A DNA stretch of 64,000 bases from Candidatus Latescibacterota bacterium. GTDB taxonomy: Bacteria > Latescibacterota > UBA2968 > UBA8231. The position numbers were made by a program, and so were the translations under genes. The notes below the pieces were generated by a model, which worked only from the letters and a program-made list of their open reading frames with translations, was not told where the DNA came from and ran no database searches. Location: NCBI GenBank assembly GCA_965197905.1, contig CBDAOB010000004.1, positions 896,001 through 960,000 on the forward strand, in the 5' to 3' direction. Positions 1 through 64,000 of this stretch are shown in pieces. Positions within the stretch are counted from its first letter, which is position 1, and every line of letters begins with the position of its first letter.

Positions 1-1134
1 AGTATCCGGGTGAGGTCGGGCGGCAGTTCGCCGCGCTGCGCTTTCATCGCCCAAACGGGTGGGAGGGCGCTCGGAGGCTGCACATAGCCCGTGTTATCGT
101 CCGCTTTCCTGTAACAATGCAGCGAGCACCAGCGAGTTTGCCGCCCCGGGGCTTTCGGGGCGACACCGTGGGCGGCGTGGGAAAGGCAGCAAACGATCGA
201 GCCCGGTACAGCGAGATGCTCGATCTTCAGCGGCTTGGAGGTCACCGGATGGAGTCGATCTCTGAGCCATCCCCGCCGCAACTCGTCGTCAGTCGCGGCG
301 CGGCAGCCACTGGGGTCGCGGAAAAGATGACTGCCGGCAACCAGTTTCAGGCCGCCATCTCCCTGCGCTTCAAAACCCCGCGGATAACAGAGGGTCAGGT
401 TGATGTTGGGCCTGGGCGCGATATTCAGACACCGTGGCGCTACCGCAGTCATCGTGTCCGCCGCCAATTCCATGACTGTGCCAACGGCCGCCGGAGTAGC
501 CACCTGGTCGCGACAACAGTTGATGATGATCGAAGTAGATATCGTCGGATCTCAAGCACATCCGTTGCAACTCGAGAAACTGCGGATGGGTCAGCACGTC
601 CATCAGGAACGGGATGTGGCCGGCTGGGAAGTATTCGGCAAACAGACTGTGTTGCCGCAGCGTCTGAACGCCGGCATCATCCGTCGACCGCGGGGTCTGC
701 TGGCTGCCGCCGAGGGCGGCTTCGATCTCAGCGCTGGTGAGGAATTTCTCCGGCGGCGTACGTCCCAGGGCGAGCCAGTCAATCATGTTCCAGTCGGCCG
801 TCAGCAGAGCGTCGTTGAGCTGCTGGCCGCGTCTGAGCGCAGTGGTCCACTCGTCGATCGCGTCCGCCGTCATGACCCCGCGAAAAACGGTGTATCCATC
901 GAGCAGAAACGCCTCGGCATCAAACTGTGCTGAGACAGAGGCCATATCGAGCAAATCGCGGCGTTCCGCGGCCATGCGGACCCAGTCTTCAGCGGACCAT
1001 TGGACCGGAGAGCGATCGTTGGCGAGAAAGGCCGGTCGCGTCGCCCGCGCCAGTTCGTCAGTGGGGCCCTCAAGGACGCGGGCCAGCCCGACGTCGATCT
1101 CAGCGGGGTTGTGGAGCAACGGATTATTCAGCAC
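1..1134 (-). CDS. PhyH-family Fe(II)/2-oxoglutarate dioxygenase; frameshift at ~410; runs off left edge
   Basis: Has FLLDGYTVFRGVM and RWHSH. After an extra G at ~410 the frame continues PNINLTLCYPRGF..GGLKLVAGSHLF..PGSIVCCLSHAAHGV with no stop to position 1. Confidence 0.75.
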
Positions 1135-1212
1135 ACGTGCACCAGTTGGCCACGGGGAGAGACGGGACTACGTTTTTCGACAAGTTTCGGCGTTTCCGTG
1201 TCGGGGGAATGT

Positions 1213-1296
1213 ATGTCAGTTGAGCCGGTCGAGATAGGGCCACTGGAGATCGACATCCCGCAGGAGGCGCTTGACGATCTAGACGAGCACCTGTGA
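1213..1296 (+). pseudogene. N-terminal stump of an epoxide hydrolase (EHN-like)
   Basis: MSVEPVEIGPLEIDIPQEALDDLDEHL* resembles the EHN N-terminus 'IxPFxIxIPQxxLDDLxxRL'. Its stop overlaps the next GTG (GTGA). Confidence 0.55.
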
Positions 1297-2424
1297 CGGA
1301 ACTGCAAGACAGACTTCAGAGATTGCTCGACGAGCTTGTCAAGTCCGGCCGCGAGCTGGGACTGCAGGCAGCGGTGTACGTCGAGGGTCAACTCGTGGCC
1401 GACGTCTGGGCAGGCGACATGAAGAGGGGGGAGGGAGCACCGACCGTCGACGGCGATACCCTGTTCACCTCATGGTCGACGACCAAGGGGTTTGTCGCCA
1501 CGTGCCTCCACATCCTGGCGGATCGCAAGCAGGTCGACTACAACACGCCAGTGGCGCAGTACTGGCCCGAGTTCGGCTGCCGGGGCAAAGAAGTGATCAC
1601 CGTGCGGCAGGCGCTCAATCACACGGCGGGAATTTCCCCAATTGCCTGCGGGCACTGCTGTCGATTCGCTCAGCGACTGGGACGGCATGTGCGCGGCGAT
1701 TGCCGAGCTCGAACCACTGTGGGAACCTGGTGTGAAGGCGGCCTATCACGCGCTGACATTCGGCTGGATCATCGGGGAGGTCGTCAGGCGTGTTGACGGG
1801 CGGTCGATCTCGGCGTTTGCTCGCGAAGAACTCTGCGAGCCCCTCGGCATCAGCGATTTCTATCTTGGAGTCCCACCAGCTGTCGAGGACCGGGTCGCCA
1901 CACTCGTCGACGATGTGGCGCCCGAGGCGGGCTCCGGTCTCCGCGAGCAGGCGCTGCCCCTGCACACCGCCACGGCTGATACAATGAATTTGCCCGCTGT
2001 GCGGCGGGCGGCAATTCCGGGAAGTGGCGGCGTCATGAAAGCCCGCGCCATTGCACGGCACTATGCTGCGCTCGCCGCCGGCGGCGAGCTGGCGGGAGTT
2101 CGCATTCTGTCAGCGGACCGCGTGGCGGCGGCGACTGCCCTGCAGACGGATGCCCGCGACGAAGTGATGGAAGTGCGCAACAGCAAAGCCCTGGGATACA
2201 TGCTCGGTGGTGTGGAGGAGGAGGGTGGCGATGTGCGCATCGGCTCCACCGGTTCGGCGTTCGGTCATCCCGGTCACGGCGGCTCGATCGGATTTGCGGA
2301 TCCGAGCAGGGCAATGGCGGTCGGTTTCACCAAGAATCTGATGACCAATCACGCAGACAGGCGATTGTCCGCAGCCTATCTTGTAGGTCAGGTCGCTCGC
2401 GACTGGGTCGATGGAAGCAGATGA
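1293..2424 (+). CDS. Serine hydrolase, beta-lactamase class C-like family; frameshift at ~1635
   Basis: SxxK (WSTTKG), LNHTAG, YHALTFGW and FGHPGHGG motifs. ORFs 1293-1796 and 1642-2424 join if one T is removed from GAATTTCCCC. Confidence 0.85.
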
Positions 2425-2463
2425 GTAACTGACAGAAACGTAGGGAATGAGAGGCGATGAGCC

Positions 2464-2713
2464 ATGATGGACTGGAAAGACAACGCAACACAGATCAAGC
2501 ACGATTTCGACCGGGACGGGTATATCATCCTGCGGAGCTACCTGAGCGCGGAGGAGACTGCCGCTGTGGCGGAAAACGTCGAGCGTTATGTGTCCGACGT
2601 GCTGCCCGGTTTGCCGAGCGATTTGGCGTATTACGAGGTCAAGGTGACACCGAGACCATCATGCGCTTGAGCAGTATGACCGATCACGACAGCTACTTCC
2701 AGGAACTCATGTG
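2464..2713 (+). pseudogene. Truncated N-terminal fragment of a PhyH-family dioxygenase
   Basis: HDFDRDGYIILRSYLSAEE... with a frameshift at ~2644 to GDTETIMRLSSMTDHDSYFQELM*. Ends before the HxD motif. Confidence 0.65.
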
Positions 2714-2910
2714 ACGCGCTGTCCGGACTGTGCTTGTGGGCCTGACCTTCGACGACGGCAACAAGCCAGACGTAACCTTTGTGGCACCGCTGCTTACGTA
2801 GTTGGGCGCCACGATGTCTATCAGATAGCTCTCCATCTTAGTGGCAACTGGGCGACACCGAACCTCAATACTAATCTCTTCCAACTACATGACCGCCGTA
2901 ACGATTTCGC

Positions 2911-2939
2911 TTGCCCATCAATTGGCAGATACTTATACT
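2911..2939 (+). promoter_or_regulatory. Candidate sigma70 promoter
   Basis: TTGCCC-N17-TATACT, ~150 bp upstream of the GTG at 3092. Confidence 0.5.
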
Positions 2940-3091
2940 GGCCCCGCCAAATAGCTGAACCGGCCAAAGACGCGTATTCTCCTCAGAACACCGGTGGCCG
3001 TCTTGCAAAGAAGGCAGCGTGCAAGACAGATATCGGTTGCGTCGCCCACCATGCACCGGCGTTCAGGTCCAACCTCGCGAAAGGGGCAACC

Positions 3092-5652
3092 GTGTACAGA
3101 CGGACATCGACGTTTGCAGTGACAGCTCTGCTCACTGCCGCCACGATTCACGCGCAAGATATGTCGGATTATCAGATCGAAACCGGGAAGGGAACGCTGA
3201 CCTGGGGGGAGTTCGTCGATGTCTTCGAGGGATATCGCGCCGCGACGAAGACCCATGCCTACAGTCAGATCAACTCACTGAGAAAGTCGATCCCCGGCCA
3301 CCTGGAGCTTGCGACCAAGCACTTCGGTGAGGTCAGTTCGATCGAGGCGGGCCCCGGGCGGCGGCGCAGCGATGTGTCGACTACGCCGGACAACGCGTGG
3401 AGGCGGCGACCGCCGCGGATCCTGCGGGTGAGCTGTTCCTGTTCCTGGAGACGGCAGGCGATCTGTGGAAAGGTAAGAAAGGACCTCGGGATAACTGGGA
3501 CGATGAGACAATCGTCACCCAGTACTCCCGCGATGACGATGCCGACTGCCTCAGCCCCGGGCGCGTGTCGCAGCTGGCTGCCAGCATCCGTGACAACTGG
3601 CCTCCGAAGCAGATGAAGGGCAAGCAAAGAAAAGACTACCAACCGCCGGCCGCCCCCCAGCAGGTGGCTCACGAGCAGGCCGAGCTGGACCGGCTGACTG
3701 AGGAGCTCGCCCCCCCCAGGAGGCGGCCGACGCCGCGGAGGCGGATCTGACGGACGCCCTCGAGCGGAGCAAGGTCCCCCCTACGACCAGGCCATCGAGG
3801 CGCGTGACCTGGCCGAGAGTGGCTTCGCCGAGCTGACGTACCAGATGAACAGGGAAGCGGGTCTGATGCGTCTGGTCGAGGACGCGGCACTCCAGAAGAC
3901 GCAGCCCGAGCTGGATCTGGTCAAGTATGAGAATGCGCAGCCGCACAACGGCAGCTGTGGTGGGCCGAACGAGCCCGTCTGCTACAAGCCGCTGAAGGCA
4001 GAAAAGAAGGGGGACATCGGCTGCGAAGCGGGAGATTTCTTCAGCCTTCGCAATGGTGGCGAGTGCTGGTCCTGCCCGTCGGGCTACGAGCCCACGCTCG
4101 ACGCCATGAACCCCTTTACTCTGGACACCAGTCAGCGAGCCTGCGTGAAGACGACCTCCGCGGGACACGTAAAGGCGATCAAGGGAGATCCGACACCATG
4201 GCCGTGGGAGTGCACCGGCAAGTACTTCTGGGACGTCGGCAATGCCAGATGCTACAGGTGCCCTGACGACAACCCCCATCGCACACTCCATTCCGTGACG
4301 GGCTCTAAGGCCTGCAGCAGCCCGTCCCGCACGTCCCATCACTCCGCCAGCTTCGTGAAGAAGGTCGGATGGTGCGACGCCGGGCAGTTTCCTGTGCTGG
4401 GGGAGAATTCCGGCTGCTACACCTGCCCCCGCTATTACTCGCGTGATCCCTTCCAGCCCATCGATGGAGAAGGCGCCTGTGCCCGCTCGCCCTGGCAGAT
4501 GTGTGATCCGGGCAACATGATCGTCGGCAGCCAGTGCCAGACCGCAGGCTACTGTGGCCGCGAGGGTCAGCGACCGTGTTACGTCTACGAGCGCATCCCG
4601 TCGTGTGATGCGGGGCTTGTGGAGGACTTCGGTAACGGCACCTGCCGCAAACAGGAAGCCAACCAGGCGTGCAAAGACTTCGTGACCTTGCTGCTCGAGG
4701 CGAAGGCGACGGCCGAAGACGCCAAGGTCCCGAGCGTGAAGTTCATCGACAACATCGTGGCGGCGCTCAACAAGGAGAAGGAGAAGCTGCGGAAGGAGCT
4801 GTCCAAGATCGCCGATACATCCAGTCTCGAGGCCGAAATGGCGAAGCGCACGGCGCCAATCGAGAAGCAGATCCAGCCCCTGATCGAGGTCCGCAACACA
4901 CTGAAGGACCTCGAGGCGGAGATCTTCACCGCCGACTTCCTCTGCGGGGCTACCGGACAGGAGGGGGCAGACATGTTCGCGCGGGCCGGGATCACCAAGG
5001 AGCTGCTCGCGGAGCTGCAGGGCGGTGGATCCACCGGCATGTGGCTTGACGATGGTGGCTTCGGCCTCCTGTCGGCCGCTTACGCAGATGACGGCCCCCT
5101 CGTGGAGAGCCTCGTCCTTTCCACCGGCTTCGGCGTGACGATCTCGGCCTGACCTACTCGAACGATCTCGGCACCGACGGCGAGGCCACGGGTTCACTCA
5201 CCTGGGCTATCTCTGGAGGCATGGGCACACCGGATCCCGCAGAGCCCGACCTGAAGGTCGAGCTCGTCGACACTTTCGGACTGTCCTTCAATGACGCGCT
5301 GCCCGCCAGTGACGACGACGAGTGCTCGCAAGCCTGGCACGTGCTCCCACCCTTTCAGTACGAAATCACCATTGAGGGCAAGACGGGTAACCCTAAGATC
5401 GATTACGCACTGAATCTGCCGTCGGCACTGGGGTTTGGCTGGGAGATCGACTTCAACAAGCTGCCGTGCCTCGGCTATGAGAGTGCTGCCGACTTTGCCC
5501 GGGATGCTCTGCCCGAGATCAGCATCACCACGGCGCACCAGGTCTTTCCCAAACCGGATTCGTCCTCAACCGAGGCCGCGATCGAGGTCGAGACAAACCT
5601 GGGTTACGAGGGGGATGCGCCCGGCGCCTCGGCGGAGGGTAGCTTTTTCTAG
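3092..5652 (+). CDS. Large secreted cysteine-rich repeat protein, split by several frameshifts
   Basis: Signal peptide (MYRRTSTFAVTALLTAATIHA-QD). Consecutive + strand ORF pieces 3092-~3400, 3397-3750, 3845-5152 and 5221-5652. Repeats CWSCPSGY / CYRCPDD / CYTCPRYY, then CGREGQRPC and a coiled-coil-like segment. Confidence 0.55.
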
Positions 5653-5788
5653 ACCCGTGCGCCGGTTCTAGATGGGTTGCATGGAAGGGCCCGATCCGAG
5701 TCGCGATCCCCTTCGTTTCTTCAGCCTGTGAACCATCTGACGCGTGACGTCTGTCCTCAACTACCACGATTCGCGAAGGAGGAAACAG

Positions 5789-6295
5789 ATGGGCTTTCCG
5801 CACCTGTCATTCGTTGCTTTCGCCCTGGGGCTGGTCGCCTCCGGGTGCACCACCCACGGGATCCATCAGGCACGGACCAATGTGTCCGAGCACGGCATCA
5901 CGGCGATCTCGTATCCCGAGAACCACCGCGTCGCCTTCCTGAAGAAGAACCACGACATCGAGCATCTGTGCGCCGGGCCCGGCATCGACGTGGCCAGCAG
6001 CTCCGTGGGGGGATTCTCCCTCGGTCTGTCCGGCGGACCTGTGGCTGGCGACAAGGTCGGCAACACTAGAGAGACGGTGGAAACGAGCCTGGGCGGCCGG
6101 GATGCATCGGTGCTATTGGCGCGGGAGATCCTGTTCCGGACCTGCGAGGCCGCGATGAACCACGAGTTCCCACCCGAGCAGGCGCTGAGTCTGCTGCGAG
6201 ACGCGTTGAAGACCATCCAGGCGATCGCCGCGGCGCACGACGACGTAGGCACCGATGCGACCCAGGGGCCGGAGTTCATCAAGCCCGCCGACTGA
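5789..6295 (+). CDS. Hypothetical lipoprotein
   Basis: AAGGAGG RBS before ATG 5789; hydrophobic signal with lipobox VASG-C. Confidence 0.7.
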   Translation: MGFPHLSFVAFALGLVASGCTTHGIHQARTNVSEHGITAISYPENHRVAFLKKNHDIEHLCAGPGIDVASSSVGGFSLGLSGGPVAGDKVGNTRETVETSLGGRDASVLLAREILFRTCEAAMNHEFPPEQALSLLRDALKTIQAIAAAHDDVGTDATQGPEFIKPAD

Positions 6296-6368
6296 CGGAT
6301 CCCGATTCAAGGAAGCGGCGGCTGCCGCCAGATTCGGTCTCCCTCCGCACCCAACTCACGGAGCCGGC

Positions 6369-6449
6369 CTCATCGCCGTCCTCACCGACCCAAGTTCGAT
6401 CCGCCGCTGTCTGCACAGTATGGGCTTGCCGGCGCGGGCGCCACCGCGC
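6369..6449 (+). mobile_element. C-terminal remnant of an IS91-family (rolling-circle) transposase
   Basis: LIAVLTDPSSIRRCLHSMGLPARAPPR matches the recalled IS91/ISCR tail 'IAxIxDPxxIxxILxHLGL...RAPP'. The rest of the gene is absent. Confidence 0.65.
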
Positions 6450-6502
6450 CGCTTCGACGCTTTTCCCAGGCGCCGAGCGGCACGCAATAACCAGGAGGTA
6501 CC

Positions 6503-8701
6503 ATGGCACGATCGCGTTACACCGCCGAGCTCTTGCGGAAAATCCCGTACGAAGACCGCGTCTGCCGCATTGAGCACTACCCGGAATGTTTGAGTCCCGA
6601 CGTACGCGACGAGCCACGCGCGACTATTCAACAGGAAGTCGACGCCATCGCCGATGCCGGTACCCAGGTCTGGAGCATCGGGGCGATGCGCCACAACCCC
6701 GAAGGCGTCGGGAAAGGCCGTTCGTGGCCCTTATGGGACTCCAAGATGATTCCGCGTCCGGAAGAGTGGGCTGAGGACGCGGAGCGCTTGAAGGAGTTCG
6801 TGGAGGTGGCCCACAAACGGGGGATACTCATGCTGAGCTACTACCCGTTCATCTTCACCACGCCAATCCACAGGCAGCATCCGGAGTGGGGCATTCAAAT
6901 GCTTGACGATGGCGGCGTAGAGGTCTGGAACGAGGGGTGGCTGTGCTGGAACTCCCCGTACCGCGATTGGCTGCCGCAATACCTCAACGAGATGATTGAG
7001 TACTTCGACCTGGACGGCGTCTACTTCGATGATATGAACTGCGGATCCCATTCCGATGCCGGGCAGCGCCGCACGGGTGGGTGCACCTGCGCCTTCTGCA
7101 AGGAGCAGTACCTGGCCGAGACCGGTCGCGAGCTGCCAACAACAGTCGACATGGAAGACGCGGATTTCCGCCGGTATGTCGCCTGGCGCTACGGGAAATT
7201 CAACGACGGTGTGGAGCACGTGGCCAAAGGCGTCTACGCAAAACACCCGGACGCAGTCCTGGATTGGAACTATTATGGCCGGCCATACGGCAGCCCGGAC
7301 ACCGGTTGGATGTCGAGCCATCCACTGAATCCACTGCCCACCACCACCCACTTCTTCATGGAGGCCGGGTTGGACAATCTCGGCATGAGTTTTCCCGCGA
7401 AGCTGCTGCGAGCCGCCGGGCCCTCGTTCGGGTACTTCTTCAATGCGTCGAGAAGTGCCGGAAGTATTGGGCCTTCACCGAATCCGGAACCCCACACCGG
7501 CGCCGTCGCGGCACTGTCTGCCGTTGCCCGCGGCGGTGCTTCGGTAACGGTCGGTGTTCACGCGGGTTCGTTTACCCATTGGGGCGATGCGTTGGAATCG
7601 ATCTTCTCGGAGGCGAAGAAGCTGCGGCCGCACGTGAACGGAGAATCGGTCAAGCATGTCGCCTTCCATGTCTCGCAGCAAAGCAGAGACTTTCATTATT
7701 ACACCGACATCGACGAATTCTGGAAGTTGTGCCGGGGCAGCGAAGAGATGCTGAAACGTTCGCAACTGCTCACCGAAGTGGTCTTCGACGACCACCTCAC
7801 ACTGGATACTCTGTGTGGGTATAAGGTGTTGATGCTCTCGAACAGCGGGTGTCTATCCGACGGCCAGGTGGATGCGATCCGCGAGTTCGTCAACCGCGGC
7901 GGTTGCCTGATCGCCACCTACCAGAGCTCGCTATTCGACGAACTCGGGCAGAAGCGCAGCAACTTCGGGCTGGCGGATGTTCTGGGCGTCGACTGCGCAA
8001 CCCCGGAAAGGGGAGAAATCCTCGATTCGGAAGACGGGACGACAGATTCTGGCGAGACCAACATCATCGTGCCACAGACCGAACAATTGAAGGCCATGTT
8101 TGGACATTTTCTCGCGTTCGAGGCCGGGCAGACCGAGATCTCTGTGCGTTCGGCTTCGGAGCCGGAGGTTCTTTTTACCAAGAGCGGATTGAAACGGAGG
8201 GGCACTAGGGGACCGCTGTCCGGTGAGTTCTTCGACAGGCCCGATCTCGATTCCGGACGACCTGCCCTTACCCGACACCGATTCGGAAAAGGCACGGCGA
8301 TCTACATATGTGGGGACCTTGGTCAGGGGTTCTATCGCAGCCCTTTGCCACAGCTTCGGCAGCTACTCGACCTGCTGGCGCGGACGACACAGCCGGCCAT
8401 CGAAGTAGAGGCGCCGCAGGTGATCGACGTGACCGCCTGCCGAAGCGATCCGGGACAGCTGATGGTTCACCTGTTGAACAATCCGTTTCCCATGCTTCCC
8501 TGGGACACCTCCCGGGGTTCCCCCTATTTCTGCATCGACGAAATCTTGCCGGTGCAAAATGTGGTGATTCGCCTGAACGACTCTAGGGCCGGGTCGGCGT
8601 CGTTGCCCCTGCGCGACCAGTCGTTGACACCAAGCTCCGACGGCAAGCAGATCACCGTCCCCGAGGTTGGCTTGCACGAGATCGTGCTGATCGATTCGTG
8701 A
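6503..8701 (+). CDS. Glycoside hydrolase-like protein (GHL6/GH42-like TIM barrel with beta-galactosidase trimerisation domain)
   Basis: CAGGAGG RBS; CWNSPYRDW, DGVYFDD, CTCAFC and YKVLMLSNSGCLSDGQVDAIREFVNRGGCLIATY motifs. Confidence 0.75.
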   Translation: MARSRYTAELLRKIPYEDRVCRIEHYPECLSPDVRDEPRATIQQEVDAIADAGTQVWSIGAMRHNPEGVGKGRSWPLWDSKMIPRPEEWAEDAERLKEFVEVAHKRGILMLSYYPFIFTTPIHRQHPEWGIQMLDDGGVEVWNEGWLCWNSPYRDWLPQYLNEMIEYFDLDGVYFDDMNCGSHSDAGQRRTGGCTCAFCKEQYLAETGRELPTTVDMEDADFRRYVAWRYGKFNDGVEHVAKGVYAKHPDAVLDWNYYGRPYGSPDTGWMSSHPLNPLPTTTHFFMEAGLDNLGMSFPAKLLRAAGPSFGYFFNASRSAGSIGPSPNPEPHTGAVAALSAVARGGASVTVGVHAGSFTHWGDALESIFSEAKKLRPHVNGESVKHVAFHVSQQSRDFHYYTDIDEFWKLCRGSEEMLKRSQLLTEVVFDDHLTLDTLCGYKVLMLSNSGCLSDGQVDAIREFVNRGGCLIATYQSSLFDELGQKRSNFGLADVLGVDCATPERGEILDSEDGTTDSGETNIIVPQTEQLKAMFGHFLAFEAGQTEISVRSASEPEVLFTKSGLKRRGTRGPLSGEFFDRPDLDSGRPALTRHRFGKGTAIYICGDLGQGFYRSPLPQLRQLLDLLARTTQPAIEVEAPQVIDVTACRSDPGQLMVHLLNNPFPMLPWDTSRGSPYFCIDEILPVQNVVIRLNDSRAGSASLPLRDQSLTPSSDGKQITVPEVGLHEIVLIDS

Positions 8702-8740
8702 GCGATCGACCCGCGTGCTAGCCTGAAGGGAGAAATCGGA

Positions 8741-10048
8741 ATGAAGGTAACCATCTATTGTGCCACGCTGCTGGCTTTCACTTGCCTGAGCGAGATCGCC
8801 GCCGAGTCGAACTGGCCGAACTGGCGCGGTCCCAGCCGAAATGGACTAAGTCCAGACAAAGGGCTACCCGTGAACTGGGGGCCGACGGAGAACATCGTCT
8901 GGAAGACCGCTTTGCCCTCCTGAGGTGCCGGCACGCCCATCGTCTGGGGCGACCGCATCTTCGTGACATCCGCGTCAGGAACCGAAGCCGATGCGGTGGA
9001 GCCGACAAAGCGCGGCGGCGATGCCGGTGGGCCTGCCCTGCTTCTCATCTGCATCGCCAAGGAGACCGGCACGGTGCTCTGGCAGCGGGAGCTAGACAGG
9101 GGGAATCAGTACCATCGAAAACACAACCTTGCATCCCCTTCGCCAGTCACCGACGGAAAAAACGTGTGGACGGTAGCGGGCACTGGCATGGTGAGCGCCT
9201 TCGACATGGAAGGCGAGCAGCTCTGGCGCAAGAATCTCCAGGAGTTATACGGCCCCTTTGGTCTGATATTCGGGTACGCCGCTTCTCCGTTGTTGCTCGA
9301 CGACAAGCTGGTCATCGAAGTGTTGCACGGGTACAAGACGGACGATCCCTCGTACCTGGTCGCCTTCGATGCGTTGAGTGGCGATGTAAAGTGGCACCAG
9401 GAGCGACCTACGGACGCCGTCAAGGAATCGCCCGATGCCTACACCACGCCGACGCTTCTTCGCCGCAACGGAAAGAGCGAGATTGTCGTCTCAGGCGCGG
9501 ATTATGTGACCGGTCACGATCCTGACACCGGCGCAGAGCTCTGGCGTATCGCCGGCCTTAATCCGGAAAAGGAGGGCAATTACCGCGTCGTCGGCTCACC
9601 AGTTGTCGTGGACGGAATGATCTACGCGCCTACCCGCAAGCGACCTCTGCTCGCCATCCGGGCCGACGACGACCGACCTCGTATTGCCTGGCGATTTATG
9701 GGAAAGGCAGCCCCCGACGTTCCCACCCCCGTCAGCGACGGCAGCCGCTTCTTCATGGTGGACGACCAGGGCATCGCCACCTGTCTCGATGCCAAGACCG
9801 GTGAAGCGGTCTGGGGACCGGAACGCACCGCCCAAGGTGTGGTCAGTGCCTCACCCATTCTGGCGGACGGCAAGCTCTTCATCACCAATGAGAATGCCGT
9901 CACCACGGTGCTAGAAGCGGGACCTGTATTCAAGATGCTGGCCACCAACGAGCTGGATGGCAGCTACACCCTCTCTTCTCTCGCCGTGAGCGATTCGCGG
10001 ATCTTCATACGAACGGCGACCCACCTCTACTGCATCGTCAAGACCTGA
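8741..10048 (+). CDS. PQQ-like/BamB-type beta-propeller protein with in-frame TGA at 8921-8923
   Basis: Signal peptide, NWPNWRGP, WKTALPS*GAGTPIVWGDRIFVT and repeated SP..DG..W motifs. The two ORFs are in the same frame. Confidence 0.8.
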
Positions 10049-10151
10049 TGAAGCACGGCAGACGGATCTGGAGTCGATGCGATGGGAATTCTGCCGAATG
10101 GCGGTTGGTTCACGAAGCGAACCTGTAGGAGTAGAGTTCAGGGAGAGGACA

Positions 10152-10990
10152 TCATGGACCGTCGTAACGCTCCACGAATGTCTTCGGAAATGCCGCAGTC
10201 TTGCGCAGCACGTCCTCCGCAGTTGCGCGGCTCACTTCAAACATGAGTTCACCCTTGTAGTCAATGTCTTTGAGTGCAGCGAAAACCTCTCCCCACTCGA
10301 TGTTGCCATCAAAAGCGGGCTTATGATCCGTGTCTGTGAAATCGTGCAGGTGAAGATGCAAGAGGCGCTTGCCACATTGGGTCATAGTCTGACGGGCGAC
10401 TTCTTTCTTGACGAAGGGATTGATGCCATCAGGGTCCCTTTGATGACCGATGTCCACCGTGATACCGAAGCGATCGGCATCTATCTTGTCCACGAACGCG
10501 ATGCAGTCTGATATTTGAGGATTCGGTAACAGGTTCGCACACGTGAGTGTCAGAGATGAGCCGTGCAGTTGACCCAAAATCTCGATGACCGATTTCTCCG
10601 ACTGCTCGCCAACATCAAAGTGTCCCGCATAAATAGCGGCACCCAGCTCCTCTGCCGCCCTTGCCGCCATGATGCCTTCCCTTACCGCGGCCCTCCTCTC
10701 CTCTTCATCTTCTGAACCAAAAGGAAGGCCGGGGCCATGCGCAGAAACGATCGAAACGCCTTGCTTCTGGCATTCAGCCTTGTCTCCGATACATGAGTGG
10801 GATCGTGATAGTCGCACTGCAGGGGGTGTAAATATACCTCAATCCGAGCTATCCCCGCCTCGCGAATCGCTGCAATCTCTCTCGCTCCGAGCACTGATTT
10901 CTCCACCTTGAGCGCGGAGATTCCGAGTCGATCCTCGATCTCTCGAGATGTCCACCGAGGGAGTGAGTCGGGAGCTGCGCTGATTCCCAT
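10152..10990 (-). CDS. Sugar-phosphate isomerase/epimerase (xylose isomerase-like TIM barrel); frameshift at ~10780
   Basis: GITVDIGH, HLHLHD, DHKPAFDGNIEW and YKGELMFE motifs. N-terminus lies in ORF 10682-11011. Confidence 0.75.
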
Positions 10991-11078
10991 CGTACCTCTC
11001 CAGCATTTCAACCGGACCGCGCCAGGATTAGGCCGCTATCCTACCGGCTGGTTGATGACCATTTTGTCTTGCTTAGAG

Positions 11079-11843
11079 CTATTCAATCAAGGCACTGCGC
11101 AGCATGTCTACTTGCTTTTGGGAGAGGCCCCCGTCCAAGGCGTATGCCTCTACGCCACCGTATCGTTCTTCAAAGTGCTGAAGCAGTTCGAGCATAGCTT
11201 CGGGCGGGCAATGGTGTTGCCGATACTCCTCTACAGTCTCACGAGGAGTTACGCCAGGTGGAGGTGGGAGTCCTGCCGAATCGCGGTTCGCGAGGAAGTA
11301 GGCACTCAATGCAAAATCTTCGGCTATAACCTCCGCTGGCACACCTACCAGCCCAAGTACCAGAGCGGTTATCACACCGGTGCGGCCCATCCCCGCCCAG
11401 CAGTGGGCCAACGCAGGTAGCACTCCAGGGGATGCTAGAGTCGCCAGGGTCTCAACTATTTGAGGCCGCCTGTAGTTTAATGTCTTGGCGTAGGACTTCA
11501 TGGAACTATCTGACGGCACGTTGAATTCGGGGAAGTCTGCCATGTCAGGAAGCGGCTCGTCTCCATTCATATTCTGGTGGTAGCAGGTAACGACAGATGA
11601 GTTTGCGAAGACGTTTGGCTCTCGCTGGATACCCTTGGTGGATCTGAGATCAATAACCGTGCGTACCCCGTATTCGATGAGAGCAGCCTGAGAACCAAGT
11701 GTCAGATTGTTGAGGTTGTCGGCGCGTAGAAACTTTTTCCAACGTGTTCGTCGTCCATCTGAAGTGGCGTAACCACCTATATCGCGGATGTTGTAGGCTC
11801 CTTCTAACTCCAAGTGCCGTCGGGGCTCTAGATATTTAGCCAT
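11079..11843 (-). CDS. Tyrosine/serine protein phosphatase (Y_phosphatase3/IphP-like)
   Basis: LEGAYNIRDIGGY, VIDLRS and P-loop HCWAGMGRTG. True start taken as MAKYLE at 11843. Confidence 0.85.
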   Translation of the reverse strand: MAKYLEPRRHLELEGAYNIRDIGGYATSDGRRTRWKKFLRADNLNNLTLGSQAALIEYGVRTVIDLRSTKGIQREPNVFANSSVVTCYHQNMNGDEPLPDMADFPEFNVPSDSSMKSYAKTLNYRRPQIVETLATLASPGVLPALAHCWAGMGRTGVITALVLGLVGVPAEVIAEDFALSAYFLANRDSAGLPPPPGVTPRETVEEYRQHHCPPEAMLELLQHFEERYGGVEAYALDGGLSQKQVDMLRSALIE

Positions 11844-11890
11844 TATCTGGTATCTCCCGGGTTGCCGGCCGCGGAATGCCGCCGCCGATC

Positions 11891-13276
11891 TCATTGATAG
11901 GCGATGTATCCGGTCGTGTAGTGACGGTCGTAGCGAAGGAACGCCATACTGTACTCGACATTTCGGAACAAGCGGGTGAAATTCAACAATGAGATTTCGC
12001 CCGGAGCCGGCCGGGGGTGGTATTTGTCGTCCCACCGCAACTCGAATTCTACGGACCAGAAGTTGTCGCCGACAAAGGTCGCTGCCGCCCCGTCGACGTC
12101 CCAGCTGTAATCGTGGCTGTGGCCCTCGCTGAAGTTGCTCCAGCGATCCCTTACCGCTCCTTCGGGGTTCACTGATAAACCGGCAAGTAGCGTTTTGTCC
12201 AGATCGCGATCGAAAGTGAACGAGATCCTGTCGCCGCGGGCGTCGGTCAGTTTGTCTTCCATGGGCAACACCAGCAGGCTTTCGGGGTGGGCGTCGAAGC
12301 AATGTGCGCCCCAGTAAAACGCTTTGTCTGTGTAACCCATCAAAACGTGGGTTTCGACCCGTGGCAACATCGTGGCAAGAGATCCCGAGAATGTGTAGAA
12401 CGAATCGATGCGCCCGGCGCTTTTCCAAACCGCGTCGTCTAATCGTCCGTCGATCTGTGGCGCCGCGGCGAACCTGGGAACATCGATCAGCAGCCGGTGA
12501 TCCCGCAAAAGCTGCTTCCCGCGGTCGCGATCGCCGTGTTCCAAATAAAACGTGCCCATGTAGTAGTTCGCCTGCCTGCTGGCAGGGGCGTACGCCAGCG
12601 CCCGGTTGTAGATGGAATCCGCCAACGAGATGTTGGCTTTGAGAGCAGCCTTTTGCGCTTCCTTTGCCCAAAGGCGGACAAACTCTTCCACGAGGGACAG
12701 CGCGGCTTCACGGGCGTAGCGATCCTGCGACTGGGCGCGTTCGCCGGCGAGCCGGCGCAAGGTTGCGATCTGTTCATCGTTCAACCGACCGAGCACGCTC
12801 CCCAAAGCGAACAGGGCTGGGGTTTGGACCAGGGGCGAGGGATCGGACAGCGCCTGTAAAAAAGGACCATAATATTCGGAGCGCATCCGCATTCCGAGCT
12901 CTTCGGCGATCCGTCCCCGCACCACCGGATCAGGATCGTCAAGCAGGTGTTTGTTGAGGACGTCAGCTACCCGTTCGTTCCCCGACCTCGCCCTGATGCC
13001 GGCCAGGATGGCGGCAACCTCGTCGCGCGGGCGGTCGCCGGCTGGCGATTCCAACGCCGCGATGAGGGGCTCGATCGCTTCGTCCGCGGCCAGGGTGAGC
13101 TCGTGCCTTGCTGCGGCGCGCTCGTCGGGACCGGCGCCGAGCTCGTCGATGCGGTCTTCGACGGAAGGCCCGCAAGCCGCAAGGCAAAGGGCCGCCGCCA
13201 AGCCCACGATCTCCAGGTATCGCCCAGACCGGCCGGCGTGAAGCTCATCGCCCGCAGGGCTTCTTCTTGATGCCAT
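11891..13276 (-). CDS. Lipoprotein with HEAT/TPR repeats and a CBM9-like sugar-binding domain
   Basis: LAAC lipobox; DPDPVVR and DPSPLVQ HEAT repeats; APQIDGRLDDAVW...WSVEF CBM9-like C-terminus. Confidence 0.7.
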   Translation of the reverse strand: MASRRSPAGDELHAGRSGRYLEIVGLAAALCLAACGPSVEDRIDELGAGPDERAAARHELTLAADEAIEPLIAALESPAGDRPRDEVAAILAGIRARSGNERVADVLNKHLLDDPDPVVRGRIAEELGMRMRSEYYGPFLQALSDPSPLVQTPALFALGSVLGRLNDEQIATLRRLAGERAQSQDRYAREAALSLVEEFVRLWAKEAQKAALKANISLADSIYNRALAYAPASRQANYYMGTFYLEHGDRDRGKQLLRDHRLLIDVPRFAAAPQIDGRLDDAVWKSAGRIDSFYTFSGSLATMLPRVETHVLMGYTDKAFYWGAHCFDAHPESLLVLPMEDKLTDARGDRISFTFDRDLDKTLLAGLSVNPEGAVRDRWSNFSEGHSHDYSWDVDGAAATFVGDNFWSVEFELRWDDKYHPRPAPGEISLLNFTRLFRNVEYSMAFLRYDRHYTTGYIAYQ

Positions 13277-13402
13277 TGTCGTCTAAGTCACCGCCGTGGA
13301 ATTTGTGTCCCACTCCTCAGCCCACTCGTGAAACTCCGAGTTGAATCTACAAAACGCCTTGGGTGTTGGCACCCGCCGCCGCCTGATGCATGCCGCCGAG
13401 GC

Positions 13403-14998
13403 CTATAGACTGAACGCGAAAAGGGTCGCCTTGTACATCTCGATGCGAATCGCCAGCGAATCCGACAACCGCGCCACGTTGTCGTTGCCCCGCCAGGTGA
13501 CAACCCGGTCCAGCTCGTCTCCCTGCAGGACGTCGCAGTCGGCGAAGCTGTACCCTTCCATTGCGCTGAGAGAACCGGACAGATGTGGTTTCGGTCCGAC
13601 ATGGGTGATAAGCTCGACCTTCATGAAACCACCGGTCTCCGTCTTGTAGTTCAGGCGCAACTGTCTCGGCGGCTCGTTCGGGTCGGCGAGCGGCGGAAAA
13701 CGATTGTGTATCGGCGCCGGGATGGCGTCGGGGCAGTCGGGGGGTGAGCGGTAGAGGTCCTGGCGCAAGGTAAGCCTTCCGTCCGCTTTGGCGCGGATAC
13801 CCGCGATGCGATCCTTCTCCCACAGGGCGTAGCGAATGGGGAGATTCACGTGGGCACTGTCGTGCGCACCCTTGCGGTCCGTACCCCAATAGGTGATCGC
13901 GCAGCGTCCGTCCGGCATTTCCAGCAGCCCGGGGCCGGCGTCGAGTGCGGCTCCGTAGCCGGCGCCATCCGCATAGTTGTCGATGAGGTGGTGGGTGCGG
14001 TCGGGCCGCTCCCAGTTGATGCCGTCGTGGCTGACCCCGAGCTGTATGTCCTTGGTCCCTGCTGACTGCGCGAACCGCGACAGGAACATCAAGTGCAGAT
14101 CGTTGCGCCCCGGATAGCGGGTGTAGGCGTGATTGTAGAAGGAGACGTCCGGCGGGTCGAGGGCGTCATTCATCACGGCCGGCTCTTCCGGCGTGAAGGT
14201 GCGGAAGTCGTCGCTCACGCAGCGGCCGGCGCAGCGCCGGCCGGCAATATGAAAGCGGCAGTAACCTACGTACTGCCCGAGCACCTCGTCATAGAAAACG
14301 ATGTTGTCGCCGTCGACGAACTCCTCGAGGAGCGGTTTCTCGAGATGTGTCCAAATGAACCCGTCAGGTGAGACGGCACCCATCATGAAGGATTTCAACG
14401 TTCCCCACTGGCCCTCGAACTTCTCGCTATTCCACTCCTGAAGGTGTATGTGATCCTGAATATCCGGGTTCTCCGGGCCGCCCATGCGGGCGACCGCCTC
14501 CTTGTCCAGTTGCACTTCCACGTAGTTGCCATCTGCATCCTTCTCGCGCGCGTAGAAGCCGCCCTTGCCTCCGATCGCCTTGAAGCGCTCCTCCGGTGGC
14601 GCCGACGGATCTTCGAATATGCGCCCGTACCTGGTGGTCACGATGTTGTTCTTCGTCGACCCCTCGAACTCCACCACCCCAAACTCAGGTTTGGTCCAGT
14701 TGTAGCCATCTTCGCTTTGCGCCCGGCAAAGACCTGCGGGTGTCGTGTAATCGATGATGTACAGACCATCCTTGAAGATGAAAGAGGTGACCGGGCCGCC
14801 TCCATCTTGCTCCCAGGGTCGATCCGGCGGCAGTATCGGCTCACTCCTTTCCGCCGGCTGTGCCTCGATCTCGATTCCCATGGGCACATCCCACGATCGC
14901 GACATGCCATCCTTGAATCCGGCGTAGCCGGCGTGAACATACCACCAGTCGAGTAGCGGGCCTGTCGTCGGATTTCCCGTAGTCGGATCAGTTACCAT
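13403..14998 (-). CDS. GH32/GH43-like five-bladed propeller protein with C-terminal beta-sandwich
   Basis: SEDGYNWTKP, FEDPSAPPEERFK, SPDGFIW and SHDGINW motifs; C-terminal 'GDELDRVVTW..IRIEMYKATLFAF'. Confidence 0.65.
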   Translation of the reverse strand: MVTDPTTGNPTTGPLLDWWYVHAGYAGFKDGMSRSWDVPMGIEIEAQPAERSEPILPPDRPWEQDGGGPVTSFIFKDGLYIIDYTTPAGLCRAQSEDGYNWTKPEFGVVEFEGSTKNNIVTTRYGRIFEDPSAPPEERFKAIGGKGGFYAREKDADGNYVEVQLDKEAVARMGGPENPDIQDHIHLQEWNSEKFEGQWGTLKSFMMGAVSPDGFIWTHLEKPLLEEFVDGDNIVFYDEVLGQYVGYCRFHIAGRRCAGRCVSDDFRTFTPEEPAVMNDALDPPDVSFYNHAYTRYPGRNDLHLMFLSRFAQSAGTKDIQLGVSHDGINWERPDRTHHLIDNYADGAGYGAALDAGPGLLEMPDGRCAITYWGTDRKGAHDSAHVNLPIRYALWEKDRIAGIRAKADGRLTLRQDLYRSPPDCPDAIPAPIHNRFPPLADPNEPPRQLRLNYKTETGGFMKVELITHVGPKPHLSGSLSAMEGYSFADCDVLQGDELDRVVTWRGNDNVARLSDSLAIRIEMYKATLFAFSL

Positions 14999-15205
14999 AA
15001 GACTATTCTCCTCTCAGACTGTGCCTGGCTCCATCCGCCTCTGCTCAGCTGCTGAACCGAGGTTGCTCAGTGCAGCTCGTTCCTCAGCGACAGGTCTACG
15101 GCGTCGCCCGTCTCTTGCTGGTGGCAGAGATGATATGGAGATTTGACGGGCCCACCAAAAGTAGTGGGTCGGAATCGAAACGATATCAACGCGAGGAAAA
15201 CAACC

Positions 15206-16708
15206 ATGAGTACCTCAGACGCAGGCCAGCTTCGCGCGGGCGCCGCGAAGGTGGAGATCAGCGGAACCGGCGAACGCCCTGTCAACGACCCGCTGTACGC
15301 CAGAGCATTGGTGCTGACCGATGGCGTGACCACAGCCGTTCTTGTCTCCGTGGATGTCGTGACGATCGCCGAGCTCGGCATCGTTCAGGACGACTTCCTC
15401 CCCAATGTGCGTTCGCAACTGGAGACCGAGCTGAACCTGGAGCCGGCGAACCTGCTTATCAGCGCCACCCACTGTCATGGCGAGGTGAGCACCGATATCG
15501 AGCAACGGACGATTCAAGCGGTGAAAGAGGCCTGGGGAAAGATGGTTCCCGTCTCCGTCGGGACGGGCAGAGGTCACGAAGACAGAATTATGGAGAACCG
15601 GCGGGTCAAACTGAGGAACGGCCGCGAGGCGGATGTGCGCCAGAACTACTGTTTGCCCCCGGACGACCAGGTTGTGGGTGTTGGTCCGGTCGATCCGGAA
15701 ATCGGGATTCTGCGACTCGATCGGGAGGATGGACGGACGCTGGCGGTTGTCTACAACTTTGCCTGCCATCCGATTCAGGAGGTGCCCAGCGGAGCAAACA
15801 CGGCTGACATATCTGGCATTGCCTCCGGCGTGATCGAGGAAAATCTGAGCGATGGTACCATCGCCTTGTTTACGCAGGGTTGTGGCGCTGATGTCAATCC
15901 GGCCTTCTACAAGGGGAACGACATCGACTTTCTCCGCGACGCGGAGCCGCTGGGAAACCGGCTGGGTCTAAACACGTTGAGAGCTCTGAGAAAGATCCAA
16001 ACCGGCGAGGACGGGAGGCTCGAGCTGATTAACGAGACACTCGAGCTGCCGCGGGCCGACCTCACCCAACTCATCGACGAGATGGAGGGGGAGCAGCGAA
16101 GGCTGCTGGAGACTTTGCCCCTCTCGCTGACCTCTTCCACGACGAGGGGAGAGATATTCCTGAAAGGCACGAATCTCAACTTCAAGACGTTCCTTACCCT
16201 GTTTGTGAAACACAAACTCTTTCCCGAGTATCCATCCTATTACGCGTATCGGTATGTCCACGAAGAGATGATGGGGAGGGACGATCTGGTACGACTGGAT
16301 GCCAATAAAAAGAGGAACATAGATCACTACCTGGAAAGCATCTACACCATGGAGGAGCTGACGAAAATCCAGATAAACATCGCTATGCTGAAGAAGAAAC
16401 AGGCGTCGAACGCGGCCTCCGAAACGGGAACGATCAAGGCGGAGGTGGTTGGGCTGCGAGTAGGGGATTTTGCGCTTGTCACGTTTCCCGGCGAGCTCCC
16501 CGTAGAGATAGGGCTCAATATCAAAAAGAGATCTCCCCACAAAAACACCTTCGTCGCCGGTGTTACCAACGGATATCTCTTTTACACGCCCACGGTCGAA
16601 CAGCTGAAGAACCGGGGTAAAGCCCAAGAGGACACCGACTGCCTGGTTGCACCGGAATGGCAGGCGCTGTTCGAAAGCAAGGTGGCTGAGATACTGAAGA
16701 AGCTATGA
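15206..16708 (+). CDS. Neutral/alkaline ceramidase-like hypothetical hydrolase
   Basis: VNDPLYARALVL, ISATHCH, YNFACHP, FTQGCGADVNP and FPGEL motifs; GAGG RBS before ATG 15206. Confidence 0.7.
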   Translation: MSTSDAGQLRAGAAKVEISGTGERPVNDPLYARALVLTDGVTTAVLVSVDVVTIAELGIVQDDFLPNVRSQLETELNLEPANLLISATHCHGEVSTDIEQRTIQAVKEAWGKMVPVSVGTGRGHEDRIMENRRVKLRNGREADVRQNYCLPPDDQVVGVGPVDPEIGILRLDREDGRTLAVVYNFACHPIQEVPSGANTADISGIASGVIEENLSDGTIALFTQGCGADVNPAFYKGNDIDFLRDAEPLGNRLGLNTLRALRKIQTGEDGRLELINETLELPRADLTQLIDEMEGEQRRLLETLPLSLTSSTTRGEIFLKGTNLNFKTFLTLFVKHKLFPEYPSYYAYRYVHEEMMGRDDLVRLDANKKRNIDHYLESIYTMEELTKIQINIAMLKKKQASNAASETGTIKAEVVGLRVGDFALVTFPGELPVEIGLNIKKRSPHKNTFVAGVTNGYLFYTPTVEQLKNRGKAQEDTDCLVAPEWQALFESKVAEILKKL

Positions 16709-16787
16709 TACGTTTCTCACCGATCACGTTCGATCCGCCTCGGCCTGACTTCTACCAGGCAATTAAGAATGAACTGGAGATGCCATC

Positions 16788-18339
16788 ATGATGGACGCGG
16801 AACGAGAAAAGGCACGCTGGCGCCGCCGCCGGATCATTTACAACAACGACGGCGACGACGCGATCGAGGCGCGCTCCGGAGTAGAGCACGAGTATGATGT
16901 TTCCGAAGCCCTGACGGTGCGCGCCAGCGGAGATCTGGTACAGGATTTCCTCGATGCCCGCAGCACGCCCCTGATCGGCTCGCAGGTGGACAGCAACTGG
17001 TACGCCAGTTGCATGGCGGGTCTCACCTTTTCCCACCACACCAAACTCGGCGGGTTCTACGGCAAGGAGATCCCGCTGGAGCTGGTGGAGAGATATGGCC
17101 GCGATACCCTTGAGATCCAGCTGGACTTCAGCCACGAGTACGGCATGGAAGCAGCTTGGTGCCTGCATGAACGATATCCACGACGCCTTTCCACCTGGAA
17201 GCCGCCGCTGGACCTACGGGCTAGCGGCGTTCAAACAGGAGCATCCCGACTGTATGATGGGTGAGCAAGGCGACTGGGACAAGTATGGTCAACACCACCA
17301 CCCGAAAGGACAATGGACGCGATTGGATTTCGCCATTCCGGAGGTGCGCGAGCACATCTTCCGCATCATCGAAGAGGTGGCGGAGAACTACGACGTGGAC
17401 CTCATCGGCATGGAGTTCTTCAAGTACTGGCCGTTCTTCCGCGAGTCGCGGGATGGAGATCCCGTCGAACCCGAACACGTGGAGATAATGAACGATCTTC
17501 TCCGCCGCATTCGGCGCATGGCGGACGACGTTGCCAGCCGCCGCGGGCGCCCGCTGCTACTGGCTGCCCATACTCCATTCAGCCTGGCGGATTGTATACA
17601 CGTTGGCGTGGACCTGGAAACGTGGCTCCAGGAGGGATTGATCGACCAACTCATGCCCGGCGGCAACTTGGAATCGGTGTTTTGCAGTTCCTACAGCGAC
17701 ATCATCGCCCTGGGACACAAGTACGAGGTCCCGGTCTATCCCTGTATGTCGTGGGGCTTCTGGGATCGCTGGGCTTTTCTCGGACTGAGCGATGGCAAAT
17801 ACAGACAGTTCAGCTTGTGGATAGAGACCCTCTACGGGGGACAACCCGAACGCGCCGGCAAACCGTCGTTCATCCTTGTGTTCAACGAGTGGGAGGGCAC
17901 ACTCGCCGCGGCGCGCGGTGCCGCCTCGAATCTGTTCAACGCCGGCGCCGATGGACTCTACCTCTTCAATCCCGCCTTTGGCGAGCCGCAATGGTGGCGC
18001 GAGATCGGCGAGGTAGCGACAATGGCCGGTAAAGACCGTATTTATGGCGTCGACCGCTTTGAAGGCGCGCGGAGCATCGATTTCAGCCTGCATCTGTGGG
18101 ACTGGGTTCCAGGTAACGACCTCTCTGTGAAGCTGAACGGCGCAGCCGTCGATGGGCTGCAACCGACCGACCCGGACCGAAACCCGGAGGAAGGTCAGTG
18201 GTTGCAGGGCAATCTCGAGGCCAAGCAGATCAATCGAGGTGAGAATCAGCTGGAAGTGGGGGTGAAAAAACGCGGTGGGTCCGCCTCATCTCCAGTCGTT
18301 CTGGATACGGTGCAATTGCGCATTCTGTGCGAATCCTGA
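16788..18339 (+). CDS. Family-10-like (GHL10) glycoside hydrolase-like protein; 2-bp frameshift at ~17167
   Basis: RRRRIIYNNDG, (R)MNDIHD, LDFAIPEVRE and GADGLYLFN motifs; ORFs 16788-17264 and 17095-18339. Confidence 0.7.
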
Positions 18340-18419
18340 GCGTCGCTGCCTGCCGCGGTAACGCCGAGCTTGAGTCGGGCGCCGCTGTTATCGTCCGTCG
18401 TGGGCGGTACTTTTGGCAA

Positions 18420-19496
18420 AAGCGACGTTCAGGCGCGCCCGAAATAGATTCGCGCCAGCGGTTCGGGGTCGTTTCCCATGGCCAGCCGTCAGCGCTAGGT
18501 CCCATAATTCTTGAGGAAATGAGAAGCACAATTTCACAGGCAACCACAGGGGAATGGAAAATGAGCCAGACACCATACCGAGTGGCCCCACCCGGATTTA
18601 CGGAGGAGCAGTGGCAGACCTTCGAAGAGGCATCGTCGTCATCGAGGACGCCCTGACCAACGACGAAGTGCGGCAATATATAGAAGCGATCGACCGGGTG
18701 GCGACCACCCTGCCCGAGTACCGCGATAACGCGTACTGCAACCCGGAAAACATCGTCGAGTTCGACCCGGTCTTCACCGGCCTGATCGACCACCCGCGCC
18801 ACATCGGTTTCGCCTACGACCTGTACGGCGAATTGCTCAAGCTGCACCAGAGCCAGTTTCTTCTGCGTCCCCCCGGCGGCAATGAGTACAATTCCTGGCA
18901 CCCCGATCCCCCCCTTGCCCTGCCTTACGGCACCTTCTCGCCCACATTGCCGCTGCAGATCAAAATCGGCTACTGGCTCACCGATTTACCGCGCCAGAAG
19001 ATGGGCAACCTGGTGGTTTTGCCCGGCAGTCACCGGCAGCAGTACCTGGATACCTACTACACCCACGAAAGCGCGCCCGGAGAGCGCGTCATGCGCTTGC
19101 AGAAGGGCGCCCTTACCGTCATGAATTCGAACATCTGGCACCGGGTAGAGCCCAACGAGAGCGAGGTGACGCGCAAGAACATCTTCGTCGCCTACTGTCC
19201 GGCCTGGGTTACGTCAACCGATCGCATACTTTCCGATCCTGAGTGGCTCGAAAGCCTCAACCGCGAGCAGCGCATCATCATGCGCAACTATGACCAGGCC
19301 TACCAGTATGCCAAGCCGCCGAATGAGGACTTTCCGCTCTTTCTGGATCGCGACACCGGCCTGGACCGTGATCCCGACCTTTACCGCGAACACGTGGGCC
19401 TGAGCCGCCGCAAGCGCCTAACGGCGGCAGAAAAGCGTCTGGTCCAGGCGGCAGTGTAGAGAGAGTATGCGGCGGCATATAAGCGACGTTCAGGCG
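18420..19496 (+). repeat. 16-bp exact direct repeat AAGCGACGTTCAGGCG (18420-18435 and 19481-19496) bracketing a PhyH gene
   Basis: Read directly from the sequence. Confidence 0.7.
18561..19459 (+). CDS. PhyH-family dioxygenase; frameshift at ~18630
   Basis: MSQTPYRVAPPGFTEEQWQTFEE, then GIVVIEDAL..WHPD..LPGSH..IWH. Close paralog of 37200-38153. Confidence 0.85.
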
Positions 19497-20803
19497 TGCG
19501 CAAGGTCGAGCTCAAGGATCTTCACCACATCATCGTCCACCGCGACGAGCACATGTATTTCTACGCCACCAACAGAGGCGGCATCTGGAACTTCGGCGAT
19601 GGCGAGATCGCCGTCGCCTATCTGGCCGCGCCCGTGGATTACAGCGTCATGCGGGAAGGTCCCAACAAGAACTGGTCGCGGCACTGCGGCGGGCCTCGCA
19701 GCATGTATCGTCCCCACGAGCGCTGGGGCAGCGAGTCGGGCTGTATCATCAGCCGCTCCTTCGACAACGGCGAGACCTGGCCCGATGACCAACGCCAATG
19801 GATCTGGAACAACGATCGCACCACCGACGAGATTCTCGACTGGCTGCGACCGCGAGGCCGTTCGGAGCGCGAAGAGATCGACATGGGCGCCACCGATTCC
19901 ATTATCCACTTCTGCCCTGCGGTGTATCTCAAGCCTCCTATCGGCAGTGTCGGGCGCGATTCGAACAGCTTCGACCTGGGTCGCCGGCAACACCTACCGA
20001 CCTTCAGCCTGCGCAGCGGGGACCGCGGTCGAACCTGGGAAAACCATGCGACGGTGATCGACAGCCCATCCTGGGCGCCTAATGGTGGGTACATGGGTGC
20101 GAATCTCGGTTGCGTCCGCTTCGACAACGGAGTTCTCGGCCATATCGGCGCCGTCTACTGGCGACACGTGCTCTGTTACTACGTCAGCTATGACAACGGG
20201 ATCTCGTGGGAGTACTGCAGCGATGTGGTTCGCGCGAGCCCGCACCTAATCCGCTCGGCGCCGGGCGAGGAAGGGGTCGGCTATACCTATCCGGGGGTGC
20301 ACCGACTACCCGACGGGCGTCTGATGGCCTGCATGCACAAGATGCCTCCCGAAATGCCCGGTGTTGCCTTTTCCGCGGACGACGGCATGACCTGGTCTGA
20401 GCCCCAGTTTGTGAGCAGCCCGGGCAATCGCTTCGGCAACATGAGCGATCCTGAACCCGAGTGCCCGTTGAACGAACCGTCCCGTTTCAATCGCTGGCGA
20501 TGCCCCGTGGCTCTGGTGCTGCGCGACGGTCGAATCCTCGTTCTTTTTGCGCGCCGTACCCCCAGCCTGGGCAACCGCGGAATCCTGGGCGTGGTGAGCG
20601 AGGACCTAGGCGAAACCTGGAGCGAGGAATTCGTGGTGCGGGGCGATGCCTACAGCTACGACATGGGTTACCCGGTGCCTACTGAACTGCCCGACGGCCG
20701 TATTTTCGTGGCCTACTGGTTCTGCGCCAAAGAACAGGACGAACCGATCGAGGACGTGCAGATCGTGCGCCACATCGCGGGAAGCTTTTTCAGATTGGAC
20801 TGA
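19496..20803 (+). CDS. Sialidase-like (BNR/Asp-box) protein
   Basis: Asp boxes SFDNGETW, SGDRGRTW, SYDNGISW, SADDGMTW and SEDLGETW; DMGYP. Confidence 0.8.
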   Translation: MRKVELKDLHHIIVHRDEHMYFYATNRGGIWNFGDGEIAVAYLAAPVDYSVMREGPNKNWSRHCGGPRSMYRPHERWGSESGCIISRSFDNGETWPDDQRQWIWNNDRTTDEILDWLRPRGRSEREEIDMGATDSIIHFCPAVYLKPPIGSVGRDSNSFDLGRRQHLPTFSLRSGDRGRTWENHATVIDSPSWAPNGGYMGANLGCVRFDNGVLGHIGAVYWRHVLCYYVSYDNGISWEYCSDVVRASPHLIRSAPGEEGVGYTYPGVHRLPDGRLMACMHKMPPEMPGVAFSADDGMTWSEPQFVSSPGNRFGNMSDPEPECPLNEPSRFNRWRCPVALVLRDGRILVLFARRTPSLGNRGILGVVSEDLGETWSEEFVVRGDAYSYDMGYPVPTELPDGRIFVAYWFCAKEQDEPIEDVQIVRHIAGSFFRLD

Positions 20804-20989
20804 CCGGCCAATTGCTAACGGGCGCGTTCCCGCTCAGGATCGATCGGGCGAATCGTCAGCATCTTTCCTCTACTCGGGGTTTGCACGAATTCGCGCGCCG
20901 CCTTTCTAGTTGCAATGGCGCAGACTTTATCCTGTCTCTGGTCGCCGGCATAAACAATGGCAAGTCTGTAGCATGTGCAGACTGTACCT

Positions 20990-23266
20990 ATGGCCTTTAA
21001 CAGACTGTTGGTTTGGTTCATGGTGGCCCTCTCGGCGGGGGCCGGACCCACCACCGCCCAGCACTCGGTGGCGCGGCAGTGGAACGAAGCCCTGCTGGCG
21101 GCGATCCGCACCGATTTCGCCCGCCCCACGGTCCACGCCCGCAATCTCTTCCACATGAGCATAGCCTTGTACGACGCCTGGGCCGCGTACGGCGACGGCC
21201 CCGAACGGACGTATCTACTGGGCCGGACCGTGGACGGCTTCACCGCCCCTTTTGCCGGGGTCCCCCGCCCCGACGACATCGAGGCCGCCCGCCATCGGTC
21301 CATGAGCTACGCCGCCTACCGCCTCATGGAGCACCGCTTCGCCAACTCGCCGGGCTTGGGGCCCACCTTGACGCGCATCGACGGGCTCATGGACGCGTTG
21401 GGCTTCGACCTCAATTTCACCAGCACCGACTACGGCGGCGGCGAGCCGGCGGCCCTGGGCAATTATATCGCCCAGCAACTCATCGAATTCGGCCTCCAGG
21501 ACGGCTCCAACGAACAGCTAGGGTACCACAATCTGTTCTACACCCCCGTCAATCCACCCCTGCGACCGGACGAGCCGGGTAATCCCGATATCATCGACCC
21601 CAATTTCTGGCAGCCCCTCAGCCTGGAGGAATTTATCGACCAGTCGGGCCGGGCCCAGCCCGGCGACGCGATCCCCTTCCTCAGCCCCGAGTGGGGCGGG
21701 GTGACCCCCTTCGCCCTGACGGAGGACGACCTCACCCTGTACCGGCGCGAGGACAACGACTACTACGTGTACCACGACCCTGGGCCGCCGCCCCATATCG
21801 ACACCCAGCGCCCCGCCGCTGCCGCCACCCGCCAGCGCTCGGGCTTGGCACTGGCCTCGGCCGAATACCAGTGGGGTTTTGCCCTGGTGGCCGTCTGGTC
21901 GTCCCACCTCGACCCGGCCGACGGCGTCCTGTGGGACATTTCGCCCGGCACCATCGGCAATATCCCCGAATTGCCCACCACGCTCGAGGAATACCGCCAG
22001 TTCTACGACCTGCTCGAGGGCGGCGACCCCAGCCTGGGGCATCCGCTTAACCCCCACACCGGCGAGCCCTACGAGCCGCAGCTGGTGCCGCGGGCTGACT
22101 ACGCCCGCGTACTGGCCGAATTCTGGGCCGACGGCCCCGATTCGGAAACCCCGCCGGGCCACTGGTTCACCATTCTCAACTACGTCGACGACCACCCCCT
22201 CTTCGAAAAGCGTTTCAAGGGCGCCGGCCCCATCCTGGACGATCTCGAATGGGACGTCAAGGCGTACTTCGCCCTGGGAGGAGCGGTGCACGACGCCGCT
22301 ATCTCGGCCTGGGGCATCAAGGGCTGGTACGATTACGTCCGCCCCATTTCGGCCATCCGCTGGATGGCCGACACCGGCCAGAGCAGCGACCCTGGCCGAC
22401 CGCGCTTCCACCCGGCCGGCATCCCGCTCATCGACGGTAGTATCGAGCTGGTCGAGGCGGGCGACCCGCTGGCCGGCAACGACGGCGAGCACGTCAACAA
22501 AATCAAACTCAAGGCCTGGCGCGGCCCCACCTATATCACCAACCCCGACACAGATATAGCCCGCGTCGGCTGGATCCTGGCCGAAAACTGGTGGCCGTAC
22601 CAGCGCCCCACCTTCGTCACCCCGCCCTTTGCCGGCTATATCTCGGGCCACTCGACGTTTTCGCGCGCCGCCGCCGAGGTCATGACCCTGCTCACCGGCG
22701 ATCCCTTCTTCCCCGGCGGGATGGGCGAATTCCATGCCCTGCGCAACGAATTCCTTGTCTTTGAGGAAGGCCCCTCGGTCGACTTGGTGCTGCAGTGGGC
22801 CACATACCGCGACGCCTCAGACCAGACCAGTCTCTCGCGCATCTGGGGCGGCATCCACCCGCCGGCCGACGACATTCCCGGCCGCTTGATCGGCCTGCGC
22901 ATCGGCCGCGACGCCTTCGCCCTGGCCGAGGAACACTTCGTCCCGCCGCAGACGGCGGTGGCGGAGGAAAAGGTCGATGAGGTGCCAGCAGATTTCGTCC
23001 TGAGGCAGAACTGGCCCAATCCGTTCAACGCCGGCACGGCCATCTCCTTTGCGCTACCCGCCCATGATGCCGTGGACCTGGCGGTGTACAATATCTCGGG
23101 CCAGCGCGTGGTCGCGCTGGTGCGGGGGGAGCGCCCGGCCGGGCGCCATCGGGTGGCTTGGGACGGCCGCGACGACTTTGGCGCCGCACTGGCCAGCGGC
23201 GCCTATCTGTACCGCCTGCGGGCAGGCGACTGGGTACACACGCGCAAATTGCTGCTGCTGCGCTAG
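20990..23266 (+). CDS. Secreted vanadium-dependent haloperoxidase/PAP2-like protein with C-terminal FlgD-Ig domain
   Basis: Signal peptide; vanadate-site motifs KGWYDYVRP, YISGH and SRIWGGIH; C-terminal QNWPNPFN...WDGRDD..ASGAYLYRL. Confidence 0.85.
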   Translation: MAFNRLLVWFMVALSAGAGPTTAQHSVARQWNEALLAAIRTDFARPTVHARNLFHMSIALYDAWAAYGDGPERTYLLGRTVDGFTAPFAGVPRPDDIEAARHRSMSYAAYRLMEHRFANSPGLGPTLTRIDGLMDALGFDLNFTSTDYGGGEPAALGNYIAQQLIEFGLQDGSNEQLGYHNLFYTPVNPPLRPDEPGNPDIIDPNFWQPLSLEEFIDQSGRAQPGDAIPFLSPEWGGVTPFALTEDDLTLYRREDNDYYVYHDPGPPPHIDTQRPAAAATRQRSGLALASAEYQWGFALVAVWSSHLDPADGVLWDISPGTIGNIPELPTTLEEYRQFYDLLEGGDPSLGHPLNPHTGEPYEPQLVPRADYARVLAEFWADGPDSETPPGHWFTILNYVDDHPLFEKRFKGAGPILDDLEWDVKAYFALGGAVHDAAISAWGIKGWYDYVRPISAIRWMADTGQSSDPGRPRFHPAGIPLIDGSIELVEAGDPLAGNDGEHVNKIKLKAWRGPTYITNPDTDIARVGWILAENWWPYQRPTFVTPPFAGYISGHSTFSRAAAEVMTLLTGDPFFPGGMGEFHALRNEFLVFEEGPSVDLVLQWATYRDASDQTSLSRIWGGIHPPADDIPGRLIGLRIGRDAFALAEEHFVPPQTAVAEEKVDEVPADFVLRQNWPNPFNAGTAISFALPAHDAVDLAVYNISGQRVVALVRGERPAGRHRVAWDGRDDFGAALASGAYLYRLRAGDWVHTRKLLLLR

Positions 23267-23461
23267 CCAGGACGGATACTTCGCCGCTCAGGGCTAGCCG
23301 GCCCTTGTCTCTGAGCACGGCTTCGGGGGTGGGATGCCAGCGCTTGCCGCCGGCGAGCACAATCGGTCGGGGTCCGGAAACTGCGCCGGGTCCCGGTTGG
23401 CCGCGCCCAGCATTATGAAATCATTCGGTTCGGGCACACGCCGGTGGGTTCAGCGCTGCTC

Positions 23462-24262
23462 CTACCACACCGTCCATCCGCCATCAACAACCAGATTATG
23501 ACCTGTCACATACGCTGAGAGATCACTGGCCAGGTATGCAACAGCTCCTTTGAAATCCTCCTCGGTGGCCATGCGACGCAGTGGCGTACGTGCCTTGTAG
23601 CGTTCGTGGAAGACGTCCAGTTGGTTGCGCCACACACCACCCGGCGATATGGCATTGACGCGCACGTCTGGTGCCATCTCGGTCGCCAGCCAGCGGGTCA
23701 ACTGTAGCAATCCGCCTTTGCCGGCCGCGTAGGCAGCCGGAAGGCTATCAGGGGTGTCTTCATACATGGGTACATGAGGTCCTACTATCCCATAGATCGA
23801 GCCGATGTTTATCACGGAGCCGCGTCCCGATTCTGCCAAGGCCTCAGCACATGCCTGCACCAGCACAAATGGCGCCGTCAGGTTCACTTCTAAGGCCAGC
23901 CTCCAGGGTTCAGACCGTTGCTCCAGAAACGGGGCGGCCCATCCCTTCAAGCCTGATCCCACCAGCGCAGCGCAGTTGACCAGGATGTTCAACCGTCCGA
24001 AACGGTCGAGAACCTTCTCGGGTACCGACCGCACTGCCTGCTCATCCGCCAGATCGATGACCAGTGGCAGGGTCTCGACGCCGAAGTTTTGGTGAATCTG
24101 CTTGGCCACGGCGGTACAAGATTCGTGTGCCGTGTCTAGCACGACGATGGCAGCGCCCAACTCGGCCAGCGCCTCGCATATCGCAACCCCGATATGTCCT
24201 CCGCCACCGGTAATCAGGGCTACACCCCCTTGCAGATTCATCAGCTCCTGCAGTGATTTCAT
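23462..24262 (-). CDS. SDR family oxidoreductase
   Basis: TGGGGHIG, YAAGK, VNAISPGG and VDGG motifs. Confidence 0.9.
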   Translation of the reverse strand: MKSLQELMNLQGGVALITGGGGHIGVAICEALAELGAAIVVLDTAHESCTAVAKQIHQNFGVETLPLVIDLADEQAVRSVPEKVLDRFGRLNILVNCAALVGSGLKGWAAPFLEQRSEPWRLALEVNLTAPFVLVQACAEALAESGRGSVINIGSIYGIVGPHVPMYEDTPDSLPAAYAAGKGGLLQLTRWLATEMAPDVRVNAISPGGVWRNQLDVFHERYKARTPLRRMATEEDFKGAVAYLASDLSAYVTGHNLVVDGGWTVW

Positions 24263-24334
24263 CCTACGCCCGACATCGCATAGAGGCCAATTGTAGTTCC
24301 ATTTTCTTTCACTTCACGGCGTAGTCGAGGCATT

Positions 24335-25024
24335 TCAGTGTCCCATGCGCTTGAGCCCTGCATCCATGGTGAAGTCCGGACTCTTCATGAAATCAAACGC
24401 CTCACGCTCGAGCTCTCGTATCTTCTCCACCTCGGCCGGCAGCTCGTGGGCGATCTCCAGCGGAACCGTGATCACGCCATTCACGTCGCCATGAATCAGA
24501 TCGCCGGTCTCGACGTACATGCCGTCGACGACCACCGGCATGCCCCAGGTCACTCGACGTGGGTTGCCGTGCGAGGCGGTGGTGCCCAACGCGAAACACT
24601 GCATGCCCAGCGCTTTGACCTCGTTCACATCGCGGATAGCGCCGTCGGCCACCATTCCCACCGCCCCTAGTTGCTGCATGAGGGTTGCCATATACTCACC
24701 AAACGGCGCGGCGTCCCCATGTCGTGGCCCGATATCCTGCTGGACCAGCACGACCGGCTTGGGCGAGGCATCAACCAGCTCTGCGAATTGCCTGAGTCCG
24801 CGGCCGACGCTCGGTGGACCGGGGCTGGTTGGGTCCGTCTGCGAGGTAACAGCGTAGCCGACCATGACGCCCAGCTCAGGGAACATGCAGCGCATACGGT
24901 GGCCGGTGAAACCAGTGACAAGCTCTCGTACCTTAAATGCCTCGACGGCATTCGACAGAGTAGGGGTATCGATACCGCGCAGCGTCTCGATGAGCTCGGG
25001 TGAAAGGGTCTTTTTCGTTGTCAT
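24335..25024 (-). CDS. RraA/HMG-aldolase family protein
   Basis: DTPTLSNA, GYAVT, GEYMA, DGAIRD and GDLIHGDVNGV motifs. Confidence 0.85.
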   Translation of the reverse strand: MTTKKTLSPELIETLRGIDTPTLSNAVEAFKVRELVTGFTGHRMRCMFPELGVMVGYAVTSQTDPTSPGPPSVGRGLRQFAELVDASPKPVVLVQQDIGPRHGDAAPFGEYMATLMQQLGAVGMVADGAIRDVNEVKALGMQCFALGTTASHGNPRRVTWGMPVVVDGMYVETGDLIHGDVNGVITVPLEIAHELPAEVEKIRELEREAFDFMKSPDFTMDAGLKRMGH

Positions 25025-25029
25025 GTTAA

Positions 25030-25920
25030 TCACACCTCCTGATAAGTCCTCTTTTGCACCGCGACCACCTGCTCCAGTTGGTTCAGATAGTTCACGGAAC
25101 TCTCGAGAAGCGTTTCACGCAGCAGCTCCACGTTGAGCCTGGATGGTACAAACCCGATGGACAAGAAGCCCTGGTACCCAATTTCATCAAGCGTCCTGAT
25201 GACCTCTATGAAATCAATATGCCCGGTGCCAGGCGCCTCGCGATTGCTGTCCGACACGTGCACGTTCATCAGCTTACTGCCCGCCATCCTGAGAGCGCCG
25301 CAGATGGAGCTGTCTTCGATGTTTGCATGAAAGAAGTCTACCAAAACGCCCAAGGCGCTGGCATCGATCTCTCCAATGACGCTCATGGTGTCAGCGACGC
25401 TGTTCAAGAATCCTGGATGGCCCTCATACCGGTTGATGGGCTCGATGGCAATGGCGACGTTGTGAGCCGCGGCATATTCACACATCTCGCTGGCAGATTT
25501 GATAAAGTTCTGTCTGATGATCTCGAGCGGCACACTGGAGCGCGGATAGTCAGGGCGTAAGGGAGCCGCGCAGACCTCGAAGATCGGTGAGCCCAGGTTC
25601 GCCGCCAGGTCGATGCACTTTTGGGCGTAATCTAAGGCGTGTCTTCTCACCGCATCGTCGCTCGACGCCAGGTCTCTCTCTTCTCCGGCGTCCCAGCCGC
25701 CCCAAGACCCACCGAGCGTTGGTAGCTCCAGGCCGAGCGCGGCCGCAATGCTCGCTATTTTCCTGGCCAATGTCGGATCGATCCTGTCCGGCTGGCCCTT
25801 GAGTTCGATACCGTTGTACCCCGCCTGCGCAATCATCTCAAGCACCTCGCGCGGATTTTCCACGGCATCGAACCCAGCCACTGCTAACGCACTGGCCTTC
25901 ACCGAGTATTTCAAAGCCAT
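25030..25920 (-). CDS. Sugar-phosphate isomerase/epimerase (ketose 3-epimerase-like)
   Basis: EPINRYE, DFFH and HVSDSNREAPGTGHIDF motifs; GGGAGG RBS. Confidence 0.85.
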   Translation of the reverse strand: MALKYSVKASALAVAGFDAVENPREVLEMIAQAGYNGIELKGQPDRIDPTLARKIASIAAALGLELPTLGGSWGGWDAGEERDLASSDDAVRRHALDYAQKCIDLAANLGSPIFEVCAAPLRPDYPRSSVPLEIIRQNFIKSASEMCEYAAAHNVAIAIEPINRYEGHPGFLNSVADTMSVIGEIDASALGVLVDFFHANIEDSSICGALRMAGSKLMNVHVSDSNREAPGTGHIDFIEVIRTLDEIGYQGFLSIGFVPSRLNVELLRETLLESSVNYLNQLEQVVAVQKRTYQEV

Positions 25921-26061
25921 TGCTGTTCCTCCCTTAGCGAAATCCTATAGCGGCTATCAGGACAGGCTGTTGCACACAGCGCGTCGGCTCGGCCATCACG
26001 TCGTCCGTCAACGGAGAAGCCGTCGCCAAGTTTCGAATCGTCGAGACGAATGATGGCAGCA

Positions 26062-26111
26062 AAGTATAGGACAAATAAAGACCGTTATCGTTAGTGACGC
26101 CGAGGGTCCGT
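26062..26111 (-). repeat. Junction motif, subfamily A copy
   Basis: Minus strand reads ACGGACCCTCGGCGTCACTAACGATAACGGTCTTTATTTGTCCTATACTT; aligns with copies at 44224, 61519 and 62480. Confidence 0.85.
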
Positions 26112-26172
26112 GCGCCATCGGGTGGCTTGGGACGACCGCGACGAGCTTGGTGCCGAATTGGCCAGCGGCGCC
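26112..26172 (+). pseudogene. 61-bp internal fragment of an FlgD-Ig domain
   Basis: 55/61 nt identical (manual count) to 23143-23203; encodes RHRVAWDDRDELGAELASGA. Confidence 0.85.
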
Positions 26173-26200
26173 GATAATGCCATTTATTTGCCCTGTCCTT
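26172..26200 (+). repeat. Junction motif, truncated subfamily B-like copy
   Basis: CGATAATGCCATTTATTTGCCCTGTCCTT versus CGATAACGCGTTTTATTCGCCCTATCCTT at 53754-53782. Confidence 0.7.
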
Positions 26201-26330
26201 CGCTGGAGTTGGTAATTATATCCTGATTGTCAATAGGCCCAGAGAACATCCACTATAACCCCTACCTCCGGAATATTGGCCGATTTTAATTTTCTTAGCT
26301 TTTCAGACTGTTTTTCGATGTCCAAAAGCC

Positions 26331-26351
26331 CCTTTATAAATTCCTATACAT
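26331..26351 (+). mobile_element. IS91/ISCR-like oriIS end
   Basis: CCTTTATAAATTCCTATACAT matches the recalled IS91-family oriIS pattern TTT..AAATTCCTATnC. Confidence 0.5.
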
Positions 26352-26395
26352 AGACCCAAGCTCTGGCACAATTCTAAATGAAAGAGGTGTTGCTG

Positions 26396-27367
26396 ATGAA
26401 AATACTCTTTATTCCTTTGCCAGAACTATTCAAACAGCCCTGGTACGATGGCTTTGTCGCGGCGATTGACGGACGCTATCCTATTCGGCTTTGCGACCCC
26501 GCTAAACCATTGGCCGATCAATTTCAGGGTATCGACGTTGTGGTTGAGTTGGGGGGCGCAACTCGAAATATGATTGATGCCGGTCTAGCAGCGGGCGTAA
26601 AACTGTGGCAAATTTACCGTACCGGCCTGGATGAAGTAGATGTGGCCTATTTCTTAGAGCAGGGTCTGCCCCTGACCCATACGCCCGGCCATTTTAGCGC
26701 CGTCGCCTTGGCCGAGCAAGCACTTTTTTTGATGCTCTGCCTGGCCAAGAACTTTAAAGCCAGCCAGCAGAGCGTGCGCTCGCGGGTACTTTGTGCCCCA
26801 ACCACCGACGAGTTGGCCGGGAAGAGCTTAGGCCTGATTGGACTGGGCGCGAGTGGCCGCGAACTGGCCAAGCGGGCTTGGGCGATGGGTATGCGGACCA
26901 TGGCCATAGATATAGCCGATGTCCCGCAAGCGACACGTGACGAATTGCATATTGCATTCTTTGGCGACCCGTCGCAATTGGACAAGGTGTTGGTCGAGGC
27001 AGATTACCTGTCGATCCACACACCGCTTACATCGCGGACCCGACATATGATTGACCGGCGCGTCTTGGAACTGATGAAACCAACGGCCGTGTTGATCAAC
27101 GTTGCCCGCGGCGGGATTGTGGATGCGGATGCTCTCTTCGAGGCGCTACAGATCGGGCAGATTTGTGGCGCCGGATTAGATGTGTTCGCCCAAGAACCGA
27201 TAGACCCAGCCCATCCCTTATTGCAGATGGAGAATGTGATTATCACGCCGCACGCGGCCGGGGTGACCACAGAAACCGCGCTACGACGTGGCCAGGCGTT
27301 TGCCGAGAACGTGGACCGCGTCGCCCAAGGCCTGTCGCCACTATACCAGGTCATGTCTGTTGAATAA
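26396..27367 (+). CDS. D-isomer-specific 2-hydroxyacid dehydrogenase
   Basis: GLIGLGASG, INVARG, GLDVFAQEP and ITPH motifs; GAGGTG RBS; visibly lower GC than its neighbours. Confidence 0.9.
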   Translation: MKILFIPLPELFKQPWYDGFVAAIDGRYPIRLCDPAKPLADQFQGIDVVVELGGATRNMIDAGLAAGVKLWQIYRTGLDEVDVAYFLEQGLPLTHTPGHFSAVALAEQALFLMLCLAKNFKASQQSVRSRVLCAPTTDELAGKSLGLIGLGASGRELAKRAWAMGMRTMAIDIADVPQATRDELHIAFFGDPSQLDKVLVEADYLSIHTPLTSRTRHMIDRRVLELMKPTAVLINVARGGIVDADALFEALQIGQICGAGLDVFAQEPIDPAHPLLQMENVIITPHAAGVTTETALRRGQAFAENVDRVAQGLSPLYQVMSVE

Positions 27368-27434
27368 GCCGTACGATCTCCGCAAGATTGCTCTAGCTGA
27401 GAGAAAACGCTGAACCGCCAGGTGGGAAAGCATA

Positions 27435-28679
27435 ATGTCAACGATCGAAAGTGGCGCGTTGGACGAGCAGTTATCGACACCCGAATTCCTGAACGACCCG
27501 TACCCTTTATACCACCGACTGCGTAACGTGGATCCGGTGCATTGGAGCGACGCCTGGGACTGCTGGCTGCTCACACGTTACGACGACGTGAATGCGGCGC
27601 TGCACGACTCGAAGCAATTTTCCAGTGTGGGGACGATCGAGCGTTTTCTTCAGCAACTTCCGGCCGATGCACTGGCAGAACTGCAGCCGTTATACAAACA
27701 CTTCACCTCCGGCATGGTGCGCCTCGACCCGCCTGAGCACACGCGGATTCGCAGTCTGACCAACAAGGCGTTTACGCCCCGCGTCGTCGGATCGCTCAGG
27801 ACGCAGATTCAACGCATCGTCGACGAATTGATCGATGCCTTTCAGGCACGCGGGCAGTGTAATCTGATCTCCGAGTTTGCCTATCCGCTGCCGGCGCAAG
27901 TGTTCGCGGGCCTGATCGGATTCCCGTTGGAAGATTGTGACCGGTTCAAGGTGTGGTCGGTCGAAATTGCCGCGTTTCATGGCACCGGCAGGGCGGACCC
28001 CGCCGTGGCGAAGCAAAGCCAAAGCGCATTGCTGGAAGCCCGACAATGGTTGAGCGAACTGGCGGACGACCGGCGCAGCCAGCCACGGGACGACCTGCTA
28101 ACACGCTTTGTCCAGGCCGAAGAGGAAGGCGACCGTCTGAGCGAGGCCGAAATGTTTTCGACATGTGTGACCTTCATGATCGGTGGGCACGAAACGACAA
28201 CCAATCTCATCGGCAACGGAATGCTGGCCTTGCTGCAGAATCCCGATCAATGGTCCTTGATACGGCAGAATTCGAATCGGATCGAATCGACGGTCGAGGA
28301 GATGTTGCGCTATGACGCACCAACCCAACGAGCCCACCGCATCGCGGTAACGGATATTTCGCTGCGGGGAAAAACGATTCGCCAGGGTGAACTCATTCAG
28401 GCAGTCCTGGGGGCCGCCAATCGTGACCCCGAGCAGTTTCCGGAGCCCGACCGGTTCGACATCACGCGACAGAACAACAAGCACCTCTCGTTTGGAGCCG
28501 GTCCGCACTACTGTGTCGGCGCACCCCTTTCACGGCTGGAAGCTCAGATCGCGATTCCCACGCTCATTCACCGTCTTCCCAACCTCAGGCTGGCGTCCGA
28601 CGAAGTCCCAGAACTTTCCTCCAATAACTTTTTTCGAGGGCGCACCAAGCTACCGTTGGAATTTGATATGGCGCCATGA
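27435..28679 (+). CDS. Cytochrome P450
   Basis: DPPEHTRIR, GGHETT, EEMLRY and FGAGPHYCVG motifs. Confidence 0.95.
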   Translation: MSTIESGALDEQLSTPEFLNDPYPLYHRLRNVDPVHWSDAWDCWLLTRYDDVNAALHDSKQFSSVGTIERFLQQLPADALAELQPLYKHFTSGMVRLDPPEHTRIRSLTNKAFTPRVVGSLRTQIQRIVDELIDAFQARGQCNLISEFAYPLPAQVFAGLIGFPLEDCDRFKVWSVEIAAFHGTGRADPAVAKQSQSALLEARQWLSELADDRRSQPRDDLLTRFVQAEEEGDRLSEAEMFSTCVTFMIGGHETTTNLIGNGMLALLQNPDQWSLIRQNSNRIESTVEEMLRYDAPTQRAHRIAVTDISLRGKTIRQGELIQAVLGAANRDPEQFPEPDRFDITRQNNKHLSFGAGPHYCVGAPLSRLEAQIAIPTLIHRLPNLRLASDEVPELSSNNFFRGRTKLPLEFDMAP

Positions 28680-28720
28680 CAAGCAAAATGAAGGACGCGT
28701 CTCCTGACCGGTGAGACCCA

Positions 28721-28753
28721 TCAGACACGTCGGACATGTCCGACCCGTCCGAC
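28721..28753. repeat. Short 9-bp tandem repeat (TCnGAC-nnG x3.7) containing a perfect 16-bp palindrome GTCGGACATGTCCGAC
   Basis: Read directly; lies between convergent genes. Confidence 0.6.
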
Positions 28754-29013
28754 AAAATGCGCGTCCGGCGTCGCCTGGTCGATCCGCAGCAGGGCGTCCG
28801 CGCCGGTCCTCTGTGCTTCGCCGCCCGCTATACTTACGCGGACTTGAGTTCGACGGATGCCGTCGTGCGCCGATGCAGAACGCGATCGACGCAGTACGCA
28901 TTCGGATACGATGCGATACGCCTCGGTTATGCGCCGCTATCAAGGCGTGCCAGGTTGTAGCGGTAGGTCTGCGGGCTGGTAACGTCGCGCGGGCGCAAGA
29001 ATTTTCGGCCGGC

Positions 29014-30207
29014 TTAGCGCTCGCTCTTCTGCAGTACCGAAGCGATCTCGCGGGCGAAACCGAGGAGCAGCTCGTCCGCGCCGGGAGCCCCGATTAGCGA
29101 GAGTCCGACGGGAAGCCCATCGAGCGCGGCCAGCGGCAGGCTGATCTGCGGCGCTCCGATGGTACCGGCGATGCAGGTAAGAGCGAGGATGCGCGCTCTG
29201 TTGGCGTACCGCTCAGGTACAGAGAGGCCGACGGGAGGGGCCGGCATCGGAGTGGTTGGCAAGCAAACGACAGCGCCGTCTTCGAGCACCTCTGCCATCC
29301 GGTGTACGATTGCTTCGCGCTCGGTCTGGGCTTGCTCGACGTCGGCCTCGGAGATGGCCATGGCGTCGGTGAAACGCCGGGCGACCTCGAAACCGAAGCG
29401 CGGATCCACCCGCTCGATCCACTCCTGCGCAGACGCCAGGGACTGTCGTAGGGCAAGTATCGATTGCTGCCGCACCCACGCACCGAGACCCGCGTCGGAC
29501 AGTTGCAACCCCTTCGTATCCGCAGCCATGGTCGCCACCTTCTCCGCCACGGGCAGCAACGCGGCAGCCACCTCTGCGTCGGCGGTCTCGAACGCATCCT
29601 CCGCGATCAAAACTTGGGCGGGACGGGCTATTGTTACCCGGCTTTGCAGCAGAATCTCGCCGACCCGTGCGAGCACCGCGGCGTCGCGTGCGAACCAGCC
29701 CACTGTGTCGTAGTCGGGGGCGCTCTGCAACATGCCATCTATCGGAATGCGCCCATGGGTGGGACGCATGCCGAATATCCCGCAAAAGCTGGCTGGTATG
29801 CGCACCGAGCCGCCGGTATCCGAGCCCAGAGCGAAGTCTACCATCTCGCCGGCTACCGCGGCTGCCGAACCACTGGAGGAGCCCCCCGGAACCCGCCCGG
29901 GAGCTGCCGGGTTCACAGGAGTGCCGTAGTGGGCATTCTCCCCGAAAAGTCCCCTAGTCAGTTCGTCGGTGTGGGTCTTCCCCACCATGGTCGCGCCGGC
30001 GTCGACCAGCACCTGAACCGCCCACGATGTTGTCACTGCTTTCCCGTGGGTCGCCTTCCAGTCCGGATTGCCGCCCCCAGTGACTTCCCCGGCCACGTCG
30101 TAGATGTCCTTCGCAGCGAAACTGAGACCAGACAACGGCCCATCCTTCGCACCCGGGAGGTATGCTTGACTATCCTTGCAGAACGCGTTCAGACGGTCGT
30201 CCATCAC
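29014..30207 (-). CDS. Amidase-signature family amidase
   Basis: AKD, GGSSSGSA and GSDTGGSVRIPAS motifs. Confidence 0.93.
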   Translation of the reverse strand: MMDDRLNAFCKDSQAYLPGAKDGPLSGLSFAAKDIYDVAGEVTGGGNPDWKATHGKAVTTSWAVQVLVDAGATMVGKTHTDELTRGLFGENAHYGTPVNPAAPGRVPGGSSSGSAAAVAGEMVDFALGSDTGGSVRIPASFCGIFGMRPTHGRIPIDGMLQSAPDYDTVGWFARDAAVLARVGEILLQSRVTIARPAQVLIAEDAFETADAEVAAALLPVAEKVATMAADTKGLQLSDAGLGAWVRQQSILALRQSLASAQEWIERVDPRFGFEVARRFTDAMAISEADVEQAQTEREAIVHRMAEVLEDGAVVCLPTTPMPAPPVGLSVPERYANRARILALTCIAGTIGAPQISLPLAALDGLPVGLSLIGAPGADELLLGFAREIASVLQKSER

Positions 30208-30236
30208 GGTTCATTCCAATGTCTATAACCACCCGA

Positions 30237-30280
30237 CCTTGCCGCAAGCAATTGTCGTGGTGTTTATTTCTTTCTTTTGG
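30237..30280 (+). repeat. Junction motif, degenerate copy
   Basis: CCTTGCCGC-N13-GGTGTTTATT with spacing identical to subfamily A; the CGATAA and -10-like parts are eroded. Confidence 0.5.
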
Positions 30281-30341
30281 AAAGAGGGCCACTTCGTCGC
30301 GACCCTGAAATGTCTTGACTCACAGCTAAAAGGTCCAGTCG

Positions 30342-31571
30342 ATGAAACATCTATTCATTGATGATCACGAGTTGGAAGCGATCGAGAATCTGGCGCGCAA
30401 GCTTCATCAGCCGCAGAAACCTGGCAACCGCTTTCCCGACTATACGATCGGGGAGATCCTCGGTACGCAATCGTTCCGCGCCATCCGCGATCTCGACGGG
30501 GTGTTTCCGGGGCGCGATGAAGACAACGACGGTTGGCCCGACACCAACCATAATCACAACCGTACACCTGACTACGACGAGCCGTTTTTGATGTACGGAG
30601 TGGAGCCCGACGAATACGTCTACGGCTTGGACCGCAACAACAACGACGCGCTGGATGAGCGCGAGGACGACATGGACTTCGACTATCCCTATGATCACGA
30701 CCAGCGCGGGTATCACCTTTTCGGACGGTTGGATCTGCGCCGTTACTGGTCGTTGGGGGCGGGACATTACGCCGTAGACGAGATCGCCGGTGCCGGACGC
30801 AACCACTCGACCTACGCGCTGCTGAGCTATCGCCGGGAGGGGATCGGGCGGCTGAAGAGATTGTGGTTCGAAAATAATCTGCGGCGGGTCAGCGACAACA
30901 TCGCCGACGAGTACATAGGGACAAATATCCTGTCGCGGCAGTCTTATCCGTTTCGCGACGATGTGCTGTTCTACCGCGACAGCTTTGTCGAGGAAACCTA
31001 CTTCGAAGGTCGGTTCAACCCGTGGTCGACGTTGAACGTAGTGCAGAAGTTGCGGTTGCGGTTCAACTGGCAGCAGGGCGGTCAGCTCCGCAATGGGTTC
31101 TACCAGCGGCCGCGGCGTCTGGATTTCTGGACCTGGGCGAGCCGCACGGACTATACGTGGCACTGGGGCCGCTGCGAGCTGCGGCCGCAATTCAAGTTTC
31201 TCATTCTGAGTCTGGAGGATCGGGCGGACGAACTTACGCTACGCTCGGAGTACCGCGTGATCCCGATTCTGCTTGTGAAATATCCGCTACTGCGGCGGAC
31301 GACGTTGCAAGTCGGCGTTCAGGGCTTGGGCCCGGCACCGTACCAGGTGATGGTGCGCACGAACGAGAGCAGCAGCTTCAAGCAGCGCACGGCGTTCGTC
31401 ACATTGACCAACCGCTCGCGCTATTTCGGCTACGACCTCCACACCATCGTTGGAATCAAGCGCGATCGCCAGGAGTTCGACAATGTGTTCCAGCGCAACC
31501 GAAATCGCAACGAGTTGACCGGGTTCGTGAGGGCGATGATTGGCTTTACGGAATACGGGCGACTGTATTGA
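30342..31571 (+). CDS. Chimeric ORF: ~26-aa N-terminus of the propeller family fused to the C-terminal part of an unrelated large acidic/beta-barrel-like protein
   Basis: MKHLFIDDHELEAIENLARKLHQPQK resembles RQLFLDD..GLRRSMHQAVK (44354 gene) and LELFVDD..LHYP (49749 gene). The rest (DEDNDGWPD..DRNNND..DYPYD) is unrelated to that family. Confidence 0.6.
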   Translation: MKHLFIDDHELEAIENLARKLHQPQKPGNRFPDYTIGEILGTQSFRAIRDLDGVFPGRDEDNDGWPDTNHNHNRTPDYDEPFLMYGVEPDEYVYGLDRNNNDALDEREDDMDFDYPYDHDQRGYHLFGRLDLRRYWSLGAGHYAVDEIAGAGRNHSTYALLSYRREGIGRLKRLWFENNLRRVSDNIADEYIGTNILSRQSYPFRDDVLFYRDSFVEETYFEGRFNPWSTLNVVQKLRLRFNWQQGGQLRNGFYQRPRRLDFWTWASRTDYTWHWGRCELRPQFKFLILSLEDRADELTLRSEYRVIPILLVKYPLLRRTTLQVGVQGLGPAPYQVMVRTNESSSFKQRTAFVTLTNRSRYFGYDLHTIVGIKRDRQEFDNVFQRNRNRNELTGFVRAMIGFTEYGRLY

Positions 31572-31692
31572 ATTTCACGCCTCGAAAACTGAATACTGCA
31601 GCAGGCGCATCCTATACTCTGGAGCGGCGTTCTAGGCAGCACAGACTTTTTGGAAACGTGTGATGGTGAAGAACGTGAGCCACATTGAAATA

Positions 31693-31725
31693 AGAAACCG
31701 AGCTGTTCGGAAAACCTCGGTTTCT
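31693..31725. repeat. REP-like palindrome AGAAACCGAG-N13-CTCGGTTTCT
   Basis: Perfect 10-bp inverted repeat in an intergenic region. Confidence 0.6.
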
Positions 31726-31753
31726 GTGGTATCATCAGGAAGGGAGAAACTTA

Positions 31754-32125
31754 ATGACTGAAGCGCAGAAAGAACTCATGGAAACGCTGACATCGGAACT
31801 AGAGCGCGGCACCCTGACAGCAGACAGGTTACGCCAAGGAATCAGGGATATCGTGGGGGAAAACGGTCATCAACAGCAGGATGTCCTCTATCTACAGGCA
31901 AGCAATACTTCACCCGGATCCACGGTGGTCGGCATGCTGCAGATCGAGGACGGGGAGCTCTCCGAGGGGCCGCCTGATCCGGATGACTGGCCCTATAAAA
32001 CAGTGCTGGACGCTGTCCGGGATGGCTGGAGGATCATCTCTTTCCCCAATATGGCGCTACTTGCTGTGGACGAAAAGGAGTTTTATGGCCTCGGTTTTGA
32101 ATTCATTCTGGAACGCTGGAGGTAA
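31754..32125 (+). CDS. Conserved hypothetical protein
   Basis: GGAG RBS; motif PYKTVLDAVRDGWRIISFP..EFILE. A diverged partial copy exists at 61392-61518. Confidence 0.75.
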   Translation: MTEAQKELMETLTSELERGTLTADRLRQGIRDIVGENGHQQQDVLYLQASNTSPGSTVVGMLQIEDGELSEGPPDPDDWPYKTVLDAVRDGWRIISFPNMALLAVDEKEFYGLGFEFILERWR

Positions 32126-32128
32126 ACT

Positions 32129-32992
32129 ATGCGAATATCAGAACAGAAAACCTACGACTGCGAACCAACCATGACCGACAGCCAAGTGCTGGAATTTTGC
32201 AAAAACGGGTATCTGATGCTTGAGGGCATCGTTCCCGATGAAGTTAATCGCACGACGATGGAATACTGCAACGAACATTCCGATGTGGAGCCCAACGGCA
32301 TCCTGCTGGAAGACTGGTTCGTCGAGAACGTGATCGTCAACCCGGCGGCCTCCGGTGCCGTGCGTTCGCTCTTAGGGGCTGATTTCCACCTGCCTGTACT
32401 GATGAGCAATCATCGTGTGCAATGTCCGATTCCGGCTATCGGCGGTTGGCATGTGGACGGCAACTATCACTACACGCACGAACTCAATTTTCTGCAAGTT
32501 TTCTACTATCCCCAAGATACGCCCATTGAAATGGGGCCGACGCAGATTGTGCCAGGCTCACATCTCGTGCGCAACAAACACAGATTCATGGCACATCTGG
32601 GGAGCATCCGGGATGCAAAGCCCACAACTGCGCCCGCCGGCTCGATCGTTCTCACCATCTATCATATCTGGCACCGTCGGGGCCCCTCAACGGCAACGGG
32701 CACCCGCAATATGCTCAAGTATTTCTACTGGCGCACCACGCCGCCGAAGCGGGACTGGGTGGTTGAGCCGGGTTTCGATTTTGCCACGGCCCAATACGCC
32801 GGTCCCGCCTTTGGCTATGTAGAGAAGTTCCGCGACGCAATCAAAGTAACGGAGATGTTCTTGTGGCTCTGTGGACGCCACAAGTCGTTCCAAAATCTGG
32901 GCGGGCAAAGCTGGCCCCTGCCTGCGGATCGCACTGACCTCCCTTATGGTTTCCCCCCAGGGTTGCCCCAGCCCGGATCTGTTGAGTTGTAG
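32129..32992 (+). CDS. PhyH-family dioxygenase
   Basis: FCKNGYLMLEG, WHVD, YYPQDT, VPGSH and IWH motifs. Confidence 0.9.
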   Translation: MRISEQKTYDCEPTMTDSQVLEFCKNGYLMLEGIVPDEVNRTTMEYCNEHSDVEPNGILLEDWFVENVIVNPAASGAVRSLLGADFHLPVLMSNHRVQCPIPAIGGWHVDGNYHYTHELNFLQVFYYPQDTPIEMGPTQIVPGSHLVRNKHRFMAHLGSIRDAKPTTAPAGSIVLTIYHIWHRRGPSTATGTRNMLKYFYWRTTPPKRDWVVEPGFDFATAQYAGPAFGYVEKFRDAIKVTEMFLWLCGRHKSFQNLGGQSWPLPADRTDLPYGFPPGLPQPGSVEL

Positions 32993-33035
32993 GATCACTC
33001 AAACTCTCCCCTTAACAGGGTTAGGAGCTGAACAG

Positions 33036-33101
33036 ATGACAAATAAGAAACTACGTGCAGGTGTGATTGGCTGTGGCTTGGGTGCCTATCATGGGTACGC
33101 C
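33036..33101 (+). pseudogene. N-terminal stump of a Gfo/Idh/MocA oxidoreductase
   Basis: AGGAG RBS; MTNKKLRAGVIGCGLGAYHGYA, then unrelated sequence to a stop at 33185. Confidence 0.75.
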
Positions 33102-33309
33102 AACGCCTCTTTCACGCCGTCTCCCGCAACACCTCAGTTGGTAGATGTCGCCGACAGGGCACCGTGGAATAACCTGCGCACGTGAAACAGGGAAACCCTT
33201 GCGCTCAAGTTGGCAGAAGGAGCGCGCTTGGCCTCTCGCGAGCTGTGGTAAAACGGACTGGTAGTTAACGGAGGGCGCCAATACTCTTATCCTGGACCTG
33301 GAGGTCAAA

Positions 33310-34197
33310 ATGGCAAGTCACATACTCGTCGGCATCGTGACCATGGAGGCGACCCCATGGCAATTGGAGGAGAACTTCGAACGCATGGAAGCGTACGTGC
33401 GCGAGGCGGCGCGGCGACGGGCGCACCTGGTCATCGCGCCCGAGTCGGTGCTCGACGGGTATGTCTGCGGCGCCGACCCCGAGGTCAGCCGTGAACGCAT
33501 GGTGCAGATCGCCCAGACTGTTCCCGACGGTCCCTACCTGATCCGCGGCGGAGAACTGAGTCGCGAGCTGGGCATCTACCTGATTTTCGGGTTTCTCGAG
33601 CTGGACGGCGAGGATCTGTACAATACCTGTGCAATGTTCGATCCTAAAGGTGATATCATTGCTAAACACAGCAAGGTACACTCCGGTGGCGAGGCGTTTA
33701 TCACCCCGGGTCGCGAGCTCAAGCCTTTCGATACTGCCGTGGGGCGCATCGGATTTCTGATCTGCAAGGACCGCGAGGTGCAGGACAACTTCAATATGCA
33801 TGGCGTGCAGGATGTAGATGCGGTCATCATACCCATGGACGGTTCGGGCGGCAAGAACAACACGCGGAAGCTGATCCAGCGCGCCCAGGACAACTGCTGC
33901 TGGATCGTCGTAGCCAATACCTGGAGCGCCGTGATGATCGACCCCAGCGGCGACGTGATCCTGGAGAAGTACGAGTCGGAATGTGTCAGCGTGCAACGTG
34001 CCGACTTCAAAAGCGCCCCCAGAGGACCGGGCCGAACCCGCTTCAGCGAACGACGATATGATCTCTACGGCCCCCTCATGGGTTCGAACGAGGCGGATAA
34101 GTACTACGATGAGCGTGGGCGCACCACGGATTTCGCCGAGCAGTTCGGTAAAGAACACCGGGAGAGTCTACTGAAAAAGTTGAATCGTGAAGATTAG
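33310..34197 (+). CDS. Carbon-nitrogen hydrolase (nitrilase superfamily)
   Basis: Glu-Lys-Cys triad in APES, HSKVH and LICKD; GGAGG RBS. Confidence 0.9.
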   Translation: MASHILVGIVTMEATPWQLEENFERMEAYVREAARRRAHLVIAPESVLDGYVCGADPEVSRERMVQIAQTVPDGPYLIRGGELSRELGIYLIFGFLELDGEDLYNTCAMFDPKGDIIAKHSKVHSGGEAFITPGRELKPFDTAVGRIGFLICKDREVQDNFNMHGVQDVDAVIIPMDGSGGKNNTRKLIQRAQDNCCWIVVANTWSAVMIDPSGDVILEKYESECVSVQRADFKSAPRGPGRTRFSERRYDLYGPLMGSNEADKYYDERGRTTDFAEQFGKEHRESLLKKLNRED

Positions 34198-34319
34198 CCA
34201 TTGAAAGTCGCAAAGCTTTTGTATCACCCAGTCGTATATTGTCTGAGTTGCCGTATGGACTTGAGGTCACCATATCGCGGATCGGCTCAAAACTTCTCTG
34301 ACACTCTGGCATTCTATAT

Positions 34320-35080
<761 letters not shown>

Positions 35081-35156
35081 TCTCCTTCAATACAGGGTTT
35101 AAGGTCTGAGGTTCAGGTCGAGTTCAACGCAAACACGCCCTAGTAGGCGGTCCAGG

Positions 35157-35216
35157 AAGGGTAGGGCGAATAGTTGGTATTATCGCCATTAGCGGCAAGG
35201 TAGGCGAGTTTGTGGC
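35157..35216 (-). repeat. Junction motif, subfamily B copy
   Basis: 51/60 identical (manual count) to 53723-53782, in inverted orientation. Confidence 0.9.
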
Positions 35217-35477
35217 TTTTGTTGGGTCGTTTGGCGGGCGTGGCGGCCGGCGACCGGGGAAAAGCGCCGAAGCGGCGCGGATTCTTGCGGCACTGTAGCG
35301 CGATTCTCTCGCCTCGCCTTAACTGCATCCTGTACGCAGCTAGTCATCTCCTCTCCTTGCTGGCACTCCCTCTGTGGGTTCTATATCATTTGCCAGATGG
35401 GTACGCGACCTCCCTTACAGGGTCCCACGACGACCCTGTAGGTTCTTGGAGCGCCGCAATCAGAACGACGACATTCC

Positions 35478-35855
35478 ATGACCAAACTGTTCAACGGCAA
35501 ACGCGCCGCGTCGCTGATGGAAGCGCGCGGCATCGACATCCTGGTCGGTTCCGGGTACGTCAACTTCGGCTACCTCGCCGGCTACTTTACCCATTTCGGG
35601 CGCGACTACCCTGGCCCGCTGGTGAACGGCGCGCCGCTGGTGCGGTTTGCTGGTGTTCCCAAAGATCCGAATCTGAGCCCGTTCCTGATCACCTATCCGG
35701 GTGAAGAAGGGGATATCGTCGCTCAGGGCAGCTGGATCGACGAGCGGACCCGTCGTCACGATCTCGGACACTTCTCGGCCGAGATTCCGCTGCTGGTGAC
35801 TGGAAGCGGATGCGAGCTGTTGTCTGAGTTGCCGTATGGACTTGCGGTCGTATGA
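35478..35855 (+). pseudogene. N-terminal fragment of an M24 Xaa-Pro peptidase (creatinase N-like domain)
   Basis: RAASLMEARGIDILVGSGYVNFGYLAGY; no catalytic domain follows. Confidence 0.65.
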
Positions 35856-35909
35856 GTGCGGTGAATGCGGCGGTGCGTCCTCGCCTCGAGCGCATGGTGG
35901 AGAGGAGAT

Positions 35910-37019
35910 ATGTTTTCGATACTGGATGAAGGAGCGCTGTCGCACAATCCGGCGACGGGTTCGTTTATTCCCACTGTTACGCCGTTGAATGACGGCACGT
36001 TCATCGCCGCTCAGCAGGTGGGCGCGGAATTGGGGTCGAGGGACCACCGCATCGAGATTCTGCGCTCCAGTAACGGCCGGGATTGGACCAGCGGGGGTAT
36101 GATGGACACGCGCGATGAAGCGCGCTCGTGGAGCTATCACAGTGCCCAGGTCTACCAGGTGGCGGACGGTCGATTCCTGCTCCGGGCCAGTCGGTTTTGG
36201 CGCCACGACAACCCGCGCCAGTTCGAGAAGCCCGAACCCGGCTTGCCCAGACCCGGCCCGGTCATTTTCTGGTCGGAGGACCGGGGCGAGTCCTGGTCAG
36301 AACCGCAATATGTGGAGGTGCCACTGCCCATCGATGCGTACACCCATCACGTGATGGGAAACCTCATCCAGTTGTCGGCGGACCGGTGGTTGTTTCCAAT
36401 CCAACTCAACAGCCCGAAAGGTCATTACAGCGGACCGAACCACCACGGAGCCGCCCTCTTGTTTTCGGCTGACGGCGGCAAGTCATTCGGCGAATTCACG
36501 ATACTCGCCCAGGACCCGGATGGCGTCGTCGAGTATCACGATCAGTTCGGTGTGCACCGGAAGGATGGCAGTCTTTACACCATGCTCTGGACGGTCCACA
36601 CAGACGCCAACGCCGACCTCAACAACCACTGGGTTATTTCGAACGACGGCGGTCGGACCTGGTCAAAACCGCAGCCGACGAACCTGCGCGGACAGGTATG
36701 TGCGCCGATCCGGTTGAGCGACGGTCGAATCGCCGCGGTCTACAACTACCGGCACAAGCCGCAAGGCATCCATCTGGCTCTCGGTCGCGATGAGGCCACC
36801 TACGACACGGACCATGAAATTGCTATTTTCCGTGCTGGAAAGGAAACCGCGGTGGGTAAGGCGAAGGACGACCACTTTCTATCCAAAAACGAGAAGATCG
36901 CCTTTGGCCGTCCCAACGGCGTCTGTCTGACGGACGGCACGATCCTGATCTGGTACTGGTGCACCATCAAAGGGGTCACGCATACCCGGTGGGCCCGGGT
37001 TGCAACAACACCCCCGTAA
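35910..37019 (+). CDS. Sialidase-like (BNR/Asp-box) protein
   Basis: GAGGAG RBS; SSNGRDW, SEDRGESW, SADGGKSF and SNDGGRTW boxes. Confidence 0.8.
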   Translation: MFSILDEGALSHNPATGSFIPTVTPLNDGTFIAAQQVGAELGSRDHRIEILRSSNGRDWTSGGMMDTRDEARSWSYHSAQVYQVADGRFLLRASRFWRHDNPRQFEKPEPGLPRPGPVIFWSEDRGESWSEPQYVEVPLPIDAYTHHVMGNLIQLSADRWLFPIQLNSPKGHYSGPNHHGAALLFSADGGKSFGEFTILAQDPDGVVEYHDQFGVHRKDGSLYTMLWTVHTDANADLNNHWVISNDGGRTWSKPQPTNLRGQVCAPIRLSDGRIAAVYNYRHKPQGIHLALGRDEATYDTDHEIAIFRAGKETAVGKAKDDHFLSKNEKIAFGRPNGVCLTDGTILIWYWCTIKGVTHTRWARVATTPP

Positions 37020-37105
37020 CCTTCAGGGGGCGAGCCGAGTCTTTGAAAGTGCTCCTCGGGGACAGCGACACTGTCTTCACGCCCTCGGTAGGACTGGCGT
37101 CGTTC

Positions 37106-37168
37106 TCACGTGGTCCAGAACGTGTACAGGTCGGTCTTGCGCAGGTAGAACCGCAGCCGCACGGTCTG
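37106..37168 (-). pseudogene. C-terminal stump of a GH32-like propeller-family gene
   Basis: QTVRLRFYLRKTDLYTFWTT* resembles KPVRLRFVMKDANLYSLRFR* and TAVQLRFALRDASLYSFWFE in this window. Confidence 0.7.
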
Positions 37169-37199
37169 GCGATGCTGTCCGCAAGGAAAGGAGTTTTCT

Positions 37200-38153
37200 A
37201 TGTCTGAATCAACTTACCGCAAAGCTCCGTTGGGCTTTACGAAAGAACAATGGGAGGAGTTTGATCGAGAAGGCTTACTGATCATCGAAGACGCTCTGAC
37301 ACAAGACGAGATTGATTATTACTTGAATGCAATTGATGAACTTATCGCCTCAGACTCGAACTACGAAGAAGGAGAATTCTATGGTCCGGACAATTTGGTG
37401 ACAAAAGATCCCGTCTTCGCGGAGTTAATCGATCACCCCCGCCATGTCGGTTATGCCTGCGACATCTACGGAGAATTGCTCAAGCTGCACGTCTCTCAGG
37501 CCTTTATTCGTCCACACTGCCCTTCACCCCACGTATGGCATCCAGATGGGGCCCGCGCTTTGCCTTACGGCGTGTTTTCGCCCAGACTACCGCTGCAAAT
37601 CAAGATTGGTTACTGGCTTACCGATCTGCCACGTCCAAAGATGGGGAATTTTGTGTGTATGCCGGGCAGTCATCGCCGTCAGTATTTTGAAGAGTTTGCA
37701 AAACATACAAGCATGCCGGGTGAGAAGATTCTCTGCTGCCCTAAAGGAACGATGACAATCATGCACTGCGGGCTCTGGCATCGCGTTGACCCCAATGAGA
37801 GCGATGTGGCGCGAAAGAATATCTTCATCGCTTATTGTCCGTCTTGGCTCTGCGAGGCGGACCGACTTGAGTGCGATCCGGATTGGTTGAAAACATTAAA
37901 CCGGGAACAGCGCATTATCATGCGCAGCTACACTCACGGCTATGCTCGCTCCAAGCCGCCCAAGGAGGATTTTCCCCTGTTTTTGGATCGAAATACTGGA
38001 CTGGCTTCGGATCCGAGATATTCCGACGATGTTCCGCCTAATTGGCGGAAGCGAAGAGTCGCGGTTGAACAGTGGGATATTGACCTCGGGCCGCCGGTAC
38101 TTAAACGGCGCCCAGATACGAGGGCAGAAGGTCCGTGCCGCCGTCGACGGTAA
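37200..38153 (+). CDS. PhyH-family dioxygenase
   Basis: AAGGAG RBS; FDREG, WHPD, MPGSH and LWH motifs; paralog of 18561-19459. Confidence 0.9.
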   Translation: MSESTYRKAPLGFTKEQWEEFDREGLLIIEDALTQDEIDYYLNAIDELIASDSNYEEGEFYGPDNLVTKDPVFAELIDHPRHVGYACDIYGELLKLHVSQAFIRPHCPSPHVWHPDGARALPYGVFSPRLPLQIKIGYWLTDLPRPKMGNFVCMPGSHRRQYFEEFAKHTSMPGEKILCCPKGTMTIMHCGLWHRVDPNESDVARKNIFIAYCPSWLCEADRLECDPDWLKTLNREQRIIMRSYTHGYARSKPPKEDFPLFLDRNTGLASDPRYSDDVPPNWRKRRVAVEQWDIDLGPPVLKRRPDTRAEGPCRRRR

Positions 38154-38925
38154 TCACCTGACCCGTGACAAAGTCCGACAGGTCGGTGGCCAGAAATTCG
38201 ACGACCTTGGCGCAGTCCTCAGTCTTCGCGATCCGCCCCATCGGAACATGTGTAACCAGCTCGTCTTGAATCCGGCCCAACAATCTCATCCAATTCGCCG
38301 TGCGGACATAACCTGGCGCGATGGAATTGACATTGACGCCGTAGGGTGCCAGCTCCAGCGCCAGCGAGCGCGTCAGCGCCATAACCCCGGCCTTGGCCGC
38401 GCCATACGGCGCCAACCACGGCATCAACGGGCGCAGCGCGGCGATCGATGCGACGTTGATGATCTTGCCCCGGCGGCGCTCCCGCATCTGCGGCGCAAAG
38501 GCACGACAGCACAAAAACGTCGATCGCAGGTTTTTGGCCATTACCGCTTCCCAGGCTTCGGTTGAGCATTCCGTCGCACTCTCGCCGCCGGCGCCTCCAC
38601 AGATGTTGTTGACCAGGATATCTACCTGCGGAAAGGTGGAACGGATCTCTTCCAGCATCTTCTGCACGGCCTGCTCAGACGTCACATCAGCTTCGATGTC
38701 CAGGCTGCGGCGACCCAATTGTCGGATCTCATCCGCGACCGTGGCCGCGGTCAACGGCTCCTCGACATCGGCAGCGGAACCGAGATCGATGTCGTTGACC
38801 ACGACGTCAGCGCCTAATTTCGCCAAACGGAGGGCGTAGGCTCTTCCCAACCCCCGCGCCGCTCCAGTAACCACCGCGACCTGACCTTCTAAACGAGGGG
38901 GAAAATACTCCGATGGCTCTTGCAT
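38101..38925 (-). CDS. SDR family oxidoreductase
   Basis: TGAARGLG, YGAAK, VNSIAPG and VDGG motifs. Confidence 0.9.
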   Translation of the reverse strand: MQEPSEYFPPRLEGQVAVVTGAARGLGRAYALRLAKLGADVVVNDIDLGSAADVEEPLTAATVADEIRQLGRRSLDIEADVTSEQAVQKMLEEIRSTFPQVDILVNNICGGAGGESATECSTEAWEAVMAKNLRSTFLCCRAFAPQMRERRRGKIINVASIAALRPLMPWLAPYGAAKAGVMALTRSLALELAPYGVNVNSIAPGYVRTANWMRLLGRIQDELVTHVPMGRIAKTEDCAKVVEFLATDLSDFVTGQVITVDGGTDLLPSYLGAV

Positions 38926-39131
38926 TGATCCTCCTTTGCAGACTGCCCTTTTTCCGGCGCGAAAACGTGCCCATGCGCCGGCGGCGACGTAATCGTCCAG
39001 CGGTCTCGTTTTTGTTTATAATCGATTGAGGAACTTACGGAGAAATACTCGAACACCCAAAGAACGATAGTCTGGCAAGACCGCTCGATATTGATGTTTC
39101 GTCCCAAAACCGCCCAACAGGAGAGTTAAGA

Positions 39132-40217
39132 TTGGAGTTTAGCATAGACACAATCCGCAAGCAGGACCCCTGGTATCGAAATCCAGCAGAGGCGATACGC
39201 GTATCCACCTGGACCGAGGTGCCCCGCGGGAAGCTGACCCATTACGAACACCCCGTTGTTGGCGATGATGCGTTGACGCGGGAACGTAGTCTGCCGGTCA
39301 GCGTGGTAGCCGGCATTGAGGACGGACCGGTTCTGCTGTTGATCGCCGGCGAGCATGGCAACGAATACGAATCCATTATCGCCCTGCAGGAAACTATCAG
39401 GGAGCTCAACCCCGCCGATCTCAAGGGCAAAGTGGTGGGGGTGAATTGTTGCTCGGTCGACAGCTATCTTCACCGAATTCGCGAGGGCAAAACCGATGGG
39501 CAGAATCTCGCGCGCGTCTATCCCGGCAGGATCGATGGCACGCTGACAGAGCGCGTTGCCTATACCTTGGAGAACGATTTTCTAGGCCAGCCAGCCCCGC
39601 ACAAGCCCGCGTTGATGGTGGCGTTGCACACGTATGGACCGCACCTCCTGGGAGCGTCCCTCGCAGGCTACAGTATCTATCCGGGTGAGCTCGACCTTAC
39701 GGATCGACAACGGCAAGCCGCTCTGCAGACGGGCATACCGCTGGTGTGGGGTCATGAATTTGATGCCAGCCATTCCACCACCGCGGAGATGGGTCACGAG
39801 GCCAGCGGGCGCACCGCCCTCTACGCCGGTTTTCTAGCCGGAGTGCCGGCGGTTTATTTCGAGACTGCCTGGGGCATGGGTGGTGAGATCGAATATGCCC
39901 GGGGTCTAAGGCGGTTGTTGGTTCACCTGGGAATGGTGGCAGGCGAAAACGAGCCCCTCGAACCGCGCGAGTTTGTCGAGTCTGCTGCCCACCAGGCCTG
40001 GTTGATGGGGTCCCACAATCAATGTCCCGTGGCCGGCTTGTGGCGACCGGCACGAAAAGCCTGGGACCGCGTCAAAGAGGGTGACCTGCTGGGCACGGTG
40101 TTCGATCTACACGGCCAACCCGCGCATGAGTTGCGCGCCAAACAGGACGGCGTGGTGATCTCTTATCCGAGAGTTCAGTACATTGAGGAGGGCCAACACT
40201 GCGGACTGGTGGTGTAA
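39132..40217 (+). CDS. Succinylglutamate desuccinylase/aspartoacylase (M14) family
   Basis: AGEHGNE, NLARVYPG and ALHT motifs; C-terminal biotinyl-like barrel. Confidence 0.85.
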   Translation: MEFSIDTIRKQDPWYRNPAEAIRVSTWTEVPRGKLTHYEHPVVGDDALTRERSLPVSVVAGIEDGPVLLLIAGEHGNEYESIIALQETIRELNPADLKGKVVGVNCCSVDSYLHRIREGKTDGQNLARVYPGRIDGTLTERVAYTLENDFLGQPAPHKPALMVALHTYGPHLLGASLAGYSIYPGELDLTDRQRQAALQTGIPLVWGHEFDASHSTTAEMGHEASGRTALYAGFLAGVPAVYFETAWGMGGEIEYARGLRRLLVHLGMVAGENEPLEPREFVESAAHQAWLMGSHNQCPVAGLWRPARKAWDRVKEGDLLGTVFDLHGQPAHELRAKQDGVVISYPRVQYIEEGQHCGLVV

Positions 40218-40269
40218 TGCGATGCGCTCTGATCGTGGGCTCGCTCACAGCCGAAAGGATTTCGTACCG

Positions 40270-41112
40270 ATGACTTCCTGCGACTGCAAACCAACCCTCA
40301 CCGACACGCAGGTCATCGACTTCTGCCGCAACGGCTACCTGATGCTCGAGGGGGTGGTACCCGACGACGTCAACAGGCAAGCCCGCGAAGCGATGGATGC
40401 GCAGCGCGCGGAGAGCGGCTCGCTCCGCCAGATGGCCCACCTGCTCAAGGAGGACTGGTTCGTCGACGGGGTGATTCGCAACCCCGACGCCACCGGCGCG
40501 ATGCGCTCACTGCTCGGGGCCGACTACCGTGAACCGGATTGGCTGCTCTGGTTCAGGGGAGAGGGACCGGAGCCGGCCGGCCAATGGCACATCGACGGCG
40601 ACTCGAAATGGGGACCCCAGGTGCGGACCTTGAAGTGGTATTATATCCCGGCGGCGGCCACCTCCGAGTCCGGAGCGACGGTTTTCGTACGCGGATCCCA
40701 CCTGGTCTTCAACCAGGTCCGCTCGATGGCCCACTATGACGGGTTGCGGGGCACGTGGAAGGCGGTGGGTCCGGCCGGGTCGATCTACCTGACCCACTTT
40801 TCGATCTGGCATCGCCGCGCCACGTGCACGACGAGGGGCGTGCGCTACATGCTGACCACGTCGGTCAACCGAACCGCACCACCCCAGCGAGACTGGATCC
40901 GGGAAGAGCTGGACATGAACAGCGTCGAGTTCGGCTGCAACGAGCCGCGGTTCGGCGAGCAGCATCGCTATCACAACGACGGCGCCCATATGTATCTGTG
41001 GCTTTGCGGCAAGAGCGACCGCTTCGACCGGCCCAGCGGACCGGGTTGGCCGCATCCACCGATCGAGGGTCATCCCTTTGGCGAGGTGCCGGACTACGTA
41101 ACCGAGGACTAG
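40270..41112 (+). CDS. PhyH-family dioxygenase
   Basis: FCRNGYLMLEG, WHID, RGSH and IWH motifs; paralog of 32129-32992. Confidence 0.88.
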   Translation: MTSCDCKPTLTDTQVIDFCRNGYLMLEGVVPDDVNRQAREAMDAQRAESGSLRQMAHLLKEDWFVDGVIRNPDATGAMRSLLGADYREPDWLLWFRGEGPEPAGQWHIDGDSKWGPQVRTLKWYYIPAAATSESGATVFVRGSHLVFNQVRSMAHYDGLRGTWKAVGPAGSIYLTHFSIWHRRATCTTRGVRYMLTTSVNRTAPPQRDWIREELDMNSVEFGCNEPRFGEQHRYHNDGAHMYLWLCGKSDRFDRPSGPGWPHPPIEGHPFGEVPDYVTED

Positions 41113-41406
41113 AGCCTTATCGACGTTGCCGTCGGCGTTGAACCAGATGCTGTCGACCCACTGGCCAGGATATCACCGCCAACTTCCACGCGGCCGACGC
41201 CCACACGTTCAAGTGGCGTCAGCCGGCTGAGAAACGACCCGGGGGAACGATTTGCGGCGAGGCAATGCGCCAATCGACGACGCGCTCTGGTTGGTGAAAG
41301 GATCGGACCTGAGTTTTAGCGATGTTCGCGAGTGTCTAGCAGAGTCGACCGCGAGGAAACATTAGTGGGAATCAAATCGTTGTTGAGTCGAGGTCGTTCA
41401 GCACAC

Positions 41407-43902
41407 CTATTCCCTGCCGTTTCTCTCCACAACGACCTCGCCGGCATAACCTCCAGCTACCAATTTCTCTACCAGGGCAGCTATAACTTCAGTGTCAAGC
41501 AGACCGTTGTCCGCCACCGTCAAGGTACCCCCAAGAAAGCTGAGATTCAGAGCACTCAGATTGAGAAGTGCGGAGTTGCCCCGAATATCGAGCGTACCAC
41601 CTACGGACGCGAGCTGGTTCAACCCCTCCAGTGAGAGCAGTCCCCGGTTCCCGCCGCGGGTTCGGTCAAAGTTGGTGACGAAGATGCCAATAAAAAGATT
41701 GCCCCCCACCTGAACAAGGTTGCCGAGTCCCGAGAGGCTCGTCAGGCTGTTGTTCTCGATGATCATCAGATCACCTGCGATACTCGCGATGCTGCTCAAG
41801 CTGGCCAGCGCGTTCAGGTTTCTCATCTCCGGATTCTGCTCAATCCAAAGGGTATCGAGAACGCTGCTCAGATTGTTCAAACCCTGGAGACTGGTCAAAT
41901 CCCGATTGAACCGAATCTGAAGTCCTCCGTCCACGGTTGTAAGGGCTCGAGTCCGCATAGATCGCGAATCAGATTATTGCTTGCGATCACGAGACGGCCG
42001 CCCACCGAGCCAAGCCTGGAAAGACCGGCCAGCTCCTTCAGGGCATGCGCCGAAACGATCTCCAAATCGCCGTCAACCCTTCGCAGATTGCGCAGAAAGG
42101 ATAGATCGTGGGGTGCATCGCGTCCGGAGATATGCAAACTACCCATCAAGTGCTCCCTCTGAGCGAGGACGTCCAGGTCGACGAGCGCCGGGGTGAATTC
42201 CAGCACGATGTTACCGTTGAAGGATTCCATTACCTTCCTGATTCCGGCCAGGCTGCTGAGACCAGGATTCGCCATGATCCGCAGTTCATTCCCGACCTCG
42301 TTGAGATTCTCCAGGTGGCTCAGGGTTTGGAGCGACTCGTTGAACTGGAGAATAAGGCTCCCTCCAACGCGTGCGAGACGCTCCACGCCACTGAAATCTG
42401 CCAGGCTGTCCGCGTCAACGACGAGGAAGCTTCCGCCGATTTCGCGAATATTCTCCAGTCCCTCCAGATTTACGAGGCTGCGGTCTTTGGAAATGGATAA
42501 GGAGCCGCCGATGCTTTGCAGCGACTGCAATCCGCTGAAGTTCGTGGCACGGCGGTTTTCAGTCAGAAGGAGCGAACCACCGATGTGGCGAAGATTGCTC
42601 AGCCCTGCGAGTGAGGGCAGAGTGAAGTTCTCGACCAGCGCAAGACTGCCACCGATGGACCGTACGTGGCTCAGCGATTCGAGTATTCCTGCGGCGTCCC
42701 GTAGAGACAGGCTCAATGTGCCAACAACGTGCTCTGGGACCCGGCGCAGCGGTTGGAGCTGTGTAACGCTGGAGAAACCCAATACCAGACTTCCTGTGAC
42801 GGTCTCGAAAAGGTGCGAGACCCCCTCGATCGAGATCAGAGATGCATTCGAGCTAAGCTCCAGGTTGCCACCCACCATCTGCAATCCAGCCAGCCCGTCC
42901 AGGTTTTTCAAGGACAGATTGCTGATAATGGTAAGTCGGCCTCCTATGCTGCGGAGATTCTCCAACCCGGTGAGGTTTTCGAGATTTCTGTTCCCGAACA
43001 GGGTCAAGTTGCCGCCAATGCTCTCGAGGTTCGACAACGGCGTCAGATCGACGAGGTCAAGCCGCCCCATACTGAGACGTCCGGCAATCCTGAACGGCTG
43101 ATTCCGGGTCAAGCTGAGCAACTCATTCAGCTGATCATCCGACCTGATCCGAAAGTTTCCCTCGAGCACGATTTGCGCCTCGAGGCGGGGAACCTCAAAA
43201 TCGTGCTCGCTTTTTCCTGCCAGCGATAGCCCCCGCCGCCGGTAGAGCAGGTGATCACCGGAGCTGATTTCCACCGTAAAGAGCCGGTCACCCAGCTGTT
43301 CAGTGCCGGTCGGTTTTCGGCCGGGGGAGGATTCGGCCTGTCTGGGAGCCGGACCGCGGGCGCCATCCAGCAGCACCATTTTTCCCACATCGACGGCATC
43401 GGGCGTTTTCAAACACCGCGAAGTACACGCCTGCAGCTACCCCCTGTCCGCCGTCGGTACGACCGTCCCAGCGAGCGATATGGTCTCCCGCCTCCTGGAC
43501 CCGGCTCATCAATCTGCGCATCGGCTGGCCCAGCACGTTGTAGATGGTGAGCTGGACTGGACCGGCATGGGCCAGCCTATAGGGGATCACGGTCTCCGGA
43601 TTGAACGGATTGGGATAGTTGGGAAGGAGCCTGGTGGCTATTGGCAGCGCGGACGAATAGTCGACTGCCGTGGCCCTGGCAAAATCGATCCGATAGACCC
43701 CGGTATCGTCTGTTGTGGCAACGTGGGATCGGCCATCGGTCTCCTCCTCGATGAACGCGATGGTGGCGCCGACCACGGGTGCTCCACCCATGTCCGTGAC
43801 GGTGCCCGATATCACCTGCGCGACGGCCGGTCTTGTCGCGATTCCGGCCACCAGAGCCAGCTGACCGAGCGCGCGGCTCAAAGCTCTGCAGCTCCAGTGC
43901 AT
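41407..43902 (-). CDS. Secreted protein with carboxypeptidase-regulatory-like, FlgD-Ig and multiple Receptor-L-domain repeats; frameshifts at ~43390 and ~41955
   Basis: Signal peptide, ISGTVTD..GAPVVGATI, NYPNPFN, then >15 repeats of LxxLxGLxNLxxIGGxLxI. Three ORFs (43300-43902, 41895-43412, 41407-41958) join by single-base corrections. Confidence 0.8.
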
Positions 43903-44147
43903 ATTCCCTCCCTCGCTGCGGTAGAGGGAACAAAGGTACTATAATGGCCGAGCGTCAAGTATACTTTTTCTGACGGGGCAAGGTGGCTCTGTGGCGGACG
44001 CAGAGCAGATATCTGGGCGGGCGCTCGCTCGCCATCTTCAAGGCGCTCCACATCGACGAAGTGGAGTTCGCTACGCCTGATCCTTCCGCGGGCGCAGTGT
44101 GTCTACCCAATTCAAGCGCCGCCATAAAAGCGGCGTTCAAGGCGCCC

Positions 44148-44268
44148 TAAATAGATCCGCTAGCGCTTCGGGCCCGTTTCCCTCAGCCTGCCACCATATT
44201 CTTCGAGTGACCCCAAATCCCAACCCTCGCCGCGACTATCGATAACGGTGTTTATTTAGCCTATACTT
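44148..44268 (+). mobile_element. ~121-bp non-coding element ending in junction motif subfamily A
   Basis: Near-identical to the reverse complement of 61519-61647 from TAAATAGATCCGCTAGCGC through GGTGTTTATT; ends CCTATACTT. Confidence 0.85.
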
Positions 44269-44358
44269 CCGACCATGAAGGGACGGCGGTGCAGCTACGT
44301 TTCGCATTGCGCGACGCGAGTCTCTACTCGTTCTGATTCAAGGTACCGGAGGAATGAG
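44269..44358 (+). pseudogene. 3' 90-bp stump of a paralog of the downstream gene (direct repeat of 45816-45905)
   Basis: 84/90 identical; 4 of the 6 differences are synonymous third positions. Confidence 0.9.
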
Positions 44359-45904
44359 GACAACCGAGACAGAAAGGGTGAACGGATCGATGCGGGAGGG
44401 GCCTTTCAACGACACAGTGAACCCGGTGAAGACTTCTATGATACTCGTAATCAGTATGAAGGTCTGTCTATTGATGATCGCGACCACGGCGGCGACGGCG
44501 CAGTCGTTCACCGTGCCGGTCGGGGAACGGCAACTGTTCCTGGACGATGTCCCCATCGCCGAGATGGACGGTCTGAGGCGCTCGATGCACCAGGCGGTCA
44601 AGAAAGGCGCGGTGATCCGGCCCGACTACTTGGGGCAAGAACGCCATTTCTCGGTTCGCAACGCGCCGAACTGGGACCGCGAGCGCGAGGTGTTCAGATT
44701 TCTCGTGACTGAGGCCGCGGGGCCGAATACCTCGACTGTTTGGGAAAGCGACGACGGCCTGCACTGGGTGCGCGTGGGCACGTCGGACATGGTGACGTAC
44801 ACCGTCGTCTACGATCCCACCGATCCGGATCCGTCTCGCCGGTACAAGTCGATGAATCGCAGGCGAATCGCCGTCTCGCCCGACATGCTCACCTGGGAGG
44901 TGGTCGGCAATCCGAGAATCCCCGGCAGCGACGAGCACAATCTGTCCTTCGATGAGAAATCCCGAGTCTTCTTTTTTTCGGTCAAGAGAGGCGGGCCGTA
45001 TGGCCGCTACGGCCGCTCTCACGCCCTCTACACCAGCGAGGATCTGGCGCGGTGGACCAAGGTGGGGATAGCGGGAGAAGACTCGCTCTTTCACGCCGAC
45101 GACGAGGACCAGGAACACAACCGGGACGCTATCACGGCACTGATGGAAGAGCTGGTTGCCGATCCGAGACTCGCGGAGACCGACTTCTACGCAGAGGGCA
45201 ACTACAACGTCGACATCTACAACACGCCCGTTTTCCGCTACGAGAGCCATTACCTGGCGCTGCCAGCCATTCACCCCTCCATAACCATGGACCTGTCCGA
45301 TCCCAGTGACAATATCGCCTTAAAGATTCCTCAGCTGTGGTGGAGCCGCGACCTCCGGAACTGGACCAGGCCGGAGGATCGCTCGGACTTCATCACCCTG
45401 TCCCGTACGGAGAGCGGCGCCTATGACCTGGCCGTCGCGTTTCCACCATCGAGCCCGGTCATCAGGGGAGACGAGCTGTGGTTCTACTACGCTGGGGATG
45501 ACGGATTGGGCTGGCCTCCCAAGACCGGTCTCGACCTCAGGAGGACGGATTGGAAGTATTATCGGCCGGACAGGTCAGCGATCTGCCTGGCAGTGCTGCG
45601 CCGGGACGGATTCATGTCACTGGACGCGGGGGCGGGAGGGTCGGTGGTCACGAGGTCGTTCACCGTCCCCGGCCCCGAGCTGTTCGTCAACGTCGATGCA
45701 ACGGATGGCCAGCTGGTCGTCGAAGTGGTAGACGAGAGTGCAGTAGTGGCACGATCTGCGCCACTCCTGGGGGACCAGCCCAACGCCGCGGTAGCGTGGC
45801 AGGATGGGAACATAGCCGACCATGAAGGTACGGCGGTGCAACTGCGTTTTGCATTGCGCGACGCGAGTCTCTACTCGTTCTGGTTCGAGGTACCGGAGGA
45901 ATGA
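44354..45904 (+). CDS. GH32/GH43-like propeller protein with C-terminal beta-sandwich
   Basis: RQLFLDD, SDDGLHW, YDPTDPDPSRRYK, LWFYYAG and LRRDGFMSL motifs. Confidence 0.7.
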   Translation: MRTTETERVNGSMREGPFNDTVNPVKTSMILVISMKVCLLMIATTAATAQSFTVPVGERQLFLDDVPIAEMDGLRRSMHQAVKKGAVIRPDYLGQERHFSVRNAPNWDREREVFRFLVTEAAGPNTSTVWESDDGLHWVRVGTSDMVTYTVVYDPTDPDPSRRYKSMNRRRIAVSPDMLTWEVVGNPRIPGSDEHNLSFDEKSRVFFFSVKRGGPYGRYGRSHALYTSEDLARWTKVGIAGEDSLFHADDEDQEHNRDAITALMEELVADPRLAETDFYAEGNYNVDIYNTPVFRYESHYLALPAIHPSITMDLSDPSDNIALKIPQLWWSRDLRNWTRPEDRSDFITLSRTESGAYDLAVAFPPSSPVIRGDELWFYYAGDDGLGWPPKTGLDLRRTDWKYYRPDRSAICLAVLRRDGFMSLDAGAGGSVVTRSFTVPGPELFVNVDATDGQLVVEVVDESAVVARSAPLLGDQPNAAVAWQDGNIADHEGTAVQLRFALRDASLYSFWFEVPEE

Positions 45905-45911
45905 GAGCCGC

Positions 45912-46994
45912 TCAACGAGTCGCCGAGCCGTAGCGCTGGCGATAGGCGTCCAGCTTTGCCTTCAGCTTCGAGCTGTCCAGGACCGCGCGGTTGACGACGG
46001 AAACGGGCGCTTCACCGCGCCTGACGTCGAGAGCTGATTCTGCGCACAGCTCGCTGCCCAGACGAATCATTTCGTCGGTAATGCCGAGGGCGTGCGGCGT
46101 CAGGTTCACATTGTCCAGCGCCAGCAGAGGATCGTCCGGATCGATGGGCTCGGGATCCAGCGCGTCGAGGCCGGCCCCTCTGATCTGCTCTGCGGACAGG
46201 GCGCGGACCAGCGCCTGCTGATCGACAATCGCGCCGCGCGCGACATTGACCAGATAGGCCGATGGCTTCATCAGCCGCAGCTCCTCAGCGCCGATGAGAT
46301 GTCGCGTTTCCTCGCCGAGGGGGCACAACACCACCACAAAGTCCGACTGCGACAGCAGGGCAGGCAAATCGACCCGCTCAATGTCGTACTGGTCCGCCTT
46401 GGCCTCATCCAGGTACGGATCGCAGACGAGATGGCGCATCTCAAAAGGGCTGATGAGCGCGTAGAGATCCCGGCCGATGCTGCCAAAGCCCAGGTAACCG
46501 ATCGTTTTGCCGCTCAACCCAGTCCCGACATTGGCTAGCGTCCCACCCTCCCCCCACCGTCCATTGTAGACGAGCCTGGACTTAAAAAAAAGCCTTGTGC
46601 TCAGGGCCAGGATATGCGTCAGAGCCGCCGTGGCCATGGAACGACGGACACTACCGGGTGTCGTGGCCACAATGATACCAGCGTCGGTGCAGACATCCAG
46701 GTCAACAGTGTCGAAACCGGCGCCAAAGCGGACGATGGCGCTGCAACGTTCCACACCGGCCACACTTTCGCGAATGACGCGACGGCCGCCGGCCAGCACA
46801 ACATCAAACTCGTCGAGGATTTTGGGGTCGACGGGCCCCGCGTCAACCGGGAATGGAGCGATTTCGACGCCGGGCGTACTTTCCAGCATCAGGCGCGCCG
46901 ACTCGGTGGCCATGATGTTGTAGTAAATACCATCGTCCGTGAGTCCGACGCGAAAGGCAACCTTTTGATCCATCTCAATTATAGCCTCGGCCAT
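45912..46994 (-). CDS. D-isomer-specific 2-hydroxyacid dehydrogenase
   Basis: GAGFD, GFGSIG, NVARG, LDALDPEP and LTPH motifs. Confidence 0.9.
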   Translation of the reverse strand: MAEAIIEMDQKVAFRVGLTDDGIYYNIMATESARLMLESTPGVEIAPFPVDAGPVDPKILDEFDVVLAGGRRVIRESVAGVERCSAIVRFGAGFDTVDLDVCTDAGIIVATTPGSVRRSMATAALTHILALSTRLFFKSRLVYNGRWGEGGTLANVGTGLSGKTIGYLGFGSIGRDLYALISPFEMRHLVCDPYLDEAKADQYDIERVDLPALLSQSDFVVVLCPLGEETRHLIGAEELRLMKPSAYLVNVARGAIVDQQALVRALSAEQIRGAGLDALDPEPIDPDDPLLALDNVNLTPHALGITDEMIRLGSELCAESALDVRRGEAPVSVVNRAVLDSSKLKAKLDAYRQRYGSATR

Positions 46995-47053
46995 TCTATC
47001 TACCTCCTAAATTTCGCGCGGCCACAACACCTTGCTCGACCAAGAGAACTCCG

Positions 47054-47944
47054 ATGATGCCACCGGACCTCAAGTCCGAATTCGAGTCCAATGGATACCT
47101 AAAGGTTCCCCAGGCGCTGGAACCTGAGGATCTCTCGGTCCTGATCGCATGTGCGGACCGGCTGATCGACGAATTTTCGGGGAAGCTGAAATCGGATGGA
47201 CAGTTGAAGTCGGACTACAGATCCGAGTCTTTCGACAGCCGAATCGTCTCCATCCTCCAGGAAAGTGGAGAACCGCAACCCCACTGGACACGCTATTTCT
47301 TCGGTCCGGAACTCCATTCGATCGTCACCAGTCCACGCCTCTTGAATGTGCTTTCGCCTCTGGTGGGTCCAGAGATCCTGTTCAACGGAGGCTGTCAGCT
47401 GCGTTCCAAACCGCCCACGCGGTTTCATGACCAGCTGAGCAATCTGCCCTGGCATCAGGACACCCAGTACTATGGGGAGATTACGCAGCATCTGGACATC
47501 GTTACGGTTTGGATTCCCCTTGTGGACGTGGACGAATCGAACGGTTGCCTTTGGATCATCCCCGGCAGCCATCGGTGGGGATTACTACATGGCGCCAGAG
47601 ACCACGAGCAGAATATGAGGACACGAGAGAACGTGGAAAAACGCGGCGAACCAATCTCGATTCCGATGAAAACCCGGGACATCCTCCTGTTTCACAATCT
47701 CACATTTCACTCCTCCAGAGAAAACCGTACCCAGAGGGCCCGATGGAATGTAGACATTCGGTTCATGGCAAACCCAGCCTGCCGAATCCTATCCGATGAG
47801 GAGAGGGAGGCGCAGAAATTCCTGGCGGAAAAAATGAGGAAGTCAAAAAAGCCGTCTCTTGTTGTGCAGGGAAAAGGTGCGGGTGTAAGCTGGGAGGACT
47901 GGCGGAAGAGTTACCCTGGTCGGCTTCAGACTCTGGGTGACTGA
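47054..47944 (+). CDS. PhyH-family dioxygenase
   Basis: FESNGYL, PWHQD, WIPLVD..NGCL..IPGSH and TFHSS motifs. Confidence 0.92.
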   Translation: MMPPDLKSEFESNGYLKVPQALEPEDLSVLIACADRLIDEFSGKLKSDGQLKSDYRSESFDSRIVSILQESGEPQPHWTRYFFGPELHSIVTSPRLLNVLSPLVGPEILFNGGCQLRSKPPTRFHDQLSNLPWHQDTQYYGEITQHLDIVTVWIPLVDVDESNGCLWIIPGSHRWGLLHGARDHEQNMRTRENVEKRGEPISIPMKTRDILLFHNLTFHSSRENRTQRARWNVDIRFMANPACRILSDEEREAQKFLAEKMRKSKKPSLVVQGKGAGVSWEDWRKSYPGRLQTLGD

Positions 47945-47969
47945 CGCTGTCAATCAACCGCTCCCGCCA

Positions 47970-48665
47970 TCATCGCCACTCACACAGTGCCTTCACATAC
48001 GCCCGTCCGACCAACCGTTTCCCCTGCTCGAGATATGGCTGGTAGTGTCCTGCCAGAATGCAGTCCACCTCCATGGCCGTGAGTTTCTTGAGCGACGCAA
48101 TATACGTCGGTTTGTCGCAGTCCTCGCCTCCCTGCCATCCGAGCTCCGGAGTGAATCCGGTGTCCTTCGACATTACGACGTCGCCGACGAACCAGACGAT
48201 TTTCCCCCGGTGCTCCAGCTGATAGATGATGCATCCGTCCGTGTGACCGGGCGCGTGAATGACGTCGAAACGCAGTCCGCAGATGTCGATGGTCTCGTTG
48301 TCCGAGACCACGCGATCGACTTTGCAGGGCGGTAGGTCGAATCCCGCCGCGTATGGGACGGTTCGATTGTCGGAGAGTTCGATGCCCTCCGCGTCGCTCG
48401 GACCCGCAAAGACCGCAGCACCTCTCTCTCGAATCGCGGCGGCATTCCCGATATGATCGTAATGGCTGTGCGTCAGCAGGAGCCCGCCTACCTGGTCGAG
48501 CGAGATGCCCCAGGTCTCGGCGCGTGCATCGGCAAGTTCGAGTTCTTCGGGGAGCGTTCCCGCGTCTACTATGACGTTGCCTTCCGGCCCGACCACGAGA
48601 TAGAAATTCGCGTGGTTTGCGTAGGCGAAACCGTCGAGGAGGTAGATGTCGGGTAGGATCTGCAC
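47970..48665 (-). CDS. MBL-fold metallo-hydrolase
   Basis: THSHYDHIG, PGHTDG, GD and AGH motifs. Confidence 0.9.
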   Translation of the reverse strand: MQILPDIYLLDGFAYANHANFYLVVGPEGNVIVDAGTLPEELELADARAETWGISLDQVGGLLLTHSHYDHIGNAAAIRERGAAVFAGPSDAEGIELSDNRTVPYAAGFDLPPCKVDRVVSDNETIDICGLRFDVIHAPGHTDGCIIYQLEHRGKIVWFVGDVVMSKDTGFTPELGWQGGEDCDKPTYIASLKKLTAMEVDCILAGHYQPYLEQGKRLVGRAYVKALCEWR

Positions 48666-48721
48666 GGATCAGGTTGCGATGCGCCATGTGCGGATTTGAA
48701 GCAGTCGGCTCGTGCCCGTTG

Positions 48722-49609
48722 TCATCCCCGCTGATTCCAGTCGGCGCCGAGTTCGTCGAACTGGGACTGAAGCGATTCGACAACCTCTTCGGGAAGCGGA
48801 CCGGCGGATGCCGTTTCGATGTTCGCTTTGGCGTTTTCCAACTTGGTCGTTCCCACGATGGCGGTGTCGATTGCGTCGTTGGAGAGGGTGAAGCGCAGGG
48901 CCAGTTCGATGCCGTCTTCCGGCGCGCCGTCAGGAAGGGTGATCTGCTTGGAGCGGTCCCAATAGGCGTCGGCGTAGGTGTACGGGGACGCCGATTTCCG
49001 GATGGCGCCGTTGGCGATCGGTCGTTTGGCGATGACGCCCATTCCCGCTGCGATGGCTGATGGAAGAACCTCGTATCGCGCTTTTTGGTCGACGAGGTTA
49101 TAGGAAGTCTGAAGGGTCGAGAAGACGCCCATACGGATCGCCTCGAGGGCATCCTCACCGTCACCGCTGTAACCAACGTAACGGACCTTACCCTCTTCCT
49201 TCGCTGTGAGAACGGCTTCTACCGCCTCGCCTGCCTTCAGGACGTCGACGGAGCAAGTATGCAGTTGCATCAGGTCGATCCGGTCCGTTTTCATCCGGAC
49301 GAGCGAGCGGTCGATGCTTTCTCGAATGAGACCCGCCGTCCACGGTTCGCCGGTAGCGTCTCCGGTGACGTGGCCGCACTTCGAGGCGAGGACGAATTCA
49401 TCCCGTCGACCACTGACGAATTTCCCGATCAGTTCTTCCGACTCACCGTAGCATGCCGCCGTGTCGAGTAAAGTCGCACCGGCGTCCAGGAAGCCGTTCA
49501 AGAGCTCATCGACTTGCCCCTCCGTTACATCTTCGATACCGATCCGCGCGCCGCCGAATGCGAGTCGCGTAACTTCCAGGTCCGTGTTTCCGAGCGTGCG
49601 AGATTCCAT
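48722..49609 (-). CDS. Aldo/keto reductase
   Basis: MESRTLGNTDLEV, DTAACYG, SKCG, IDLMQLH and GKVRYVG motifs. Confidence 0.92.
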   Translation of the reverse strand: MESRTLGNTDLEVTRLAFGGARIGIEDVTEGQVDELLNGFLDAGATLLDTAACYGESEELIGKFVSGRRDEFVLASKCGHVTGDATGEPWTAGLIRESIDRSLVRMKTDRIDLMQLHTCSVDVLKAGEAVEAVLTAKEEGKVRYVGYSGDGEDALEAIRMGVFSTLQTSYNLVDQKARYEVLPSAIAAGMGVIAKRPIANGAIRKSASPYTYADAYWDRSKQITLPDGAPEDGIELALRFTLSNDAIDTAIVGTTKLENAKANIETASAGPLPEEVVESLQSQFDELGADWNQRG

Positions 49610-49617
49610 GTCGTGGC

Positions 49618-49700
49618 CTATTCGAAGAGGTTGTTGAACAAGATTGCCGTACCTGAGAGTCCGTGCAAGTCGACGGCGTGCGTCCCGGCGGGACGGCGGG
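49618..49700 (-). pseudogene. Possible internal stump of a PhyH-like gene
   Basis: HAVDLHGLSGTAILFNNLFE* resembles the PhyH 'G.AGT..LFN' strand. Confidence 0.35.
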
Positions 49701-49748
49701 GGATCTTGCGCAAGGACGTAATCGGCCCTATTCCTGTGGAATGCTGAC

Positions 49749-51263
49749 GTGCGCCAGAACCCCATGATGGCCCTTACTGTGGCAGCGGAGAACGTCTTGG
49801 CAAAGCAGACCAGCGGCGAGGGTTCCCTGGACATCGGCTCCCGATTGGAGCTGTTCGTTGATGACTACCTGATAGGCGAGCTGCTTGGGACTCGACTCGT
49901 CCTCCACTACCCTCGTCCGGCAGAAGTGGCCCTGAGATTCGATCGGTCCTGGGAGGGTGCCTTCTGTGGCTACGTGACCGTGCTCCACGACGGCGACATT
50001 TACCGGATGTACTACCGGGGAATACCCATCGCTAGGCCGGACGGAAGCCTTGACGAGGTGACCTGTTACGCCGAGAGCCGTGACGGGATCCACTGGGAGA
50101 AGCCCGATCTGGGGCTGTTCGAGGTCGCAGGGACGCGGAAGAACAACGTCGTTCTGGGCTCTGAGTATGCGCCCGTGCCCCACAACTTCATCGCCTTCGT
50201 GGACACTCGACCAGGGATTCCTTCCTCCCAGAGATACAAGGGCCTGGGGGGCATGTTCCCCATATCCGAGGAGCAGCGCTTCAGCGACGGCCTCCTGGGC
50301 TTCACCTCCGCGGACGGGATCCGATGGAGTCTGATCCAGCAGGCACCACTGATCGGTCTCTCGCTCCACGAATTCACCGACACCACTCCCAGCCCGACCT
50401 TCTGGTCGCCACACGAAGGTTGCTACGTCTGCTACGTTCGGGCGTGGAGAAGGGATCCGAAGGAACCTCCCCATTACGAGGGTTGGACCGGGAACGTGCG
50501 CTGGGTCGGTCGTACCACCTCCGAGGATTTCCTCAACTGGACTCCGGTTCAGATGATGGACCCCGGGGACGATCCGCTGGAGCACATCTACACCAATCAG
50601 ACCAGCCCCTACTTCCGGGCTCCCCACATCTACCTCGGCGTGGCTGCTCGTTTCCTGCCAGACCGTCAGGTGGTGAGTGAAGAGCAGGCTCAGAAGCTCC
50701 AGGTCGACCCCAAGTATTTCCACGACTGCTCGGATGCTGTCCTGCTCACGAGCCGGGGCGGAACCCGCTACCAGCGTGCCTTCCTTGAGGCTTTCATGCG
50801 CCCGGGCATCGGTCTACAAAACTGGACGTCCCGTACCAACTACCCTGCTCTGAACCTGGTCCCCACGGGAACTGAGGAAATCTCCCTCTACGTCCAGCAC
50901 AAGTACGGCCAACCTGGCCACGAGCTCAGGCGATACACTCTGAGAACAGACGGCTTAGTGTCGGTAAATGCACCCTACGGGGGCGGAGAGTTTCTGACCC
51001 GAACCCTGAGATTCAGTGGAAGCGAACTGGTCGTAAACCTCTCGACCTCTGCTCCTGGTGGCCTCCGGGTGGAAATCCAGAGTCCAGGTGGCCAGCCGAT
51101 TACCGGCTATGCCCTCGACGACTCCGACCAACTCATAGGAAATGAGATCGAGCGGGTCGTCACTTGGAAGGGGAACCAGGACGTGGGGCCGCTCGCTGGC
51201 AAGCCGGTCCGCTTGCGCTTCGTGATGAAGGACGCAAATCTATACTCCCTGAGGTTCAGATAG
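49749..51263 (+). CDS. GH32/GH43-like propeller protein with C-terminal beta-sandwich
   Basis: LELFVDD, YAESRDGIHWEKP, SADGIRW, LRTDGLVS and VRLRFVMKDANLYS motifs. Confidence 0.75.
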   Translation: MRQNPMMALTVAAENVLAKQTSGEGSLDIGSRLELFVDDYLIGELLGTRLVLHYPRPAEVALRFDRSWEGAFCGYVTVLHDGDIYRMYYRGIPIARPDGSLDEVTCYAESRDGIHWEKPDLGLFEVAGTRKNNVVLGSEYAPVPHNFIAFVDTRPGIPSSQRYKGLGGMFPISEEQRFSDGLLGFTSADGIRWSLIQQAPLIGLSLHEFTDTTPSPTFWSPHEGCYVCYVRAWRRDPKEPPHYEGWTGNVRWVGRTTSEDFLNWTPVQMMDPGDDPLEHIYTNQTSPYFRAPHIYLGVAARFLPDRQVVSEEQAQKLQVDPKYFHDCSDAVLLTSRGGTRYQRAFLEAFMRPGIGLQNWTSRTNYPALNLVPTGTEEISLYVQHKYGQPGHELRRYTLRTDGLVSVNAPYGGGEFLTRTLRFSGSELVVNLSTSAPGGLRVEIQSPGGQPITGYALDDSDQLIGNEIERVVTWKGNQDVGPLAGKPVRLRFVMKDANLYSLRFR

Positions 51264-52158
51264 GAGCAGAGCCGCCGACTCGTCCCCGGGTCAGCGGGTG
51301 TCGCTGCTTCGCCCACTCGTACCGTTCGGCGTACGACTGGCGCGCGCCGACGGCGTCGAAATGTTCCCGCTCGGCCTCGGTCCTGGCCTTCAGTTCCGCG
51401 AGCGGGTCGATCATGGCCCTGATGCGGGGGATGTCGCTGCTCGCAAAGGGCTCGACGGGATCGTAGATGCTACCCCTGTGGTTGTACCGCATGAAGGACG
51501 CGATCTCTTCGTCCGTCTCCGGCCATGCGGCGAAACGCAGCTTGAGATAGCGCCGGCCGGGCTGCATGCCGTACACGCCGTGGTAGATCTTCTGGGTGAA
51601 GAAGACGATATCACCCGGGTCGGACTCAACGACAACACCTGGGACGTCCGTGGGGCTGAGCCCGTAGACCTTCTGAGTGGTGTCCTCTTCCTGCTCGTTG
51701 AGCGGAAGGAGGTCGTCATAAAGGGAGGGTCTGTGTGACCCCGGGATGACACGAAGCGCCCCGGTGTCGCCCCTGAGCTTCTCTAGGTAGAGGTGGAAGC
51801 TGTATGTAGTGGCGTGAGGCTCGCCGGGTCGGTCCGAGTGCCATCGATGCTCGCCCGTGCCGATTACACCTGAATAGGACAGGCTACCGCCAGACCCGTT
51901 CCAGACAAAACGCGGTCCCAGCAGCTCCTCGACCGTGCCGAATATCCGGTCGTCAACGAGCATCCGCGTAGCCACCGGGCTCTTCTCTATGATGTCCTCA
52001 ATGCCCTGGTTCTCTCCTGGCGGTCCACCTCCCCTCTGCTCCGCGAACAGCTTGTCCACTTCCTGGCTGAGCGACTCCATCTCCTCGGCCGAAAACAGCT
52101 GCCTCAAGCGGATGAACCCAAAGTCGTAGAAGTGGGACTTCTGCTGCGGTGTGATCAT
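51256..52158 (-). CDS. PhyH-family dioxygenase
   Basis: FYDFGF, WHSD, GALRVIPGSH and PGDIVFF..IYH motifs. Confidence 0.9.
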   Translation of the reverse strand: MITPQQKSHFYDFGFIRLRQLFSAEEMESLSQEVDKLFAEQRGGGPPGENQGIEDIIEKSPVATRMLVDDRIFGTVEELLGPRFVWNGSGGSLSYSGVIGTGEHRWHSDRPGEPHATTYSFHLYLEKLRGDTGALRVIPGSHRPSLYDDLLPLNEQEEDTTQKVYGLSPTDVPGVVVESDPGDIVFFTQKIYHGVYGMQPGRRYLKLRFAAWPETDEEIASFMRYNHRGSIYDPVEPFASSDIPRIRAMIDPLAELKARTEAEREHFDAVGARQSYAERYEWAKQRHPLTRGRVGGSAPI

Positions 52159-52186
52159 CTCTGCGTTCCTTCGGGCTGCGGTCGAA

Positions 52187-53638
52187 CTACACCTCCGGAA
52201 GCAGCGCGTCGTCGTCTGTTTCTTGCTGCCACTGCTGCAACAAAGTGGTCATGCTCGAGATGCGATCCTTCTGGCCGGCGTCGTCGTACAGGTTGTTTTC
52301 CTCGGTGGGATCTTCGTTCATGTCGTAGAGCTCGCATTGATCGACGGTGCTCAGATTGAGCTTCCATCCATCGCCCGAAATCACCGTGCGCCACGGTTGC
52401 CAGGAGGGCCAGGGAACACCGGCTCCGGCTCGAATCAGCGGCCCATTAGTTTCAATGAACACAGCGTTCTCTTCGAGGGAAGTTTCACCGCGGAGCACCG
52501 GTTCGAGACTCTTTCCTTCCAAACCGGAAGGCGGCGGCACACCCATCAGACCCAGGAGGGTGGGCACCAGGTCGATCTGACTCATGTGCCCGGCTATCTG
52601 TTTGTATTCATCTGTAATCCACGGCACCCGCATCAACAGCGGCACCTTGATCGACTCCTGATAGAGCACCTCCTTGTGAAGCATCCCGTGTGATCCCATC
52701 ATCTCCCCATGGTCGCTGGTGTAGACGACGATGGTGTTGTCGGCGACGCCAGACTCGCTCAGCGCTTCGAGGATCGGCGCCATAGCTCGATCCACACTGG
52801 AGATAGCCTCCCAATAGCGGGCGCGTAGTCGCAGCCAGCCGGCTTCGTCCCCTAGGTCCTCACCGTCGATTTCGGGAAGATCCCCGTAGAACTCCGCCTT
52901 CTTCTGGTGGTAGAGCGAAGCATTTGCCGGGGGCCCTCTCAAGAAATGAGGTTCCCGCGGCAGCTTGGCCGGATCGTAAAGGCTGCTGGGCCGGCTGGGA
53001 AGCGGGCTGTGGGGGTCCATGAATCCGGCGTACAACACGAACGGTCGTTCGCCGTTCTCTCTGATGAAACGGGCGGCTTCGCGACCCACGTACGCGTTCT
53101 TGCTCATCTCCCACGGCAAATCGGCCGTCATTTCACGAGAGAAGATCCTGGCGGCCATCCATTCAACGTCTGGTGTGTACCCATTCTCGAGCAGGAAGTG
53201 GTGGTAGTCGCTGAAGCGCGACAGATACTCCCTTTGAGTGAAGAAGAGGCGGTAGTAATCCTCCATGCCGACCCAGTGTTCGAACCCGTGCTGCGGGAAG
53301 ATCTCGTCGCCCAGGTGCCATTTCCCGATGTAGCCACATTCGTATTCGGACGGCACCATCTCGGCAATAGTGGGCGTACTTGGTTTGAGAGGAATGTTGA
53401 GATGTATGCAGCCGTTGGTATGGGGATAGAGGCCGGTCATGATGCTGGATCGCGCCGGCGTGCATAAAGGCTGCGTCACGTAGGCATTCTGGAAGACAAA
53501 GCTGTCATTCGCCAGTGCGTTGAGGTTGGGTGTCTGGATGAGGTGGTTGCCATAGCAGCGCATCGTGTCGAACCGCTGTTGGTCGGTAAAGATGAACAGC
53601 AGGTTTGGCTTCGTCGGAGGTCTATTAATCTGGGCCAT
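52187..53638 (-). CDS. Sulfatase (formylglycine type)
   Basis: FTDQQR, CTPARSSIMTG (CxPxR), GKWHL and SDHGEM motifs. Confidence 0.93.
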   Translation of the reverse strand: MAQINRPPTKPNLLFIFTDQQRFDTMRCYGNHLIQTPNLNALANDSFVFQNAYVTQPLCTPARSSIMTGLYPHTNGCIHLNIPLKPSTPTIAEMVPSEYECGYIGKWHLGDEIFPQHGFEHWVGMEDYYRLFFTQREYLSRFSDYHHFLLENGYTPDVEWMAARIFSREMTADLPWEMSKNAYVGREAARFIRENGERPFVLYAGFMDPHSPLPSRPSSLYDPAKLPREPHFLRGPPANASLYHQKKAEFYGDLPEIDGEDLGDEAGWLRLRARYWEAISSVDRAMAPILEALSESGVADNTIVVYTSDHGEMMGSHGMLHKEVLYQESIKVPLLMRVPWITDEYKQIAGHMSQIDLVPTLLGLMGVPPPSGLEGKSLEPVLRGETSLEENAVFIETNGPLIRAGAGVPWPSWQPWRTVISGDGWKLNLSTVDQCELYDMNEDPTEENNLYDDAGQKDRISSMTTLLQQWQQETDDDALLPEV

Positions 53639-53722
53639 TGCCGTACTTCCCTTGACGGTCAGAGTGGTTCGGGATACTAGGCAGATTAAGGGCGGTCTCG
53701 GTTATGCGGTCAAGGAGCGCCC

Positions 53723-53782
53723 GCCACAAACTCGCCTACCTTGCCGCTATTGACGATAACGCGTTTTATTCGCCCTATCCTT
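53723..53782 (+). repeat. Junction motif, subfamily B copy
   Basis: GCCACAAACTCGCCTACCTTGCCGCTATTGACGATAACGCGTTTTATTCGCCCTATCCTT; ends 42 bp before ATG 53824. Confidence 0.9.
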
Positions 53783-53823
53783 TTGCCAGCATTGCATGGG
53801 AACAGTCTCAGGAGGAGAAACCG

Positions 53824-54873
53824 ATGGTTCCGCATCTCAGAGAGGCTCTTGACGCTGAAACTGTCTATCGCGTTGACCTGACCAACGGCACGAACATGTC
53901 CGGGTGCGTTGTTCATCAAGACGACCAGCGCATCCGACTCAGGCTGAACGACGGTTTCGCAACCACGATTCCCTGGTCGCGGATTCACGCTCTGTCCGAT
54001 GGGGACGGATCAAACCAACGTGTGATCCAGGCCTTACCGACCGATCCTGGATCCAAAGACTACAAAACACTTGCATTGAAGACGGTAGATGAAGTTACGA
54101 TCCGCAAGAACCCGACGACGCAACTACACCTGCGTGCCGTCGAATGGCCCGATCAGACATTCCTGCTCTGGTTTCCTGAAGTAATCGTGCGCGACGTCTG
54201 GGCGCAATGGGACGCTGAAGTGGCGCGCCAGGACTTCGTCACGACTGAAGACGGCTCACTGGTTTGGATGAGGGACCTGCCCGGGACCGCGATCGTGAAG
54301 GCGACACTGACCCCTCGCGATTATTCCGTAGATCTCGAAATCCGAGTCAAAGCGAAACCGGATCACGAGATTCCTATGGCAGTGCCGCAGAATTGCTTGC
54401 TCTTTTCGGCGGCTCCCGACTTTGCTTGCAACGACTACAGCCGGATCTTGGTCCGCGTCAAAGAACAGTGGAGGTCATTGCTGGATCTGCGAACGGCCCC
54501 GGGCGCACGGGCGGAACAACACCCGGTCAGCGTGATCTATCGCGAGGGGTTTCTCAAGTCCAGTCACGGCAACATCTGGAAGGGCAGATCGGAGGAGGGG
54601 ACGATGCCGGGATGTGTCGATCATCCTCTCATCGCTTGTGTTTCCAAGTCTGGCGACCGAACGGTCGCGACCGCCTCGGAAGAGTATCAGGGGGTCTTCC
54701 ACAACCACCAGCTGCCTTACTTGCTCTGCATTCACAGCTCTCAAACCGGAGTTCGCATTCCCGAAGGAGAAGAGGCCATATTCCGCCAAGTCATCTGGTT
54801 TGTCGATGGCGGCGTCGAAGAAGCGGTCGCCGCATTTGATCGCGATGTTGCCGACAAGGTTCTCAATCCTTAG
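53824..54873 (+). CDS. Hypothetical protein
   Basis: AGGAGG RBS; 349-aa ORF; no family recognised. Confidence 0.65.
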   Translation: MVPHLREALDAETVYRVDLTNGTNMSGCVVHQDDQRIRLRLNDGFATTIPWSRIHALSDGDGSNQRVIQALPTDPGSKDYKTLALKTVDEVTIRKNPTTQLHLRAVEWPDQTFLLWFPEVIVRDVWAQWDAEVARQDFVTTEDGSLVWMRDLPGTAIVKATLTPRDYSVDLEIRVKAKPDHEIPMAVPQNCLLFSAAPDFACNDYSRILVRVKEQWRSLLDLRTAPGARAEQHPVSVIYREGFLKSSHGNIWKGRSEEGTMPGCVDHPLIACVSKSGDRTVATASEEYQGVFHNHQLPYLLCIHSSQTGVRIPEGEEAIFRQVIWFVDGGVEEAVAAFDRDVADKVLNP

Positions 54874-54934
54874 GACGACCGCACCCTTGGGAGCGATCGC
54901 CATGTTGCTCGTATTCTGAACAGGAGATGGCATT

Positions 54935-55930
54935 GTGAAACTCTTTCTGAACGTCGGCGATGATCCCTCTGCGGAAAGACTGAGATTCGCGCGTCAGATC
55001 GGCGTCGACGGGGTCATGGCAGCGCCCGGCCCTCAGTCACCCGACCTCGGTTACCACGAGCTGCAATTCCTCCAGGATTTGAGGCGGCACATCGAGTCGT
55101 TCGATCTCGAGTTCTACGGCATCCGGCTGCTGCCGTGGACGTGGACCTACAAATGGCAGCTCGGCCTGCCGGGCGGCGACGAGCAGCTTGAGCGCATGGC
55201 GACGACGGTGCGCAACATCGGCGCGGCAGGGATCGACATGCTGGTGTACAACATGCACGCCCTGCGGATCTATCGAACCAGCCCCGACGCTGCCTGGCGC
55301 GGCGGCGCCACGGCCACGGCATTCGACTACGACGACGTCCGCGACCTGCCGTTGATGGCGGGTGGACCTGGAACCGACGCGGATCTCATTCCCGAGAGCC
55401 ACCGCAGGCCGATCGGAGATGAGGAGATGTGGGGCAATCTCGCGTACCTGCTCAAGGCGGTCGTACCCGTGGCCGAGGGAGCGGGGGTGCGTCTCGCCCT
55501 GCACCCGGATGACCCTCCGGTAGCGTCGATCGCCGGCGTGGCTCGGATCATGCGCAGCCCCGAGGCGTTCCGGCGCATCATCGACATGGAGCCCAGCCCG
55601 AGCCACGGCATCGGTCTGTGTCATGGGTGCTTCGGCGAGATGGGGGCGGACGTTCCCGCCGAGATCCGCTACTTCGGCAGTCGGCAGCGCATCTTCTTCG
55701 TCGACTTCCGCAATGTCCGCGGCGTCACCGAGCGCTTCTCGGAGACCTTTCCCGACGACGGCGATGTCGACATGGCCGAGTGCATGAGGGCCTTCAAGGA
55801 GGTCGGCTTCGACGGACCGGTTTCGCCCGACCATACTCTCAAGATCGAAGGCGACAGCGACTGGGGGCATCGCTACTGGGCGTATGCCATCGGTCATACA
55901 CGTGGACTGGCACAGGCGATGGGAATCTGA
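54935..55930 (+). CDS. uxuA: Mannonate dehydratase
   Basis: YNM, LALHPDDPP, FRNVRG, DGDVDM and PDH motifs. Confidence 0.8.
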   Translation: MKLFLNVGDDPSAERLRFARQIGVDGVMAAPGPQSPDLGYHELQFLQDLRRHIESFDLEFYGIRLLPWTWTYKWQLGLPGGDEQLERMATTVRNIGAAGIDMLVYNMHALRIYRTSPDAAWRGGATATAFDYDDVRDLPLMAGGPGTDADLIPESHRRPIGDEEMWGNLAYLLKAVVPVAEGAGVRLALHPDDPPVASIAGVARIMRSPEAFRRIIDMEPSPSHGIGLCHGCFGEMGADVPAEIRYFGSRQRIFFVDFRNVRGVTERFSETFPDDGDVDMAECMRAFKEVGFDGPVSPDHTLKIEGDSDWGHRYWAYAIGHTRGLAQAMGI

Positions 55931-55992
55931 TGGACGGCGGAGTGTCAGTCCGCTGTTCACCGAAGGGCACGTAGCAGTCAAGGAGGGTCAGC

Positions 55993-56757
55993 ATGCCAGG
56001 AATCCTGGAAGATAAGGTCGCTTTGGTAACAGGCTCAGGGTCTGGAATAGGCCGCGCTGCCGCTCTAGCTTTTGCTAAAGAAGGAGCTAAGGTCGTCGTG
56101 GCGGATGTGAATCCCAATGCCGGCGAGGAGACGGTGGGCAAGATCGACGAAGCGGATGGACATGCCACCTTCATCCACGTCGACGTGTCGAAGGCGACCG
56201 CGGTCGAGGAGATGGTCAACAAGGCCGTCGAGGTCTACGGCAAGCTGGACTGCGCCCACAACAACGCTGGCATTGAGGGTATCACTGTTCCTACCCACGA
56301 ATACCCCGAGGAGGTCTGGGATCGCGTCATAACCATCAATTTGAAAGCGGTGTGGTTATGTATGAAGTACGAGATTCAACAGATGCTCAGGCATGGAGGT
56401 GGAGCCATCGTCAACACCTCGTCTATAGCCGGCCTGGTTGGCACCAGTAGCGGCATATGCGCCTACATTGCTAGCAAACATGGTGTCGTTGGTATCACCA
56501 AGACCGCAGCGCTGGAGTACGCTCAACAAGGCATTCGCGTCAACGCCGTTTGCCCAGGGCTCACGGAAACACCAATGGCTGACCGATTGCTGGACGGCGA
56601 CCCACAGGCTGCCGCGCGGGTTGCCGCCAACTATCCTCTAGCGCGTTTCGGGGCTCCAGAAGAGGTTGCCGAGGCCGTGATATGGCTGTGCTCGGATGCG
56701 TCATCCTTTGTCACTGGACACGCCCTGTCTGTCGATGGAGGTTATGTAGCCCAGTAG
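55993..56757 (+). CDS. SDR family oxidoreductase
   Basis: TGSGSGIG, HNNAG, YIASK and VDGG motifs. Confidence 0.92.
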   Translation: MPGILEDKVALVTGSGSGIGRAAALAFAKEGAKVVVADVNPNAGEETVGKIDEADGHATFIHVDVSKATAVEEMVNKAVEVYGKLDCAHNNAGIEGITVPTHEYPEEVWDRVITINLKAVWLCMKYEIQQMLRHGGGAIVNTSSIAGLVGTSSGICAYIASKHGVVGITKTAALEYAQQGIRVNAVCPGLTETPMADRLLDGDPQAAARVAANYPLARFGAPEEVAEAVIWLCSDASSFVTGHALSVDGGYVAQ

Positions 56758-56916
56758 CCGCATCTTTCATCTTTGAAGTCCGCGTCCCTCCTCTCCGCGC
56801 GTCGACAGCACTGTCAAGCGACGAAGCTGCTGTTGACCGCTTCAACAGCGACGTCGTGCCTGGTCGCCGAAACCACTATCGTCACCTGAGCACCCTGAGC
56901 ACAAAGGAGAGTACTG

Positions 56917-58422
56917 ATGTCGAAACAACCCGTACCCCAACCCTTTCTCGATTGGTTTGGGGTGTGGCCCGGTCAGGCTGGACGCGACGACCAAGGTCGC
57001 GCATGGCTCCAGGACCCGCCCCAGGGAATCCGTCTGAAGGTACAACCGGCGCGAAAGTCAGAAGTTTTCTTCAGGCCGACAAAACCTTGGGGACGCAACT
57101 CGATCAGCCACCCGTTTATCATTCTCGAGAATGGTCGCTGCCGCATGTGGTACCGCGAGACGGTGGCGTCAGGCGACGACCTCTTCAATCTGGATCGCTA
57201 TGCCGAAAGCGACGACGGTTTCGACTGGCAGTTTCCGGAATTGGGGTTGTACGAATTCGAGGGTTCGAAGGCGAACAACATCCTCTGTGACGGCGGCTTC
57301 TTCAACATTCACTCCGTTTTCAAGGATCCCACTGCCACACCCGAAGCACGCTACAAAGCGATCGAATCGAGGGGCCAGCTCTTTCGCCGCGGCAAACCAG
57401 TGCAGCTTTCCCAGCAGACCAAGCAGGAGATCCGCGAGGTCCGCAAGACGATGGAGCTGAACGGCTACAAACCAGAGGAGATTGACGCCGAGGCGGAGAT
57501 CCGCCACCAGGTGCGCGGTGCCGTCTCCCCAGACGGCTTGCGCTGGACCGCTCTGGACGAACCTCTGCTGGATACCGGACACACCCAGCTCGACACCCAG
57601 AACATCGCCGCCTTCGACGAGGACACCCGCGAGTATGTCGCTTTCCTGCGCGGCCAGCTGGATCGCCGGCGGTCCGTGCGGCGCACCGGCGGAAAGGAGT
57701 TTGGCAACTGGCATCCGACGCGATTGGTGCTCACCATCGACAGCCACGATGAACCGTTCGAGGACATCTACACCTCCGCCTATTGCCGTTGCCCGGGAAG
57801 CCGTCGCCATCTGATGTTCCCCACCATCTACCATCGCTTGTCATCCACCCTCGATATCCAGCTTGCCAGCAGTCACGACGGCTGGCTTTGGCGTCGCACG
57901 GAGCGGGTTCCGATTGTTACTCGGGAGAGCGGAGACCGGGAGTACGGAGCTATCTACGCCAGCCCCAACCTCGTGCCTCTGGGCGATGGATGGGGCATCC
58001 CCTACATGGGCATCTACCCTCGCCACGACGGCGGCGGCCGCTTTGCCACCTACGAACATCCGGTCTCGGAGTACCGCTGGGCCATGTGGAAGCCGGACCG
58101 ATTGGTGGCGCTGGAGGCAGACAGCGAGGGGCAATTCACCACCGTCGAACGCGTTTGTGGAGGACGGGAGCTGCGCTTGAACTTCCATACGGAGCAGGGT
58201 GGTTGGGTGAAAGTGGGGATCGCCCATCGTCCGGGCACGCCAGCTTCGCCTCTGCGAGAACTAGAAGGATTGGGTCTCGACGATTGCGACGTTTTAGCGG
58301 GCGACGAAGTGTCGAAGGTGGTCAGTTGGAACGGAAGGGCCAACCTCGGAGAGTTGGAGGGACAGCAGCTTTCAGTCAGGGTACGAGTCGCCCGTGCCCG
58401 GATTTTTTCTATAGCGCTCTAG
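56917..58422 (+). CDS. GH32/GH43-like propeller protein with C-terminal beta-sandwich
   Basis: YAESDDGFDW, FKDPTATPEARYK, SPDGLRW and LDTQN motifs; paralog of 13403-14998. Confidence 0.7.
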   Translation: MSKQPVPQPFLDWFGVWPGQAGRDDQGRAWLQDPPQGIRLKVQPARKSEVFFRPTKPWGRNSISHPFIILENGRCRMWYRETVASGDDLFNLDRYAESDDGFDWQFPELGLYEFEGSKANNILCDGGFFNIHSVFKDPTATPEARYKAIESRGQLFRRGKPVQLSQQTKQEIREVRKTMELNGYKPEEIDAEAEIRHQVRGAVSPDGLRWTALDEPLLDTGHTQLDTQNIAAFDEDTREYVAFLRGQLDRRRSVRRTGGKEFGNWHPTRLVLTIDSHDEPFEDIYTSAYCRCPGSRRHLMFPTIYHRLSSTLDIQLASSHDGWLWRRTERVPIVTRESGDREYGAIYASPNLVPLGDGWGIPYMGIYPRHDGGGRFATYEHPVSEYRWAMWKPDRLVALEADSEGQFTTVERVCGGRELRLNFHTEQGGWVKVGIAHRPGTPASPLRELEGLGLDDCDVLAGDEVSKVVSWNGRANLGELEGQQLSVRVRVARARIFSIAL

Positions 58423-58445
58423 CTCGCCTCTAAAAGCAGCGAGGC

Positions 58446-59630
58446 TCAGTCGAAGGTCACCGCCTCTTCGCTTTCGATCTTCGCGGGGTCGATCTCGTAT
58501 CCGAAGCCGGGGTTGTCACTCACAGTAAGCAAACCGTCTGCGAACTGCGGGCTTTCGTTGAGGAAGAAATAGCTCAGGGCCGCATGTTTGATCAGCATCT
58601 CCACGTACGGCGTGTGGATGGGCGACTGCACCGATGAGAACGCCATGCCGGCCGGCGATACTCCCTGGTGGCAGATGGTGATGACGTCGTAGCTGGTGGC
58701 GAGGGCGGCAATCTTCAGCACCTCCGACAGGCCGCCGGACCAATTGAGGTCGGGCTGGATGATGTCCAATGCCTCGGCGTCCAGGAAACGTTTGAATCCC
58801 CAGCGGGTGTACTCGTGCTCGGCGCCGGCGATCGGGATGTTCGTCTTCTCGCGGATCTTGCGGTAGGAGTCGATCCGATCCGGCATCGCCACCTCCTCCA
58901 GCCAGCGCGGGCGGTACTCGGCGATCTGCTCGGCCAGCCGCGTCACGTAGTTAACATCCATCGACTGCCAGCAGTCGAGCATGATGTCGTCTTCATCGCC
59001 AAGCGCCTCGCGCACCGTTTTCACCATCTGCACGTTGAGCTTGAGTCCCTCAGGACCGGACATGGGTCCGTGCCGAAAGAACCACTTTTGCGCTTTGTAG
59101 CCACGGGACTTCATCTCTTGGGCGCGGTCGCGGACGAGATCAAAGTCGGTGACCGAATATCCGAGCATGCTGGCGTAAGCGGGAATGGTTTTTTGCGTCG
59201 GACCGCCGAGCAGACGATATACCGGCTGTCCTAGCCATTTGCCCTTGAGATCCCACAGGGCGTTATCGATGACCGAGATTCCCATCATCGGCTCACCCTG
59301 GCGACCATGTACCGAGGAGCGAAACATTACGTCCCAGAGATACTCGGTGGCCAAAGGGTCTTTGCCGATGAGCAGTGACGCCAGCTGCGAAACGTGAAAT
59401 GCGACGCCGTTTCCGACGGAGCCGCAGATTCCGGAGACGCCCTCGTCGGTCTCGATCTGCAGGAAGGTCTCGGTAACGAGGAAGTGGCGATCGTCGGTTG
59501 GCTTACCCGGGCCGCGCGAGCGGAAGTCCGGGTAGATATCGAGCGGACGGACGAGTCGCTCCTCGAAGAACGGTCCGTCTACTTCCATCGTGCCGGACAA
59601 CCGGCGAAGACGAAGGTTGGTGATTTTCAT
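58446..59630 (-). CDS. Enolase-superfamily sugar-acid dehydratase (mandelate racemase/L-rhamnonate dehydratase-like)
   Basis: DNALWDLKGK, MLDCWQS, WLEE, AEHEYTRWG and QPD motifs. Confidence 0.88.
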   Translation of the reverse strand: MKITNLRLRRLSGTMEVDGPFFEERLVRPLDIYPDFRSRGPGKPTDDRHFLVTETFLQIETDEGVSGICGSVGNGVAFHVSQLASLLIGKDPLATEYLWDVMFRSSVHGRQGEPMMGISVIDNALWDLKGKWLGQPVYRLLGGPTQKTIPAYASMLGYSVTDFDLVRDRAQEMKSRGYKAQKWFFRHGPMSGPEGLKLNVQMVKTVREALGDEDDIMLDCWQSMDVNYVTRLAEQIAEYRPRWLEEVAMPDRIDSYRKIREKTNIPIAGAEHEYTRWGFKRFLDAEALDIIQPDLNWSGGLSEVLKIAALATSYDVITICHQGVSPAGMAFSSVQSPIHTPYVEMLIKHAALSYFFLNESPQFADGLLTVSDNPGFGYEIDPAKIESEEAVTFD

Positions 59631-61282
59631 CTGGTCGAATTTCTCTTACCGGGTTGGCGCAGAAGATCGTCTCTGAGCCAGGAGACCCAGCTCATGACCT
59701 CCGTCTGCTGCGCCACCAGGCAGACTTCAAGCATGGCCGGACGTCCCGCGTCGAGGGCTCGATTCAGGGCCGGTTCGAATTCTGTCACGTCTTCAATGCG
59801 CTCGGCGTAAGCCCCGAAGGATCTGGCGAATTCGACGAAGTCCGGATTGTGAAGTTCCGTATCGATCGTGCGCCCATCACACTGTTTGAGCTGCGCTCCC
59901 TTGATCGCCGACAGAGCGCCGTCATTGACGACGATCGTGACGACGTCGATGCCATAGCGCATGGCTGTCGCCAGCTCCGGACTGCCCATGAGAAATCCGC
60001 CGTCGCCGCTGAAGCAGATGACCGGCCGATCGCGATGGGCCACCTTGGCGCCGAGCGCCGCGGGAAAGGCGTAGCCGAGGGACACACCGATGCATGGATA
60101 GAGGAACGTCTGCGGATCTGACACGGGATACTCGGCAAACGTCGAGTAGCCGATGCCGTGAACATCGACGGCGAGGATGCCGTCGTCTGGCAGGCACTGG
60201 CGAATCTCCGGCAGCAGGGGCAGGGGCAGTTGCGAGTCAAAAGGCTTTCGCAACCTGGTCAGCGCTGCCGTCCAGGCAGAGGATGATTCCCGCGGGGTCA
60301 CCTGTTGTGTCAGGGCTGCGAGGGATTCTCTGAGATTGCCCGCAACGCCGACATCACACTCGTATTCTCGGCCGATTTCCGACGGCTCCGGGTCGAACTG
60401 AATGAGGGGCCGGGGAAAGTCACGGCTCCAGGAGGCGGAATCGATGGAGGTGAACCGGCAGCCAATCGCCAGCGTGCAGTCCGCCACCTCGACTGCTTGC
60501 TGGGCGAGATAGCCGCGGACGTCCCGCAAAGCGAGTGGATGGCCCTCGTCGATTACACCCTTGCCGCGCCGGGTTACCATGACTGGAGCCGCCAATTTTT
60601 CGGCGAGCTGTCTCAGTTCCGGTCCGGCACCGGCGGCGATGACGGCGTGTCCGGCAAACAGGATGGGCGTTTGGGCTTGCTCCAGGGTCGCCAGGGCCGT
60701 GTCGACGGCCGCCGAATCGGGGGATGCTACGATTTCGGCAGGGGCGAAAGCCGGAATCCTTTCCGTGCACTCCGCCGCCATGACATCCAGGGGAAACTCG
60801 AGCACTGCCGGTCCGGGACGACGGGAGCGCATTGCCCGGAAGGCCTCTTCCACAAGGATGGGGATTTCGGCTGCAGAACTCGCTGCGGCGCAGTATTTCG
60901 TTATCGGATCGAAGAACCGCATCTGATCGAGACCGTGGAACATCTTGGCCTGGTCTCGACCGCTGTGGGCGGTGTCACTCTGTCCGGTTATCAGGAGGAC
61001 GGGGACGCAGTCCGTGTAGGCCTCGAGAATGCCGGTAGAGGCGTTGCTGGCACCTGGGCCAGGCACGGTGAGGGCAACGCCAACATCGCCCGTCGACCTG
61101 GCGAAACCGTCAGCCATGACAGTCGCGGCGTACTCGTGGCGCACGAGATAGTGATCGATGACGCCATCGCCGAAGCGCTCGAGAGCGTCGTATATGCTCA
61201 GATTCTGGGTGCCCGGCATCCCGAAAACGACGCGAACACCCTGGGCCTTGAGGCATTCGATGAGGAGCTGGCCGCCGGTCAC
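59627..61282 (-). CDS. Thiamine-pyrophosphate-dependent enzyme (acetolactate synthase-like)
   Basis: FGMPG, RHE, GPGASN and GDGGF...VND motifs. Confidence 0.9.
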   Translation of the reverse strand: MTGGQLLIECLKAQGVRVVFGMPGTQNLSIYDALERFGDGVIDHYLVRHEYAATVMADGFARSTGDVGVALTVPGPGASNASTGILEAYTDCVPVLLITGQSDTAHSGRDQAKMFHGLDQMRFFDPITKYCAAASSAAEIPILVEEAFRAMRSRRPGPAVLEFPLDVMAAECTERIPAFAPAEIVASPDSAAVDTALATLEQAQTPILFAGHAVIAAGAGPELRQLAEKLAAPVMVTRRGKGVIDEGHPLALRDVRGYLAQQAVEVADCTLAIGCRFTSIDSASWSRDFPRPLIQFDPEPSEIGREYECDVGVAGNLRESLAALTQQVTPRESSSAWTAALTRLRKPFDSQLPLPLLPEIRQCLPDDGILAVDVHGIGYSTFAEYPVSDPQTFLYPCIGVSLGYAFPAALGAKVAHRDRPVICFSGDGGFLMGSPELATAMRYGIDVVTIVVNDGALSAIKGAQLKQCDGRTIDTELHNPDFVEFARSFGAYAERIEDVTEFEPALNRALDAGRPAMLEVCLVAQQTEVMSWVSWLRDDLLRQPGKRNSTR

Positions 61283-61518
61283 AACTCAACTTCTCTGGGG
61301 CCCCGCGGGAAACCGTAGGGGAGGTCGGTGCGATCGGCGTGCAGCGGCCAACTCTGCCCGCCTAGATTCTGAAACGACTCGTGGTGGCCACAGAGCTCCC
61401 CATCCTCAATCAGCATCATACCGATCACCTGCGCCCGGGGCGAAGTATTGTTGCCCTGTAGATAGAGGATATCCTGTTGTTTCTGACTGTTTTGCTGCAC
61501 TATATCGGAGATCCCAAG
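61279..61518 (-). pseudogene. Collapsed chimeric remnant of a two-gene operon homologous to 31754-32992
   Basis: GISDIVQQNSQKQQDILYLQ..IEDGEL fused in frame to CGHHESFQNLGGQSWPLHADRTDLPYGFP. Confidence 0.88.
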
Positions 61519-61647
61519 ATTATAAGAAGAATAAACACCGTTATCGATAGTCGCGGCGAGGGTCCGTTCCGTGGGGATTTGGGGTCACTCGAAGAATATG
61601 GTGGCAGGCTGAGGGAAACGGACCCGAAGCGCTAGCGGATCTATTTA
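61519..61647 (-). mobile_element. ~129-bp non-coding element ending in junction motif subfamily A (TATAAT variant)
   Basis: Second copy of 44148-44268, with a small TCCGT duplication. Confidence 0.85.
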
Positions 61648-61778
61648 AAGCGGGCGCCGGCCATGGCCACCGGCGGCATGTCTTCCAACCCGAGTTTGAT
61701 AAAGACGGAGTTGCCGCCCCAAAGAAAGGTTGCCACGACGGCAAGCGAGGACGCTTGAGATCGACGCGCTGCCGGCAC
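61641..61778 (-). pseudogene. N-terminal stump of a DMT/EamA transporter, cut by the element
   Basis: LAVVATFLWGGNSVFIKLGLEDMPPVAMAGARF; the stop comes from the first bases of the element. Confidence 0.8.
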
Positions 61779-61788
61779 GGTCGGGCGT

Positions 61789-62433
61789 CTACCGAACTAG
61801 GCGCGCGCTCACGATGTAATCTAGATCGGGGTACTCTTCCTGCAGGTAGGCGTTGCCTTGTAACTGGATCCGGCCCTGGTCTGGCAGCTCCTGGTGTTTG
61901 TCATTGATGCCGTCCACCACGTCCATGCCTTCGGTGACCTTGCCAAAGGTGGCGAATCCCATGCGGTCCAGGTGGACATTGTCGTCGAAGTTGATAAAAA
62001 CCTGGGTGGTGCGACTGTGGGGTTGGTTTGATTTGGCAAAGGCGATGGTCCCGGGCGCGTTGCGGGACTTCACCGGATCGTCCTTGATGGTCGCATCGCG
62101 CCACTTCCTGGAGATCTCCGGATCGCCGTGAATTCCGAACTGTACCACGAAGTTTGGGACGACGCGAAAAAACCGCTGCTCGTCGTAGAAACCGTTCATA
62201 ACCAGATTGTAGAACCGATCCACGCCGACGGGAGCGTGGCTGCGAGTGACCGCCAGTCGGAACTCGCCGGCGCTAGTATTGAACTTGACTACGAATTTGT
62301 CTGGAGCCCGTTCGTTCATCTCGTCGCTCTTGGGCATCAGTAGCGCCTCTTTATCGAACCCTCCGTGTTCTTGCTCGCCGCAGCCAGAAAGAAATAGGAA
62401 GGCGCAAACATAAAGCGCGCAGAGTTTCATCAT
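61789..62433 (-). CDS. Cyclophilin-type peptidyl-prolyl isomerase (lipoprotein)
   Basis: LSGC lipobox; FFRVVPNFVVQFG, RTTQVFIN and FGKV motifs. Confidence 0.92.
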   Translation of the reverse strand: MMKLCALYVCAFLFLSGCGEQEHGGFDKEALLMPKSDEMNERAPDKFVVKFNTSAGEFRLAVTRSHAPVGVDRFYNLVMNGFYDEQRFFRVVPNFVVQFGIHGDPEISRKWRDATIKDDPVKSRNAPGTIAFAKSNQPHSRTTQVFINFDDNVHLDRMGFATFGKVTEGMDVVDGINDKHQELPDQGRIQLQGNAYLQEEYPDLDYIVSARLVR

Positions 62434-62479
62434 TCGAGGTACCCACTCCTTTTATAGATTGTTTCAGAATCCCCGGACG

Positions 62480-62522
62480 AAGTATAGGATAAATAAACAC
62501 CGTTATCGATGTGCGGCGAGGG
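62480..62522 (-). repeat. Junction motif, subfamily A copy
   Basis: Minus strand reads CCCTCGCCGCACATCGATAACGGTGTTTATTTATCCTATACTT; ends 47 bp before the PPIase start. Confidence 0.88.
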
Positions 62523-62551
62523 ACGCCAAGACGACGGGAAGGACAGCGAGA

Positions 62552-62656
62552 ATGGAAGTCGTAGACCAGCAGTTCGTGTACAGCGACGGCCACAACAATG
62601 CGTGGACGGACCTGGCCCTTTTCCAGGACCGCTGGTACGTGTTCTTCAAGAGGGCA
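62552..62656 (+). pseudogene. N-terminal stump of a sialidase-like protein
   Basis: MEVVDQQFVYSDGHNNAWTDLALFQDRWYVFFKRA resembles the 'HNAFTDL..F...WY..FREG' N-terminus; the ORF then dies at 62734. Confidence 0.65.
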
Positions 62657-62885
62657 GTGGAGATTCTGTCAGCGGGACTGCCTCCAAGGCAGAACCGGTG
62701 TCACTCTGTGTCCAGCCGTTTGTTGATGCGCTAACTATCAGAACGATGAAGGCTGCCGGAATTCAAAATCCGTCTCCCGAAATAAGGTTGCTCAGCACCG
62801 CTGGCTCCTCCGACTCTTCTTGTTTAATGTGAATATCTGTAACGAGGCGTTCGAAAGGTAGCTCATTCTCCGGGAGATCAAAAAC

Positions 62886-63935
62886 ATGGCCAAACTCACC
62901 GACAAGGAACGAAAGCAGAAAGCCCTGGCCCGCAAGCGCGCCGCCTATCCCGACCAGGTTATCGGCTTCTGGAAGGACGCGATGCGCGACCGCATCGATG
63001 CGACTCGAAAGCTGGCCTCCTTCAAAGTCCGTCGAGGAGATTGTCACAGCCATTCGACCTACAGCGATGGAATCGGAACCGTGCCAGAGATCGCGAGCTG
63101 GGTCGACAGGGCGGGACTGGACTTCTTCTTCTTGACGGACCACCACACCGTTCGGCAGAAGACGGAATGCGTCAAATACAGGAACATGTGGTGGGGTCAG
63201 GAGCCGGGGACACAGTATCACCACCTGGGTATCCTCGGTCTGGACAGGAAGTACACGGTGAAACAAGATCTGGTCAAAGACTACCAGGCGGTCATAGCGC
63301 GCGGTGGTTTTCCTTTCATCCCCCACCCCAACGGCTGGTTTCCGCGCCGGCGCTACACCAAGCAGCAGGTTGACTCGTTGAATCTGCTTGGAGACGACTT
63401 TACGATGGAACTGATCAACGGCGCCAACAACATCTTCGACTGCTTTGATATCACCGACAGGTGGTCGGTCGAGCTTTGGGACCGATTTCTCTGTCAAGGC
63501 AAAGTGGTCCGAGGCATGGGAAACACGGATGCGCACTTGCCGCAAGCCATCGGAGATGTATGGAACGGCGTCTCCGTGGATCGCTTGACCAAAAAGAACG
63601 TGCTGGACGCCTTCTGGGCAGGCCACTTCTTCGCTTCCGACGCGCCGTTCATCAATTTGAGGTGTGGCCGAAGTCAAATGGGCGACACGGTCAGGAAGCG
63701 GAAGGGCAGCAGCGTCGAGGTGCGCTTCGAGTGCGTCGACAGCATGGGACTGCAGCAGGTACGAATCGTCGCCGATGGCAAGGTGGTCAAGGAGATCTGG
63801 CCCAAGGACGAGCAGGTTGTCAAGGGAACACACAGATTGAGATTCAGGAGCGGGACATCCTACATCCGCGTCGAGTGCTTCGCCAGGGATAACCGGAAAG
63901 CCTTCGCGAATCCGATCTACATCCGGGAGGCCTAG
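62886..63935 (+). CDS. PHP-domain metallohydrolase (CehA/McbA-like)
   Basis: GDCHSHSTYSDG, TDHH, PHP, GNTDAH and NPIY motifs. Confidence 0.85.
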   Translation: MAKLTDKERKQKALARKRAAYPDQVIGFWKDAMRDRIDATRKLASFKVRRGDCHSHSTYSDGIGTVPEIASWVDRAGLDFFFLTDHHTVRQKTECVKYRNMWWGQEPGTQYHHLGILGLDRKYTVKQDLVKDYQAVIARGGFPFIPHPNGWFPRRRYTKQQVDSLNLLGDDFTMELINGANNIFDCFDITDRWSVELWDRFLCQGKVVRGMGNTDAHLPQAIGDVWNGVSVDRLTKKNVLDAFWAGHFFASDAPFINLRCGRSQMGDTVRKRKGSSVEVRFECVDSMGLQQVRIVADGKVVKEIWPKDEQVVKGTHRLRFRSGTSYIRVECFARDNRKAFANPIYIREA

Positions 63936-64000
63936 CCTCCGGGGCGAAACCATGCCAGTTGAGAATTCCAGACGAGGAAACCTGTAACGGCCGACATTCC

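Follow-up and report, generated by a model that had tools for sequence, protein, structure and literature searches.

The 64-kb stretch of DNA analysed here (the window) comes from the genome of a Candidatus Latescibacterota bacterium (G000, 91% complete) and holds seven copies of a short motif, each facing a gene. A scan of the window for CGATAA-N7-TATT, allowing at most one mismatch, gave nine matches against 1.00 expected and a maximum of four in 100 shuffles. Seven were exact, at 26074(-), 26172(+), 35169(-), 44240(+), 53754(+), 61530(-) and 62492(-); the 1-mismatch matches at 83 and 37331 are unrelated to the motif. A 52-column profile made from 21 genome copies recovered the same seven copies (E 2e-15 to 1e-7). 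Eight had been proposed in an initial sequence-only reading; the eighth, near 30237, is a possible decayed copy (30231..30268, plus strand, CCTTGCCGC…GGTGTTTATTT) that we count as unconfirmed because it lacks the terminal CCTATAC and scored 6.6 bits (E 0.67, window alone).

The gene context given for these copies is based on crude home-made gene calls. The longest remnant (44060..44269, plus strand, 210 bp) matched positions 44-273 of a 278-column nhmmer model of the longer repeat described below (E 4e-50). It consists of the last ~20 nt of a transposase frame with its TGA, ~205 bp of non-coding sequence and the motif as terminal tip (…CGATAACGGTGTTTATTTAGCCTATACTT), which we identify below as an oriIS. 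It faces an ORF without a Pfam match (44354-45904, 516 aa) 87 bp away, and is 90% identical to a second G000 copy at C5:1566480-1566698. On the minus strand, a 5'-truncated remnant of 135 bp whose tip ends in TATAAT (61517..61651, model positions 127-273, E 6e-31) faces a 73-aa ORF (61279-61500) followed by a 551-aa ORF (59627-61282), and a solo oriIS tip of ~45 bp (62478..62525, minus strand, profile E 1e-11) faces a 214-aa ORF (61789-62433) at 48 bp. A 55-bp remnant with its tip (26059..26113, minus strand, model positions 221-275, E 1e-13) lies 143 bp from a xylose-isomerase-like TIM-barrel gene (25030-25920, Pfam). Back to back with it is a partial tip of a second sub-type (26164..26200, plus strand, …CCCTGTCCTT, profile positions 15-51, E 1e-7), facing a 2-hydroxyacid dehydrogenase gene (26378-27367) at 179 bp.

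Two further tips belong to this second sub-type. That at 35157..35204 (minus strand, CCTTGCCGC…CCCTACCCTT, profile E 4e-9), which the long model extends weakly to 35294 (E 0.038), faces an SDR gene (34514-35080) at 78 bp. That at 53735..53784 (plus strand, CCTTGCCGC…CCCTATCCTT, profile E 1e-12) faces a 389-aa ORF called at 53704-54873, a call whose start lies upstream of the motif; a start at GGAGGAG-N6-ATG, ~40 bp past the tip, is likelier than the called one. The window also contains a tipless internal fragment of the repeat (18402..18490, plus strand, model positions 98-180, E 6e-17), which the sequence-only reading had overlooked.

Several features described in that reading held up. The copies share a downstream end and differ in upstream truncation, covering 37-210 bp of the repeat, and the proposed hexamer 17 bp past TCGATA was borne out by a sigma-70 consensus scan in three copies. 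By our crude gene calls, all seven lie between genes, as had been claimed, or overlap only an over-extended ORF start. All seven also face a co-oriented ORF, with a start between 77 bp upstream and 179 bp downstream of the hexamer end.

The motif is the tip of a longer repeat

Searches with blastn and nhmmer placed the motif at the 3' tip of a repeat, 270 bp or more in length and made up of the last codons of a transposase, ~205 bp of non-coding sequence and the motif itself. The sequence-only reading had seen the tip and missed the repeat. Of 25 repeat matches in G000, eight approach the full model length, ten are 5'-truncated with the tip and seven are tipless fragments. The pieces that keep the tip are 5'-truncated and span 37-540 bp, alongside a few internal fragments. 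Nine of 15 strict genome matches cluster within 95 kb.

The repeat opens in a reading frame ending in …QFDYA-stop, and the tip follows 200-210 bp past that stop in seven of seven G000 copies. Its 3' boundary is sharp: homology between paralogous copies runs through …CGATAAYGG-GTTTATT-NNN-CCTATAC-TT and ends 0-6 nt, mostly 1-2 nt, past the TAnnnT hexamer. The 5' boundary is variable, with copies reaching 209-540 bp upstream, and by eye the two ends of the 270-bp repeat do not resemble each other; a MITE was rejected on these grounds. CCTATA is followed by CTT in most copies, and by CTTTG or CTTGG in about 10 of 25 (manual tally). In a related genome, G020, the two bases past CCTATAC (TT or AT) track the sub-type, so these bases look element-derived. 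A CTTG-like site is also found at a truncation hot spot. Our search for an empty insertion site or an insertion polymorphism found none.

Intact elements in related genomes

All three Pfam Y2_Tnp matches in G000 adjoin repeat copies on the same strand. When intact transposases from relatives were used as tblastn queries, five of the six longest G000 remnants were matched, at 54-82% amino acid identity over 44-91 residues. Searches of G000 and of the congeneric genome G002 turned up no intact transposase, the G000 fragments reaching at most about 90 codons, though a G000 copy could be unassembled given that the genome is 91% complete. Within the family, 30 of 61 genomes have Y2_Tnp matches, versus none of 14 control genomes. 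Among the relatives, 11 loci carry open transposase frames of 455-534 aa, with intact genes in G020, G043, G015 and G019. A recognisable downstream tip accompanies eight of the 11, either CCTATAC-type or, at two G015 loci, a related CTCACTA-type, and is absent from three (L082, L085 and L087). In the intact elements the same tip lies 200-230 bp past the transposase stop. On two metagenome contigs (L091 and L092), the C-terminal half of a transposase reads through without interruption and lies ~245 bp upstream of a tip of exactly the motif type. Thus the arrangement that the sequence-only reading had suggested looking for, a full-length copy downstream of an HUH/Y2 gene, exists in relatives and in these two contigs.

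The complete element in the relatives is ~1.8 kb long and consists of a short 5' end on the terIS side, a ~490-codon transposase gene, 205-230 bp of non-coding sequence and the tip. The left end of the 1.81-kb element (GGATGGGCGCCC…) bears a palindrome and does not correspond to the right end in inverted form; its upstream limit is blurred, as two of four copies have additional upstream sequence in common.

IS91-family elements are rolling-circle elements whose transposase is an HUH single-strand nuclease. Both Zn_Tnp_IS91 and Y2_Tnp domains were detected in all three relatives' transposases scanned with Pfam. Two matched the NCBIfam model ISCR_clade_Ia over nearly the whole length of the model (E 1e-105 and 3e-113), and one shares 38.8% identity with ISCR1 and 37.7% with ISVsa3 across 87% of its length. 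Residues H189 and H191 (HUH) and the L-C-R-Y329 block (ISCR1 numbering), of which we take H189, H191 and Y329 to be catalytic, are invariant among ISCR1, ISVsa3 and four Latescibacterota proteins.

The known elements end in a similar way. ISCR1 (L089) terminates in …GGTGGTTTATACTTCCTATACCC 232 bp past the stop, a distance given in the relevant part of PMC6218425, and ISCR2/ISVsa3 (L090) in …GGGCGTTTATTCTTCCTATACGT 235 bp past the stop. Compared in register with the terminal 25 nt of ISCR2, window copies matched at 20, 19, 19, 19 and 17 positions (20 for 62478..62525, 19 for 61517..61651 and 26059..26113, 17 for 53735..53784), with shuffled maxima of 16-18. Matches to the ISCR1 end alone (16-18) were no higher than those of shuffles (16-18). 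A copy elsewhere in the genome, at C4:1321456, matches the ISCR end at 22 of 25 positions by eye. On the strength of the transposase linkage, the intact elements in relatives and the match to real ISCR1 and ISCR2 ends, we identify the motif by sequence as the oriIS tip of ISCR-type, IS91-family elements; the linkage to the transposase and the kinship with ISCR1 and ISCR2 are established. The sequence-only reading was right to see the end of a mobile element with an ISCR-like oriIS, as shown by the relatives' transposase-tip pairs and the ISCR1 and ISCR2 ends. Rather than a new, unannotated system, the motif represents a further member of the described ISCR/IS91 family.

Rearrangement around the copies

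Blocks shared by G000 and G002 are 93-98% identical and shuffled in order. Of 46 block ends, seven lie within 150 bp of a G000 copy against 2.6 expected (p about 0.008), and about 16 lie near a copy in either genome (own count). Some G000/G002 breakpoints coincide with copies, as a check proposed in the sequence-only reading had sought, but most lie elsewhere, with 36 of 46 more than 300 bp from any G000 copy. The tipless fragment at 18402..18490 ends at the truncation hot spot and, by junction alignment, exactly at a G002 synteny breakpoint, its flanks mapping to G002 108020-109500 and 99823-100827. Several copies occupy orthologous positions in G000 and G002 and must hence be old; the copy at 26059..26113, for example, has a longer ortholog (G2a 74145-74297) ahead of the same gene block. 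Of 15 Phage_integrase matches in the genome none is in the window, and only a short fragment (C4:995354) lies near the copy cluster.

The sequence-only reading had proposed capture of the genes downstream of the motif. In the IS91 rolling-circle model, as outlined in part of PMC13181058, DNA beyond terIS is mobilised, not DNA beyond oriIS, and capture of downstream genes would thus need an extra step.

Promoter likeness and alternative explanations

Our favoured explanation, to which we assign a probability of roughly 0.82, is that the motif is the oriIS terminus of an ISCR-type family now extinct in G000, which would have left dead, 5'-truncated remnants, mainly in a plastic island that carries accessory catabolic genes. 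Truncation may have come about through nested insertion, or cleavage at the CTTG-like site in older copies, followed by deletion, and the elements probably helped to shuffle gene blocks between species. The tip would also act as an outward sigma-70 promoter (TCGATA-N17-TATACT), like the POUT promoters that PMC6218425, in its section on the ISCR1 oriIS region, describes as experimentally demonstrated. Such a promoter would explain the persistence of remnants that face a gene start.

We consider it plausible that the tip doubles as a promoter for the adjacent gene, a reading drawn from consensus match and orientation bias. The sigma-70 scan of 19 kb returned four sites where 5.3 were expected by chance. 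Three are motif copies (TCGATA-17-TATAAT, 10/12, at 61517..61651; TCGATA-17-TATACT, 9/12, at 44060..44269 and 62478..62525), and the motif is the best match locally; the second sub-type (TATCCT, TACCCT) falls below the scan threshold. The host appears to use this architecture, since its single 16S rRNA gene has TTGACA-17-TATCTT upstream. Counted over 38 genome sites at E<0.1, using our crude gene calls and copies that are not independent of one another, 29 face a co-oriented gene (null 0.57, p 0.009), 27 of them within 300 bp (null 0.39, p 7e-5). In the relative G020, 35 of 50 sites face a co-oriented gene.

It could be argued instead that the remnants are inert scars, and that their promoter likeness is a by-product of sequence required by the transposase. 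The same bases are kept in the relatives' intact elements, where transposition is the obvious constraint and transposase recognition the presumed one, so the likeness could be incidental. In addition, the -35 hexamer TCGATA matches at only four of six positions, nine of the 38 sites point away from the next gene, and the preference in G020 (35 of 50) is a modest one. Orientation bias would then reflect an insertion preference, or the loss of insertions that polarise downstream genes. Functionless scars account less readily for the 27 of 38 sites close to a co-oriented gene where 39% were expected, for three of the four sigma-70-like sites being motif copies, and for tips of 37-55 bp that stay intact though all upstream sequence is lost. 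The ISCR1 oriIS region is, moreover, a proven source of promoters according to that section of PMC6218425. Overall we regard inert scars as unlikely, yet as a serious contender. Gene capture still under way in G000, with one-ended rolling-circle transposition moving gene blocks, is much less probable. The shuffling of blocks at 93-98% identity would fit it, as would contigs from two other samples in which 53790 or 53799, 8-17 nt beyond the tip at 53735..53784, is joined to different places; in the part of PMC13181058 that treats IS91 and IS1294, one-ended transposition is put at 1-14%. Against it, neither G000 nor G002 yielded an intact transposase, G000 copies are 10-25% diverged as opposed to 3-5% for orthologous DNA, and no cargo-plus-end unit of G000 was seen to recur in a second context there.

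An ordinary host promoter or operator, for instance of a regulon for sugar-acid or sulfated-glycan catabolism, would require no mobile element at all. The downstream genes are indeed mostly catabolic, some copies precede the same gene block in G002, and weak genome matches with only the 5' half of the motif lie 57-155 bp upstream of co-oriented genes. This idea is nevertheless largely refuted and scarcely credible: the motif runs upstream into transposase-derived sequence, its homology stops abruptly, it matches the ISCR1 and ISCR2 ends, the 216-bp repeat is present in only six of 41 related genomes, and the nine clustered strict matches (9/15 within 95 kb) do not suit a regulon. Least probable of all is an RNA element of ~270 nt, either a structured non-coding RNA gene or a riboswitch-like leader. 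A conserved 270-bp repeat with short local palindromes might suggest one, but RNAalifold on seven copies gave an unfavourable covariation term (+1.23) with few compensatory pairs, the window has no Rfam matches at gathering thresholds, and the 5' part of the repeat is the end of a protein-coding frame.

Returning to the ISCR-type explanation, a fixed 3' end with variable 5' extent, nested copies and co-oriented arrays point indirectly to rolling-circle transposition. In G020, all 31 ends within 149 kb share a strand, as do all 19 within 68 kb; non-repeated cargo accounts for about 73% of the 149-kb array, in units of 0.8-12 kb that often hold several genes in both orientations. A more speculative proposal is that ISCR-type elements in this Latescibacterota family build integron-like, directionally growing head-to-tail arrays in which each oriIS tip promotes the next unit. 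A unit would comprise cargo genes, a truncated transposase tail and oriIS in one orientation, and growth might proceed through successive insertion or cleavage events at CTTG-like sites beside or inside older copies. The window would then be an old, scrambled example and G020 a younger one; on balance this is improbable.

For these genomes, the motif can be annotated as an IS scar and, judged from its sequence, a likely promoter. The relatives' intact transposase and end pairs are candidates for activity testing, and the islands offer a natural data set on rolling-circle assembly of accessory genes outside the clinic.

Comparison with known systems

The G020 arrays resemble integron cassette arrays in their co-oriented units, in which cargo is followed by a conserved recombination-type end, and in the promoter-like sequence that faces the following unit. 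They differ in that the ends are the oriIS of an HUH transposon, with units of 0.8-12 kb, often multi-gene and in both orientations, and apparently without an integron integrase, attI or attC.

With IS91, IS801 and IS1294 the elements would share two unlike ends (oriIS and terIS), the lack of terminal inverted repeats and the rolling-circle logic described in part of PMC13181058, which also reports that one-ended transposition gives copies with a fixed oriIS end. The CTT after CCTATA in most G000 copies and the CTTG-like truncation hot spot may recall the same group. The NCBIfam IS91 equivalog gave a much poorer match (E 1e-30) than the ISCR model did (E 1e-105). The relatives' transposases, at 354-379 bits, stay below the strict cut-off of the ISCR clade model (925 bits).

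Also comparable are ISCR8, ISCR22, ISCR23 and the Delftia/Sphingobium IS91-type elements, environmental elements beside catabolic dioxygenase genes, for which the relevant part of PMC5737581 (citing Schleinitz 2010) describes a conserved oriIS of 17 bp that lies 167 bp beyond the coding sequence, the formation of circular intermediates, and the assembly of gene clusters through repeated events. Those elements occur in few copies on plasmids of Proteobacteria, whereas the present ones are chromosomal, with tens of copies in co-oriented arrays in relatives. Part of PMC12772301 mentions remnant copies of ISCR28 in which an additional oriIS flanks a gene, and the relevant section of PMC6218425 states that no ISCR has yet been shown to transpose.

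The likeness to ISCR1 and ISCR2 extends to the transposase domain pair (38-39% identity over 87% of the length, with HUH and LCRY in common), to nearly identical terminal bases (…GTTTATT-CTTCCTATAC) and to outward promoters, reported for the ISCR1 oriIS region in PMC6218425 as far as the cited part goes and matched in G000 by a tip that is promoter-like by sequence. The tip lies 232-235 bp past the stop there and 200-210 bp in G000. Within the collection of papers searched, no publication mentions both 'Latescibacter…' and 'IS91'. To our knowledge, ISCR elements have been described almost exclusively in Proteobacteria, as carriers of antibiotic-resistance genes. The known hosts are proteobacterial and the neighbours resistance genes and integrons; here the host is an uncultured Latescibacterota lineage, the neighbours are chromosomal islands of catabolic and symbiosis-type genes, and in G000 only dead remnants are left. 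An uncultured candidate phylum carries, on its chromosome, an ISCR-type element with a nearly identical origin end. In G000 its neighbours include sulfatase, PhyH-dioxygenase and sugar-acid genes, and in sister genomes it is present in tens of same-direction copies.

Motif copies and the repeat that they terminate

In the source genome (6.69 Mb, 58% G+C, five contigs), the core pattern CGATAA-N7-TATT had seven exact matches within the window (C4:896001-960000) against ~1 expected by chance, and a profile built from 21 genome copies recovered the same seven at E values of 2e-15 to 1e-7. The sequence-only reading had counted eight copies; seven stand where it placed them, by both pattern and profile, and the one at 30237 is unconfirmed, with an E of only 0.67 for 30231-30268 and no terminal CCTATAC. 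The motif in its strict form is found at 15 places genome-wide, with nine of these in C4:895-991 kb, and a sensitive profile finds ~38 sites at E<0.1. Weak profile matches to the 5′ half only (CTTGACC/CTTGCC…CGATAAY) lie at C2:188839, C2:161443, C5:168298, C2:140069 and C3:442782; the three scored for context (C2:188839, C2:161443 and C3:442782) are 58-155 bp upstream of co-oriented genes, and these matches may be either tips that have decayed or a host promoter or operator with no relation to them. Scans of the window against Rfam at gathering thresholds and for tRNA and tmRNA genes gave no matches, and an RNA-gene reading was dropped when consensus folding of seven copies yielded no convincing structure.

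Flank alignment revealed that homology among copies extends upstream of the motif and not downstream. By blastn and nhmmer across the source genome, the motif is the 3′ end, or tip, of a repeat of at least ~270 bp. Of 25 genome matches, eight span the whole 278-column model, 10 are 5′-truncated with the tip retained, and seven are fragments without a tip. Pairwise comparison gave upstream reaches of 209 to 540 bp from the tip, with homology ending 0-6 nt, mostly 1-2 nt, past the TAnnnT hexamer. The common downstream end and differing upstream truncation proposed from sequence alone are thus borne out: the copies all stop at one sharp 3′ boundary and are ragged on the 5′ side, a pattern that is the hallmark of transposon ends. 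At its 5′ side the repeat contains the last part of a transposase reading frame (…QFDYA-stop), with a stop-to-tip distance of 200-210 bp in 7 of 7 source-genome copies. The longest window copy, 44060-44269, retains just the last ~20 nt of this frame.

Association with an ISCR-type transposase

A simple listing of open reading frames beside the first seven copies showed no upstream frame in common. A Pfam search of the whole source genome found only three matches to Y2_Tnp, the IS91-type HUH transposase, and all three adjoin repeat copies on the same strand (C4:514519-514929, C4:963080-963235 and C4:870998-871108). Both the source genome and a congeneric genome, G002, preserve the gene only in fragments; tblastn detected transposase matches of 44-91 residues in five of the six longest remnants. 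A Y1_Tnp (IS200/IS605) source was rejected, its one match being broken, unrelated and far off at C4:702 kb. As to tyrosine recombinases, none of the 15 Phage_integrase matches in the genome lies inside the window, the nearest to the cluster being a short fragment at C4:995 kb.

Intact elements were found in relatives, those compared carrying the public label Candidatus Latescibacterota. Y2_Tnp matches were present in 30 of 61 sampled same-family genomes, compared with none of 14 control genomes, and eleven fetched loci have open frames of 455-534 aa. Zn_Tnp_IS91 and Y2_Tnp occur together in three of the eleven, those three being the loci run against Pfam. Two proteins run against NCBIfam matched ISCR clade Ia over nearly the whole model (E 1e-105 and 3e-113) and the IS91 equivalog at only 1e-30, with both scores under the models' strict cut-offs. 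The protein from one relative, G020, shares 38.8% identity with the ISCR1 transposase and 37.7% with that of ISVsa3 (ISCR2), over 87% of its length. Two HUH histidines and an L-C-R-Y block, which we take to be the catalytic residues, and the zinc-binding cysteines are invariant in a six-sequence alignment.

The complete element in relatives is ~1.81 kb long. A recognisable tip, of the CCTATAC type or, at two loci of the relative G015, the related CTCACTA type, follows ~200-230 bp past the stop in eight of the eleven loci; L082, L085 and L087 have no recognisable tip downstream. One G015 element terminates …ATAATGGTGCTTTATCGGTCCTATACGT, clearly the motif type of the window. A full-length copy downstream of a HUH/Y2 gene, proposed by the sequence-only reading as the thing to look for, therefore exists in relatives with intact transposases. 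The exact motif type appeared in a metagenome scan on two short contigs only, neither reaching the transposase start, and both carry an uninterrupted C-terminal transposase half ~245 bp upstream of the motif.

Two annotated plasmid copies provided real ends for comparison. ISCR1 terminates in …AAAAAGGTGGTTTATACTTCCTATACCC, 232 bp past its stop codon, and the available portion of PMC6218425 likewise gives 232 bp for its oriIS-containing region. ISVsa3/ISCR2 terminates in …AAAAGGGCGTTTATTCTTCCTATACGT, 235 bp past its stop. Aligned in register and ungapped with the last 25 nt of ISCR2, window copies had 20, 19, 19, 19 and 17 identical positions, compared with 16-18 for the best of 10 shuffled windows, and one genome copy, C4:1321456 (AACGGTGTTTATTCTTCCTATACTT), had 22 of 25 by eye. 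Against the ISCR1 end alone, the likeness of window copies was no higher than that of shuffles. The end likeness, the distance from the stop codon and the kinship of the transposases together identify the motif as an ISCR-type oriIS, the replication-start end of such elements. The original identification of a mobile-element end of this type was right, with the transposase link, the relatives and the plasmid ISCR ends in agreement.

The tip as a candidate promoter

A consensus scan of window positions 44000-63000 returned four sigma-70-like sites against 5.3 expected by chance. Motif copies account for three of them, one reading TCGATA-17-TATAAT (10/12) and two TCGATA-17-TATACT (9/12); the second tip sub-type (…CCCTATCCTT) fails the scan. 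A near-consensus promoter, TTGACA-17-TATCTT, lies at L137:1358-1386 (C4), ~115 bp upstream of the sole 16S rRNA gene, so the canonical sigma-70 architecture seems to be used by the host.

With genes called by a home-made codon-usage heuristic rather than a validated gene finder, and a null of random intergenic positions in random orientation, a co-oriented gene lies ahead of 29 of 38 sites (57% in the null, p 0.009), and for 27 of the 38 it is within 300 bp (39% in the null, p 7e-5). Among the strongest 26 sites a manual count gave 19, and in G020 the figure is 35 of 50. These figures are only suggestive: the copies are non-independent, genes were called crudely, and intact elements, in which transposition is the obvious constraint, conserve these bases too. 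In ISCR1, two working outward promoters have been experimentally established in the oriIS region, according to the accessible parts of PMC6218425 and PMC13393415. The tip is a plausible candidate promoter.

Truncation, breakpoints and possible gene capture

Several independent 5′-truncated copies start within ~20 nt around …CATGGCCAGCCGACCATAC / CTTGCAAATG…, and several 3′-truncated fragments stop in that same zone. In G020, CTT-CAAATGCC… comes immediately after the tip of an intact element, with a 45-bp tip of the window type next, so the intact element sits inside an older copy at the hot spot; another G020 tip adjoins an older copy at its transposase tail. The IS91 target is given as CTTG in the consulted section of PMC13181058. 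The hot spot, the nested copies and this target together make nesting or CTTG cleavage a reasonable source of truncation: tip-keeping remnants may have arisen by nested insertion, or when the transposase cut at a CTTG-like site inside a copy.

We compared C4:880-975 kb with G002:C1:3680-3820 kb and found 23 common blocks of 0.4-6.4 kb, mostly 93-98% identical and scrambled in order and orientation. For seven of the 46 block ends, a source-genome copy is found no more than 150 bp away (2.6 expected, p ~0.008), and 36 ends lie >300 bp from any copy in that genome. By manual count ~16 of 46 are near a copy in either genome, so most breakpoints have another cause. The copies are old, as some are orthologous in the two genomes (among several, 26059-26113 matches a longer G002 copy before the same gene block) and they differ from one another by 10-25%. 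No unit of cargo plus end turned up twice in different settings, and no occupied/empty site pair was found. At 18402-18490, a tipless internal fragment of the repeat lies exactly at a synteny breakpoint with G002; there, the downstream block is the same and is preceded by the complementary right-hand part of the repeat (model positions 181-273).

Contigs of three public DNA runs, compared with window 43800-63000, contain many joints, motif-relevant only at 53790, at 53799 and between the tips 61540/62496. In contigs of two other samples, a point 8-17 nt beyond the tip (53790 or 53799) is joined to 47945 or 46980, and in all three runs contigs join same-strand tips, ~61540-61548 to 62496-62507. 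These alternative joints suggest other arrangements in related populations; contigs at 90% likeness may derive from related organisms.

According to the IS91 model, replication begins at oriIS, crosses the element and can overrun terIS, the termination end (PMC13181058 and PMC5737581, in the portions available). Mobilised DNA would therefore lie on the terIS side, and genes beyond oriIS would be gained as neighbours, by insertion or circle closure. The window is a paralogue-rich accessory catabolic island. Five of 30 proteins scanned in it are PhyH-type Fe(II)/2-oxoglutarate dioxygenases (32129-32992, 37200-38153, 40183-41112, 47054-47944 and 51256-52158), with short-chain dehydrogenases, 2-hydroxyacid dehydrogenases, a sulfatase, UxuA and a P450 as neighbours.

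Arrays of ends in a related genome

A sister tip (CCTCATTTTWCCTATAC, ≤1 mismatch) occurs 73 times in G020, and a reversed-pattern control 0 times. Two arrays, covered by loci L123-L136, are uniformly oriented: all 31 oriIS ends are on the + strand over 149 kb (G020:C1:3611350-3760097), and all 19 on the − strand over 68 kb (G020:C1:1736113-1803789). Upstream of the ends in the 149-kb array lie 5′-truncated or internally deleted transposon remnants of ~85-1,530 bp. Of this array, 11% is transposon-derived and 27% self-repeated, so it is mostly unique cargo. Accessory genes sit between its ends, encoding PhyH dioxygenases, a sulfatase, TIM-barrel isomerase-like and enolase-superfamily proteins, aldo-keto reductases, a fucosidase and methyltransferases, as well as ankyrin-repeat proteins, an AbiE pair and other transposases; by our own gene calls, 91 of 132 genes follow the array's direction. 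Neighbouring units in G020 have tip variants in common. Open frames at L124:4636-6414, where the cargo encodes a xylose-isomerase-like TIM barrel, and at L129:15566-17209 run from cargo straight into the transposase tail, so that cargo meets truncated element within an open reading frame. Comparable clusters of ends were seen in the relatives G043, G017 and G019.

Earlier work has already described ISCR and IS91 elements next to catabolic genes, along with outward promoters and leftover oriIS ends (PMC6218425, PMC5737581 and PMC12772301, as far as the available text of each goes), so the motif represents a new member of a described kind of element; our literature search found no mention of an ISCR/IS91-type element in Latescibacterota. 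From the likeness of the G020 arrays, we give perhaps one chance in four to the idea that ISCR-type elements build integron-like arrays in this Latescibacterota family. The G020 arrays resemble the cassette arrays of integrons, and a rolling-circle element would have built them.

Follow-up and report, generated by a model that had tools for sequence, protein, structure and literature searches.

The locus and its two repeats

The window, by which we mean the whole 64,000-nucleotide stretch of DNA analysed, contains two near-identical non-coding repeats in opposite orientation, 44148-44268 (+) and 61519-61647 (-). As originally noted, they are inverted near-copies, with 90.7% identity over 118 nt (E 3e-42). 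The first stands before a gene tail and an intact gene, while the second lies between a truncated EamA gene and a gene fragment followed by a TPP-enzyme gene; these and the other features of the window are collected in Table 1.

Table 1. Repeats, related remnants and neighbouring genes in the window.
Position	Strand	Feature	Remarks
6370..6446	+	Internal element scrap, transposase 3' region	Without oriIS end
18418..18487	+	Internal element scrap (-161 to -93)	Without oriIS end
26062..26113	-	oriIS end, subfamily A	About 50 bp
26169..26200	+	oriIS end, subfamily B	About 30 bp; back to back with 26062..26113
28760..28828	+	Internal transposase scrap	Without oriIS end
35157..35278	-	oriIS remnant, subfamily B	
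44064..44268	+	oriIS remnant, subfamily A2	Last transposase codons, TGA 44078-44080, 188 bp to end CCTATACTT
44239..44267	+	Outward promoter-like site, predicted	TCGATA-17-TATACT at very end; 9/12 consensus
44269..44358	+	Cut tail of paralogue or allele of next gene	93% to 45816-45905; internal stop now
44378..45904	+	Intact gene facing away from oriIS end	No Pfam/NCBIfam match
53725..53782	+	oriIS end, subfamily B	
59627-61282	-	Intact TPP-enzyme gene facing away from oriIS end	Follows fragment 61282..61515
61282..61515	-	5'-truncated gene fragment	Homologous to 31754-32125
61516..61647	-	Second oriIS remnant	5'-truncated at about -130; 3' end 61516 (probable) to 61519
61648..62479	-	Cargo segment flanked by co-oriented ends	Intact cyclophilin gene (61789-62433) and EamA 5' fragment
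62480..62522	-	43-bp oriIS end	Orientation as 61647 copy
63971..64000	+	Start of 462-bp remnant	Transposase C-terminus and oriIS; ends past the window at C4:960434

The limits of both repeats required revision. Homology of the first to its sister copies does not stop at 44148 but extends to about 44064-44071, into the last codons and stop codon of a transposase gene, and by this comparison its true start is at about 44064; the 61647 copy retains nothing of that gene. The difference previously described as a TCCGT duplication is instead an internal deletion in the 44064 copy, the three nearest sister copies retaining CCCCACGGAACGGACCC. The 3' end of the second copy is probably 61516 rather than 61519, since homology to a paralogue begins at 61515, in which case the supposed Leu codon CTT would be the element's own end. 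This end has changed to CTTATAATCTT, yielding TCGATA-17-TATAAT. Rfam gave no match at gathering score in the window, a tRNA scan found nothing, and both copies and one sister copy folded no better than shuffles on either strand (z 0.05-1.7).

A single fixed end in 29 copies

The repeats do not form a pair, and they are not a discrete element of about 125 bp with two precise ends. A profile search of the genome returned 30 matches, 12 of them full over 140 bp, and 29 copies extend to the 3' end with E<=0.01, compared with eight matches, all with E>2, in the reversed-genome control. This 3' end, CCTATACTT, is the sole fixed one and is kept to the base in the 29 copies; the 5' ends form a continuum from -36 to -864, with no recurrent 5' end and no terIS-like site across copies. 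The motif CCTATAC at 31610-31617 and at C5:1344078 was taken as chance and stands outside these counts. TAAATAG was considered as a recurrent 5' boundary and rejected, being the point at which the shorter of the two copies stops; its apparent support in joints from runs X2 and X9 is explained by known longer copies and a 61612-62509 contig.

Longer copies continue directly into the C-terminus of a transposase (CPDCGGRMKII...RAPP), and PF04986 hits are found directly upstream of two of three matches in the genome. The 5' half of the element, and with it any terIS hairpin ahead of the transposase, is missing from every copy, and tblastn detected no transposase N-terminus in the assembly (no match before residue 257-264). 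Among full-length database proteins the best matches share 66-68% identity with the C-terminal fragment, and neither the database nor the genome yielded a cognate full-length transposase. Full-length relatives in another genome (G015) are intact ORFs with PF04986 and PF14319 above cut-off and have the same end 224 bp past the stop, and a plasmid IS91-family element (locus L100) ends TTCCTATACGC, 244 bp past its stop. The fixed end is in register with the oriIS of ISCR1, whose conserved 22-mer end is given as GTGGTTTATACTTCCTATACCC (PMC13023784), and lies some 190-240 bp past the transposase stop. An oriIS is looked for about 200-240 bp past the stop with the terminal motif TTCCTATAC; the distance was 188-244 bp in the four elements measured, that of G078 being left out. 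As in the IS91 family, an HUH Y2 transposase lies upstream of the end, seen in fragments here and intact in relatives, and terminal inverted repeats are absent, there being no fixed 5' end and none in the repeat scan, which likewise found none of the DDE type. Counting against the assignment, the full-length relatives fall short of the curated NCBIfam cut-offs, with 106 bits for the IS91 model (cut-off 125) and 379 and 375 bits for NF052416 (ISCR clade Ia, cut-off 925).

The original reading of a non-autonomous, rolling-circle, IS91-like element thus proved right and can be sharpened: judged by sequence comparison, the two repeats very probably belong to a set of 29 oriIS remnants left in this genome by rolling-circle transposons of the IS91 family (ISCR type), and they are likely dead here. 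On their own, the two copies are ordinary transposon debris.

Flanks, cargo and junctions

The right flank of the first copy had been described as cut from a propeller gene. The cut itself stands, 44269-44358 matching the final 90 bp of the gene that ends at 45904 with 93% identity; the propeller identity is plausible and rests on Atlas cluster names, the nearest clusters with a Pfam family being BNR/sialidase-like and one top match being auto-named GH32-like. This gene has an orthologue at a different locus in the related genome G002 (94%). The proposed kinship of the fragment beside the second copy with 31754-32125 was borne out (62% identity over 42 aa), and the left flank of that copy does consist of EamA 5' coding sequence, broken off at ...GARF. 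The 61648..62479 cargo is a copy of foreign origin that shares 76% identity with the resident locus at C4:1617349-1618156. The 462-bp remnant and the PHP-gene cargo upstream of it (62727-63970) also occur in G002, with a different right flank.

These joints are most unlikely to be products of misassembly, since public Logan contigs bridge the junctions at 44268, 44064, 61519 and 61647. Of four runs, one spans junction 44268 (X1, possibly the source sample itself), three span 44064 (X1, X2 and X5) and one spans 61519 and 61647 (X2); bridging needs 31 letters, a length that X1 misses by one letter at 61647. At 44269, loose ends in X1 and X5 show several different sequences after the same end within one metagenome run. 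No circular junction was seen among the metagenome contigs, the contigs being the data searched. A pattern scan of the metagenomes returned nine loci.

For right flanks with a homologue of at least 85% identity, the base(s) following CCTATAC differ from the homologue in at least one of two positions in 8 of 10 junctions (the other two are uninformative and one of the eight aligns ambiguously), and in those eight the TT/TC that follows CCTATAC is element-derived. Beyond TT/TC there is only a weak YG bias (21/46 versus 0.16), and the CTTG/GTTC target found beside oriIS in IS91 sensu stricto (IS91, IS801, IS1294) is not seen. The view that the element joins unrelated DNA held up, since the flanks are adjacent in none of the six testable copies. 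No clean empty site, against which a target-site duplication would be scored, was found among those six (34 copies examined).

Close relatives preserve earlier states. G078 carries an intact 476-aa ORF (HUH motif NPHVHVL, RYVAR, RYHG) at the junction TT/CAAATGCC, whereas its congener G004, 98-99% identical around the same junction, has only 86 bp of the gene and the oriIS stub; at least some remnants therefore arise by erosion after insertion. In G078, 18 co-oriented ends are stacked within 68 kb, and a similar stack in G004 numbers 12-13 over 58 kb. Cargo is metabolic (PhyH, sulfatase, enolase-fold, dehydrogenases), and the idea that it consists of other IS elements was rejected, the three cargos read being single ordinary genes. 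Such one-way stacks, with metabolic genes between the ends, likely record repeated gene gathering. In three pairs the upstream DNA is common and the right flank different, for example over 1,717 bp at 95% between C4:958727-960434 and G002, and G002 itself has near-identical stubs with differing right flanks at 5.655-5.665 Mb.

A predicted outward promoter

Where an intact gene lies within 700 bp downstream, the first one points away from the end in 32 of 41 cases (p 4e-4), a count in which 17 of 58 ends have no gene call, the calls were made with a crude model of coding sequence and the junctions of kin genomes are only partly independent. Upstream genes show no like bias (26/49), and a looser test within the window, on both strands, found all seven genes facing away. 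The downstream bias hints at a kept outward promoter, of which the terminal motif is the predicted site; the oriIS of ISCR1 is reported to contain functional outward promoters (PMC6218425). In the G017-type end no -35 is evident at 17 bp, and the same bias is nonetheless present (7/8 in G004), so the promoter reading is not the sole one.

Origin of the remnants

We regard the following account, taken as a whole, with good confidence. The end CCTATACTT was likely attached to new DNA by a transposase, in many cases within a gene. Later the rest of the element likely eroded or gave way to other DNA from its upstream side, and the stub that stayed behind is predicted to serve the next intact gene as an outward promoter. 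The joining would be HUH-catalysed and upstream cargo would be carried one-endedly, and the promoter may be active and under selection. It is possible, if doubtful, that the stubs were born short by premature rolling-circle termination and re-mobilised in trans, the arrays being actively built as gene-capture platforms. IS801 is reported to give right-end derivatives of 229-679 nt in more than a quarter of events, and such miniatures transpose in vivo (PMC3189936); the last 82 bp of IS91 are described as enough with transposase in trans (PMC13181058), and for ISCR28 a gene captured between two sequential oriIS is cited in PMC12772301. The co-oriented stacks of G078 and G004, the upstream co-carriage in three pairs, the near-identical G002 stubs and the several sequences behind one end in X1/X5 would all fit. 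However, simple insertion of a mini-element leaves an empty site, which none of the six testable copies has, the G078/G004 pair is erosion of a full element, and a recurrent 5' end or terIS-like site is lacking; same-strand stacking could also come from the replication-linked insertion bias discussed in PMC3971601, and the copies in the present genome point both ways.

A largely passive history, in which ISCR elements landed in an island that was plastic beforehand and the shuffling was done by general processes (deletion, end-joining, homologous recombination between copies) with the ends as short homology, seems rather unlikely by itself, although it is partly compatible with the oriIS-remnant explanation. 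PMC3189936, a point against the transposition account, concludes that most genomic IS801 fragments stem from rearrangement, not transposition. In the window, synteny with G002 is broken in 13 of the 27 intergenic regions that lack a remnant, compared with 6 of the 8 that contain one (Fisher p 0.18). The 17 kb separating the two copies is spread over at least six distinct G002 places, three scraps in the window have no end, and most local rearrangement seams, such as those at 45903 and 47951, have no remnant. Against this, all nine of nine remnants have a seam no more than 250 bp away, versus 4.8 by permutation (p 0.003), the 3' end is base-exact although the gene's 5' half survives nowhere, and gene orientation is biased downstream only. 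It is highly improbable that the GATAA-N6-TTAT core is a dif-like XerCD site and the copies borders of pdif-type modules: the inverted 4-bp arms, the 6-bp spacer that varies between copies (18 forms among 47 ends) and the arm/spacer mixtures between subfamilies recall such sites, but pdif/XerCD sites have 11-bp arms with exchange within the 6-bp spacer, and here the arms mismatch the XerD-arm motif, as generally given, at 3-8 of 11 positions, flank homology breaks at CCTATACTT, 17 bp past the spacer, and the upstream sequence is a transposase gene. The chance is slimmer still for a two-ended, MITE-like element of about 125 bp, an inverted pair framing a 17-kb composite, or an assembly chimera. 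The 61647 and G002:3764772 copies do begin within about 5 bp of each other, but the continuous 5' ends refute the two-ended form; both origin ends point inward, so that replication would run away from the interior if it proceeds as in PMC13181058, and that interior is scattered in G002; and the bridging contigs speak against a chimera.

Comparison with known elements

Most of what is known of ISCR elements comes from resistance plasmids, where they spread antibiotic resistance, and how they capture genes is largely a matter of deduction. The elements described here resemble them in the kind of transposase (41.5% across 91% of the full-length protein of a relative), in an oriIS 190-244 bp past the stop that ends CCTATAC plus 2 nt, in the lack of terminal inverted repeats and in the variable right flank with genes mostly outward (PMC6218425). 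They differ from clade Ia, under whose cut-off the relatives score, and in being chromosomal, with dozens of eroded copies and metabolic cargo; a distant blastn of the remnant against plasmids gave no DNA match at E<=1. The miniature derivatives of IS801/IS91 likewise have one fixed right end, a truncated left and no transposase, but those of IS801 are reported to stop at few tetranucleotides and to target GTTC/CTTG-like sites (PMC3189936), unlike the 5' continuum and weak YG bias found here, and one stub here derives from erosion. The ISCR28 'sandwich', in which a remnant oriIS and a second one of like orientation enclose a gene, is matched at 61516-62522; it is described for one resistance gene (PMC12772301), whereas the relatives here repeat the arrangement as many as 18 times consecutively.

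The build-up of gene-sized cargo between repeated ends also recalls non-autonomous Helitrons and integron cassette arrays. Unlike these, the present elements lack a helicase-fused transposase, an integrase and an attC structure and fold no better than shuffles, and their cargo borders are not precise gene borders. The element type is therefore known, and its scale and setting are unusual. Our literature search found no description of such oriIS arrays among the openly readable papers that it covered. Conceivably, though we would not expect it, ISCR ends in this lineage form an integron-like, transposase-built platform for gene collection: each round would tie an oriIS end to new DNA and lengthen a one-way stack, of 60-70 kb or longer, by a unit with one or two metabolic genes, the transposase being dropped and a 40-250-bp end kept as a portable promoter for the next gene. 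The intact transposase beside its own stubs offers an enzyme and mini-end pair for tests of trans-mobilisation and outward promoters outside the clinic. The genomes also hold dozens of independent oriIS junctions, with before/after states in close-relative pairs, and these junctions supply a base-precise end and an estimate of target bias.

Identity of the repeats

An iterated profile search of the source genome (G000) returned 30 matches, 12 of them full over 140 bp, and an end model scored 29 copies as extending to the 3' end at E≤0.01, against eight matches, all with E>2, in the reversed-genome control. Fifteen of these 29 fall within 196 kb of contig C4. Counted from the 3' end, the 5' ends are scattered between -36 and -864 and show no peak; the remnants are a family fixed at one end only.

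The longer copies extend into coding sequence for a C-terminus of the kind found in ISCR transposases, and of three PF04986 matches in G000, two sit immediately upstream of a family copy. This domain is present in 13 of the 31 genomes searched, and one relative, G015, holds full-length ORFs of 486 aa that contain both PF04986 and PF14319; these ORFs are 41.5% identical to plasmid IS91-family transposases and do not reach NCBIfam cut-offs. When two full-length transposases served as queries, residues 1-256 of neither had a match in the G000 assembly, which is 91% complete. The G015 elements end in CCTATACGT (224 bp past the stop codon), the plasmid IS91-family element in CCTATACGC (244 bp) and the window copy in CCTATACTT (188 bp); the conserved oriIS of ISCR1 is reported to end in CCTATACCC (PMC13023784). 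The same end motif was found in 15 records, every one of which has Ca. Latescibacterota or Gemmatimonadaceae in its title. The window repeats are very probably remnants of oriIS, the origin end of ISCR-type rolling-circle transposons.

Window copies and their junctions

As the original prediction held, the two copies are inverted near-copies (90.7% over 118 nt) that adjoin cut genes: beside the 44148 copy lies a sequence 93% identical to the tail of the next gene, and the other is flanked by a fragment 62% identical to 31754-32125 and by a truncated EamA gene. The difference taken for a TCCGT duplication is a deletion in the 44148 copy, and 44148 is not the element start. Neither Rfam, a check named in that prediction, nor ARAGORN gave a match in the window.

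With Logan contigs from four public runs compared for each copy, junction 44268 is bridged in X1, 44064 in X1, X2 and X5, and both 61519 and 61647 in X2; one bridging run may be the source sample. In further X1 and X5 contigs, the element base at junction 44268 leads into other sequences.

Coordinates of the repeats and related features (bare positions refer to the window)
Feature	Location	Observation
Remnant, plus strand	44148-44268(+), from ~44064	Stop codon at 44078-44080 inside upstream extension
Remnant, minus strand	61519-61647(-)	
Cyclophilin-EamA piece	61648-62479	Foreign copy, 76% identical to G000's own locus
Gene from a large paralogous family	44378-45904	No Pfam match; family matches number 22 in G000 and 25 in relative G002; Atlas points to BNR/GH32-like propellers
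PhyH-family genes (at least five), other single catabolic genes	1-64000	Most in G002 at 93-99% identity, order different
Back-to-back oriIS ends	26062-26200	Different subfamilies, each facing its own gene; DNA between 88% like 23139-23206
Ends inserted into an earlier end or an element body	C3:305716; C4:990684; G078:1746375 and 1760022	
Extreme end tandemly repeated	G078:C1:1793790; G000:C3:305716; G000:C4:990684; L053	CCTATA repeats; 9-17-bp end duplications
CGAT-cut oriIS ends	G002:C1:2893653 and 3749767; L054 (G015)	
PhyH module with element scrap	18418-19496; L033:14823-15850	Scrap before module in G000, similar scrap after in G002
1.66-kb cargo	G000:C5:668197-669857; G002:C1:5662379-5664041	99% identical; between element pieces in both; orientation relative to ends opposite

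Origin of the stubs

Simple insertion of a mini-element would be expected to leave contiguous flanks; 34 copies were tested, and in none of the six having homologues of both flanks were these adjacent. IS801 is reported to yield short right-end derivatives in vivo, and the same source ascribes most genomic IS801 fragments to rearrangement (PMC3189936). The congeners G078 and G004 share one end-plus-flank junction, at which one has an intact 476-aa ORF and the other a stub with an internal deletion; at this one site, therefore, erosion followed insertion, and by extension the window copies may have eroded likewise. In three pairs the sequence is shared on the upstream side of the end and differs immediately beyond it, which suggests that upstream DNA may be carried along with the end. 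On balance, we consider joining followed by erosion the rather likely route to the stubs.

The tandem end repeats suggest repeated joining at the end itself, and the PhyH module and its scrap look as if permuted between G000 and G002.

In G002 the window genes are scattered over many separate places, and the 17-kb stretch from one copy to the other is not a unit. Each of the nine remnants tested has a block edge no more than 250 bp away, against a permutation mean of 4.8 (p 0.003); scored per intergenic region, the enrichment falls short of significance (6/8 with a remnant vs 13/27, p 0.18). Some rearrangement seams are marked by remnants, most are not.

Arrays and outward-facing genes

G078 carries 18 ends, all on a single strand, within 68 kb of the 100 kb examined, and a 58-kb stretch of G004 holds 12 same-strand matches of one end type along with one of the window type. 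Four ends lie within 10 kb in G002, and in the G000 window both strands carry ends. The G004 cargo comprises PhyH dioxygenases, a sulfatase, kinases and unknowns (Pfam matches in 21/32 ORFs, several being shadow frames). Replication-linked insertion, described in PMC3971601, could cause same-strand stacks. In the parts of the literature searched, no account came up of oriIS ends stacked on a chromosome with metabolic genes as cargo. An active gene-capture platform seems doubtful.

Of 58 ends examined, 41 were scored for the first intact downstream gene, which faces away in 32 cases, compared with 26/49 upstream genes, and a looser test gave 47/59 vs a control of 0.48, all on crude gene calls. 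Subfamily A ends form TCGATA-17-TATACT, with TATAAT in the 61519 copy, and ISCR1 is reported to have working outward promoters (PMC6218425). The G017-type end lacks that -35, yet the orientation bias is present there too, which counts against a promoter reading; the case for a putative promoter role is evenly balanced.

Cut position and core variation

Of ten junctions that could be compared with right-flank homologues, eight put the cut two bases past CCTATAC and the other two are uninformative; the CTTG/GTTC target reported for IS91 (PMC13181058) is therefore not kept. YG is the sole favoured target feature (21/46).

In two genomes, several CGAT-cut ends run on into an identical CTCTTTAG.CGAA sequence, and two other ends into GGGGGTATCCATTTAAC; other mobile elements targeting the oriIS core may possibly explain these continuations. 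Among 47 ends from G000 and G002, the 6-bp loop of GATAA-N6-TTAT takes 18 variants independently of its arms, and apparent subfamily hybrids occur in this core.
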